Shown here: piece after piece, positions 1-64,000 of the stretch
How the letters are laid out: each line of letters opens with the position of its first letter
How positions within the stretch are numbered: position 1 is the stretch's first letter
Assembly (NCBI GenBank): GCA_963924565.1
Contig: OZ004612.1
Location: forward strand, 7,688,001 to 7,752,000
Direction: 5' to 3'
DNA: 64,000 nt
DNA from: Ascidiella aspersa
Lineage: Eukaryota
The notes under the pieces: model-generated
The model's database searches: none
The model's input: only the letters and a program-made list of their open reading frames with translations
What the model was told of the DNA's origin: nothing
Translations under genes and position numbers: made by a program

Positions 1-502
1 AAAGAGTTTGCACAAAACACAATAGGCGGATCCTGGAGGCAACCAGACAATGTCCACTGCAAACTGTTTTTGTACCTATCGCTATTTAAGTATTACTTTT
101 TAAACCTATGTTCGTTAGTAATATGTTTTGTCCGTTTTAAAAAAAATCTATTTAGCTAAAAAGCGCTATGCATAATATGTCATGTCGCATCGCGTGACTC
201 ATCAATTCTACAAAACTCAATTCCTGTTGAATTAGACCGCGAATGCCAGCAATATGCAAATATCTTTTATGTGCCAAATACGCCACGTATCCCTTTAAAT
301 TAAAAGACAAAACGCCAAATTTTCACTGTTCGCCCGATTAGACAAGATTTTAGCTTCATATAATGGCGTACGAGTTTGCTGGACACGCTACGCACGTTAC
401 TTCAAAGTTTTTCAAAACTAAGAATAGAACAATGCCTAATACCTAAATGGTAAATAGTTGCATTCATTTAAATAATAAATAATGGCGTCTAACTTGACAT
501 AA

Positions 503-609
503 GATAGATAGATAGATATCTTTATTGTTAGGGAAGTAGATTCCCAGGGAGCAGCGAAAGACCGTTAGGTCATCAAAGTCAGCCGCTCCCTGACCGCAAT
601 ATAATCAGA
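503..609 (-). mobile_element. 3' tail of a non-LTR retroposon (LINE/SINE fragment)
   Basis: On the minus strand: a stem-loop (arms 545..555 / 582..592, inner gacc-ggtc hairpin), then AATAAA and an (ATCT)n tail. It lies between diverged ~260-bp direct repeats (241..502, 610..857) and is absent from units 2 and 3 and from B's flank. Confidence 0.55.
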
Positions 610-952
610 GAATGCCAGCAATATGCAAATATCTTTTATGTGCCAAATACGCCACGTATCCCTTTAAATTAAAAGACAAAACGCCAAATTTTCGCCCGAT
701 TAGACTAGATTTTAGCCTCATATAATGGCGTACGAGTTGCTGGACACGCTACGCACGTTATTTCGAAGTTAACTAAGAATAGATCAATGCCTAATACCTA
801 AATGGTAAATAGTTGCATTCATTTAAATAATAAATAATGTCGTCTAACTTGACATAAAACAAAACACGCCATTGCATATGTTGAAGGAAATCAAAATTAT
901 ACCAAATGTAACGAAAAAGTAATTTAGCACAGCTTGCAACAATAATCTAAAC

Positions 953-1347
953 CAGTGCTCTTCAACCGGTGTGCACGGTGCACCCTAGGGTGCACCAAAA
1001 TATGCATGTGGTGCAACACTACGAAAAGATATACAAGGGGGCATCACAAACGTTTAATGAAGCATTAATATTCAAGATTTTTAATGACAAAACAGTCGTT
1101 AAATAGTCTCTTTGCTATTTTATTAAGTTTGTTTGAATGGTGTTTTAAGACATGCAATATAATATTCGCAAGCAGCCTGCAGCCATAAACTTTCACCGAC
1201 AGTGTGTAAAACTTCGGCAGTTCCGCTCGGTTTAATTGATATGATGATATTTTTTGACCTCAGTTTACCTTTTAAGTAAACAGGGTGCATGACTTCTCTA
1301 GATCAACCTTAAGGGTTCACCAAACCAAAAAAGGGTAAAGAGCACTG
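953..1347. mobile_element. hAT (Charlie-like) MITE inserted at the stop codon of P1
   Basis: TIR cagtgctctt/aagagcactg; 8-bp TSD atctaaac/atataaac; empty site in gene B near 58205-58212. Confidence 0.85.
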
Positions 1348-4300
1348 ATATAAACTGCCGAGGTCGTGTTAGGGGAAGGAAAGTTGCCTTCTTTTGTCGA
1401 TTGAGATCGCTCATCAGAAACAACGGGTTTAATGTTCATTCGAAACTTGGATAATTGTTCTCGGCAAAAACCCAAAGCCGTCGGTAAGGTATCGGAGTAA
1501 ATTATTGGATTCAAAGCGCTGTTAATTGGCAACAGGATAACGGCGGAAAAGGCGTAAGCGAAGGAGGGCATGACCACTCCGCCCATACTTAGAAAAGTCA
1601 TAATGCAGATGGGCATCCAGCAGCACATATCGGTTGCAACAAGGAAAGTAATCTTGCCTTGCATTGTAGCATTTCTAGCAACAGAATCAGCCACAGAGCG
1701 AATGTCTGGTGTCTGTGCAGATCTTCGGTATATAATTACATATGCTACTAAAATATATAGCAAAGAAACGAAGCTAAACGTGATTGTCACAGCGGAGTAA
1801 ATGTTGAAACCTGACTCGTCGCCTGACAAGCGATAAATCTCAGGTATACAGACGCCATTAGCGCTGTAATAACCGTGATAGCCTATAACATCAGTGGTTT
1901 GATTAGGAAAGTTTTTCGACAGGAACTGAACCAATCCGCTCCAGTCCAGCGGTAAATTAGAAGTCGCATTTCCTGGCTGAAGCGCGTTTAAGCGCAAAAT
2001 AAATTGCTCCAGTTCGTAAAGTTTCACCGTTCCTTGTTGGAAGTAAGGGCTTTTGGCAATCAGCATGTCTGTCACCATATACGTTGATAAAATATCGCTT
2101 AAAGGCATGAGAGCAATGAACAAAGCAGCTGCCCAAATAGCTGCAAGACACCCAACAGCCACCCTAACTCTCAACTGACGACTTTTAAAGGGCCAAATGA
2201 CTCCATAGAGGCGATAAGACGTTAGAGGGATAAGTGTGAAGACGGATGCCTCGCTCGACAAAACTATGCTCACTCCCAGCGCACTGCAAGAAGAAATGGC
2301 TCGCCAAACCAATAGTTTCCCGAAAACTCAGCCGGACTTGGCGCCCAAGCCGAAAAGGCAACAGCCCATCAGCAAATCGGCAAAGGCGAGGTTGAGAACA
2401 AGAATGTTGTTGATAACCGAAATAGACGATGCCTCCCGTTTTCGAGAATGGCAAAACGATTTGGACATGTCAAATAACTTTTGCAACCAAACAAAAAAAC
2501 ATTGCTTCATCGCTTACAGAACTTGAGTTCAGCGCCCAATTTCTTAAATGGCGGACAATTGCGACAAAATGTCTTGGACAAGGCAAGGTATTTAAACATT
2601 TACCTGAAGTCCACGGAACCCTTCCGGCGTCGCAGTAAAAGTGATCGCATTCGATTTCGTCCTCGCTCTTGCTGCATTCCTGAACACCGTTGCAAATCGA
2701 CGAACCCACCAATCGTCGAACGATACTCCAGGAAACCTCGGCACTTTCGGTTTATTTCCAAGCCCGTAGCTTTGTATGACTTGGCCCACACAGGAGGCAT
2801 TACTATCTGACGAAAAGAACTGTATTCTAAGGACAATGTCGATTGGCTGCCTGTGCATGAAATTGCAGTGTGTTCGCTTGATATTCCAAGACTTCACTTC
2901 GATTTCCTCTATACTTGTTGGGTCTGAGTAACCTAGTCACAAACTGACCAGCTTTATCCCGACTTTGCGCTACAACTTCTAACCGCCTGAGCGGTAGAAA
3001 ACGCTCACAAGACATGTTGTGTTGTGCTGTGAGCATTCGCTGAAAAGCGCAGTTATTCTGGATTTGGGAATGCAAAATAAATCACGAAGTCTAACGACAT
3101 ACGCAGGTTGAAATATCGAGGCTATTTTGCCCAGTTTTGATGAAGTCCTGTCGGGCAGTCAATCTCCCTTGTAGAAACATACAGTATTAAGTATAATGGT
3201 AGAATCCGCTACGTTACGTAAATCTTTGGGTGACATTTAATGTCAGCTAGTATAAACACTAAGTTCGCTCTAAAACTGGGCAATTTGTTTATTAGAGTAA
3301 GTTAATTTTGTTATTGTTTGAATCCCATTAAAGGCTTATTAGATGTTAACATACATAAATTTTTGGGTATTCATAATTCAAAACAATTTGTTTACTTAAA
3401 TGTTTTAGCCTTAATAGTGGTTTTAGATGCATTTAAAAAATTATAATAATGATAACCCGTTAGAAAACAAACCTTACTTTTTTCAGTGGAATGCTGTCGC
3501 AAATGCTGAGCCTTGTGCTACAGTTTGCCCGCGGAGAGTATCCGTCATCAAAATAAAGACATTCCACTTTTCCGTCGCATCTATAGTTAAAAAACATTTT
3601 TATAGTAAAAAGGACAGTTAAAAAAACTGTGTCTCAGTATTTGTGCGACTTAAACTGGTATACCGCTATTAGGAATTTGTTTGTTAGGATTAAAATTACC
3701 CGACACCGTTGTCGACAAACGCTCCTTCAGTGAACGAAGCCAATTTGAGGATGTCGGCCAAAGTACGATGTAAGGGAGTAATCGGGTCATAAAAGAAGTT
3801 CTTAGGACTTTTTGCAGCGACAAGTGTTTGATCTTTAGCGCAATACAACTCGTCTGATTTGGATGTAGGACAATCTACCGCGCCATCGCAACACTTATTT
3901 CTTGCCAAACAGTTTGAATCGCACTTGAAATGCCAAACGCTGCAGTTACAACACACAGCACCCTGCAGGTCCGTATTGTAACACAGGTTCGAGCAGACCT
4001 CAGTGAGGACAGTTGTATTAAAACCATTCGAGCAAAGGCACTCGTCGGAGAGGTCTTGACAATCGATTATCCCATCACACAACTGTCTCTTGGATATGAT
4101 GGTCTTATCGTCCAAGCACATCGAGCACAGAAACTCGCCTCTGTCATCGAAGCAAATATCAGATCCGTCGTCGCACCAAGGCAACTGATCGTGTAAGGTC
4201 CACTGAGGCACCGAGCAGTATTTCTTGCCGGTGGGCGAGTTTAAAACTAGTTTTTGGCACTTGAAGCCTGGCATCCAAGTAATGACGTCGGCGCCATTCG

Positions 4301-4950
4301 GGCAGTGAGTTAACATGTCGCAGTAATACAAGACAGGCAAGTGCTTGGTTGGTTCGGGCAGCGAAACATCTTCGAACCTTGCTCTTTGCAACTCTCAATC
4401 TCGTCGCTACAATCTCCACAGTTGTCGATTCCGTCGCATAAATACTCAAGAGGAATACATCGACGCGACGAGGCGCATAAAAATCACCTTTTCATCACTC
4501 CCGTCTGGACAGTCGCTTACTTTGTTCCCAATCCAGGTATAAGGAATGCATCTTCCGCTATCGAGGCAATGAAACTCGTCTCTGTTGCATGCAAGTTGCT
4601 CAAGCTCGTCGGAAGAGTCGCCACAATCCGAGTATCCGTCTCTTACCCTATACCGCAGCACGCATCTGCCGCTATCTTTGCAGCGAAACTCAGTTGCGGT
4701 ATTACAGGAGCTCAACGGCGCCACTTCGTCACTTGCTGTTCCCAGACAATCAGTAATGTTATCGCGGACCCACGCCCGCGGGATGCAGCGCGCCTTCTTT
4801 AAGCTACTTCCGGCGGGAAGATGGTAGCGCACCTCCGAGCTTGTGCAGGATTCGAACCCGCGCTCCTCGTCACTCGGATCGCTGTGGGACAAAGTATCGC
4901 AATCCCTCTCTCCGTCCATCACCATCCACCTCGGAATGCTGCGGCGAGTC
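1317..4950 (-). pseudogene. P1: truncated, frameshifted copy of gene B
   Basis: Shares B's introns 4-6 and 3' flank. Lacks exons 1-3 (broken at the start of exon 4). Lesions: 32-nt deletion near 4483 and 4-nt deletion near 4328 in exon 4; exon 6 is 10 nt too long (2604..2806); ~1 kb deletion near 2453 removes exon 7 and TM1; +1/-13 indels and a TGA stop near 2310-2335. Confidence 0.9.
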
Positions 4951-5002
4951 ACTATACGATATGTAAAACTATACGATATGTAACACTATACGATATGTAA
5001 AC
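4951..5002. repeat. Short tandem repeat (actatacgatatgtaa[a/c]) x3 at the duplication junction
   Basis: Three copies here and at 20612; two copies at 37061 and 46415. Confidence 0.8.
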
Positions 5003-6407
5003 TTATCAGACAGTTTTAAACACAAGTGTAAAATGAGAACGTTATAAACAGCCGAACTAAGGAAGCTTTCAATAAGTACATATCAATCTAGAAGTGTGGA
5101 AGATATGAAAGAATTTATCTATTAAAAGAACAAAAGCAATCAGTACTTAAACTGCACACAAAAAATATTTAGTAAATTCACTCATAAACGAGCGCATTCG
5201 ACTCCAAAATATACAGAACGACGCTTGCTATTTTTAACGATTTTTACTTGGCCTTATATAGCTTACATCGGCCAGATGTTGGTGGTTAATTTTTTGTGAC
5301 ATATGATAAGTAAATCGACTTGAAATCAGGCTTACAACACACGAAATAAGAACACAGAAAATTCTGGACATTTATCAAAACGCGGCCAAGAGTATGTTGG
5401 CAGCTTAAATGATGCACCCAGCCAGCCGCTGCATGTTTGGCGTGACCGCTGCCTAATCCTAACAAAACTTTCCGCAACCACTACAACAGTGACAAATCCT
5501 GCGATGTCTCATTGCAAAGTATAACACATAAAGGATAATAATAAAACGCAAAGTGGCATCTGTTTCGGCTTTTACAACATCATAATGTCTTACCTCCCAA
5601 GACGGGTGAATCTGAATGGCGATAATTATGTTTTTCATGTCAACGCCTAAAATATGTCATCTAACTTAATCAAATGCACAGTGTTTATACTATAACGGCA
5701 CAGTGCTTTATATTGGTTAATGGTTGTTTTGTTATAAAGTCTGTTTGAAATTATGTAATGTAGAACGACCATGGTCTTATACTCTAATAGGACGTTTATA
5801 TCAATACGCCATAAGCTACAGTGGTGTTGATTTTTTACTTATATTTTTTTCCATCTGCTTCGCACGGGCGACCTTACAAGACTTTACTTCTTTTTACGTT
5901 TAGTTTATTATAAGAAATTTGAATCAATTTTCGGACTATATTATATTACATGATACAGACTTAAGATGGCGCCAGTACAAGAAAGTCTTGCGTCATGCCG
6001 TCCAAATTACGAAATGAAAAATAAGGCCGTTGAATGATCCACGCTTAACTTTCTGGTAAACACCCATAGATACGTGCCATTGTGCTTGGTGCAGCTAACC
6101 ACTAAAGTCACGTTTCTATGCGTCAACGAGCAACTCCAAACCACAAGTTTATGTTTCCAAAGTTGCCAGCCTATATTCAAACTTAGCCATATAGTGAGTA
6201 GCTTTAAACAATTTAGTTTTTTATACCTTATGCCGCAGTAAATTACGAAGAATATGTTTTCGTTCATGAGTTTAGTTCAATTAAATATGGTTTCCTGTTT
6301 CAGGGTGACTAGTCTACCAAGGTTAAAATAAATAATAATAACACGAATCAAAGTACAAGAAAAAACGATCAATATTTTAGCTTTCAGCAACAGGCCTATT
6401 ATATAAC

Positions 6408-9400
6408 ATGCTCGATTTTCTTTATCCAATTATCTGCTTCCTGGTAATCTCAACTAAATTCAAAACTGTTTTCGGTGAGTAGATTTTTGTTGGTCCATGA
6501 TTGGCTTTTGAGCTACTAGTCTATTTAAGCCCAGCCAATATAGCAACATCATAATTGCTGTCGTGTATAATAATTGGTTAATGTTAAAAATAAGTTTTAA
6601 AGTTTATACTTGTATATTACAAATTCCAGTTGAGGGCCACTACTTGGCGATCCGAAGGCGTGATTCCTCGTGTCGGGCGGAGGATGGATTTTTCCTCTGC
6701 GACAATTTGCAGTGCGTGCAAAGACAGCATGTCCTCGACTCCAGAATCGACTGCGCTGATGGGAGTGACCAGCGCTCACGTATGCCACATATTATTATCA
6801 TAGCAAGACTTGATATACACTGAGCAGTGTAGACTATTGATTTTACCATGAATCCAACACAAGTCGAAAAGCTTTAAAAATTAATTATACATGTCCACCA
6901 GGAAAGAGCCCAGGATTTTCGTTTAGGGGAGCCGGGAAATTTTTCAGGAATGACATCACAAAGTTAAATTTTGTGAGGCCCGCGAATCGTTTTAAATTTT
7001 CGGCAAGAACTCAAATTATCTTCCACATTTCATCCTTTTTAACACCATTGTCTTGTGCTATTGCTAATTAACTGTCATTAAACCTAAATATCTTATTTAA
7101 AATTGGCCAGCTTGCCTGTTTAAAAATGAAAGATTTTGTCTAAGTAAGTTGTGTCATACATGCAACCTATACACACGTTTTGCAGCTGAGGCGCATACAA
7201 CGTTTGAATATTTAAAATTCTTGCTTAACTGGGTGGATATACTGATCTTTTGAACACTTTTTTATGGTTTTAAAATCAAGAAAAAAACAATGATTATTGG
7301 TGCCTTTGTCGCAAATTACAGTCGTAACATTTGCAACGTTTTCCGGATTCGTGGCACTTTCTGAGCTAGAAAACATTTCTGTGGGCGCCCATACCACTCT
7401 ATCACTATATATTTATAAATGCTGCTAAAAGTTAGTGTGTGTATCTACAAGTAAATCAGCGCAGGTGTGCCACCAGCAAACGAAAAGAAATACTGTTAAC
7501 AGCTTATTGCAGATACATTAAATAGGCCTATATTGATCATTTTAAAACGTTTTTGTTTCTTAGGTTTGTTGTTGCGGCTCACAGACGTAATCCAAATATG
7601 TCACAGGGTTCTCAGTAAGACTTGAGTTTGTCCCCCTGTAATAGTGCTAACCCCTGGGTGTACTAAGAAATGAGAAAACATAGCATTTATTTTTAATAAT
7701 GTTTAATTTTCAAACTTCCTTTGGGAAACCGTAGATAAAAATGTGCCCTTAATGTGTTTGGATGCCTCAACTCAATTAATGAAGTTGTGCGCATAGAAAC
7801 GCATGGTCCGCTTTAACTCAAGGCGACGAATTTACCTTCCAGCAATAAATTGCACGGACGACGAATTTCCTTGCCGATCGAGTTTCCGTTGCGTTCCGAG
7901 GCAGTTTGCGGTGGACGGATGTGTTCGTAAAAGAAACGTGATACTCGGGTGCAGAGAAGATAAAGGTTAGATACGTCGCATACGACATAAGCTTTTAAAC
8001 ATATTTTTTTAACTGGAGGTTTGCAATATTAGTTGCTTTCTCATGTTTTCTTTAAGTCGTGAGGGCAAGGCGTAGTGAAATAAATGCTGAACTTCATTTT
8101 TACATATCCAAAAATCATAACTTTTGTGATATTGCCTTCATAAATTGGTGCCGCAGAATTCACTTGCCGCAAGACTCGCCGCTGCATCCCGAGGTGGATG
8201 GTGATGGACGGAGAGAGGGATTGCGACACTTTGTCCCACAACGATTCAAGTGACGAGGAGCGCGGGTTCGAATCCTGCACGAGCTCGGAGGTGCGCTGCC
8301 ATCTTCCAGTCGGAAGTAGCTTAAAGAAGGCGCGCTGCATTCCGCGGGCGTGGGTCCGCGATAACATTACCGATTGTCCGGGAACGGGAAGTGACGAAGT
8401 GGCGCCGTTGAGCTCCTGTAATAATGTAACCGAGTTTCGCTGCAAAGATAGCGGCGGATGCGTGCTGCGGTATAGGGTAAGAGACGGATACTCGGATTGT
8501 GGCGACTCTTCCGACGAGCTTGAGCAACCCGTATGCAACAGAGACGAGTTTCATTGCCTCGATAGCGGAAGATGCATTCCCGATACCTGGATTGGGAACA
8601 AAGTAAGCGACTGTCCAGACGGAAGCGATGAAAAGGTGATTAGGCAACCAACAAACTGTTCGGCAAACCAGTTCTTATGCGCCTCATCGCGTCGATGTAT
8701 TCCTCTTGAGTATTTATGCGACGGAATCGACAACTGCGGGGATTGTAGCGACGAGATCGAGAGTTGCAAAGAACAAGGTCCGAAGATGTTTCGCTGCCCG
8801 AACCAGCCAAGCACTTGCCTGTCTTGGCAGTATTCCTGTGACGCGTTAACTGACTGCCCGAATGGCGCCGACGATATTACTTGGATGCCAGGCTTCAAGT
8901 GCCAAAAACTAGTTTTAAACTCGCCTACCGGCAAGAAATACTGCTCAGTGCCTCAATGGGCCTTACACGACCAGTTGCCTTGGTGCGACGACGGATCCGA
9001 TATATGCTTCGATGACAGAGGCGAGTTTCTGTGCTCAATGTGCTTGGACGGCAAGACCATCATAGCCAAGAGGCAGTTGTGTGATGGGATAATCGACTGT
9101 CCAGACCTTTCCGACGAGTGCCTCTGCTCGAATGGTTTTAATACGACTGTCCTTACTGAAGTCTGCTCAAACGTGTGTTACAATACGGACCTACAGGGTG
9201 CTGCGTGTCGCAACTGCAGCGTTGGGCATTTCAGGTGCGATTCAAACTGCTTGGAAATAAATAAATTTTGCGATGGCGTGGTAGATTGCCCAACATCCAA
9301 ATCAGACGAGTTGTATTGCGCTGAAAATCAAAAACTTGTCACTGCAAAAAGTTCGAAGAACTTCGTTTGTGACCTGATTACTCCCTTACATCGTACGTTG

Positions 9401-12400
9401 GCTGATATTCTTGGATTCACCTCATTCGCTGAAGGAGCGTTTGTGGAGAACGCCTTCGGGTAAATTAAATTTTCACATTGAGACACCTAAACTGAGAATA
9501 TAGTTTAAATTGTACACAAACATCAAACTAAAGACAAAATTTTGTAGGCCTAAACCTACAGTCAGTTTGTTTCGATTTTATTATGATATATATGTTTCAC
9601 TCCTATATTCCAGTCAAGCCATTTTGCCCTAATGAAACAGTAAATTAAGTTTTCTAAGTTAAGTCATTGGGTTAAGTCATAACAACACTGATGGAAACAC
9701 AATAAAATAAAAAACAAGGGAAGATTGCGTTAGTTGAAAGAAAACTCTGAGTGCAAACGTAGCAGAAATGCGTCCACATTTTCGGCTTTTTAAGTATTTG
9801 ATCTTTAGAAAGAATTTGTTTTTACCATCACTGTAGATGCGACGGAAAAGTGGAATGTCTTTATTTTGAAGACGAATGCTCCCCTCGGGCAAATTGTAGC
9901 ACAAGGCTCAAGGTTTGCGACAGCATTCCGATGAAAAAAGTTAGTATGTTACCAACCAAACTGTTCAACTTTGTTTTGTTAATTTACTGAGCATTATTTT
10001 TCCTAACAAGATACTGCATAGTAAACACACATTAAATACAAAGTGAAAGAACAGTATGTAATGAATATGCTGTTGCTGCCAGGCATACAATTGAACAATT
10101 GTTCTTCTGCCAAAATATTTCCTAAAAAACGTACATATTTATATATATATTTAATGTATAGAAATGCGTTTAATAAATTAAAATTAAAAATTATTCTTAA
10201 CGATAACTATCAGTTTTACATACTGCCAACTATCACATCAACTTTAAGTGAAATATTAAATCAGGCGTTACAAATCCAACCCTGCTGCTACGCTTTCTTT
10301 ACCGCCAGATAGTAATGCCCACTCTATGGACGAAGTTGTACAACGCGACAGGCAAGGAAATGAATCGTTTGTGCGGCGGTTTCCAGGAATACGTGATTGG
10401 ATCTTCGATTTGCAACGGTGTTCAGGAATGTAGCGAAAAGGAAGACGAGATGGATTGCGATCGTTTCTACTGCGACGCGGGAAAAGTGCCGTGGATCTCA
10501 GGTGAAAGCACATAAAAGCACACGACTCGAAAGGGAATTACGTTCCATTTTAGTTGGATTACAAAAGTTCCAGCTTCACTGTTGGCTGTTGATTAGCAAT
10601 ACCTGCCCCATGCAAGGTCATTAGGTTACCCCGGGTCATTGTCCTCACCTGGTCTTCAGGTTACCCCAGGTCATTGACCTCATCTGTTCTTCAGGAAGTG
10701 CAAATCCACCGCGAAAAATCGCAAATGCCAATATATCCACATATTTCGAGTATTTCAAACCCAAAGGCGAAAACTCAGATTGTATTCAACTTAGGGTATT
10801 TGGGGTCACACTGAACAAACTCTTGGCACAAAATGGATTGTAACAGACCGACATAAAATGAGAAACACAACACACACTAGATACAGATAAATAAATATTT
10901 ATTTAGGACCAAGGCCAAAGATTAGTATTCCTTGGTTGGAACGTTGCAATGGAGAGTTCGACTGCAAGGACAAAACGGACGAAATGAAATGCAACAAATC
11001 CACACATTTCTATTGCAAAAATAGAGAGCCTCTGTTTGTTGATCGCAAAAAGGTACGAGTATCACAACAAACGGCCATAGGTTGGTGGCATTGTGTTTAT
11101 ATTTCGCAAATTTATAGTTAATACTTTCAACAAACAATTTTTAACTAAAACCGTCATCGCCTTTTTATCAATAAAATAATTGAATTTACGAATTGCTGTT
11201 CATCAATATTTATAACTATACTAAATGCTGCGAGCCCTTTCGATAGGAAAGAACCACGTCGCAGAGATAGCGTCACGAAATTACGTCATAACCATAACAC
11301 TACAAAGTTACATAAAAACGTAAAACGCCATAAAGATGTAACCTTAAGTGCTCCAGACAGTTCGTTTAAGTCTTAGGTTGGTGAGGTGTTACTTTCAAAG
11401 CCAAAGCTACATTATATATAAGCGCACAACCTAAAAGACCTCAGAGTCGACTTAATTAAAAACAATTACACTATAACGCACCTTTGAAAGGATCGCCCTT
11501 TAATAAAACGTTACAAAAGATAAATGTGTTAACGCCGGACTTAATCGTGATTTTGGTTTCATGGCGCATCAAGCCTTTTAACATGTAGCTGAAACGCGAA
11601 ATTTGGTCCGGGGCCAGAACTTATCCGGTCGGATCAATTTTGGCGTTGGAACAGCCGCTAAAACAGGTCCGGCTAGGCCTAAACTGGATCCCCTAACGCT
11701 AACCCTAACCTTAGCCAGACCTGTTTTAGCGGCTGTTCCAACGCCAAAATCGATCCGACCCGACCAGTTTGGCGCTTGATTACGACCAAAATCGATCCGA
11801 CCGGAACAATTTCGGCGTGACAAAGCCATATATCCCGTTAAGAGATGCGATGCTACCCATGCTTTTGCGTGGGTCCACGCATCAGCAAACCTGCGCCTAT
11901 ATGTGAATTGTTTGACCGAATATGTTCTATCGCATTTTACTCTGTGCGTTTGCACATTTTTACCGTATATTCTTACTCTGACCTGATGATGCACTATTGT
12001 ACAAAAGCACATTAACACTAAATACCAATTTTCAAAAGTGCCATTTGTTTTCAGTTTTAACATATATTTGTTATCAATTCCTGCAAAGCAATAAAGGCTA
12101 TTATATTTTTCATCTTTCAGGTTGCCAACAACTTCATTTACATCGGTGAAACGTTTTTTTTTAATTTTCTTAGGTTCTTGACGGGAAGATCGATTGCACG
12201 GACTCATCCGACGAATGTCCGGAGGACTTTGACGATACGAGCGCCGTTTCCTCCAAGACCGAGATGATCAAGTCGCCCGTCCTCCGTGGCTTCGTTTGGC
12301 TCATGGCTATTTTAGCATTCTTCGGAAATGTCGCCGTGATCTTCAAGACGGTCAGGTTCATTTTCCATTCTCGAAAACGGAAGGCATCGTCTATTTCGAT

Positions 12401-13478
12401 TATTAACAACATCTTTGTTCTTAACCTCGCCTTTGCCGATTTACTGATGGGCTGTTGCCTTTTCGGCTTGGGCGCCAAGTCGGCTGAATTTTCGGGAAAC
12501 TATTGCTTGGAAGACTTGGTCTGGCGAGCGAGTTCTTCTTGCAGTGCGCTGGGAGTGAGCATAGTTTTGTCAAGCGAGGCATCCGTCTTCACACTTATCC
12601 TTCTCACGTCTTATCGCCTCTACGGAGTCCTGTTGCCCTTCAAAAGTCGTCAGCTGAGAGTTAGGGTGGCTGTTGGGTATCTTGCAGCTATTTGGGCAGT
12701 TGCTTTGTGTATTGCTCTCATGCCCTTGAGCGATATTTTATCAACGTATATGGTGACAGACATGCTGATTGCCAAAAGCCCATACTTTAAACGAGGAACG
12801 GTGAAACTTTACGAACTGGAGCAATTTGCATTGCGCTTAAACGCACTTCAGCCTGGAAATGAGACTTCTAATTTACCGCTGGACTGGGGCGGATTGGTTC
12901 AGTTCCTGTCGAAACACTTTCCTAATCAAACCACTGATGTTTTAGGCTTTCACGGTTATTACAGCGCTAACGGCGTCTGTATACCTAAGATTTATCGCTT
13001 GTCAGGTGACGAGTCAGGTTTCAACATTTACTCCGCTGTGACAATCACGTTTAGCTTCGTTTCTTTGCTATATATTCTAGTAGCTTATGTCATGATATAC
13101 CGAAGATCTGCACACAAACCAGACATTGGTTCAGCTTCGGCTTCTGCACCTAGAAATGCTAAAATACAACGCAAGATCACTTTTCTTATTGCAACCGATA
13201 TGTGCTGTTGGATGCCCATCTGCATTATGACTTTTCTAAGTATGGGCGGAATGGTCATGCCCTCCTTCGCTTACGCCTTTTCCGCCGTTATCCTGTTGCC
13301 AATTAACAGCGCTTTGAATCCAATAATTTACTCCGATACATTACCAATCGCTTTAGGTTTTTGTCGAGCACAATTATCCAAGTTACGTATGAACACTAAA
13401 CCCGTTGTTTCTGAGCAGCGATCTCAATCGACAAAAGAAGGCAACTTGCCTTCCCCTTACACGACTTCAGGACTATAG
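6408..13478 (+). CDS. Gene A1: multi-LDLa-repeat GPCR (LGR/RXFP-like 7TM, no LRR), 1129 aa; join(6408..6474,6630..6779,7843..7965,8157..9459,9837..9939,10309..10501,10907..11052,12174..13478)
   Basis: All 7 introns are GT-AG with compatible phases (1,1,1,2,0,1,0); exon lengths sum to 3390 nt. Exon 1 encodes a signal-peptide-like MLDFLYPIICFLVISTKFKTVF. Exons 2-8 carry repeated C..F.C....CI...W..D...DC.D.SDE LDLa motifs. Exon 8 has LGR/RXFP-type 7TM motifs NLAFADLLMG, SEASVFTL, YYSANGVCIP, TDMCCWMP, LPINSALNPIIY. Confidence 0.9.
10623..10692. repeat. Two 35-bp tandem units in intron 6 (A1/A2-specific segment)
   Basis: aggttaccccgggtcattgtcctcacctggtcttc repeated imperfectly; also near 27081-27150; replaced by different sequence in A3/A4. 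Confidence 0.65.
11590..11822. mobile_element. Palindromic MITE with central (TAACCC)n in A1 intron 7
   Basis: TG...CA termini, internal ~50-bp inverted arms around taaccc repeats; a 4-bp TSD tagc is clear in the A2 and A4 copies. Confidence 0.6.
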
Positions 13479-14204
13479 ATTTTTATACTCGCTGTGCACT
13501 GTAGAAGTTTGTTCAAGATTTGAACTTTTGACTACACGTTAAGGTTGTGATGCTGCAGCGTCTTTTGTTTAATGCAAGTTCAAATGTTGTATTTATTATT
13601 CCAGTAGAAAAAAACATTTTTGTTATTTTTTTGTCTTATGTGAAAATCTGTTTGTAAACTGCATGCACACTCATAGGGTTGTCTTGTGACTATTTATTTC
13701 ATTTTTTTTTCTGTTGTTCTAAATATAAGTTATGAGATTATGAGGGTATAGGCTATAAACATTCCGAAACAGACAACGGACTGAGCGATCGTTTTATTGT
13801 TTGTAAATAGCACGGTTATGTATTCGATTTTAAGGCGTTTTTGTATTAAAATAATAAATTGTATATATGAAATATTTAATGTGCAGCTAATGCAATAACA
13901 TATAGCGAGCACACCATAACGTCATATGTTAAACCAGGGTTCGGCAACCTTCGGCCCGCGGATATAATTCATCCGGCCAGCCGCCTGTTTGACAAATTAG
14001 CCACGAGTCCATTTGACATACTTTTTGACTATTTTAGCTACCTAAGTTCGAAATATTTTCGTGCTTTGCGCGAATGATCTTTTTACATCCGGTTTGTACG
14101 TTTTTATGCTGTCTTTTTAACTAAATCAGCGATACTTTATAGATGCGCCGTGCAAGACTGCCTATAGTGCGTCGCGGAAAAGTGGAAAACGATATTGATC
14201 ATAT

Positions 14205-14302
14205 AATAGATAAAAGATTCATTCTTTTATTTGCAAACGTTTCGGCAATTTCTTTTGCTTACTGCACTGATGATGGCAAAAGAAATTGCCGAAACGTTTG
14301 CA
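14205..14302. mobile_element. 98-bp Penelope-like retroelement remnant nested in a hAT MITE
   Basis: 14-bp direct repeat gatattgatcatat on both sides (14191..14204, 14303..14316); perfect 27-bp inverted repeat (14232..14258 / 14276..14302); hammerhead core; absent from the orthologous MITE copy near 45910. Confidence 0.65.
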
Positions 14303-14303
14303 G
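14262..14303 (+). ncRNA. Minimal type I hammerhead ribozyme motif within a Penelope-like insert
   Basis: CUGCA-CUGAUGA-U-GGCAA(AAGAAA)UUGCC-GAAA-CG-UU-UGCAG: full core, 5-bp stem I, 5-bp stem II, loopless palindromic stem III (ACGU). Confidence 0.65.
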
Positions 14304-16594
14304 ATATTGATCATATTTTTTAACCATTTTTTTATTTATCACATTGCTTTTTACTTTCATTTATCACATTGCTTTTTACTTTCAGCAATGTGATAAAACT
14401 TGCAAGAAAATGAACAGAAATGCCGGTTTACCAAAAAAAATCGCGCTCAGTTCGCTCGCCAGGTGCGCCCGAACTTAAAAAACGTTAACCAACTCTTACT
14501 TGGATTAACTTTAAATGTTATCGCGTTCTCCTTAAAGTAGTCTTATTACACTTTTCATTAATAATATGGATAACGTGTGAACTCGAATTTTATACCAAAC
14601 AAACGCTTTTTTTCACGCTTTGCGGCCACACTTTACTGCCTCTTTAAACGTAATTATACACGTCTGAAAGTGCAAAAAGGATCCGAGGCCCGCCTGATTC
14701 ACTGCTGCTCTAACATTTTAATAACACAATTCTTAGTTAACATTTTGTGCGGTCCACAGAGCCCTTTCTGAGTTTGGTTTTGACCCGCGACTAGAAAAAG
14801 GTTGCCGACCCCTGTATTAAACCTTACTGGGACAAACAAATGACAGACATATAGGTTTGCAGTTTTTAATTGCACCGTTTTGCCTGTACGGTTGACTGGT
14901 CAAACGGTATTGCTTCCGGCTTACATCAACCACTTAACGGAAGTAAGAAAAACCTTTAATGGCTAATAGCAACTTGACAGAAGAATTTAAATTAAACTAG
15001 CATCATGTTTTAGTGAAACTCGGACAGAATTTCTATGTTTTTTTAGCAAACAGAAGATAACTGGAAATAAGCCACGTCAAAATGGCACCCAATCTGCATT
15101 TTTGCTTATATTCCAATGCAAACATCTTTCTCCCTCCGTCATCTAAAATAGTTTTTGCCAGCTTTAAACAATATAAAGGCGTTTCTTTGACTTTGTGTAA
15201 ATCGATAAAATCTTTGTGATATATCTTTTGTATTGAAAGTAACACATTTCCAACCTTACCCCTCAAGGAACAAACAAAAGTCGAACAAAAGATTTTTTTA
15301 CTTTATTTCAGCTGCATATTAGGAGTTCCACCGAAAACATTATATACATGCATGTTATCCCAGTTATTACTCCAGTATCCATCCGCGGTGTTTTTTTACT
15401 TGTTACGATTGTTAGCACGAGTTGTATAGGCCTGGATTAGGCCAACCTTTAGTCTATATGTGTATTTCGTTTGCCTTGGTTAAAATACTGTAAGTAAACT
15501 TATGTTTTTTAATATTTTAGTAAAAAAATCTTACCATGATTTACACCCAATTCAAAAATAGTGTTAAATACAAAGAATATTGCCATCCTTACCTCTTAAT
15601 GACGTTTCGTAATATATTCGCAAATAACGTCAAAACTTATATCAACAAGCCACAGGGAACACACATAGCCTATATTAGGTATGTGCACAGTCGTCACAGG
15701 CAACTTTATGAGTATACACCAGACCTGCACAGCATACGGCCCACGACGTAATAACACTTTTCGGTTTACTACTTCTATTCTAAGTAAGTTCGGATTCTAA
15801 GTAAGTTCGGGCGCTCACACATAATGGCTGAAAAAAGGCGAATAGTTTAATTACGCGTTTAAAAGTTGCAGTGACTGTAAGTGTATAATAATTTAGTGAT
15901 AGGCCAAATTCGAGGTGCGCAAACTCTCAGCTCGCAGACGCATTACAGATTCAGTACTTTGACAAAAAGTAGCATAAAATGCATTAAATTGTCGAGAATT
16001 GTTGCCACGCCAAAGAGTTTGCACAAAACACAATAGACGGATCCTGGAGGCAACCAGACAATGTCCACTGCAAACTGTTTTTGTACCTATCGCTATTTAA
16101 GTATTACTTTTTAAACCTCTGTTCGTTAGTAATATGTTTTGTCCGTTTTAAAAAAAATCTATTTAGCTAAAAAGCGCTATGCATAATATGTCATGTCGCA
16201 TCGCGTGACTCATCAATTCTACAAAACTCAATTCCTGTTGAATTAGACCGCGAATGCCAGCAATATGCAAATATCTTTTATGTGCCAAATACGCCACGTA
16301 TCCCTTTAAATTAAAAGACAAAACGCCAAATTTTCGCCCGATTAGACTAGATTTTAGCCTCATATAATGGCGTACGAGTTGCTGGACACGCTACGCACGT
16401 TATTTCGAAGTTAACTAAGAATAGATCAATGCCTAATACCTAAATGGTAAATAGTTGCATTCATTTAAATAATAAATAATCTCGTCTAACTTGACATAAA
16501 ACAAAACACGCCATTGCATATGTTGAAGGAAATCAAAATTATACCAAATGTAACGAAAAAGTAATTTAGCACAGCTTGCAACAATAATCTAAAC

Positions 16595-16990
16595 CAGTGC
16601 TCTTCAACCGGTGTGCACGGTGCACCCTAGGGTGCAGCAAAATATGCATGTGGTGCAACACTACGAAAAGATATACAAGGGGGCATCACAAACGTTTAAT
16701 GAAGCATTAATATTCAAGATTTTTAATGACAAAACAGTCGTTAAATAGTCTCTTTGCTATTTTATTAAGTTTGTTTGAATGGTGTTTTAAGACATGCAAT
16801 ATAATATTCGCAAGCAGCCTGCAGCCATAAACTTTCACCGACAGTGTGTAAAACTTCGGCAGTTCCGCTCGGTTTAATTGATATGATGATATTTTTTTGA
16901 CCTCAGTTTACCTTTTAAGTAAACAGGGTGCATGACTTCTCTAGATCAACCTTAAGGGTTCACCAAACCAAAAAAGGGTAAAGAGCACTG
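16595..16990. mobile_element. hAT MITE at P2 stop codon (duplicate of 953..1347)
   Basis: Same TIRs and TSD. Confidence 0.85.
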
Positions 16991-19900
16991 ATATAAACTG
17001 CCGAGGTCGTGTTAGGGGAAGGAAAGTTGCCTTCTTTTGTCGATTGAGATCGCTCATTTTTTTTTGTCGATTGAGATCGCTCACAGAAACAACGGGTTTA
17101 ATGTTCATTCGAAACTTGGATAATTGTTCTCGGCAAAAACCCAAAGCCGTCGGTAAGGTATCGGAGTAAATTATTGGATTTAAAGGGCTGTTAATTGGCA
17201 ACAGGATAACGGCGGAAAAGGCGTGAGCGAAGGAGGGCATGACCACTCCGCCCATACATAGAAAAGTCATAATGCAGATGGGCATCCAGCAGCACATATC
17301 GGTTGCAATAAGGAAAGTAATCTTGCCTTGCATTGTAGCATTTCTAGCAACAGAATCAGCCACAGAGCGAATGTCTGGTGTCTGTGCAGATCTTCGGTAT
17401 ATAATTACATATGCTACTAAAATATATAGCAAAGAAACGAAGCTAAACGTGATTGTCACAGCGGAGTAAATGTTGAAACCTGACTCGTCGCCTGACAAGC
17501 GATAAATCTTAGGTATACAGACGCCATTAGCGCTGTAATAACCGTGAAAGCCTATAACATCAGTGGTTTGATTAGGAAAGTTTTTCGACAGGAACTGAAC
17601 CAATCCGCTCCAGTCCAGCGGTAAATTAGAAGTCGCATTTCCAGGCTGAAGCGCGTTTAAGCGCAAAATAAATTGCTCCAGTTCGTAAAGTTTCACCGTT
17701 CCTTGTTGGAAGTAAGGGCTTTTGGCAATCAGCATATCGCTGACCATATACGTTGATAAAATATCGCTTAAAGGCATGAGAGCAATGAACAAAGCAGCTG
17801 CCCAAATAGCTGCAAGACACCCAACAGCCACCCTAACTCTCAACTGACGACTTTTAAAGGGCCAAATGACTCCATAGAGGCGATAAGACGTTAGAGGGAT
17901 AAGTGTGAAGACGGATGCCTCGCTCGACAAAACTATGCTCACTCCCAGCGCACTGCAAGAAGAAATCGCTCGCCAAACCAATAGTTTCCCGAAAACTCAG
18001 CCGGACTTGGCGCCCAAGCCGAAAAGGCAACAGCCCATCAGCAAATCGGCAAAGGCGAGGTTGAGAACAAGAATGTTGTTGATAACCGAAATAGACGATG
18101 CCTCCCGTTTTCCAGAATGGCAAAACGATTTGGACATGTCAAATAACTTTTGCAACCAAACAAAAAAACATTGCTTCATCGCTTACAGAACTTGAGTTCA
18201 GCGCCCAATTTCTTAAATGGCGGACAATTGCGACAAAATGTCTTGGACAAGGCAAGGTATTTAAACATTTACCTGAAGTCCACGGAACCCTTCCGGCGTC
18301 GCAGTAAAAGTGATCGCATTCAATTTCGTCCTCGCTCTTGCTGCATTCCTGAACACCGTTGCAAATCGACGAACCCACCAATCGTCGAACGGTACTCCAG
18401 GAAACCTCGGCACTTTCGGTTTATTTCCAAGCCCGTAGCTTTGTATGACTTGGCCCACACAGGAGGCATTACTATCTGACGAAAAGAACTGTATTCTAAG
18501 GACAATGTCGATTGGCTGCCTGTGCATGAAATTGCAGTGTGTTCGCTTGATATTCCAAGACTTCACTTCGATTTCCTCTATACTTGTTGGGTCTGAGTAA
18601 CCTAGTCACAAACTGACCAGCTTTATCCCGACTTTGCGCTACAACTTCTAACCGCCTGAGCGGTAGAAAACGCTCACAAGACATGTTGTGTTGTGCTGTG
18701 AGCATTCGCTGAAAAGCGCAGTTATTCTGGATTTGGGAATGCAAAATAAATCTAACGACATACGCAGGTTGAAATATCGAGGCTATTTTGCCCAGTTTTG
18801 ATGAAGTCCTGTCGGGCAGTCAATCTCCCTTGTAGAAACATACAGTATTAAGTATAATGGTAGAATCCGCTACGCTACGTAAATCTTTGGGTGACATTTA
18901 ATGTCAGCTAGTATAAACACTAAGTTCGCTCTAAAACTGGGCAATTTGTTTATTAGAGTAAGTTAATTTTGTTATTGTTTGAATCCCATTAAAGGCTTAT
19001 TAGATGTTAACATACATAAATTTTTGGGTATTCATAATTCAAAACAATTTGTTTACTTAAATGTTTTAGCCTTAATAGTGGTTTTAGATGCATTTAAAAA
19101 ATTATAATAATGATAACCCGTTAGAAAACAAACCTTACTTTTTTCAGTGGAATGCTGTCGCAAATGCTGAGCCTTGTGCTACAGTTTTCCCGCGGAGAGT
19201 ATCCGTCATCAAAATAAAGACATTCCACTTTTCCGTCGCATCTATAGTTAAAAAACATTTTTATAGTAAAAAGGACAGTTAAAAAAACTGTGTCTCAGTA
19301 TTTGTGCGACTTAAACTGGTATACCGCTATTAGGAATTTGTTTGTTAGGATTAAAATTACCCGACACCGTTGTCGACAAACGCTCCTTCAGCGAACGAAG
19401 CCAATTTGAGGATGTCGGCCAAAGTACGATGTAAGGGAGTAATCGGGTCATAAACGAAGTTCTTAGGACTTTTTGCAGTGACAAGTTTTTGATCTTTAGC
19501 GCAATACAACTCGTCTGATTTGGATGTAGGACAATCTACCGCGCCATCGCAACACTTATTTCTTGCCAAACAGTTTGAATCGCACTTGAAATGCCAAACG
19601 CTGCAGTTACAACACACAGCACCCTGCAGGTCCGTATTGTAACACAGGTTCGAGCAGACCTCAGTGAGGACAGTTGTATTAAAACCATTCGAGCAAAGGC
19701 ACTCGTCGGAGAGGTCTTGACAATCGATTATCCCATCACACAACTGTCTCTTTGATACGATGGTCTTATCGTCCAAGCAAATCGAGCACAGAAACTCGCC
19801 TCTGTCATCGAAGCATATATCGGATCCGTCGTCGCACCAAGGCAACTGGTCGTGTAAAGCCCATTGAGGCACTGAGCAGTATTTATTGCCGGTGGGCGAG

Positions 19901-20611
19901 TTTAAAACTAGTTTTTGGCACTTGAAGCCTGGCATCCAAGTAATGACGTCGGCGCCATTCGGGCAGTGAGTTAACATGTCGCAGGAATACAAGACAGGCA
20001 AGTGCTTGGTTGGTTCGGGCAGCGAAACATCTTCGAACCTTGCTCTTTGCAACTCTCAATCTCGTCGCTACAATCTCCACAGTTGTCGATTCCGTCGCAT
20101 AAATACTCAAGAGGAATACATCGACGCGATGAGGCGCATAAAAATCACCTTTTCATCACTCCCGTCTGGACAGTCGCTTACTTTGTTCCCAATCCAGGTA
20201 TAAGGAATGCATCTTCCGCTATCGAGGCAATGAAACTCGTCTCTGTTGCATGCAAGTTGCTCAAGCTCGTCGGAAGAGTCGCCACAATCCGAGTATCCGT
20301 CTCTTACCCTATACCGCAGCACACATCTGCCGCTATCTTTGCAGCGAAACTCAGTTGCGGTATTACAGGAGCTCAACGGCGCCACTTCGTCACTTGCTGT
20401 TCCCAGACAATCAGTAATGTTATCGCGGACCCACGCCCGCGGGATGCAGCGCGCCTTCTTTAAGCTACTTCCGGCGGGAAGATGGTAGCGCACCTCCGAG
20501 CTTGTGCAGGATTCGAACCCGCGCTCCTCGTCACTCGCATCGCTGTGGGACAAAGTGTCGCAATCCCTCTCTCCGTCCATCACCATCCACCTCGGAATGC
20601 TGCGGCGAGTC
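16941..20611 (-). pseudogene. P2: truncated, frameshifted copy of gene B
   Basis: Same lesions as P1, plus a short duplication and frameshift in the C-terminal tail near 17035-17085. Confidence 0.9.
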
Positions 20612-22048
20612 ACTATACGATATGTAAAACTATACGATATGTAACACTATACGATATGTAAACTTATCAGACAGTTTTAAACACAAGTGTAAAATGAGAA
20701 CGTTATAAACAGCCGAACTAAGGAAGCTTTCAATAAGTACATATCAATCTAGGAGTGTGGAAGATATGAAAGAATTTATCTATTAAAAGAACAAAAGCAA
20801 TCAGTACTTACACTGCACACAAAAAATATTTAGTAAATTCACTCATAAACGAGCGCATTCGACTCCGAAATATACAGAACGACGCTTGCTATTTTTAACG
20901 ATTTTTACTTGGCCTTATATAGCTTACATCGGCCAGATGTTGGTGGTTAATTTTTTGTGACATATGATAAGTAAATCGCGGCCAAGAGTATGTTGGCAGC
21001 TTAAATGATGCACCCAGCCAGCCGCTGCATGTTTGGCGTGACCGCTGCCTAATCCTAACAAAATTTTCCGCAACCAATACAACAGTGACAAATCCTGCGA
21101 TGTCTCATTGCAAAGTATAACACATAAAGGATAATAATAAAACGCAAAGTGGCATCTGTTTCGGCTGTTACAACATCATAATATCTTACCTCCCAAGACG
21201 GAGGAATCTGAATGACGATAATTATGTTTTTTATTTCAACGCCTAAAATAGGTCATTTAACTTAATCAAGACCATTTATCATGATAATTTTTTAACTCAA
21301 ATCGATAGTTGGGGCTGGTACACACAAACTCAATTATAAGTGAACGGCACAGTGTTTTATATTGGTTAATTGTTGTTTTAATATAAAGTCTGTTTAAAAT
21401 TGTGTAATGTAGAACGACCGTGGTCTAATATGACGTTTATATCAATACGCCATAAGCTAAAGTGGTGTTGATTTTTTACTTATATTTATTTCCTTCTGCT
21501 TTGCACGGGCGACCTCACAATACTTTACTTCCTTTCACGTTTAGTTTATTATAAGGAATTTGAATCAATTTTTGGACTATATTATATTACATGATACAGA
21601 CTTAAGATGGCGCCAGTACAAGAAAGTCTTGCGTCGTGCCGTCCAAATTACGAAATGAAAAATAAGGCCGTTGAATGATCCACGCTTAACTTTCCGGTAA
21701 ACACCCATAGATACGTGCCATTGTGCTTGGTGCAGCTAACCACTAACGTCACGTTTCTATGCGTCACCGTGCAACTCCAAACCACAAGTTTATATTTCCA
21801 AAGTTGTCAGCCTATATTCAAACTGAGCCATATAGTGAGTAGCTTTAAACGATTTAGTTTTTTATACCTTATGCCGCAGCAAATTACGAAGAATATGTTT
21901 TCGTTCATGAGTTTAGTTCAATTAAATATGGTTTCCTGTTTCAGGGTGACTAGTCTACCAAGTTTAAAATAAATAATAATAACACCAATCAAAGTACAAG
22001 AAAAAACGATCAATATTTTAATCTTCAGCAACAGGCCTTTTATATAAC

Positions 22049-25000
22049 ATGCTCGATTTTCTTTATCCAATTATCTGCTTCCTGGTAATCTCAACTAAAG
22101 TCAAAACTTTTTTCGGTAAGTAGATTTTTGTTGGTCCATGATTTGCTTTTGAGCTACTAGTCTATTTAAGCCCAGCCAATAAAGCAACACCATAATTGCT
22201 GTCGTGTATAATAATTGGGTAATGTTAAAAATAATTTTAAAGTTTATACTTGTATATTACAAAATTCCAGATGTGAACCACTACTTGGCGATCCGAAGAC
22301 GTGATTCCTCGTGTCGGGCGGAGGATGGACTTTTCCTGTGCGACAATTTGCAGTGCGTGCAAAGACAAGATGTCCTCGACTCCAGAATTGACTGCGCAGA
22401 TGGGAGTGACCAGCGTTCAAGTATGCCACATATCATTATCATAGCAAGACTTAAAATACCCTGAGCAGTTTAGACTATTGATTTTACCATGAATCCCATT
22501 TTTTTCAAATACAAGCCGAAAAGCTTTAAAAATAAATTATTTATGTCCACCAGGAGAGAGTCCAGGATTTTCGTTTAGGGGAGCCGGGAAATTTTTCAGG
22601 AATGACGTGACAAAGTTACATTTTGTGAGGCCAGCAAAACGTTTTAAATTTTGGGCAAGAACTCAAATTGTCTTCCACATTCCATCCTTTTTAACACCGT
22701 TGTCTTGTGCTATTGCTAATTAACTGTCATTAAACCTAAATATCTTATTAAAACTTGGCCAGCTTGCCTGTTTAAAAATGAAAGATTTTGTCTAAATGAG
22801 TTGTGTCATACATGCAACCTACACACGTTTTTCAGCTGAGTCGCATACAACGTTTGAATATTTAAAATTCTGTCTTAACTGGGTGGATATACTGATCTTT
22901 TGAACCCTTTTTTATGGTTTTAAAATTAAGAAGAAAAAAAAAAAACGATTATTGTTGCCTTTGTCGCAAATTACAGTCGTTACGTTTGCAACGTTTTCGG
23001 GATTCGTGGCACTTTTCGCGCTAGAAAACATGTATGTTTATGTAGGCGCCCATTCCACTCTATCACCATACATTTATGAATGCTGCTAAAAGTTAGTGTG
23101 TGTATCTACAAGTAAACCAGCCACCAGACGAAAAGAAATACTGTTAACAGCTTAGTGCAGATACAATAAATAGGCCTATATTGATCATGTTAAAACGATT
23201 TTCGTTTCTTAGGTTTGTTGTTGCGGCCCAATGACGTAATCGAAATATGTCACAGTAAGACTTGAGTTTGACCCCCTGTAGTAGTGCTAACCCCTGGGTT
23301 TACTAAGAATTGAGAAATATAGCATTTATTTTTAATAATGTTTAATTTTCAAACTTCCTTTGGGAAACCGTAGAGTAAAATGTGCCCTTAATGTGTTTGG
23401 ATACCTCAACTCAAATCATGAAGTTGTGCGCATAGAAACGCATGGTCCGCTTTAACTAAAGGCGACGAATTTACCTTCCAGCAATAAATTGCACGGACGA
23501 CGAATTTCCTTGCCGATCGTCCTTCCGTTGCGTTCCGAGGCAGTTTGCGGTGGACGGATGTGTTCGTAAAAGAAACGTGATACTCGGGTGCAGAGAAGAC
23601 AAAGGTTAGATACGTCGCATACGACATAAGCTTTTAAACATATTTTCTTAATTGGAGGTTTGCAATATTAGTTGCTTTCTCATGTTTTCTTTGTGACGTG
23701 AGGACAATGCGTAGTGAAGAAAATGTTGAACCCTACGTTTTTTACATATCCAAAAATCATAACTTTTGTGATATTGCCTTCATAAATTGGTGCCGCAGAA
23801 TTCACTTGCCGCAAGACTCGCCGCTGCATCCCGAGGTGGATGGTGATAGACGGAGAGAGGGATTGCGACACTTTGTCCCACAACGATTCGAGTGACGAGG
23901 AGCGCGGGTTCGAATCCTGCACGAGCTCGGAGGTGCGCTGCCATCTTCCAGTCGGAAGTAGCTTAAAGAAGGCGCGCTGCATTCCGCGGGCGTGGGTTCG
24001 AGATAACATCACCGATTGTCCAGGAACGGGAAGTGACGAAGTGGAACCTTTGAGCTCCTGTAACAATGCAACCGAGTTTCGCTGTAAAGATAGCGGCAGA
24101 TGCGTGCTGCGGTATAGAGTAAGAGACGGATACTCGGATTGTGGCGACTCTTCCGACGAGCTTGAGCAACCCGTATGCAACAGAGACGAGTTTCATTGCC
24201 TCGATAGCGGAAGATGCATTCCAGATACCTGGATTGGGAACAAAGTAAGTGATTGTCCAGACGGAAGCGATGAAAAGGTGAATATGCAACCAACAAACTG
24301 TTCGGCAAACCAGTTCTTATGCGCCTCATCGCGTCGATGTATTCCTCTTGAGTATTTATGCGACGGAATCGACAACTGTGGAGATTGTAGCGACGAGATC
24401 GAGAGTTGCAAAGAGCAAGGTCCGAAGATGTTTCGCTGCCCGAACCAGCCAAGCACTTGCCTGTCTTGGCAGTATTCCTGCGACGCGTTAACCGACTGCC
24501 CGAATGGCGCCGATGACATCACGTGGATGCCAGGCTTTAAGTGCCAAAAACTAGTTTTAAACTCGCCCACCGGCAAGAAATACTGCTCAGTGCCTCAATG
24601 GGCCTTACACGATCAGTTGCCTTGGTGCGACGACGGATCTGATATTTGCTTCGATGACAGAGGCGAGTTTCTGTGCTCTCTGTGCTTGGACGGTAAGACC
24701 ATCGTAGCCAAGAGACAGCTGTGTGATGGGATAATTGACTGTCCAGACCTTTCAGACGAGTGCCTATGCTCGAATAGTTTTAATACGACTGTCCTTACTA
24801 AGGTCTGCTCGAACGTGTGTTACAATACGGACCTACAGGGTGCTGCGTGTCGTAACTGTAGCGTCGGGCATTTCAAGTGCGATTCAAACTGCTTGGAAAT
24901 CATTAAATTTTGCGATGGCGTGGTAGATTGCCCGACATCCAAATCAGACGAGTTGTATTGCGCTGAAAATCAAAAACTTGTCAATGCAAAAAGTCCGAAG

Positions 25001-28000
25001 AACTTCGTTTGTGACCCGATTACTCCCTTACATCGTACGTTGGCTGACATTTTTCGATTCGCCTCTTTCGCTGAAGGAGCGTTTGTGGAGAACGCTGTCG
25101 GGTAAATTAATTTTTCACATTAAGATACCTAAACTGAGAATACAGTTTAAATTGTACACAAACATCAAACTAAAGACAAAGTTTGTAGGCCTAAACCTAA
25201 AGTCAGTTTGTTTCGATTTTATTATGATATATATGTTTCACTCCATATTCCAGTCAAGCCATTTTGCCCTAATGAAAGAGCAAATTAAGATTTCTAAGTT
25301 AAGTCATTGGGTTAATTCATAACAACACTGATGGAACACAATAAAATATAAAACAAGGAAAGATTGCGTTAGTTGAAAGAAAACTCTGAGTGCAAACGTA
25401 GCAGAAATGCGTCCACATTTTCGGCTTTTTAAGTATTTGATTTTAGAAAGAATTTGTTTTTACCATCACTGTAGATGCGACGGAAAAGTGGAATGTCTTT
25501 ATTTTGAAGACGAATGCTCCCCTCGGGCAAATTGTAGCACAAGGCTCAAGGTTTGCGACAGCATTCCAATGAAAAAAGTTAGTATGTTAATACCCAAGTG
25601 TTCAACTTTGTTTTGCTAATTTACTGAGAATTATTTTTTCTAACAAGATACTGCATAGTAAACACACATTAAATACAAAGTGAAAGACCGGTATATAATG
25701 AATATGCTGTTGCTGCCAGGCATTGTTTCAATTAAACAATTGTTCTTCCGCCAAAATATTTCCTAAAAAACGTATATATATATATATATATAATGTATAG
25801 CGGTCATGTTCAAATGGCGAATCGCGATCCGGTTCCGGATCTTTTTAGCGTTTTGTGCTGATCTTCTAATGTAGTCTTAAAAAAACAAACTTTCTACAAT
25901 GTTTTCATGTGAATACCAATTTTCAGTGTTAATGAATTTTGTAAAAAATTAAGCATAGAAAGAAACTCCCAAATGCTAAGCTTTGTGAGCGTTTGAGGAA
26001 TTCAGCGACAGAAAACCCAAATTCGATGCTATTGTAAGACCTAAGGTCTAAAACAGGGGTTGGCAACCTACGACCCGCGGGCCGGATGCGCCCCGCCAAT
26101 TGAATTCATTCGGCCCGCCGCCTCTTTGACAAACTAGATACGCGTCCATTTCAAATACTTTTTGACTATTTTAAGTACGTAAGTGCGAAAAAATTTTAAG
26201 CTTCGCGCGAATCATCTCTCTACGCCCCGCTTGTTTACGTTTTGATGCGGTCTTTTGAACTAGATCAGCGCTTCGTTACCGTTAATGGTAAACTTATTCA
26301 AAAATGTTAAACATATATGTTTTTTAACATTTTGTATTTCCGGCAATGTAATAAAAACTTGAAAGAAATTTAAAAGTAATGCAGGCATACCTAAAAAAAA
26401 TCGCGCTCGCTTTGCTCGCCACGTGCGCCCTGACTTATAAAGGTTTACAAACACTAAACAAGATTAAATATTAAAGTTATCGCGTTTACATAAATAAAGC
26501 ACCATAAAAATCAAAGCGTGTCCAAAATGTTTACTATTCGTATTTGATGGATCATCGTGTTGTCAGGTTTGGCTATGTTGGATCATGGCAGAAATCATTT
26601 GAACACCCCTGATGTATAGGGGTACGTTTAACATATTAAAATGAAAAATTATTCTTAACGATAACTATCAGTTTTACATACTGCCAACTATCACATCAAC
26701 TTTAAGTGAAATATTAAATCAGGCATTACAAATCTAACCCTGCCGCTACGCTTTCTTTACCGCCAGATAGTAATTCCCACTTTATGGTCGAAGTTGTACA
26801 ACGCGACAGGCAAGGAAATGAATCGTTTGTGCGGCGGTTTCCAGGAATACGTGCTGGGATATTCAATTTGCAACGGTGTTCAGGAATGTAGCGAAAAGGA
26901 AGACGAGACCGAATGCGATCGTTTCTACTGCGACGCGGGAAAAGTGCCGTGGATCTCAGGTGAAAGCACATAAAAGCACACGACACGAAAGGGAATTACG
27001 TTCCATTTTAGTTGGATTACAAAAGTTCCAGCTTCACTGTTGGCTGTTGATTAGCAAAACCTGCCCCATGCAAGGTCATTAGGTTACCCCGGGTCATTGT
27101 CCTCACCTGGTCTCCAGGTTACCCCAGGTCATTGACTTCATCAGTTCTTCAGGAAGTACAAATACACCTCGAGAAGTCGCAAAGGCCAATATATCCACAT
27201 ATGTCGAATATTTCAAATCCAAAGGCGAAAACTCAGATTGTATTCAACTTAGGGTATTTGGGGGCACACTGAACAAACTCTTGGGTTTGCACAAAACGGA
27301 TTGTAACAGACCGACATAAAATAAGAAACACAACACACACTAGATACAGATATATAAACATTTATTTAGGACCAAGGCCAAAGATTAGTATTCCTTGGTT
27401 GGAACATTGCAATGGAGAGTTCGACTGCAAGGACAAAACGGACGAAATGAACTGCAACAAATCCACCCATTTCTATTGCAAAAACAGAGAGCCTCTGTTT
27501 GTTGATCGCGAAAAGGTATGAGTATCATAACGAACGGCCATAGGTTGGTGGCATTGTGTTTATATTTCTCAAAGTTATAGTTAATACCTTCAACAAACAA
27601 TTTTTAACTAAAACCGTCATCGCCTTTTTATCAATATAAAAATTGAATTTACAAATGGCTGTTCATCAATATTTATAACTATACTAAATGCTGTGAGCCC
27701 TTTCGATAGGAAAGAACCACGTCGCAGAGATAGCGTCACGAAATTACGTCATAACCATAACACCACAAAGTTACATCAAAACGTAAAACGCCATAAAGAT
27801 GTAACCTTAAGTGCTCCAGACAGTTCGTTTAAGTCTTAGGTTGGAGAGGTGTTACTTTCACAGCCAAAGCTACATTACATATAAGCGCACAACCTAAAAG
27901 ACCTTAGAGTCGACTTAATTAAAAACAATTACACTATTACGCACCTTTGAGAGGATCGCCCTTTAACAAAACGTTACAAAAGATAAATGTGTTAACGCCG

Positions 28001-29962
28001 GACTTAATAGTGATTTTGATTTCATGGCGCATCAAACCTTATTTTAACATGTAGCTGTAACGCGAACTTTGGTCCGGGGCCAAAACTGATCCGGTCGGAT
28101 CAATTTTGGCGTTGGAACAGCCGCTAAAACAGGTCCGGCTAGGCCTAAACTGGTCCGGCATAACCCTAACCCTAGCCAGACCTGTTTTTGCGGCTGTTTC
28201 AACGCCAAAATCGATACAACCGGACCAGTTTTGGCCGGACCGATTTGGGCGTGACATAGCCATATATCCCATTAAGAGATGCGATGCTACCTATGCTCTT
28301 GCGGGGGTCCACGCATCAGCAAACCTGCGCCTATATGTGAATTGTTTGACCGAATATGTTTTACCGCATTTTACTCTGTGCGTTTGCACATTTTCACCGT
28401 TTATTCTTACTCTGACCTGATGATGCACTATTGTACAAAAGCTCATTAAAACTAAATACAAATTTTCAAAAGTGCCATTTGTTTTCAGTTTTAGCTTTTA
28501 TTTGGTATCAATTCCTGCAAAGCAATAAAGGCTATTATATCTTTCATCTTTCAGATTGCCAACAACTTCATTTACATCGGTGAAACAAACACCTTAAGCT
28601 AAAACAATGACAAACCTAAACTCTGCTATAGGTGATGTTTTTTTTTAATTTTGTTAGGTCCTTGACGGGAAGATCGATTGCACGGACTCATCCGACGAAT
28701 GTCCGGAGGACTTTGACGATACGAGCGCCGTTTCCTCCAAGACCGAGATGATAAAGTCGCCCGTCCTCCGCGGCTTCGTTTGGCTCATGGCTATTTTAGC
28801 ATTCTTCGGAAATGTCGCCGTGATCTTCAAGACGGTCAGGTTCATTTTCCATTCTCGAAAACGGAAGGCATCGTCTATTTCGATTATTAACAACATCTTT
28901 GTTCTTAACCTCGCCTTTGCCGATTTACTGATGGCCTGTTGCCTTTTCGGCTTGGGCGCCAAGTCGGCTGAATTTTCGGGAAACTATTGCTTGGAAGACT
29001 TGGTCTGGCGAGCGAGTTCTTCTTGCAGTGCGCTGGGAGTGAGCATAGTTTTGTCAAGCGAGGCATCCGTCTTCACACTTATCCTTCTCACGTCTTATCG
29101 CCTCTACGGAGTCCTGTTGCCCTTCAAAAGTCGTCAGCTGAGAGTTAGGGTGGCTGTTGGGTATCTTGCAGCTATTTGGGCAGTTGCTTTGTTTATTGCT
29201 CTCATGCCCTTGAGCGATATTTTATCAACGTATATGGTGACAGACATGCTGATTGCCAAAAGCCCATACTTTAAACGAGGAACGGTGAAACTTTACGAAC
29301 TGGAGCAATTTGCATTGCGCTTAAACGCACTTCAGCCTGGAAATGAGACTTCTAATTTACCGCTGGACTGGGGCGGATTGGTTCAGTTCCTGTCGAAACA
29401 CTTTCCTAATCAAACCACTGATGTTTTAGGCTTTCACGGTTATTACAGCGCTAACGGCGTCTGTATACCTAAGATTTATCGCTTGTCAGGTGACGAGTCA
29501 GGTTTCAACATTTACTCCGCTGTGACAATCACGTTTAGCTTCGTTTCTTTGCTATATATTCTAGTAGCTTATGTCATGATATACCGAAGATCTGCACACA
29601 AACCAGACATTGGTTCAGCTTCGGCTTCTGCACCTAGAAATGCTAAAATACAACGCAAGATCACTTTCCTTATTGCAACCGATATGTGCTGTTGGATGCC
29701 CATCTGTATTATGACTTTTCTAAGTATGGGCGGAATGGTCATGCCCTCCTTCGCTTACGCCTTTTCCGCCGTTATCCTGTTGCCAATTAACAGCGCTTTA
29801 AATCCAATAATTTACTCCGATACATTACCAATCGCTTTAGGTTTTTGTCGAACGCATCTTTCAAAGTTCCGCACCAAGACTAAAGCCGTTGTTTCTGAGC
29901 AGCGATCTCAATCGACAAAAGAAGGCAACTTGCCTTCCCCTTACACAACTTCAGGACTATAG
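22049..29962 (+). CDS. Gene A2: multi-LDLa-repeat GPCR, 1129 aa; join(22049..22115,22271..22420,23482..23604,23799..25101,25475..25577,26767..26959,27370..27515,28658..29962)
   Basis: Same exon lengths (67,150,123,1303,103,193,146,1305) and splice sites as A1, with open frames; intron 5 is enlarged by a MITE. Confidence 0.9.
25801..26611. mobile_element. Composite hAT-type element in A2 intron 5, with an internal second hAT end at 26054
   Basis: 8-bp TSD atgtatag on both sides; degenerate TIR cggtcatgttcaaat / atttgaacacccctg; internal caggggttggcaacct segment related to 13935..14814; absent from A1, A3 and A4. Confidence 0.8.
28056..28256. mobile_element. Palindromic MITE with (TAACCC)n in A2 intron 7
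   Basis: tagc|tgtaacgc...gcgtgaca|tagc; internal inverted arms. Confidence 0.65.
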
Positions 29963-30687
29963 ATTTTTATACTCGCTGTGCAGTGTAGAAGTTTGTTCAA
30001 GATTTGAACTTTTGACTACACGTTAAGGTTGTGATGCTGCAGCGTCTTTTGTTTTATGCAAGTTCAAATGTTGTATTTATTATTCCAGTAGAAAAAAACA
30101 TTTTTGTTATTTTTTGTCTTATGTGAAAATCTGTTTGTAGACTGCATGCACACTCATAGGGTTGTCTTGTGACTATTTACTTCATTTTTTTTTCTGTTGT
30201 TCTAAATATAAGTTATGAGATTATGAGGGTATAGGCTATAAACATTCCGAAACAGACAACGGACTGAGCGATCGTTTTATTGTTTGTAAATAGCACGGTT
30301 ATGTATTCGATTTTAAGGCGTTTTTGTATTAAAATAATAAATTGTATATATGAAGTATTTAATGTGCAGCTAATGCAATAACATATAGCGAGCACACCAT
30401 AACGTCATATGTTAAACCAGGGTTCGGCAACCTACGGCCCGCGGATATAATTCATCCGGCCCGCCGCCTGTTTGACAAATTAGCCACGAGTCCATTTGAC
30501 ATACTTTTTGACTATTTTAGCTACCTAAGTTCGAAAAATTTTCGTGCTTTGCGCGAATGATCTTTTTACATCCGGTTTGTACGTTTTTATGCTGTCTTTT
30601 TAACTAAATCAGCGATACTTTATAGTTGCGCCGTGCAAGACTGCCTATAGTGCGTCGCGGAAAAGTGGAAAACGATATTGATCATAT

Positions 30688-30785
30688 AATAGATAAAAGA
30701 TTCATTCTTTTATTTGCAAACGTTTCGGCAATTTCTTTTGCTTACTGCACTGATGATGGCAAAAGAAATTGCCGAAACGTTTGCA
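30688..30785. mobile_element. 98-bp Penelope-like retroelement remnant (duplicated copy)
   Basis: Identical structure; direct repeats at 30674..30687 and 30786..30799. Confidence 0.65.
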
Positions 30786-30786
30786 G
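30745..30786 (+). ncRNA. Minimal type I hammerhead ribozyme motif (second copy)
   Basis: Identical to 14262..14303. Confidence 0.65.
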
Positions 30787-33042
30787 ATATTGATCATATT
30801 TTTTAACCATTTTTTTTATTTTTTACTTTCAGCAATGTGATAAAACTTGCAAGAAAATGAACAGAAATGCCGGTTTACCAAAAAAAATCGCGCTTGGTTC
30901 GCTCGCCAGGTGCGCCCGAACTTAAAAAACGTTAACCAACTCTTACTTGGATTAACTTTAAATGTTATCGCGTTCACCTTAAAGTAGTCTTATTACACTT
31001 TTCATTAATAATATGGATAACGTGTGAACTCGAATTTTATACCAAACAAACGCTTTTTTTCACGCTTTGCGGCAACACTTTACTGCCTCTTTAAACGGGA
31101 TTATACACGTCTGAAAGTGCAAAAAAGATCCGAGGCCCGCCTGATTCACTGCTGCTCTAACATTTTAATAACACAATTCTTAGTTAACATTTTGTGCGGT
31201 TCACAGAACCTTTCTGAGTTTGGTTTTGACCCGCGACTAGAAAAAGGTTGCCCACCCCTGTATTAAACCTTACTGGGACAAACAAATGACAGACATATAG
31301 GTTTGCAGTTTTTAATTGCACCGTTTTGCCTGTACGGTTGAATGGTCAAACGGTAAAGCTTCCGGCTTACATCAACCAATTAACGGAAGTAAGAAAAACC
31401 TTTAATGGCTAATAGCAACTTGACAGAAGAATTTAAATTAAACTAGCATCATGTTTTAGTGAAACTCGGACAGAATTTCTATGTTTTTTTAGCAAACAGA
31501 AGATAACTGGAAATAAGCCACGTCGACATGGCACCCAATCTGCATTTTTGCTTATATTCCAATGCAAACATCTTTCTCCCTCCGTCATCTAAAATAGTTT
31601 TTGCCAGCTTTAAACAATATAAAGGCGTTTCTTTGACTTTGTGTAAATCGATAACATCTTTGTAATATATCTTTTGTATTGAAAGTAACACATTTCCAAC
31701 CTTACCCCTCAAGGAACAAACAAAAGTCGAACAAAAGATTTTTTTACTTTATTTCAGCTGCATATTAGGAGTTCCACCGAAAACATTATATACATGCATG
31801 TTATCCCAGTTATTACTCCAGTATCCATCCGCGGTGTTTTTTTACTTGTTACGATTGTTAGCACGAGTTGTATAGGCCTGGATTAGGCCAACCTTTAGTC
31901 TATATGTGTATTTAGTTTGCCTTGGTTAAAATACTGTAAGTAAACTTATGTTTTTTAATATTTTAGTAAAAAAATCTTACCATGATTTACACCCAAATCA
32001 AAAATAGTGTTAAATACAAAGAATATTGCCATCCTTACCTCTTAATGACGTTTCGTAATATATTCGCTCATAACGTCAAAAATTATATCAACAAGCCACA
32101 GGGAACACACATAGCCTATATTAGGTATGTGCACAGTCGTCACAGGCAACTTTATGAGTATACACCAGACCTGCACAGCATACGGCCCACGACGTAATAA
32201 CACTTTTCGGTTTACTACTTCTATTCTAAGTAAGTTCGGATTCTAAGTAAGTTCGGGCGCTCACACATAATGGCTGAAAAAAGGCGAATAGTTTAATTAC
32301 GCGTTTAAAAGTTGCAGTGACTGTAAGTGTATAATAATTTAGTGATAGGTCAAATTCGAGGTGCGCAAACTCTTCAGCTCGCAGACGCATTACAGATTCA
32401 GTACTTTGACAAAAAGTAGCATAAAATGCATTAATATGTCGAGAATTGTTGCCACGCCAAAGAGTTTGCACAAAACACAATAGGCGGATCCTGGAGGCAA
32501 CCAGACAATGTCCACTGCAAACTGTTTTTGGACCTATCGCTATTTAAGTAGTACTTTTTAAACCTCTGTTCGTTAGTAATATGTTTTTGTCAGTTTAAAA
32601 AAAAATCTATTTAGCTAAAAAGCGCTATGCATAATATGTCATGTCGCATCGCGTGACTCATCAACTCTACAAAACGCAATTCCTGTTGAATTAGACCGCG
32701 AATGCCAGCAATATGCAAATATCTTTTATGTGCCAAATACGCCACGTATCCCTTTAAATTAAAAGACAAAACGCCAAATTTTCGCCCGATTAGACTAGAT
32801 TTTAGCCTCATATAATGGCGTACGAGTTGCTGGACACGCTACGCACGTTATTTCGAAGTTAACTAAGAATAGATCAATGCCTAATACCTAAATGGTAAAT
32901 AGTTGCATTCATTTAAATAATAAATAATCTCGTCTAACTTGACATAAAACAAAACACGCCATTGCATATGTTGAAGGAAATCAAAATTATACCAAATGTA
33001 ACGAAAAAGTAATTTAGCACAGCTTGCAACAATAATCTAAAC

Positions 33043-33438
33043 CAGTGCTCTTCAACCGGTGTGCACGGTGCACCCTAGGGTGCACCAAAATATGCATGTG
33101 GTGCAACACTACGAAAAGATATACAAGGGGGCATCACAAACGTTTAATGAAGCATTAATATTCAAGATTTTTAATGACAAAACAGTCGTTAAATAGTCTC
33201 TTTGCTATTTTATTAAGTTTGTTTGAATGGTGTTTTAAGACATGCAATATAATATTCGCAAGCAGCCTGCAGCCATAAACTTTCACCGACAGTGTGTAAA
33301 ACTTCGGCAGTTCCGCTCGGTTTAATTGACATGATGATATTTTTTTGACCTCAGTTTACCTTTTAAGTAAACAGGGTGCATGACTTCTCTAGATCAACCT
33401 TAAGGGTTCACCAAACCAAAAAAGGGTAAAGAGCACTG
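33043..33438. mobile_element. hAT MITE at P3 stop codon (duplicate of 953..1347)
   Basis: Same TIRs and TSD. Confidence 0.85.
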
Positions 33439-36400
33439 ATATAAACTGCCGAGGTCGTGTTAGGGGAAGGAAAGTTGCCTTCTTTTGTCGATTGAGATCG
33501 CTCATCAGAAACAACGGGTTTAATGTTCATTCGAAACTTGGATAATTGTTCTCGGCAAAAACCCAAAGCAATCGGTAAGGTATCGGAGTAAATTATTGGA
33601 TTTAAAGGGCTGTTAATTGGCAACAGGATAACGGCGGAAAAGGCGTAAGCGAAGGAGGGCATGACCACTCCGCCCATACTTAGAAAAGTCATAATGCAGA
33701 TGGGCATCCAGCAGCACATATCGGTTGCAATAAGGAAAGTAATCTTGCCTTGCATTGTAGCATTTCTAGCAACAGAATCAGCCACAGAGCGAATGTCTGG
33801 TGTCTGTGCAGATCTTCGGTATATAATTACATATGCTACTAAAATATATAGCAAAGAAACGAAGCTAAACGTGATTGTCACAGCGGAGTAAATGTTGAAA
33901 CCTGACTCGTCGCCTGACAAGCGATAAATCTTAGGTATACAGACGCCATTAGCGCTGTAATAACCGTGAAAGCCTATAACATCAGTGGTTTGATTAGGAA
34001 AGTTTTTCGACAGGAACTGAACCAATCCGCTCCAGTCCAGCGGTAAATTAGAAGTCGCATTTCCAGGCTGAAGCGCGTTTAAGCGCAAAATAAATTGCTC
34101 CAGTTCGTAAAGTTTCACCGTTCCTTGTTGGAAGTAAGGGCTTTTGGCAATCAGCATATCGCTGACCATATACGTTGATAAAATATCGCTTAAAGGCATG
34201 AGAGCAATGAACAAAGCAGCTGCCCAAATAGCTGCAAGACACCCAACAGCCACCCTAACTCTCAACTGACGACTTTTAAAGGGCCAAATGACTCCATAGA
34301 GGCGATAAGACGTTAGAGGGATAAGTGTGAAGACGGATGCCTCGCTCGACAAAACTATGCTCACTCCCAGCGCACTGCAAGAAGAAATCGCTCGCCAAAC
34401 CAATAGTTTCCCGAAAACTCAGCCGGACTTGGCGCCCAAGCCGAAAAGGCAACAGCCCATCAGCAAATCGGCAAAGGCGAGGTTGAGAACAAGAATGTTG
34501 TTGATAACCGAAATAGACGATGCCTCCCGTTTTCGAGAATGGCAAAACGATTTGGACATGTCAAATAACTTTTGCAACCAAACAAAAAAACATTGCTTCA
34601 TCGCTTACAGAACTTGAGTTCAGCGCCCAATTTCTTAAATGGCGGACAATTGCGACAAAATGTCTTGGACAAGGCAAGGTATTTAAACATTTACCTGAAG
34701 TCCACGGAACCCTTCCGGCGTCGCAGTAAAAGTGATCGCATTCAATTTCGTCCTCGCTCTTGCTGCATTCCTGAACACCGTTGCAAATCGACGAACCCAC
34801 CAATCGTCGAACGGTACTCCAGGAAACCTCGGCACTTTCGGTTTATTTCCAAGCCCGTAGCTTTGTATGACTTGGCCCACACAGGAGGCATTACTATCTG
34901 ACGAAAAGAACTGTATTCTAAGGACAATGTCGATTGGCTGCCTGTGCATGAAATTGCAGTGTGTTCGCTTGATATTCCAAGACTTCACTTCGATTTCCTC
35001 TATACTTGTTGGGTCTGAGTAACCTAGTCACAAACTGACCAGCTTTATCCCGACTTTGCGCTACAACTTCTAACCGCCTGAGCGGTAGAAAACGCTCACA
35101 AGACATGTTGTGTTGTGCTGTGAGCATTCGCTGAAAAGCGCAGTTATTCTGGATTTGGGAATGCAAAATAAATCTAACGACATACGCAGGGTTAAAATAT
35201 CGAGGCAATTTTGCCCAGTTTTGATGAAGTCCTGTCGGGCAGTCAATCTCCCTTGTAGAAACATACAGCATTAAGTATAATGGTAGAATCCGCTACGCTA
35301 CGTAAATCTTTGGGTGACATTTAATGTCAGCTAGTATAAACACTAAGTTCGCTCTAAAACTGGGCAATTTATTTATTAGAGTAAGTTAATTTTGTTATTG
35401 TTTGAATCCCATTAAAGGCTTATTAGATGTTAACATACATAAATTTTTGGGTATTCATAATTCAAAACAATTTGTTTACTTAAATGTTTTAGCTTTAATA
35501 GTGGTTTTAGATGCATTTAAAAAATTTTAATAATAATAACCCGTTAGAAAACAAACCTTACTTTTTTCAGTGGAATGCTGTCGCAAATGCTGAGCCTTGT
35601 GCTACAGTTTGCCCGCGGAGAGTATCCGTCATCAAAATAAAAATATTCCACTTTTCTGTCGCATCTATAGATAAAAAAATATTTTTATAGTTAAAAGGAC
35701 AGTTAAAAAACTGTGTCTCAGTATTTGTGCGACTTAAACTGGTATACCGCTATTAGGAATTTGTTTGTTAGGATTAAATTACCCGACACCGTTGTCGACA
35801 AACGCTCCTTCAGCGAACGAAGCCAATTTGAGGATGTCGGCCAAAGTACGATGTAAGGGAGTAATCGGGTCATAAACGAAGTTCTTAGGACTTTTTGCAG
35901 CGACAAGTTTTTGATCTTTAGCGCGATACAACTCGTCTGATTTGGATGTAGGACAATCTCGCGCCATCGCAAAACTTATTTCTTGCCAAACAGTTTGAAT
36001 CGCACTTGAAATGCCCAACGCTGCAGTTACAACACACAGCACCCTGCAGGTCCGTATTGTAACACAGGTTCGAGCAGACTTTAGTGACAGTTGTATTAAA
36101 ACCATTCGAGCAAAGGCACTCGTCAGAGAGGTCTTGACAATCGATTATCCCATCACACAACTGTATCTTGGCCATGATGGTCTTACCGTCCAAGCACAGA
36201 GAGCACAGAAACTCGCCTCTGTCATCGAAGCAAATATCACATCCGTCGTCACACCATGGCAACTGATCGTGTAAGGCCCACTGAGGCACTGAGCAGTATT
36301 TTTGCCGGTGGGCGAGTTTAAAACTAGTTTTTGGCACTTGAAGCCTGGCATCCAAGTAATGTCGTCGGCGCCATCCGGGCAGTGAGTTATCATGTCGCAG

Positions 36401-37060
36401 GAACACTGCCAAGACAGGCAAGTGCTTGGTTGGTTCGGGCAGCGAAACATCTTCGAACCTTGCTCTTTGCAACTCTCAATCTTGTCGCTACAATCTCCAA
36501 GGTTGTCGATTCCGTTGCATAAATACTCAAGAGGAATACGTCGACGCGATGAGGCGCATAAAAATCACCTTTTCATCGCTCCCGTCTGGACCGTCGCTTA
36601 CTTTGTTCCCAATCCAGGTATAAGGAAGGCATCTTCCGCTATTGAGGCAATGAAACTCGTTCTTTCGCTATTGAGGCAATGAAACTCGTATCTGTTGCAT
36701 GCAAGTTGCTCAAGCTCGTCGGAAGAGTTGCCACACTCCGAGTATACGTCTCTTACCCTATACCGCAGCACGCATCTGCCGCTATCTTTGCAGTGAAACT
36801 CAGTTGCGGTATTACAGGAGCTCAACGGCGGCACTTCGTCACTTGCTGTTCCCAGACAATCAGTAATGTTATCGCGGACCCACGCCCGCGGAATGCAACG
36901 CGCCTTCTTTAAGCTACTTCCAGCGGGAAGATGGTAGCGCACCTCCGAGCTTGTGCAGGAATCGAACCCGCGCTCCTCGTCACTCGGATCGCTGTGGGAC
37001 AAAGTGTCGCAATCCCTCTCTCCGTCCATCACCATCCACCTCGGAATGCTGCGGCGAATC
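33408..37060 (-). pseudogene. P3: truncated, frameshifted copy of gene B
   Basis: Shares the 5' truncation, 32-nt deletion, ~1 kb deletion and stop with P1/P2. Lacks the 4-nt deletion but has private indels (duplication near 36637-36689, small deletions near 36300, 36085 and 35958). Confidence 0.9.
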
Positions 37061-38539
37061 ACTATACGATATGCAACGCTATACGATATGTAAACTTATC
37101 AGACAGTTTTAAACACAAGTGTAAAATGAGAACGTTATAAACAGCCAAACTGAGGAAGCTTTCAATAAGTACATATCAATCTAGGAGTGTGGAAGATATG
37201 AAATAATTTATCTATTAAAAGAACAAAAGCAATCAGTACTTACACTGCTCACAGAAAATATTTAGTAAATTCACTCATAAACGAGCGCATTCGACTCCGA
37301 AATATACAGAACGACGCTTGCTATTTATAACGATTTTACTTGCCCTTATATAGCTTACATCGGCCAGATGTTGGTGGCTAATCTTTTGTGACATACGATA
37401 AGTAAAGCGACTTGAAATCAGGCATACAACACACGAAATAAGAACACAGAAAATTCTGGACATTTATCAAAACGCGGCCAAGAGTATGTTGGCAGCTTAA
37501 ATGATGCACCCAGCCAGCCGCTGCATGTTTGGCGTGACCGCTGCCTAATCCTAACAAAATTTTCCGCAACCACTACAACAGTGACAAATCCTGCGATGTC
37601 TCATTGCAAAGTATAACACATAAAGGATAATAATAAAACGCAAAGTGGCATCTGTTTCGGCTTTTACAACATCATAATATCTTACCTCCCAAGACGGAGG
37701 AATCTGAATGACGATGATTTTGTTTTTTATTTCAACGCCTTAAATAGGTCATTTAACTTAATCAAGACCATTTATCATGATAATTTTTTAACTCAAATCG
37801 ATAGTTGGGGCTGGTCCACACAAACTCAAATATAAGTGAACGGCACAGTGTTTTATATTGGTTAATTGTTGTTTTAATATAAAGTCTGTTTAAAATTGTG
37901 TAATGTAGAACGACCGCGGTCTAATAGAACGTTTATGTCAAAATGCCATAAGCTACAGTGGTGTTGATTTTTTACTTATATTTATTTCCTTCTGCTTTGC
38001 ACGGGCGACCTCACAAGACTTTACTTCCTTTCACGTTCAGTTTATTAGAAGGAATTTGAATCAATTTTCGGACTATATTATATTTCATGATACAGACTTA
38101 AGATGACGCCAGTACAAGGAAGTCTTGCGTCGGGCCAATCAAAGTACGAGATGAAAAAAAGGCCGTTAAATGACCCTTCCTTAACATTTCGGTAAACACC
38201 CATAGCTACGTGCAATTGCGCTTGGTGCAGCTAACCACTAACGTCACATTTTCTATGCTTCAACGTGCAAATCGAAACCACAAGTTTATGTTTCCAAAGT
38301 TGCCAGCTTATATTCAAACTTAGCCATATAGTGAGTAGCTTTAAACGATTTAGTTTTTTATACCTTATGCCGCAGCAAATTACGAAGAATAGGTTTTCGT
38401 TCATGAGTTTAGTTCAATTAAATATGGTTTCCTGTTTCAGGGTAAATACCAAGGTTAAAATAAATAATAATAACACCAATCAAAGTACAAGAAAAAACGA
38501 TCAATATTTTAGCTTTCAGCAACAGGCCTATTATACAAC

Positions 38540-41500
38540 ATGCTCGATTTTCTTTATCCAATTATCTGCTTCTTGGTAATCTCAACTAAATTCAAAACTG
38601 TTTTCGGTAAGTAGATTTTTGTTGGCCCCTGATTTGCTTTTGAGCTACTTAGTCTATTTAAGCCCAGCCAATATAGCAACACCATAATTGCTGTCGTGTA
38701 TAATAATTGGTTAATGTTAAAAATAAGTTTTAAAGTTTATACTTGTATGTTACAAAGTTCCAGTTGAGAGCCACGACTTGGCGATACGAATACGTGATTC
38801 CTCGTGTCGGACGGAGGATGGATTTTTCCTGTGCGACAATTTGCAGTGCGTGCAAAGACAGGATGTCCTCGACACCACAATCGACTGCGCAGATGGGAGT
38901 GACCAGCGCTCAAGTATGCCACATATTATTATCTTCGCAAGACTTGATATACAATAAGCAGTTTAGACTTTTGATTTTACCATTCCAACACAAGCCGAAA
39001 AGCTTTAAAAATAAATTATATATGTCCACCAGAAAAGAGTCCAGGATTTCGTTTAGGGGAGCCGGGAAATTTTTCAGGAATGACGTCACAAAGTTACATT
39101 TTGTGAGGCCCGCGAAATGCTTTAAATTTCGGCAAGAACTCGAATTATCTTCCACATTCCATCCTTTTTAACACCATTGTCCTGCGCTATTGCTAATTAA
39201 CTGTCATTAAACCAAAATATCTTATTTAAACTTGGCCAGCTTGCCTGTTTAAAACTGAAAGATTTTGTCTAAGTAAGTTGTGTCATACATGCAACCTACT
39301 CACGTTTTGCAGCTGAGGCACAAACAACGTTTGAATATTTAAAATTTTGTCTTAACTGGGTCGATACACTGATCCTTTGAACACTTTTTTATGGTTTGAA
39401 AATCAAGAAAAAAACAACGATTATTGATGCCTTTGTTGCAAATTACTTTCGTTACATTTGCAACGTTTTCCAGATTCGTGGCACTTACCGCGCTAAAAAA
39501 CATTTATGTTTATGTGGTCGCCCATACCACTCTATCACTATATATTTATGAATGCTGCTAAAAGTTAGTGTGTATATTTACAAGTAAATCAGCGAAGGTG
39601 TGCCACCAGCAAACGAAAATAAGAAATACTGTTAACAGCTTAGTGCAGATACATTAAATAGGCCTATATTGATCATGTTAAAACGATTTTGTTTCTTAAG
39701 TTTGTTGTTGCGGCTCACAGACGTAATCCAAATATGTCACAGGGTTCTCAGTAAGACTTGAGTTTGTCACCCTGTAATAGTGCTAATCCCTGGGTGTACT
39801 AAGAAATGAGAAAACATAGCATTAGTTTTTAATAATGTTTAATTTTCAAACTTCCTTTGGGAAACCGTAGAGTAAAATGTGCCCTTAATGGGTTTGGATG
39901 CCTCATTTCAAATCATGAAGTTGTGCGCATAGAAACGCATGGTCCGCTTTAACTTAAGGCAACGAATTTACCTTCCAGCAATAAATTGCACGGACGACGA
40001 ATTCCCTTGCCGATCGACCTTCCGTTGCGTTCCGAGGCAGTTTGCGGTGGACGGATGTATCCATAAAAGAAACGTGATACTCGGGTGCAGAGAAGATAAA
40101 GGTCAGATACGTCGCATACGACATAAGCTTTTAAACATATTTTTTTTAATTTGAGGTTTGCAATATTAGTTGCTTTCTCATGTTTTCTTTAAGTCGTGAG
40201 GGCAAGGCGTATAGTGAAGAAAATGTTGAACTACGTTTTTACATATCCGAAAGTCATAACTTTTGTGATATTGCCTTCATAAATTGGTGCCGCAGAATTC
40301 ACTTGCCGTAAGACTCGCCGCTGCATCCCGAGGTGGATGGTGATGGACGGAGAGAGGGATTGCGACACTTTGTCCCACAACGATTCAAGTGACGAGGAGC
40401 GCGGGTTCGAATCCTGTACGAGCTCGGAGGTGCGCTGCCATCTTCCAGTCGAAAGTAGCTTAAAGAAGGCGCGCTGCATCCCGCGGGCGTGGGTCCGCGA
40501 TAACATACCCGATTGTACAGGAACGGGAAGTGACGAAGTGGCGCCGTTGAGCTCCTGTAATAATGTAACTGAGTTTCGCTGCAAATATAGCGGCAGATGC
40601 GTGCTGCGGTATAGGGTAAGAGACGGATACTCGGATTGTGGCGACTCTTCCGACGAGCTTGAGCAAATTGCATGCAACAGAGACGAGTTTCATTGTGTCG
40701 ATAGCGGAAGATGCATTCCCGACACCTGGATTGGGAACAAAGTAAGCGACTGTCCAGACGGAAGCGATGAAAAGGTGAATATGCAACCAACAAACTGTTC
40801 GGCAAACCAGTTTTTATGCGCCTCATCGCGTCGATGTATTCCTCTTGAATATTTATGCGACGGAATCGACAACTGTGGAGATTGTAGCGACGAGATCGAG
40901 AGTTGCAAAGAGAAAGGTTCGAAAATGTTTCGCTGCCCGAACCAACCAAGCACTTGCCTGTCTTGGCAGTATTCCTGCGACGCGTTAACCGACTGCCCGA
41001 ATGGCGCCGACGACATCACGTGGATGCCAGGCTTTAAGTGCCAAAAACTAGTTTTAAACTCGCCCACCGGCAAGAAGTACTGCTCAGTGCCTCAATGGGC
41101 TTTGCACGATCAGTTGCCATGGTGTGACGACGGATCTGATATTTGCTTCGATGACAGAGGCGAGTTTCTGTGCTCAATGTGCTTGGACGGCAAGACCATC
41201 ATAGCCAAGAGGCAGTTGTGTGATGGGATAATTGACTGTCCAGACCTTTCCGACGAGTGCCTATGCTCGAATAGTTTTAATACGACTGTCCTTACTGATG
41301 TCTGCTCAAACGTGTGTTACAATACGGACCTACAGGGTGCTGTGTGTCGCAACTGCAGCGTTGGGCATTTCATGTGTGAGTCAAACTGCTTGGCAAGAAA
41401 TAAATTTTGCGATGGCGTGGTAGATTGCACGACATCCAAACCAGACGAGTTGTATTGCGCTGAAAATCAAAAACTTGTCAATGCAAAAAGTTCGAAGAAC

Positions 41501-44500
41501 TTCGTTTGTGACCCGATTACTCCCTTACATCGTACGTTGGCTGACATTTTTCGATTCGCCTCTTTCGCTGAAGAAGCGTTTGTAGAGAACGCTGTCGGGT
41601 AAATTAATTTTTCACATTAAGATACCTAAACTGAGAATATAGTTTAAATTGTACACATAGTATAGGATAAACATCAAACTAAAAACAAAAGTTTATAGGC
41701 CTGAACCTAAAGTCAGTTTATTTCGATTTTATTATGATATATATGTTTCATTTCTTGACTCCAGTCAAGCCATTTTGCCCTAATGAAACAGCAAATCAAT
41801 TTACTTAAGTTAAGTCATTGACTTAAGTCATAACAACACTGATGGAAACACACAAAAAAATGTTAAAAAAGGGAAGATTGCGTTAGTTGAAAGAAAGCAA
41901 ACGTAGCAGAAATGCGTCCACATTTTCGGCTTTTTAAGTATTTGATTTTAGAAAGAATTTGTTTTTACCATTACTGTAGATGCGACGGAAAAGTGGAGTG
42001 TCTTTATTTTGAAGACGAATGCTCCCCTCGGGCAAATTGTAGCACAAGGCTCAAGGTTTGCGACAGCATTCCAATGAAAAATGTTAGTATGTGAATACCC
42101 AAGTGTTCAATTTTGTTTTGTTAATTTACTGAGAATTATTTTTCCTGACAAGATACTGCATAGTAAACATACATTAAATTCAAAGTGAAAGACCGGTATA
42201 TAATGAATATGCTGTTGCTGCAAAAAATATTTCGGCAAAAATATTTCTTAAAAAAACATGTGTATATATATATATAAATAAATTGTATTGGAATACGTTT
42301 AATAAATTAAAATGAAAAATTATTCTCGACGATAACTATCAGTTTTACCTGCTGCCAACTATCACATCAACTTTAAGTGAAATGTTAAATCAGGCGTTAC
42401 AAATCTAACCCTGCTGCTACGCTTTCTTTACCGCCAGATAGTAATTCCCACTTTATGGACGAAGTTGTACAACGCGACAGGCAAGGAAATGAACCGCATG
42501 TGTGGCGGTTTTCTGGAATACGTGCTGGGATCTTCAATTTGCAACGGTGTTCAGGAATGTAGCGAAAAGGAAGACGAGACCGAATGCGATCGTTTCTACT
42601 GCGACGCGGGAAAAGTACCGTGGATCACAGGTGAAAGCACATAAAAGCACACGACTTGTAATTCCTTAATACGACACGAAAGGCAATTACGTCACATGTT
42701 GGTGGGTTTACAAAAATTCCATCTCCACTGTTGGCTGTTGATTAGCAAAACCTGCATTTCTAAAGAGTGCCAAATGACGTGGGGTGCCTTTTTTTATCAA
42801 AATCAGTTGACTTAAAATATTGTTTAAAGATTTGCCTATTTGGGGGCACACTGAACAAACTTTTGGGTTTGCACAAAACGGATTGTAACAGACCGACATA
42901 AAATAAGAAGCACAACACACACTAGATACAGATACATAAATATTTATTTAGGAGTAAGACCAAAGATTAGTATTCCTTGGTTGGAACATTGCAACGGAGA
43001 GTTCGATTGCAAGGACAAAACGGACGAAATGAACTGCAACAAATCCACACATTTCTATTGCAAAAACGAAGAGCCTCTGTTTGTTGACCGCGAAAAGGTA
43101 GTATTATAACGAACGGCCATAGTTGATGGCATTGTGTTTATATTTCTCAAAGATATAGTTAATAACTTCAACAAATAAATTTTTACTAGAACCGTCATCG
43201 CCTTTTTATCAATAAAATAATTGAATTTACAAATGGCTGTTCATCAATATTTATAACAATACTAAATGCTGCGAGCCCTTTCGATAGGAAAAACCACGAC
43301 GAAGATATAGCGTCACGAAATTACGTCATAACCATAACACCACAAAGTTACATCAAAACGTAAAACGCCATAAAGATACAATAGGGTGAAAAAAAACTGG
43401 TCCGCCTTAACCCTAACCCTAACCCTAACCCTAGCCAGACCTGTTTTAGCGGCTGTTCCAACGCCAAAATCGATCCTACCGGGCCAGTTTTGGCGCTTGA
43501 TTACGACCAAAATCGATCCGGCCGGACCGATTTTGGCCAGACCAATTTTGGCGTGACATATCTAGCCATATATCCCATTAAGAGATGCGATGCCACCCAT
43601 GCTCTTGCGTGAGTCCACGCATCAGCAAACCTGCGCTTATAAGTGAATTGTTTGACCGAATATGTTTTATCGCATTTTACTCTGTGCGTTTGCACATTTT
43701 CACCGTTTTCTTATTCAAAAAAATAATTTAACCTATATTTGTTAACAATTCCTGCAAAGCAATAAAGGCTATTAAATCTTTCATCTTTCAGGTTGCCAAC
43801 AACTTCATTTACATCGGTGAAACAAACACCTTTAAGCTAAAACAATGACAAACCCAAACTCTGCTAGTTGATGTTTTTTTTAATTTTCTTAGGTTCTTGA
43901 CGGGAAGATCGATTGCACGGACTCATCCGACGAATGTCCGGAGGACTTTGCCGACAAGAGCGCCGTTTCCTCCAAAACCGAGATGATCAAGTCGCCCGTC
44001 CTCCGCGGCTTCGTTTGGCTCATGGCTATTTTAGCATTCTTCGGAAATGTCGCCGTGATCTTCAAGACGGTCAGGTTCATTTTCCATTCTCGAATACGGG
44101 AGGCATCGTCTATTTCGATTATTAACAACATATTTGTTCTCAACCTCGCCTTTGCCGATTTGCTGATGGGCTGTTGCCTTTTCGGCTTGGGCGCCAAGTC
44201 GGCTGAATTTTCGGGAAACTATTGCTTGGAAGACTTGGTCTGGCGAGCGAGTTCTTCTTGCAGTGCGCTGGGAGTGAGCATAGTTTTGTCAAGCGAGGCA
44301 TCCGTCTTCACACTTATCCTTCTAACGTCTTATCGCCTCTACGGAGTCCTGTTGCCCTTCAAAAGTCGTCAGTTGAGAGTTAGGGTGGCTGTTGAGTATC
44401 TTGCAGCCATTTGGGCAGTTGCTTTGTTCATTGCTCTCATGCCCTTGAGCGATATTTTATCAACGTATATGGTGACAGACATGCTGATTGCCAAAAGTCC

Positions 44501-45197
44501 TTACTTTAAAGAAGGAACGGTGGAACTTCACGAACTGGAGCAATTTGCCTTGCGCTTAAACGCACTACAACCTGGAAATGCAACTTCTAATTTACCGCTG
44601 GACTGGGGCGGATTGGTTCAGTTCCTGTCGAAACACTTTCCTAATCAAACCACTGATGTTTTAGGCTTTCACGGTTATTACAGCGGTAACGGCGTCTGTA
44701 TACCTAAGATTTATCGCTTGTCAGGTGACGTGTCAGGTTTCAACATTTACTCCGTTGTGACAATCACGTTTAGCTTCGTTTCTTTGCTATATATTTTAGT
44801 AGCTTATGTCATTATATACCGAAGATCTGCACAGAAACCAAACATTCGTTCAGCTTCGGCTTCTACAGCTAGAAATGCTGGAATACAACGCAAGATCACT
44901 CTCCTTATTGCAACCGATATGTGCTGTTGGATGCCCATCTGCATTATGACTTTTCTAAGTATGGGCGGAGTGGTCATGCCCTCCTTCGCTTACGCCTTTT
45001 CCGCCGTTATCCTGTTGCCAATTAACAGCGCTTTAAATCCAATAATTTACTCCGATACCTTACCGACCGCTTTAGGTTTTTGTCGAACGCATCTTTTAAA
45101 GTTCCGCACCAAGACTAAACCCGTTGTTTCTGAGGAGCGATCTCAATCGACAAAAGAAGGCAACTTGCCTTCCCCTAACACGACTTCAGGACTATAG
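38540..45197 (+). CDS. Gene A3: multi-LDLa-repeat GPCR, 1129 aa; join(38540..38606,38764..38913,39979..40101,40296..41598,41980..42082,42438..42630,42952..43097,43893..45197)
   Basis: Same exon lengths and phases as A1, GT-AG sites intact. ORFs 40337..41602 and 43983..45197 correspond to exons 4 and 8. Confidence 0.9.
43396..43558. mobile_element. Right half of the intron-7 MITE in A3
   Basis: Left arm deleted; (taaccc)4 and right terminus gcgtgaca retained. Confidence 0.55.
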
Positions 45198-45647
45198 ATT
45201 TTTACACACGCTGGGCAGTATAGAAGTTTGTTCAAGTTTTGAACTTTTGACTACACGTTAAGGTTGTGATGCTGTAGCATATTTTGTTTAATGCAAGTTC
45301 AAATATTGTATTTATTATTCCAGTAGAAAAAAACATTTTTGTTATTTTTTGTCTTATGTGAAATTCTGTTTGTAGACTGCACACTCATAGGGTTGTCTTG
45401 TGACTATTTACTTCATTTTTTTTCTGTTGCTCTAAATATAAGTTATGAGATTATGAGGGTATAGGCTATAAACATTCCGAAACAGACAACGGACTGATTG
45501 ATCGTATTATTGTTTGTAAATAGCACGGTTATGTATTCGATTTTAAGGCGTTTTTGTATTAAAATAATAATTTGTATATATGAAGTATTTAATGTGCAGC
45601 TAATGCAATACCATATAGCGAGCATGCCATAACGTCATATGTTAAAC

Positions 45648-46018
45648 CAGGGTTCGGCAACCTTCGGCCCGCGGATATAATTCATCCGGCCCGCCGCCTG
45701 ATTGACAAATTAGACACGAGTCCATTTAACATACTTTTTGACTATTTTAGCTACTTAAGTTCGAAAAATTTTCGTACTTTGTGCGAATGATCTTTTTACA
45801 TCCGGTTTGTACGTTTGTATGCTGTCTTTTTAACTAAATCAGCGATTCTTTATAGTTGCGCCTTGCAAGACTGCCTAGTGCGTCGCGGAAAAGTTGAAAA
45901 CCTATTTAAAAATATTGCGCATATTTTTTAACCATTTTTTTATTTTTATTTTCGGCAATGTAATAAAACTTGCAAGAAAATGAAAAGAAATGCCGGTTTA
46001 CCAAAAAATCGCGCTCGC
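45648..46018. mobile_element. Truncated copy of the same hAT element downstream of A3
   Basis: Left TIR and body present; homology ends abruptly near 46018; no Penelope-like insert. Confidence 0.8.
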
Positions 46019-47217
46019 TAAATGTCTGTCTTTTGGTATAGAAGCCTTTCTAAGACTACATGTACCTATATAGTTTCTTTGTGGTAATATTTATTTCCTA
46101 TTTCTTTTCGAAAATAACTTTTATGATTCACGATTGTTTATAATCAGGGGTGAAAGAAAAATAATTTTTTTGTCGTAACGATAATAAATTTTCTTACCGC
46201 AATAGGTACATGGAAATTTTCAGAGATGAAGTCAGAAAGTTACGTCGTAAAAGGACGTTCTAAAAAACGTAAACTTCTAACACCTGAGGTTTTTGTTCGA
46301 TGCAGTGCACGAATATGCAAGGAAGGAACGGCGTCCGGATAGTTACGGCTTACTTTTACCACTTGCTATAATACGCATTAAAATGTTTGCTGCATATTGA
46401 GTTACTATTAAGTCACCATACGATATGTAACACTATACGATGTGTAAACTTATCAGACAGTTTTAAACACAAGTGTAAAATGAGAACTTTATAAACAGCC
46501 AAACTGAGGAAGCTTTCGACTAGTACATATCAATAAAGGAGTGTGGAAGATATGAAAGAATTTATCTATAAAATTGTGTAATGTAGAACGACCGTGGTCT
46601 AATATGACGTTTATATCAATGCGCCATAAGCTACAGTGGTGTTGATTTTTTACTTATATTTATTCCCTTTTGCTTTGCACGGGCGACTTTACAAGACTTT
46701 ACTTCCTTTCACGTTCAGTTTATTAGAAGGAATTTGAATCAATTTTTGGACTATATTATATTTCATGATACAGACTTAAGATGGCGCCAGTACAAGGAAA
46801 TCTTGTGTCGTGCCAATCAATTTACGAGATTAAAAATATGGCCGTTTAATGACCCACGCTTAACTTTACGGTAAACACCCATAGACACGTGCAATTGTGC
46901 TTGGTGCAGCTAACCACTAACTTCACGTTTCTATGCGTGATCGTGCAACTCGAAACCACAACTTTATGTTTGCAAAATTGCCAGCCTGTATTCAAACTTA
47001 GCCATATAGTGAGTAGCTTTAAACTATTTAGTTTTTTATACCTTATGCCGCAGCAAATTACGAAGAATAGGTTTGCGTTCATGAGTTTAGTTCAATTAAA
47101 TATGGTTTCCTGTTTCAGGGTGACTACCAAGGTTAAAATAAATAATAATAACAACAATCAAAGTGCAAGAAAAAACGATCAATATTTTAGTTTTCAGCAA
47201 CAGGCCTATTATACAAC

Positions 47218-50200
47218 ATGCTCGATTTTCTTTATCCAATTATCTGCTTCCTGGTAATCTCAACTAAATTCAAAACTGTTTTCGGTGAGTAGATTTTTGT
47301 TGGTCGCTGATTTGCTTTTGAGCTATTTAGTCTATTTAAGACCAGCCAATATAGCAACACCATAATTGCTGTTGTGTATAATAATTGGTTAATGTTAAAA
47401 ATAAGTTTTAAAGTTTATACTTGTATATTGCAAAATTCCAGTTAAGAGCCATTACTTGGCAATCCCAAGACGTGATTCCTCCTGTCGGACGGAGGATGGA
47501 TTTTTCCTCTGCGACAATTTGCAGTGCGTGCAAAGGCAGGAAGTCCGCGACTTCAGTAACGACTGCGCAGATGGGAGTGACCAGCGCTCAAGTAAGCCAC
47601 ATTCTATTATCATAGCAAGACTTGATATACACTGAGCAGTTTAGACTATTGATTTTACCATGAATCCAACACAAGCCGAAAAGCTTTAAAAATAAATTAT
47701 ATATGTCCACCAGGAAAGAGTCCAGGATTTTCGTTTAGGGGAGCCGGGAAATTTTTCAGGAATGACGTCACAAAGTTACATTTTGTGAGGCCCGCAAAAC
47801 GTTTTAAATTTTTGGCAAGAACTCAAATTATCTTCCACATTCCATCCTTTTTAACACCATTGTCTTGTGCTATTGCTAATTATCTGTCATTAAACCTAAA
47901 TATCTTATTTAAACTTGGCCAGCTTGGCTGTTTAAAAATGAAAAATTTTGTCTATGCAAGTTGTGTCACACATAGAACCTACACAAATATCGCCCTTTAT
48001 ATTCTCACAAATATTGTCCGCGGTAAACGTTTCGCAGCTGAGGTGCATACAACGTTGGAATATTTAAAATTCTGTCTTAACTGGGTGGATACGCTGATCT
48101 TTTGAACACTTTTTTATTGTTTTAAAATCAAGAAAAAACAATGAATATTGATGCCTTTGTCGCAAATTACAGTCGTTACGTTTGCATCGTTTTCCAGATT
48201 CGTGGCACTTTCCGCGCTAGAAAATATTTATGTTTATGTGGGCGCCCATATCACTCTATCACTATATTTTTATGAATGCTGCTAAAAGTTGGTGTGTGTT
48301 TCTACAAGTAAATCAGCGCAGGTGCAGCTTAGCGCAGATACATTAAATAGGCCTATATTAATCATTTTAAAACGATTTTCGTTTCCTAGGTTTGTGGTTG
48401 CAGCCCACAGACGTAATCCAAATATGTCACAGGGTTCTCAGTAAAACTTGAGTTTGACCCCTGTTAGTGCTAACCCCTGGGTATACTAAGAATTGAGAAA
48501 ACATAGCATTTATTTTTAATAATGTTGAATTTTCAAACTTCCTTTGGAAAACCGTAGATAAAAAAGTTTGGATCTGTCATTTCAAATCATGAAATTGTGC
48601 GCATAGAAACGCATGGCCCCCTTTAACTAAAGGCGACGAATTTACCTTATAGCAATAAACTGCACGGACGACGAATTTCCTTGCCGATCGACCTTCCGTT
48701 GCGTTCCGAGGCAGTTTGCGGTGGGCGGATGTGTCCATAAAAGAAACGTGATACTCGGGTGCAGAGAAGATAAAGGTTAGAACGTCGCATACGACATAAG
48801 CTTTTAAACATATTTTTTTAATTGGAGTTAGAATATAGTTGCTTTCTCATGTTTTCAAGTCGTGAGGGCAAGGCGTATAGTGAAGAAAATGTTGAACTAC
48901 GTTTTTACATATCCGAAAGTCATAACTTTTGTGATATTGCCTTCATAACTTGGTGCCGCAGAATTCACTTGCCGCAAGACTCGCCGCTGCATCCCGAGGT
49001 GGATGGTGATGGACGGAGAGAGGGATTGCGACACTTTGTCCCACAACGATGCAAGTGACGAGGAGCACGGGTTCGAATCCTGCACGAGCTCGGAGGTGCG
49101 CTGTCATCTTCCCATAGGAATAAGCTTAAAGAAGGCGCGTTGCATTCCGCGGGCGTGGGTTCGCGATACACTTACTGATTGTCCAGGAACGGGAAGCGAC
49201 GAAGTGGCGCCGTTGAGCTCCTGTAATAATGTAACCGAGTTTCGCTGCAAAGATAGCGGCAGATGCGTGCTGCGGTATAGGGTAAGAGACGGATACTCGG
49301 ATTGTGGCGACTCTTCCGACGAGCTTGAGCAACCCGTATGCAACAGAGACGAGTTTCATTGCCTCGATAGCGGAAGATGCATTCCAGATACCTGGATTGG
49401 GAACAAAGTAAGCGATTGTCCAGACGGAAGCGATGAAAAGGTGAATATGCAACCAACAAACTGTTCGGCAAACCAGTTTTTATGCGCCTCATCGCGTCGA
49501 TGTATTCCTCTTGAATATTTATGCGACGGAATCGATAACTGTGGAGATTGTAGCGACGAGATCGAGAGTTGCAAAGAACAAGGTTCGAAGATGTTTCGCT
49601 GCCCGAACCAACCAAACACTTGTCTCTCTTGGCAGTATTCCTGTGACGCGTTAACCGACTGCCCGAATGGCGCCGATGACATCACGTGGATGCCAGGCTT
49701 TAAGTGCCAAAAACTAGTTTTAAACTCGCCCACCGGCAAGAAATACTGCTCAGTGCCTCAATGGGCCTTACACGATCAGTTGCCTTGGTGCGACGACGGA
49801 TCTGATATTTGCTTCGATGACAGGGGCGAGTTTTTGTGCTCGATGTGCTTGGACGGCAAGACCATCATAGCCAAGAGGCAGTTGTGTGATGGGATAATCG
49901 ACTGTCCAGACCTTTCCGACGAGTGCCTATGCTCGAATGGTTTTAATACAACTGTCCTTACTGATGTCTGCTCAAACGTGTGTTACAATACGGACCTACA
50001 GGGTGCTGTGTGTCGCAACTGCAGCGTTGGGCAGTTCATGTGTGAGTCAAACTGCTTGGCAAGAAATAAATTTTGCGATGGCGTTTCGGATTGCCCTAAA
50101 TCCAAGGAGGACGAGCTGTACTGCATTGAAAATCAAAAACTTGTCGCTGCAAAAAGTCCGAAGAACTTCGTTTGTGACCCGATTACTCCCTTACATCGTA

Positions 50201-53200
50201 CCTTGGCAGACATCCTTCAATTCGACTCTTTCGCTGAAGGAGCAGATATCAAGAACGCTGTCGGGTAATTCAAATTTTTACATTAAGCCACCTAAACTGA
50301 GAAAATAGTTTAAATTGTACACATAGTATAGGATAAACATCAAACTAAAAACAAAACTTTGTAGCCTGAACCTAAAGTCAGTTTATTTCGATTTTATTAT
50401 GATATCTATGTTTCATTTCTTGACTCCAGTCAAGCCATTTTGCCCTAATGTAACAGTAAATCAAGTTTACTTAATTTAAGTCATTGACTTAAGTCATAAC
50501 AACACTGATGGCAACACAATAAAATATAAAACAAGGGAAGATTGCGTTATAGTTTAAATAAAACTCTGAGTGCAAACGTAGCAGAAATGCGTCCACATTT
50601 TCGGCTTTTTAAGTATTTGATTTTAGAAAGAATTTGTTTTTACCATCACTGTAGATGCGACGGAAAAGTGGAGTGTCTTTATTTTGAAGACGAATGCTCC
50701 CCTCGGGCAAATTGTAGCACAAGGCTCAAGGTTTGCGACAGCATTCCAATGAAAAAAGTCAGTATGTGAATACCAAAGTGTTCAACTTTGTTTTGCTAAT
50801 TTACTGAGAATTATTTTTCCTGTCAAGATACTGCATAGTAAACACACATTAAATACAAAGTGAAAGACCGGTATATAATGAATATGCTGTTGCTGCAAAA
50901 AATATTTCGGCAAAAATTTTCTTAAAAAAACGTGTGTATATATATATATATAAATTGTATAGGAATACGCTTAATAAATTAAAATAAAAAATATTCTCGA
51001 CGATAACTATCAGTTTTACCTGCTGCCAACTATCACATCAACTTTAAGTGAAATATTAAATCAGGCGTTACAAATCTAACCCTGCTGCTACGCTTTCTTT
51101 ACCGCCAGATAGTAATGCCCACTCTATGGACGAAGTTGTACAACGCGACAGGCAAGGAAATGAACCGTTTGTGCGGTGGTTTCCTGGAATACGTGATTGG
51201 ATCTTCAATTTGCAACGGTGTTCAGGAATGTAGCGAAAAGGAAGACGAGACCGAATGCGATCGTTTCTATTGCGACGCTGGAAAAGTGCCGTGGATCTCA
51301 GGTGAAAGAACGTAAAACAACACGACTTATAATTCCTTCATACGCCACGAAAGGCAATTACGTCACATGTTGGTGGGTTACAAAAGTTCCAGCTCCACTG
51401 TTGGCTGTTGATTAGCAAAACCTGCATTTCTAAACAGATATTTTTCAGAGTGCCAAATGACGTGAGGTGCTTTTCGTTTTTATCAATATCAGTTGACTTA
51501 AAACAGTGTTTAAAGATTTGGCTATTTGGGGGCACACTGAACAAACTTTGGGGTTTGCACAAAACGGATTGTAACAGACCGACATAAAATAAGAAACACA
51601 ACATACACTAGATACAGATATATAAATATTTATTTAGGAGTAAAACCAAAGATTAGTATTCCTTGGTTGGAACATTGCAATGGAGAGTTCGACTGCAAGG
51701 ACAAAACGGACGAAATGAACTGCAACAAATCCACCCATTTCTATTGCAAAAACGGAGAGCCTTTGTTTGTTGATCGCAAAAAGGTACGAGTATTACAACG
51801 AACGGCCATAGGTTGGTGGCATTGTGTTTATATTTCTCAAAGTTATAGTTATTATTTTCAACAAACAAATTTTAACTAAAACCGTCATCGCCTTTCTATA
51901 AATAAAATAATTGAATTTACAAATGGCTGTTCATCGATGTTTATAACTATACTAAATGCTGTGAGCCCTTTTGATAGGAAAGAACCACGTCGTAGAGATA
52001 GCGTCACGAAATTACGTCATAACCATAACACCATAAAGTTACATCAAAACGTAAAACGCCATAAAGATGTAACCTTAAGTGCTCCAAACAGTTCGTTTAA
52101 GTCTTAGGTTGGTGAGGGGTTACTTTCAAAGCCAAAGCTACATTACATATAAGCGCACAACCTAAAAGACCTCAGAGTCGACTTAATTAAAAACAATTAC
52201 ACTATTACGCACCTTTGAGAGGCTCGCCCTTTTACAAAACGTTACAAAAGATAAATGTGTTAACGCCGGACTTAATCGTGATTTTGGTTTCATGGCGCAT
52301 CAAGCCTTTTAACATGTAGCTGTAACGCGAAATTTGGTCGGGGGCCAAAACTGATCCGGCATAACCCTAACCCTAACCCTAACCCAATCCAGACCTGTTT
52401 AAGCGGCTGTTCGAACGCCAAAATCGATCCGACCGGACCAGTTTTGGCGCTTGATTACGACCAAAATCGATCCGGCCGGACCGATTTGGGCCGGACCAAT
52501 TTTAGTGTGACATAGCCATATATCTAATTAAGAAATGCGATGGTACCCATGCTCTTGCGTGGTTCCACGCATCAGTAAACCTGCGCTTATATGTGAATTG
52601 TTTGACCGAATATGTTCTATCGCATTTTACTCTTTGCCTTTGCACATTTTCACCGTTTATTCTTACTCTGACCTGATGATGCACTAATGTACAAAAGCTC
52701 ATTAACACTAAATACAAATTTTCAAAAGTGCCATTTGTTTTCAGTTTCAACGTACATTGGTTATCAATTCAGGCAAAGCAATAAAGGCTATTACATCTTT
52801 TATCTTTCTGGTTGCCAACAACTTTATTTACAACAGTGAAACAAACACCTTTAAGCTAAAACAATGACAAACCCAAACTCTGCTAGTTGACGTTTTTTTT
52901 AATTTTATCAGGTACTTGACGGGAAGATCGATTGCACGGACTCATCCGACGAATGTCCGGAGGACTTTGCCGACAAGAGCGCCGTTTCCTCCAAGACCGA
53001 GATGATCAAGTCGCCCGTCCTCCGCGGCTTCGTTTGGCTTATGGCCATTTTGGCTTTCTTCGGAAATGGCGCCGTGATCTTCAAGACGGTCAGGTTCATT
53101 TGCAATTCTCGAAAACGGGAGGCATCGTCTATGTCGATTATTAACAACATATTTGTTCTTAATCTCGCCTTTGCCGATTTGCTGATGGGCTGTTGCCTTT

Positions 53201-54216
53201 TTGGCTTGGGTGCGAAGTCGGCAGAATTTTCGGGAAACTATTGCCTGGAAGACTTGGTCTGGCGAGCGAGTTCTTCTTGCAGTGCACTGGGAGTGAGCAT
53301 AGTTTTGTCAAGTGAGGCATCCGTCTTTACACTTATCCTTCTAACGTCTTATCGCCTCTACGGAGTCATGTTGCCCTTCAAAAGTCGTCAGTTGAGAGTT
53401 AGGGTGGCTGTTGGGTATCTTGCAGCTATTTGGGCAGTTGCTTTGTTCATTGCTCTCATGCCCTTGAGCGATATTTTATCAACGTATATGGTGACAGACA
53501 TGCTGATTGCCAAAAGCCCTTACTTTAAAGAAGGAACGGTGGAACTTTACGAACTGGAGCAATTTGCATTGCGCTTAAACGCACTTCAGCCAGGAAATGC
53601 GACTGCTAATTTACCGCTGGACTGGGGCGGATTGGTTCAGTTCCTGTCGAAAAACTTTCCTAATCAAACCACTGAGGCTTTAGGCTTTCACGGTTATTAC
53701 AGCGCTAATGGGGTCTGTATACCGAAGATTTATCGCTTGTCAGGTGACGTGTCAGGTTTCAACATTTACTCCGCTGTGACAATCACATTTAGCTTCGTTT
53801 CTTTGCTATATATTTTAGTAGCTTATGTCATTATATACCGAAGATCTGCACAGAAACCAAACATTCGTTCAGCTTCGGCTTCTGCAGCTAGAAATGCTGG
53901 AATGCAACGCAAGATCACTTTCCTTATTGCAACCGATATGTGCTGTTGGATGCCCATCTGCATTATGACTTTCCTAAGTATGGGCGGAGTGGTCATGCCC
54001 TCCTTCGCTTACGCTTTTTCCGCCGTTATCCTGTTGCCAATTAACAGCGCTTTAAATCCAATAATTTACTCCGATACCTTACCGACCGCTTTAGGTTTTT
54101 GTCGAACGCATCTTTTAAAGTTCCGCACCAAGACTAAACCCGTTGTTTCTGAGCAGCGATCTCAATCGACAAAAGAAGGCAACTTGCCTTCCCCTAACGC
54201 GACTTCAGGACTTTAG
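47218..54216 (+). CDS. Gene A4: multi-LDLa-repeat GPCR, 1129 aa; join(47218..47284,47442..47591,48653..48775,48962..50264,50655..50757,51109..51301,51638..51783,52912..54216)
   Basis: Same exon lengths and phases as A1, GT-AG sites intact. ORFs 49003..50268 and 53002..54216 correspond to exons 4 and 8. Confidence 0.9.
52321..52512. mobile_element. Intron-7 MITE in A4 (internal left arm deleted)
   Basis: tagc|tgtaacgc...gtgtgaca|tagc with (taaccc)n. Confidence 0.6.
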
Positions 54217-54775
54217 TTTTTTATAAACGCTGTGCAGTGTAGAAGTTTGTTGAACTTTTAAACTTTTGCTACACGAGAAGGTTGTGACGCAGTAGCATCT
54301 TTTGTTTAATGCAAGTTTCAAATGTGGTATTTATTATTTAAGTAAAAAAAAAATTTTTTTTTATCTTATTCGTAGACTGCAGACTCATAGAGTTGTCTTG
54401 TGACTATTTACTTTCGTTTTTCTGTTGTTCTAAATATAAGTTATGACTCTGATGAGATTATGAGGGTAGGCTATATATCTAAACATTACGAAACAGACAA
54501 CTGACTGAACGATCGTATTATTGTTTGTAAACAGCACGGTTATGTATTTGGTTGTAAGGCGTTTTTCGTAGTAAAATAATAAATTGTATACATGACGCTT
54601 TTTAATGTTTAACTTATACAATGCCATAGAGCGAGAATAACAGAACGACATATATTAAACCTTTCGGTGAAAAACGAATGACAGACAAACAGATTTGCCT
54701 GAAAAGTTTTCAAATGCAACATTTTGCCTGTAGAGTTTCCGATTTACATCAACCAATTAACCAAAGTGATAAAAA

Positions 54776-55161
54776 GGGGAAGGTGGGGCAAAACTGATTT
54801 TACGAAATAATATGCTAATAAAAACAACTCAACAAGGCATACCTTCTGAATGAGTTAGCTTTTTTGCCGATTTTTTGCATGGGGGAAAACTGAGAGATTT
54901 TTGCACTGGGAAAAACGTGAGGGGTGCCTTTTGCCCTGTTCCGGGTTCCATTTTGCCCCACCCCTGTGCATCGAATGAAACCCTAATTTTTTTTAAATCT
55001 TCACACTTTTAAGGTCAAACTGTGTTGGACTAATATACAGGCTCTTACCCACAAACTATTCAGCAAAAAAGTCAGTTCGCTTTAGCTGAACTTTAGTAAC
55101 AAACATATAGTTTTACTGTATCATCATTATATGAACACCACCGTTTGGCACCGCTTTCGCC
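54776..55161. mobile_element. Degenerate MITE downstream of A4
   Basis: Imperfect TIRs ggggaaggtggggcaaaactg / ccgtttggcaccgctttcgcc; interrupts sequence that is contiguous downstream of A1 (near 14950). Confidence 0.55.
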
Positions 55162-55392
55162 ATATGGCTCATAGCAACTTGGCAAAAGAAGTTAAATTAA
55201 GCGAGCATCAGGTTTTAGTGCAACTCGGTCAGAATTTGTTATTGTTTTTTTGTAGGTTTCGAAAAATAAGTCCCCCCCCTTTTTTTTTAATTTGGGTAAC
55301 TCGATAGTAACATTATTAACGCGTGCCATTTTTCAAACTGGGCACGAGGTTATTTCTCATATTTTTTTGAAGGCGGCATACATACACTAGAT

Positions 55393-55725
55393 CAGTGGTT
55401 CCCAAACTGTGGGCTATGGCCCAGTACTAGGCCACAAATAAGGCATTTTCGATGGGCCACGGAGCCATATTCTATGCATGGTTATACTGTAGATATTATG
55501 CGCTTTGTTTTGAAAAACAATAATTATTTATTAAGAAAGGTCATTGTCTCCTAATAATGGGTTTTAGCTGCTGTGTGGAAGATAGCAATAGTTCAAAGTG
55601 GGTGAGTAGCAATGTTGCCAACCTGCGTTTTTTAAGCGATTTTGGGCTTGTTTTTTTTTCTGAGTTTGCGGTTCCGAGTTGGATAGACATTTGGGTCACA
55701 GACAAAAAAAGTTTGGGAACCCCTG
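55393..55725. mobile_element. hAT (Charlie-like) MITE
   Basis: TIR cagtggttcccaaact / agtttgggaacccctg; perfect 8-bp TSD cactagat. Confidence 0.88.
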
Positions 55726-55982
55726 CACTAGATATATAACAATGGATGTTTCTATAATTTGGTATGTACCTGAATGCATTTTATTGGGCTTCATGTGATA
55801 TTTTGCGTCTTTTAAATATGAACAAAACATGGAAAGTTTAACGGCACTTATTAAAATGACACAAAAAATATGACTGAAGATTAAGTTTATCGCGTTTTCC
55901 TAAAATATTTTTATTACACCTATTGTGATAAACGAAAGTCCAATTTAAGTTTAAAATAGGACGAATATCTAATGGTATTACT

Positions 55983-56350
55983 ACCGTCTAAATCGGAATA
56001 AGTCCTAAATCCGTCGGAATTAGACCTAAAAGGTCAGAATCAGGCGTAAACAACACTATAAGTAACCCCAAACCCCACCCCTAATTACCCTACATCACTA
56101 ACTCCCCTAATAATTTCAACACTAACCTATTTTCTAAGCCCACCCATTACCAACCAATAATCCCAAACAGGACCAAAAATCCAGTGCCAATACAGCGGTC
56201 AGACTAGTCCAAACGTAGTCACCAAAACGGCAGATGCCAGCCGGTTGGCCTCCGGTCGTCCAATACCCTCTACCCACATGTTTCGGGCGTTATTTTGGCC
56301 ATTCAGGCCTTCTTCCGATGAACTTAGGTCTTATTCAGACGATTTTGATC
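55983..56350. mobile_element. Possible old fold-back/MITE remnant
   Basis: Degenerate inverted arms (gaataagtcctaaatccgtcggaa vs ttccgatgaacttaggtcttattc) around a C-rich aaccc/ccctaa tract; ends and TSD not resolved. Confidence 0.4.
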
Positions 56351-58206
56351 TCATGCTGTACTGAATATTACTGTGTATTTTGCTGTATTAGGTCGTTGGT
56401 CTTAATACTATGGTTTTATAGATTTTTCTGCTTTAGGTATTGTTGCTTTTTTGGTCTTACTGTGTGTTGCCGGTAAATGATCAATTGTTTACCAACCAAT
56501 TTTAGTTAAAAATTATGATTGTTTTAAGTCATTTGCCTACATGCTTGAAGTCCAAGCCACTTAAGTTTTTTACCCAAAATACTTACGCCAAGTCACTTGG
56601 AAACAGTGATTTGACTTCACTTAAGTCATTTCAACACTGAAAATCGGTCGTAATCAAGTTGAATGACGCTATTTGGTCGTTGTTAAGCAAAACACACAAG
56701 TACAGAATGTACGTCGTTTTATGTTTTCAAACATATGACATTTCCTAAACTATTATCGTTTGGTTTAATATCACTTTTGATATCTCAAGTTATTGTCTTC
56801 CTTCTGAAACAGAAAACAACGCTTGCAAACATTTAACAAGTTTCGCTAGAAACGTGTTCTTCGTCGTTTATTTAAAATATTCTGTCGAGTCGTTTGCTGT
56901 GAGGCATTTCAGGCTTTTCTTGCTTTCTTTAATTAATTTAAATAAGACGCTATCTTTGTTGTTTTAATCTCAACCTTAACAAAAGCATGAATTTTACTTA
57001 ATTTCAGCTTCACTTTTGAGCACCATCGAGAACACTATACATGCTCCTTACAACGGTTATTATATCAACTTTCAGTATCTAGCACGCGGTGTTTTTTGTT
57101 TGTTACGACGCTTAGCATATTGAGTTGTGTAGGCCTGGTTTAGGCCAACTTATAGGCTATATAATGTATTTAATTTGCCATAGTACAGTTAATAGATGTC
57201 TTTCGTTTATTCTTGCTATGGTTATGTATTTGCTTGGTTTGAAATAAGTAATATTATATTTTATATTATTCTAATAAATGCATCCGTCTATATGCTTATA
57301 ACACAAATAAAAATACGGTAGTGTTAAATACAAAGAATATTACGACCCTTTCTTCTAAAAGACGTTTGGTAGTATGTTCGATCATAATGTCAAACCTTAT
57401 ATTAACAAATCACAGGGAACAGACAAAAAATCAACCACAGGGAACAGACAACGCATTTACGGCCCACGACGTAATAACAATTTTTGGTTTCCAACTTCCA
57501 TTTGAAATAAATTTGGACTTGCTTGTGTAATGTTCGCTTACACATAATGATTTAATGAAAGGCGAATAGTTTAGTTATGCATATAAAACTTGCAGTGACT
57601 GTAAGTTTATAATAATTTAGTGATTGGCCACTATTTAACTATTTAAAGTGCTATTTAAGTATTATTTTTTCAAACCTCTGTTCGTTAGTAATATGTTTTT
57701 GTGCGTTTTAAAAAAAATCTATTTACCCAAAAAGCGCTGTGCATAATATGTCATGTCGCATCGCGTGACTCATCAATTCTACAAAACGCAATTCCTGTTG
57801 AATTAGACCGCGAATGCCAGCAATATGCAAATATCTTTTATGTGCCAAATACGCCACGTATCCCTTTAAATTAAAAGTTTTCCCAATTTAAAACAAAACG
57901 CCAAAATTTTCGCGGTTCGCCCGATTAAACTAGATTTTAGCTTCATATAGTGGCGTACGAGTTTGCTGGACAACACTCTACGCACGTTACATAGGTTATC
58001 ACAACTTCAGAACAAAGTTTTTTTTAACTACAACAATATAATAATGCCTAATACCTAAATAGGAAATAGTTGCATTCAGTTAAATAATAAACATTGGCGT
58101 CTAACGTGACATAAAACAAAACCCGCAATTGCATCACATGTCAGAGGAAATCAAAGTTATAACAAATGTAACGAAAAAGTAATTCAGCACAGCTTGCAAC
58201 AATAAT

Positions 58207-61200
58207 CTAAACTCCCGAGGTCGCGTTAGGGGAAGGCAAGTTGCCTTCTTTTGTCGATTGAGATCGCTCATCAGAAACAACGGGTTGAGTGTTCATACGT
58301 AACTTGGATAATTGTGCTCGAAAAAAACCTAAAGCGATTGGTAAGGTATCGGAGTAAATTATTGGATTCAAAGCGCTGTTAATTGGCAACAGGATAACGG
58401 CGGAAAAGGCGTAAGCGAAGGAGGGCATGACCACTCCGCCCATACTTAGAAAAGTCATAATGCAGATGGGCATCCAACAGCACATATCGGTTGCAATAAG
58501 GAAAGTGATCTTGCGTTGCATTCCAGCATTTCTAGCTGCAGAAGCCGAAGCTGAACCAATGTCTGGTTTCTGTGCAGATCTTCGGTAAATAATGACATAA
58601 GCTACTAAAATATACAGCAAAGAAACGAAGCTAAACGTGATTGTCACAGCTGAGAAAATGTTGAAACCTGACTCGTCGCCCGACAAGCGATAAATCTTAG
58701 GTATACAGACGCCATTAGCGCTGTAATAACCGTGAAAGCCTAGAACCTCAGTGGTTTGATTAGGAAAGTTTTCCGATAGGAACCGAACTAATCCGCCCCA
58801 GTCCAGCGGTAAATTAGAAGTCGCATTTCCAGGCTGAAGTGCGTTTAAGCGCAAAGCAAATTGCTTCAGTTCGTCAAGTTTCACCGTTCCTTGTTTAAAG
58901 TAAGGACTTTTGGCAATCAGCATGTCTGTCACCATATACGTTGATAAAATATCGCTCAAAGGCATGAGAGCAATGAACAAAGCAACTGCCCAAATAGCTG
59001 CAAGACACCCAACAGCCACCCTAACTCTCAACTGACGACTTTTGAAGGGCCACAGGACTCCGTAGAGGCGATAAGACGTGAGAAGGATAAGTGTGAAGAC
59101 GGAGGCCTCGCTTGACAAAACTATGCTCACTCCCAGCGCACTGCAAGAAGAACTCGCTCGCCAGACCAAGTCTTCCAAGCAATAGTTTCCCGAAAACTCA
59201 GCCGACTTGGCGCCCAAGCCGAAAAGACAACAGCCCATTATAAAATCGGCAAAGGCGAGGTTAAGCACTAAGATGTTGTTGATAACCGAAATAGACGATG
59301 CCTCCCGTTTTCGAGATTGGCGAATGAACCTGACCGTCTTGAAGATCACTGCGCCATTTCCGAAGAAGGACAAAATGGCCATAAGCCAAACGAAGCCGCG
59401 GAGGACGGGCGACTTGATCATCTCGGTCTTGGAGGAAACGGCGCTCGTATCGGCAAAGTCCTCCGGACATTCGTCGGATGAGTCCGTGCAATCAATCTTC
59501 CCATCAAGGACCTAAGTAATACAATTAAGACAGCATTACCACATACAATAAGAGAGTTTTTCCTTGATGAGTGTGTAATAACGATCTTTTTCAGCCTAAA
59601 TTTTCGCCTGCTTAACTAACTACTTTCGGCTGGTAAACGGTTACACATATGTGTTGGCTATTGTGATTTATCGCTTTTGAAGTTGCGCGAACCCATATGA
59701 ACGTTACATATGAACGTTTTCTGTGTTTTGTGAATAGATTGCTTTGAGCAAGGAATCTATTCAAAGTACGGGCCTACAATTTTAAATTACCTTTTAAACA
59801 TTCACAATAATCAGCCGTTTATTTTCCAAGAGTTTTACGGTTTAATATGCCATATATTCCGGTTTACTTATAAATCGACAGGTTAAAAATTTTTCACTTG
59901 TTCTCAAAACACTCAACCGTCAACCTTTTGTCTTTTAGTTCTAGGACATAACCTATACCTTGTCACGATCAACAAACAAAGGATCGCCGCTTTTGCAATA
60001 GAAATGGGTGGATTTGTTGCAGTTCATTTCGTCCGTTTTGTCCTTGCAATCAAACTTTCCGTCGCAACGTTCCAACCAAGGAATACTAATCTTTGGTCTT
60101 TTTCCTAAAAATGAGCAAATACTTTTTTTTTAAACTCTAGATAAATGGGATGTCATGGCTTGTTTCAGTTTTCCTTTGTGTCCATGGCAAAACTTATCAG
60201 AACAAAATCAAATGTTGTGTGGCTTTCTATTATTAAGATGGTCTAATTTTTCTAAGTTTGCCTATTACTATCAATAAACAAGGATCGGTGCGTTACAACA
60301 AAAGTCACTCTTTGTACGACATAACGATTTAGACATATCAAATACGTTTTGAAACCAAACAAAAAAACACAGTCCTTGTAACGCTTACAGAACATAAGTT
60401 CGGTGCCCAATTTCTTAAATGGCAGACAATTGCGACAAAATGTCTTGGACAGGGTAAGGTTTTCATAACATTTACCTGAAGTCCACGGAACCTTTCCGGC
60501 GTCGCAGTAAAAGCGATCGCATTCGATCTCATCCTCGCTTTTGCTGCATTCCTGCACCCCGTTGCAAATCGACGGACCCACCAGGTACTCCAGTAAACCC
60601 CGGCACTTTCGGTTTATTTCCAAGCCCGTAGCGTTGTATAACTTGGCCCACACAGGAGGCATTACTATCTAAGGGAAATAACTGTATTCTTATAAGGGCG
60701 ATGTCGGTTGGCTGCCTGTGAATGGAATTGCAGTGTGTTCGTTTGATATGACAAGACTTTACTTCGATTTCCTGCATCCTTGCTGGGACTGAGTAACCCA
60801 GTCACAAACTGACCACCTACTCCTAATCGGTTTTGCGCTACATCTTCTAACCGCCTGAGCGGTAGAAAGCGCTCACAAGAAGTGTTGTGCTGTGCTATTA
60901 TTCTGGATTTGCGAATGCAAAAAATCTCTAAGTCTAACGACATCCGCAGGTTGAAATATCTAGGCAAATTGCCCAGTTTTCATGAAGTCCGACAGTTGGG
61001 TATAGTCAATGCCCCCTTGTAGAAACATACAGTATTAAGAAATGGAAGAATCCGCTACGCTACGTAAATCTTTGGGTGACATTTAATGTCAGCTAGTGTA
61101 AACATTAAGTTTTCTCTAATTCTGGGCAATTTATGTATTATAGTAAGTTAATTTTGTTATTGTTTCAATCCCATTAAAGGCTTATTAGATATCAACCTAT

Positions 61201-64000
61201 ATATTTTTTTATATTGGTTTTAGAGGCATTTAAAAAATTCTAATAATAATAACCCGTTAGAAAACAAACCTTACTTTTTTCAGTGGAATGCTGTCGCAAA
61301 TGCTGAGCCTTGTGTTACAGTTTGCCCGCGGAGAGCATTCATCTTCAAAATACAGACATTCCACTTTTCCGTCGCATCTATAGATAAAAAATATTTTAAT
61401 AGTAAAAATGACAGTTAAAGAAACCTAAAATATATGTCAGGATTGGTGCGACTTAAACTGGTATCCCGGTATTAAGAATTTGTTTGTTAGAATTAGAATT
61501 ACCCGACAGCGTTGTCGACAAACGCTCCTTTAGTGAATGCTGCCAATTTGAGGATGTCAGCCAAGGTATGGTGAAGAGGAGTAATCGGGTCACAAACGAA
61601 GTTCTTCGGACTTTTTGCAGTGACAAGTTTTTGATTTTCAGCGCAATACAACTCGTCTGATTTGGATGTCGGGCAATCTACCACGCCATCGCAAAATTTA
61701 TTTATTTCCCAGCAGTTTGAATCGCACTTGAGATGCCCAACGCTGCAGTTGCGACACGCAGCACCCTGTAGGTCCGTATTGTAACACACGTTCGAGCAGA
61801 CCTCAGTAAGGACAGTAGTATTAAAACCATTCGAGCAGAGGCACTCGTCAGAGAGGTCTGGACAATCAATTATCCCATCACATAACTGCCTCTTGGCTAT
61901 GATGGTCTTACCGTCCAAGCACAGAGAGCACAGAAACTCGCCTCTGTCATCGAAGCAAATATCGGATCCGTCGTCGCACCAAGGCAACTGGTCGTGTAAG
62001 GCCCATTGAGGCACCGAGCAGTATTTCTTGCCGGTAGGCGAGTTTAAAACTACTTTTTGGCACTTGAAGCCTGGCATCCAAGTGATGTCATCGGCGCCAT
62101 TCGGGCAGTCGGTTAACGCGTCACAGGAATACTGCCAAGACAGGCAAGTGCTTGGTTGGTTCGGGCAGCGAAACATCTTCGAACCTTGCTCTTTGCAACT
62201 CTCAATCTCGTCGCTACAATCTCCACATTGGTCGATTCCGTCGCATAAATATTCAAGAGGAATACATCGACGCGACGAGGCGCATAAGTACTGGTTTGCC
62301 GAACAGTTTGTTGGTTGCATATTCACCTTTTCATCGCTTCCGTCTGGACAGTCGCTTACTTTGTTCCCAATCCAGGTATCTGGAATGCATCTTCCGCTAT
62401 CGAGGCAATGAAACTCGTCTCTGTTGCATGCAATTTGCTCAAGCTCGTCGGAAGAGTCGCCACAATCCGGGTATCCGTCTCTTACCCTATACCGCAGCAC
62501 GCATCTGCCGCTATCTTTGCAGCGAAACTCGGTTACATTATTACAGGAGCTCAACGGCTCCACTTCGTCACTTCCCGTTCCTGGACAATCGGTGATGTTA
62601 TCGCGAACCCACGCCCGCGGGATGCAACGCGCCTTGTTTAAGCTACTTCCGGCTGGAAGATGACAGCGCACCTCTGAGCTTGTGCAAGATTCGAACCCGC
62701 GCTCCTCGTCACTCGGATCGTTGTGGGACAAAGTGTCGCAATCCCTCTCTCCGTCCATCACCATCCACCTCGGGATGCAGCGGCGAGTCTTGCGGCAAGT
62801 GAATTCTGTGGCGAAAAGTTCCAAATCCAAGAACTGATGAAGACTATTTCAAATAATTTATACAACCTATAAATTAAATTATTGACTTTCATTAATTGCT
62901 ACACTGGCAGTAAGGTAAAAAGTCAGCCGGACAAATCCATTCGTTCTTTACAGTTCAGTAGTTTAACAATAACTGTATTGACCCTTTCATTTATTGGAGA
63001 CTTTCCCTCATTTTATACCTACTATCGATGCGGCTTAACGAATCCTAACTGCAACTATTGAAAAGAGTAAAATTCCAAAGTTGCTTTAGTGAAAACAAAC
63101 CTTTGTTCGTCGTTCTTATGAACAACTCAACTGTATTTTATAGTTTTTTACACGATTGCCGTAGTAGTTAAATGAGAAAAGAAATACGAGACGTAACAAA
63201 TGCGACGTAGCCTACCTACCTTGATTTTCTCTGCACCCAAGTATGACGTAACGTTTATGAACACATCCGTCAACCGCAAACTGCCTAGGAAGGCAACGGA
63301 GGGTCGATCGGCATGGAAATTCGTCGTCTGCGCAATTTAGTTCTGGAAGAACAAATCGCCATAGATTGTTATTGCTGACGATGCTCCTCTCAATGGTGAC
63401 AATCAGGGCTGCCGGAGTCGGACTCTGGACTCGTGGAGTCGGTTTGTTTTGCTGGAAACGGACTCGGGATTAGGGACTCGAGTAAGACTATGTTAATCTA
63501 CCCTAGACCCGAGTCCAACGTGGGCATGCGCATTACCCAAGTTTCTAAACTGATAAGGCCGCGAAATTGTTAAAGTGTAATAGCAAATGGTGGCATATTT
63601 TCCAAAACCATGTATTGTGGGGGGATGAATTGGACGGCCCTGTGAGTGGGTGCCGAATATCAACCTTATTTTAGTTACGTAAATGTGTGAAACACAGGCT
63701 CTAGAGACGGAGCGATACTCGTTTTAGTTTTAACCGACTCTGCAGTCCTGGTGACATTTAACGACATATATATTTTTTTTTTTCTTTTCAAAGTCGCCCC
63801 ATTTGCCTGTACAGTGGTCGAATAAATCGAATTGAAAAAACATCAAGTCCTGTAATTCGGTCAATTAAACGTTTTTTCTATAACTACGTGGATTACTTAA
63901 GCGTTGGTCGGACCCATCTGCGCAGTCTTCTTTTGTGTCCCGTACTGTCTGCCTTTCCACGCATTGTGAGTTGTCGCAGAGGAAGAATCCGTCCTCTGCT
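58207..64000 (-). CDS. Gene B: multi-LDLa-repeat GPCR paralogue, 5'-partial in window; complement(join(58207..59511,59959..60104,60476..60668,61275..61377,61503..62805,63220..63342,63897..>64000))
   Basis: Exons 3-8 have the same lengths (123,1303,103,193,146,1305) and phases as the A genes, with open frames and GT-AG sites. Exon 2 (AEDGFFLCDNSQCVERQTVRDTKEDCADGSDQR) runs off the window end. Introns do not visibly resemble A introns. Confidence 0.88.
63404..63750. mobile_element. hAT-type MITE in gene B intron 2
   Basis: TIR cagggctgccggagtcgg / ccgactctgcagtcctg; 8-bp TSD gtgacaat/gtgacatt; internal ggagtc/gactc subterminal motifs. Confidence 0.8.

Follow-up and report, generated by a model that had tools for sequence, protein, structure and literature searches.

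The 64-kb stretch of Ascidiella aspersa DNA analysed here (the window) carries receptor genes encoding a signal peptide, about 15 LDLa-like modules, a short hinge and an RXFP-type 7TM domain with no LRR, which raises the question of how such a receptor is kept inactive and what it recognizes. In RXFP1, the LRRs and the hinge restrain ECL2 and the 7TM domain alone signals at 70% of Emax, according to the accessible text of bioRxiv 2022.01.22.477343; the role of the hinge is restated in that of bioRxiv 2026.06.10.731386. An LRR-less receptor therefore needs another restraint.

Gene models and family placement

The window contains five intact-looking 8-exon genes and three pseudogenes, as an earlier sequence-only reading had counted, and is part of an 18-copy cluster. 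Genes A to D follow an 8-exon, stop-free model of 1129 aa with GT-AG introns.

1348-4950, minus strand: pseudogene 1, lacking exons 1-3, all of exon 7 and the beginning of exon 8, with frameshifts; located before position 6408, where the earlier reading began
6408-13478, plus strand: gene A, intact, 1129 aa, GT-AG ends, stop-free
6408-6474, 6630-6779, 7843-7965, 8157-9459, 9837-9939, 10309-10501, 10907-11052 and 12174-13478, plus strand: exons of gene A
16991-20611, minus strand: pseudogene 2, lesions as in pseudogene 1 plus a 26-nt insertion
22049-29962, plus strand: gene B, intact, 1129 aa, mosaic
33439-37060, minus strand: pseudogene 3, shared lesions plus private ones
38540-45197, plus strand: gene C, intact, 1129 aa
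47218-54216, plus strand: gene D, intact, 1129 aa
58207 to beyond 64000, minus strand: gene E, intact once the adjoining stretch supplies exon 1 and the beginning of exon 2

Gene B differs from gene A by 58 nt in the stalk and by only 7 nt from hinge to TM7, and the gene E protein is 87-88% identical to those of A-D. The lesions that pseudogene 3 has in common with the others are deletions of 32 nt, about 1 kb and 13 nt and insertions of 1 and 10 nt. A 7-exon model (1088 aa) that missed the 123-nt exon 3 was dropped in favour of the 8-exon model, residues 36-1128 of which align with a RefSeq Clavelina protein at 42.5% identity (1107 columns, 30 gap positions). This protein matches the window model end to end, and single-ORF paralogs carry LDLa and 7TM in one frame. 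Strand-specific RNA depth over the gene D 7TM exon was 0.8-2.8, from reads assignable to any paralog, and no splice joints came from the roughly 6% of reads used from one raw, shallow RNA run labelled as this species.

Manual parsing of the model yielded the approximately 15 modules, several with only four cysteines, in keeping with the 14-15 proposed from the letters of the sequence. In the window exons scanned, Pfam detected 7tm_1 and Ldl_recept_a, the latter as 4-5 stretches in exon 4 (PF00057; genes A and D both matched there), and no LRR family. The absence of LRRs claimed earlier was borne out by a six-frame scan of the whole window (0 LRR motif matches) and by the seven introns of gene A, which are short (155-1121 nt, longest open frame 94 aa). 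Among the single-ORF paralogs, 0/26 had an LRR family at E 0.001; paralog L022 had one sub-threshold LRRNT match (E 0.009). Apart from LDLa and 7tm_1, Pfam listed only matches below its cutoff, and EGF and propeller families were absent. Like LDLR/LRP, the window genes have LDLa modules in tandem that carry acidic calcium-cage residues; LDLR/LRP differ from their seven-helix GPCR fold by EGF/propeller modules and a single TM helix. Several homologs are labelled 'LRP2-like' in databases, a label that derives from the repeats only.

The window genes are ascidian LDLRR-type class A GPCRs, a family already known from Ciona (Kamesh et al. 2008, PMC2396169). This tie, mentioned in the sequence-only reading, is substantiated by two listed Ciona members, ci0100137355 and ci0100153351, that match proteins P0013 and P0006 of our trees; both fall in an LRR-less clade together with the window receptors, apart from RXFP and GRL101. 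The Ciona receptors likewise combine an RXFP-like 7TM domain with N-terminal LDLa repeats, lack LRRs and are orphans. They comprise 14 members plus 14 unclassified ones with 1-10 repeats, whereas Ascidiella has 163 motif loci genome-wide (the intronless sister clade) and each window gene has about 15 modules. The three 2008 Ciona gene models examined that carry an ECL2 motif all leave out the ECL2 insertion described below, and corrected models make this orphan family testable. GRL101 (type C2 LGR) also has many LDLa modules, an RXFP-like 7TM domain and lineage-specific tandem expansions, but it has LRRs between LDLa and hinge and a short ECL2, and falls outside the LRR-less clade.

In the literature searched, Kamesh et al. 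2008 alone covers the LDLRR-GPCR family. The accessible part of that paper notes LDLa-repeat GPCRs in protostomes and echinoderms but mentions neither a stalk, a cap or a staple nor relatives in ctenophores, and the accessible parts of the Mnemiopsis genome, choanoflagellate GPCR, Roch and Sherwood, and placozoan papers do not describe LRR-less LDLa GPCRs. Nothing in that literature was found to report the insertion in ECL2, the pair of cysteines, the LDLa-derived stalk predicted to be rigid or the ctenophore family. The two-part array, ECL2 insertion, cysteine pair, family size and ctenophore relatives were also absent from the earlier reading.

The 7TM domain, ECL2 insertion and stalk

Fold searches were run with the 7TM part as query, and the 7TM exon of gene D (52912-54216, plus strand) was the sequence folded and used in searches. 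By sequence, the best PDB match was RXFP1 (E 1.1e-26); the best 30 Foldseek ranks listed were all LGRs, with TSHR first and RXFP1 second, and the VIA top match was RXFP1 (Z 29.4, rmsd 3.0, 271 aligned) with the hinge in register. The resemblance of the hinge to the RXFP pre-TM1 segment, noticed previously, therefore holds both by sequence and by structure. D2.50, R3.50, W6.48, P6.50 and the TM7 NP-x-x-Y motif are retained, and D6.44 is nearly invariant. RXFP1 and RXFP2 (type C1 LGRs), the nearest solved structure, share with the window genes the hinge switch residues, D6.44 and the C-hydrophobic-P part of ECL2, but possess one LDLa plus LRRs, the latter binding the peptide hormone; RXFP1 further differs by an ECL2 that is 17 aa long in the bird RXFP1 row, hydrophobic Leu566, an acidic 3.49 and the lack of an ECL1 cysteine. 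The corresponding elements of gene A are listed below.

8891-9127, plus strand: stalk core, the most conserved part (residues 359-437), two atypical LDLa-derived modules
12216-12218, plus strand: free cysteine closing the last LDLa module, likely partner of the ECL1 cysteine
12240-12269, plus strand: hinge, with Val/Ser/Met/Ile at the RXFP1 Ile396/Ser397/Leu402/Leu403 equivalents
12504-12506, plus strand: extra ECL1 cysteine, missing from LRR-type and GPHR-type relatives
12726-12953, plus strand: ECL2 segment with an insertion of about 70 aa (the cap); elsewhere at 29210-29437 (gene B), 44445-44672 (C) and 53464-53691 (D), all plus strand
12978-12989, plus strand: ECL2 plug motif C-I-P-K, its last residue basic, hydrophobic in LRR-bearing LGRs

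ECL2 measures 73-97 aa in 115/115 tunicate-type rows, compared to 14-19 aa in 55 of the 56 other rows (one misaligned). AlphaFold of the window 7TM exon (pLDDT 89.8, pTM 0.87) predicts that the cap folds, with cap blocks at 88-96 and three strands plus three helices; the dN/dS of the segment is 0.23. With the ECL2 part as query, the ESM Atlas returned only matches below 0.9. The window genes depart from the LGR ECL2 motif C-hydrophobic-P-hydrophobic by a Lys at the fourth position, and Lys/Arg occupies the Leu566 position in 71/78 tunicate rows. Since Leu566Asp abolishes RXFP1 signalling (accessible text of bioRxiv 2022.01.22.477343), the plug may act differently in these receptors; ECL2 residues equivalent to the plug are reported as dispensable in TSHR and LHCGR in the accessible text of bioRxiv 2026.06.10.731386.

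The ectodomain consists of two parts, variable distal LDLa repeats and a conserved proximal stalk. The 40-codon windows across residues 321-440 have a pN/pS of 0.02-0.06, and the stalk core also aligns in the intronless paralogs, where the length from core to end is 647-691 aa in 35/37 ORFs (two not parsed) with 0-21 distal repeats. A structure prediction for stalk plus 7TM of one intronless paralog, not itself a window gene, reached pLDDT 86.1 and pTM 0.83 over 671 aa, by which stalk and 7TM are predicted to form one rigid unit; a putative contact between stalk and cap is read from this pTM only.

The hinge and ECL1 cysteines likely form a disulfide staple, judging from their co-variation in 174/178 tunicate-type and 108/108 ctenophore-type proteins parsed. 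On a tree with 7-8 changes 127/129 proteins are concordant; only five independent pairs test the link (4-5 concordant, 0 discordant, p 0.06-0.13). Both cysteines are missing in 52 of the 178 tunicate-type proteins, so the staple is not essential.

The proposed switch and the evolution of the copies

On balance, we consider it somewhat probable, from the predicted structures and the analogy with RXFP1, that the stalk (likely disulfide-stapled) and the predicted ECL2 cap take over the role of the LRRs and that a ligand of the LDLa modules releases the hinge/ECL2 switch. Stalk, hinge and cap would keep the ECL2 plug and TM7 inactive; binding of a large extracellular protein to the LDLa modules would shift the stalk, and this shift would release the hinge and permit G protein coupling. 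As a natural LRR-less family, these receptors show how an RXFP1-type switch can be rewired, with stalk, cap and cysteine mutants as direct tests.

What the LDLa modules bind could differ from copy to copy, with one ligand for each, if the window cluster itself were a repertoire that diversifies for recognition (of immune, allorecognition, gamete or settlement cues), but we regard this as unlikely. Model M2a fitted better than M1a (LRT 26.2; 0.8% of codons at dN/dS of about 6; sites 238, 648 and 902) in runs with fixed relative branch lengths, but this test is inflated because the copies are recombinant mosaics. Half of the positions in the N-terminal 72 residues vary among the window-cluster copies and ten intact copies lie within about 144 kb; against this, the pooled ectodomain dN/dS (0.17-0.20) is not above that of the 7TM domain (0.16-0.33), no 40-codon window in the cluster exceeds a dN/dS of 1, module number is fixed and all intact copies have an identical exon set. 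The three pseudogenes share their lesions and thus trace back to a single gene death that was multiplied with the other copies, so that the birth-and-death pattern ascribed to the cluster was overstated. Ciona family ESTs come mostly from blood (accessible text of Kamesh et al. 2008, PMC2396169), a signal that is weak because EST accessions recur across models (four Ciona rows) and many tissues were matched, and a snail GRL101 cluster maps to schistosome resistance (accessible text of PMC12297450).

The diversifying pattern that the earlier reading proposed for the cluster stands out far more in the intronless sister clade, elsewhere in the genome, with an LRT of 249 and 18 positively selected sites, all but one in the middle stalk. 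Its distal repeats combine an invariant frame with hypervariable positions and a variable repeat number, and this clade is likely the part that diversifies recognition; over 150 loci whose LDLa repeats vary make the family a candidate repertoire for recognition in the vertebrates' sister group. The window subfamily, by sequence comparison, is old (its clade, including Styela and Clavelina members, has support 100/99) and mainly under purifying selection, and therefore likely reads a conserved ligand, with the extra copies mostly reflecting dosage or drift. The cluster likely multiplied in tandem by recent unequal crossing-over and by itself is an ordinary recent expansion.

Loss of the LRRs could instead have produced constitutive receptors, in which the LDLa array is an inhibitory or endocytic (scavenger-like) site and ligands dampen signalling or get cleared. 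RXFP1 becomes constitutive on LRR deletion, and Ala at the Ser397 equivalent, found in four C9 paralogs and L054, is a change raising RXFP1 basal activity (both in the accessible text of bioRxiv 2022.01.22.477343); LDLa clusters also bind cargo in LDLR and LRP (accessible text of Kamesh et al. 2008, PMC2396169). However, the window genes keep the hinge Ser and Ile equivalents, the near-invariant D6.44 stabilises inactive RXFP1 (accessible text of bioRxiv 2026.06.10.731386) and the stalk is predicted to be rigid with the 7TM domain, which makes this reading improbable.

That the cluster is largely an assembly artefact of haplotypes placed in tandem is very improbable: 6-7 kb segments of four copies are 99.3-99.7% identical, within the allelic range, but the coding sequences of most copies are 3-11% apart, in contigs of two DNA-like runs (two samples) the depth of gene bins exceeds that of unique flanks several-fold and is 219 at the pseudogene deletion joint versus 47-67 in unique pieces (a rough guide, not a copy number), one dispersed intact copy sits on a different contig and ordinary-looking genes flank the cluster. 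A few near-identical copies may be artefactual, though this is rather unlikely.

Relatives in ctenophores

A large family of LDLa-7TM proteins is present in the ctenophores Mnemiopsis and Pleurobrachia (hypothetical proteins), and 120/120 of the matches listed have no LRR family. Their ECL2 is 79-92 aa long in 102/104 proteins parsed and has profile similarity to the tunicate insertion, a basic residue follows three positions after the ECL2 cysteine, and free hinge and ECL1 cysteines are present. Homology of the insertion rests on a profile-profile score, with an ECL2 profile built from Ascidiella aspersa sequences only, and on two Pleurobrachia proteins found by the TM4-ECL2 profile; an HMM of the tunicate insert alone retrieved only one ctenophore-type protein at E<0.01. 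Ctenophore proteins differ by stalk modules with similarity at the LDLa level only, among the matches listed, by a hinge without the Ser-Ser segment, by C-x-F-K as opposed to C-x-P-K/R in tunicates, and by a long stem branch.

An earlier FastTree placed a ctenophore pair next to the tunicates with a support of only 0.41. The LRR-less clade of tunicates and ctenophores, the latter as sister group, has support 100/98 (alternative p-AU 0.043) and tunicates alone 86/68; in a quick tree with 17 divergent proteins added, ctenophores fell within the LRR-less group, with four proteins at its base.

We tentatively suggest that tunicate and ctenophore receptors together make up a single LGR subtype, so far unrecognised, in which LRRs are lacking, ECL2 bears a cap domain and the ectodomain is stapled to ECL1. 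It would number at least 100 genes per lineage and, in Ascidiella aspersa at least, would serve as a variable-repeat recognition repertoire through LDLa number and surface residues on a fixed signalling base. If so, the patchy range would imply that the subtype either arose at the animal base and was lost from most phyla, or passed from one gelatinous marine lineage to the other; a clade uniting tunicates and ctenophores without another named group would mean a surprising massive loss or animal-to-animal transfer. With a whole paralog as query, the ESM Atlas returned three clusters at 0.96-0.98, one dominated by Chordata and two by Ctenophora.

A tandem cluster of receptor genes in Ascidiella aspersa

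Self-comparison resolved the window, at G000:C6:7688001-7752000, into tandem units, each a + strand gene, often with an inverted partial copy, and exon mapping gave a gene structure of 8 exons encoding 1129 aa. The five intact genes and three pseudogenes counted from the sequence alone were confirmed: genes A-D are all complete and gene E (- strand) is intact once its first exon is read from beyond the window. The A-E proteins are mutually 87-96% identical. The whole cluster, of ~144 kb, contains 12 genes with the full structure, of which 10 are intact, one carries a frameshift and one is interrupted by a stop at codon 27; 5 truncated copies and 1 fragment make up the rest. The three pseudogenes in the window are missing exons 1-3 and exon 7 along with the beginning of exon 8, and they have 32-nt, about 1-kb and 13-nt deletions in common, while two further pseudogenes upstream lack the same exons, with exon 8 broken at the same point. 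Because these lesions are common to the copies, the pseudogene set represents a single dead gene that was duplicated together with its neighbour.

One additional intact copy is found outside the cluster (locus L012, C8:7100797-7108083, - strand). It has kept its introns, is 92-95% identical to the + strand copies and represents a DNA-level move onto another chromosome-scale contig. Named by reading their translations, the cluster flanks are a 1115-aa single-ORF ankyrin-repeat protein upstream (L001:4306-7650, - strand) and Raf/KSR-like kinase exons downstream (L011). Intron 7 of genes A-D carries an inverted-repeat element that contains runs of TAACCC and varies among the copies in orientation or length, and two further repeats in the window are probably SINE- or MITE-like.

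Repeat elements in the window
About 11590-11800, 28080-28260, 43390-43500 and 52350-52500: inverted-repeat element in intron 7 of genes A-D
55790-56970 and 63420-63700: repeats of high copy number, with transcripts from both strands and very high depth in DNA contigs

Purifying selection predominates in the cluster. Among the 9 ungapped intact copies, pooled dN/dS was 0.20 over the distal repeats, 0.17 over the stalk (the conserved proximal LDLa-derived ectodomain) and 0.16-0.33 over the 7TM parts. The nearest-neighbour copy changes along the gene, as is expected from crossing-over or conversion, and a codon model (own implementation) put overall dN/dS at 0.27 and 0.8% of sites near 6, a value inflated by recombination. 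In the intronless paralogs, a sister clade elsewhere in the genome (n=21), the likelihood ratio statistic was 249 with 2.7% of sites at a dN/dS of 4.5, and of the 18 flagged sites, some of which lie in gappy columns, 17 map to the middle stalk. The 38-residue repeats of these paralogs, 40 of them distinct, retain cysteines and acidic cage, with most variation at positions 22, 27, 29 and 31, the first three of which we take, from LDLR structures, to be the ligand-contact face. Diversification is therefore more a trait of the intronless sister clade than of the window cluster. The sequence-only reading had proposed diversifying birth-and-death with site-wise dN/dS as a check; diversification was recovered in the sister clade, whereas the window cluster is a real but ordinary recent expansion whose dead copies trace to one gene.

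Receptor architecture

An LDLa array joined to a 7TM domain, lacking LRRs, was predicted from the sequence and held up in the gene models. The window exons scanned with Pfam contain LDLa and 7tm_1, a six-frame scan of the window gave no match to an LRR motif, the introns are short, and both a RefSeq Clavelina protein and a JGI protein free of LRRs match the spliced model from end to end. None of 26 long single-ORF paralogs contains a Pfam LRR family, and most of them have an N-terminal signal peptide. RNA depth was 0.8-2.8 over the 7TM exon and the 3' end, including the ECL2 insertion, the source paralog of the reads being ambiguous; all first mates lie on the strand expected of sense transcripts if the library is of the usual stranded type, and no splice joint was listed among reads of this thin depth.

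The ectodomain is split into variable distal repeats (0-21) and a constant proximal stretch: 35 of the 37 paralog ORFs measure 647-691 aa from the conserved core to the C-terminus. The window protein has the core, its most conserved ectodomain part, and the last modules in common with the paralogs. AlphaFold modelled the core plus 7TM of paralog L022 with a pTM of 0.83 over 671 aa, which suggests that stalk and 7TM form one rigid unit.

ECL2 carries an insertion, here called the cap, that brings its length to 73-97 aa in 115/115 tunicate-type rows compared to 14-19 aa in 55/56 others (13-15 aa in 15 GPHR-type outgroups). The insertion is under purifying selection (dN/dS 0.23), and AlphaFold predicts a small alpha/beta fold for it. 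In the three 2008 Ciona models with the ECL2 motif that were examined, TM4 runs straight into the motif, an omission that would explain why the insertion has gone unreported so far.

An unpaired cysteine ending the last module, called unpaired on a cysteine pairing that we presume from the LDLa fold, is linked to an additional cysteine in ECL1 in 174 of the 178 parsed proteins of tunicate type. In a tree with 129 proteins (P0439 and short rows excluded) the two traits agree in 127, with 7-8 changes; a co-variation test comprised 5 independent pairs, too few to reach significance. The ECL1 cysteine is absent from 20/20 LRR-type or outgroup rows and from 15/15 GPHR-type rows (one row common to both sets). 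The pair likely forms a disulfide staple between hinge and ECL1. No report of the two-part ectodomain, predicted rigid stalk, ECL2 cap or likely cysteine staple was found in the open-access literature searched.

Family membership and ctenophore relatives

Kamesh 2008 (PMC2396169) describes 14 LRR-less LDLRR-GPCRs in Ciona, with ESTs mostly from blood and ligands guessed as lipoprotein or a large complex. Since two members listed there match proteins in our trees, the sequence places the window genes in this known orphan family, substantiating the link to Ciona that had been suggested earlier. The named top homologs are all ascidian (Clavelina, Styela, Ciona, Phallusia), none with an LRR family, and one paralog pairs with a Phallusia protein (support 100/90), which points to a phlebobranch ascidian as the likely source. 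The exact ECL2 motif has 163 matches genome-wide, pseudogenes included and motif variants missed, compared to 1 for the reversed control; in a 7TM search with 96 of 345 candidates scored, open frames of 730-1811 aa hold 68 of the 70 matches outside the window subfamily. The family is tenfold larger here than described before, which was not reported in the open-access literature searched.

What looks like a large segmental array at G000:C2:35.36-36.69 Mb comprises about 18 intronless members of 861-892 aa, first on the - and then on the + strand, mostly spaced 30-100 kb with one gap of 300 kb. Another recent array lies at G000:C6:1.42-2.44 Mb (eleven more matches, identical in ECL2 motif sequence and not among the scored protein matches). 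The 1811-aa single ORF L055:1207-6639 has 22 Pfam LDLa stretches, many of its repeats being acidic, Trp-rich and near-identical, compared to basic repeats in sister genes.

A Pleurobrachia match led to 161 relatives, the named ones from Mnemiopsis or Pleurobrachia, with no LRR family in the 120 listed. Of 104 relatives parsed for ECL2, 102 have a loop of 79-92 aa, and both cysteines occur in 108/108 parsed. Tunicate and ctenophore inserts matched with 88% probability (E 2.9e-6; best of 30 controls E 0.0026). Out of 1.84 billion, a tunicate TM4-ECL2 profile retrieved 215 representatives (E 0.001); the 140 new matches listed, two of them from Pleurobrachia, contain no LRR motif, and further phyla may hold the family. 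With the insertion excluded, a tunicate plus ctenophore clade received 96/89 with one outgroup and 100/98 with 15 outgroups (59 rows, 262 columns, chosen subset), in trees whose named members include no LRR-bearing type C receptor from ctenophores, sponges or cnidarians. Forcing tunicates with RXFP/GRL101 cost 17.3 log units, which is marginal (p-AU 0.043), and the long ctenophore stem branch (1.43) counts against the grouping, and so does the difference between ctenophore and tunicate stalks. No account of a sister-group relation of the ctenophore proteins to the tunicate receptors, as indicated by these trees, was found in the open-access literature searched.

The 5042-aa Pleurobrachia model P0458, with four TM4-ECL2 profile matches, probably fuses several family members that lie in tandem. 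Many GPHR-type receptors near P0114 (P0244-P0302) have long ectodomains with no Pfam LRR listed; these may form a further group of LRR-poor LGRs or reflect gene calls that are truncated.

A candidate switch compared with RXFP1

In RXFP1, ECL2 occupies the orthosteric pocket, Leu402/Leu403 are required, restraint comes from Ile396/Ser397 and the LRRs, and the isolated 7TM is constitutive, according to a preprint (bioRxiv 2022.01.22.477343); a 2026 preprint (bioRxiv 2026.06.10.731386) treats ECL2 as transducer and emphasizes hinge and TM7. The window proteins retain the class A motifs and keep equivalents of the RXFP1 hinge residues in register, bearing out the RXFP-like hinge before TM1 that had been read from the sequence. 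We lean slightly towards a model in which stalk, staple and cap would restrain the receptor and ligand binding to the LDLa modules would release this restraint. The basic residue at the RXFP1 Leu566 position and the family members devoid of the staple argue for caution. Loci L016-L019 (C9:15.57-15.63 Mb) and L054 have Ala at the Ser397 equivalent, in a register made uncertain by a second Ser beside it; as Ser397 to Ala raises basal activity in RXFP1, these are possibly constitutive members.
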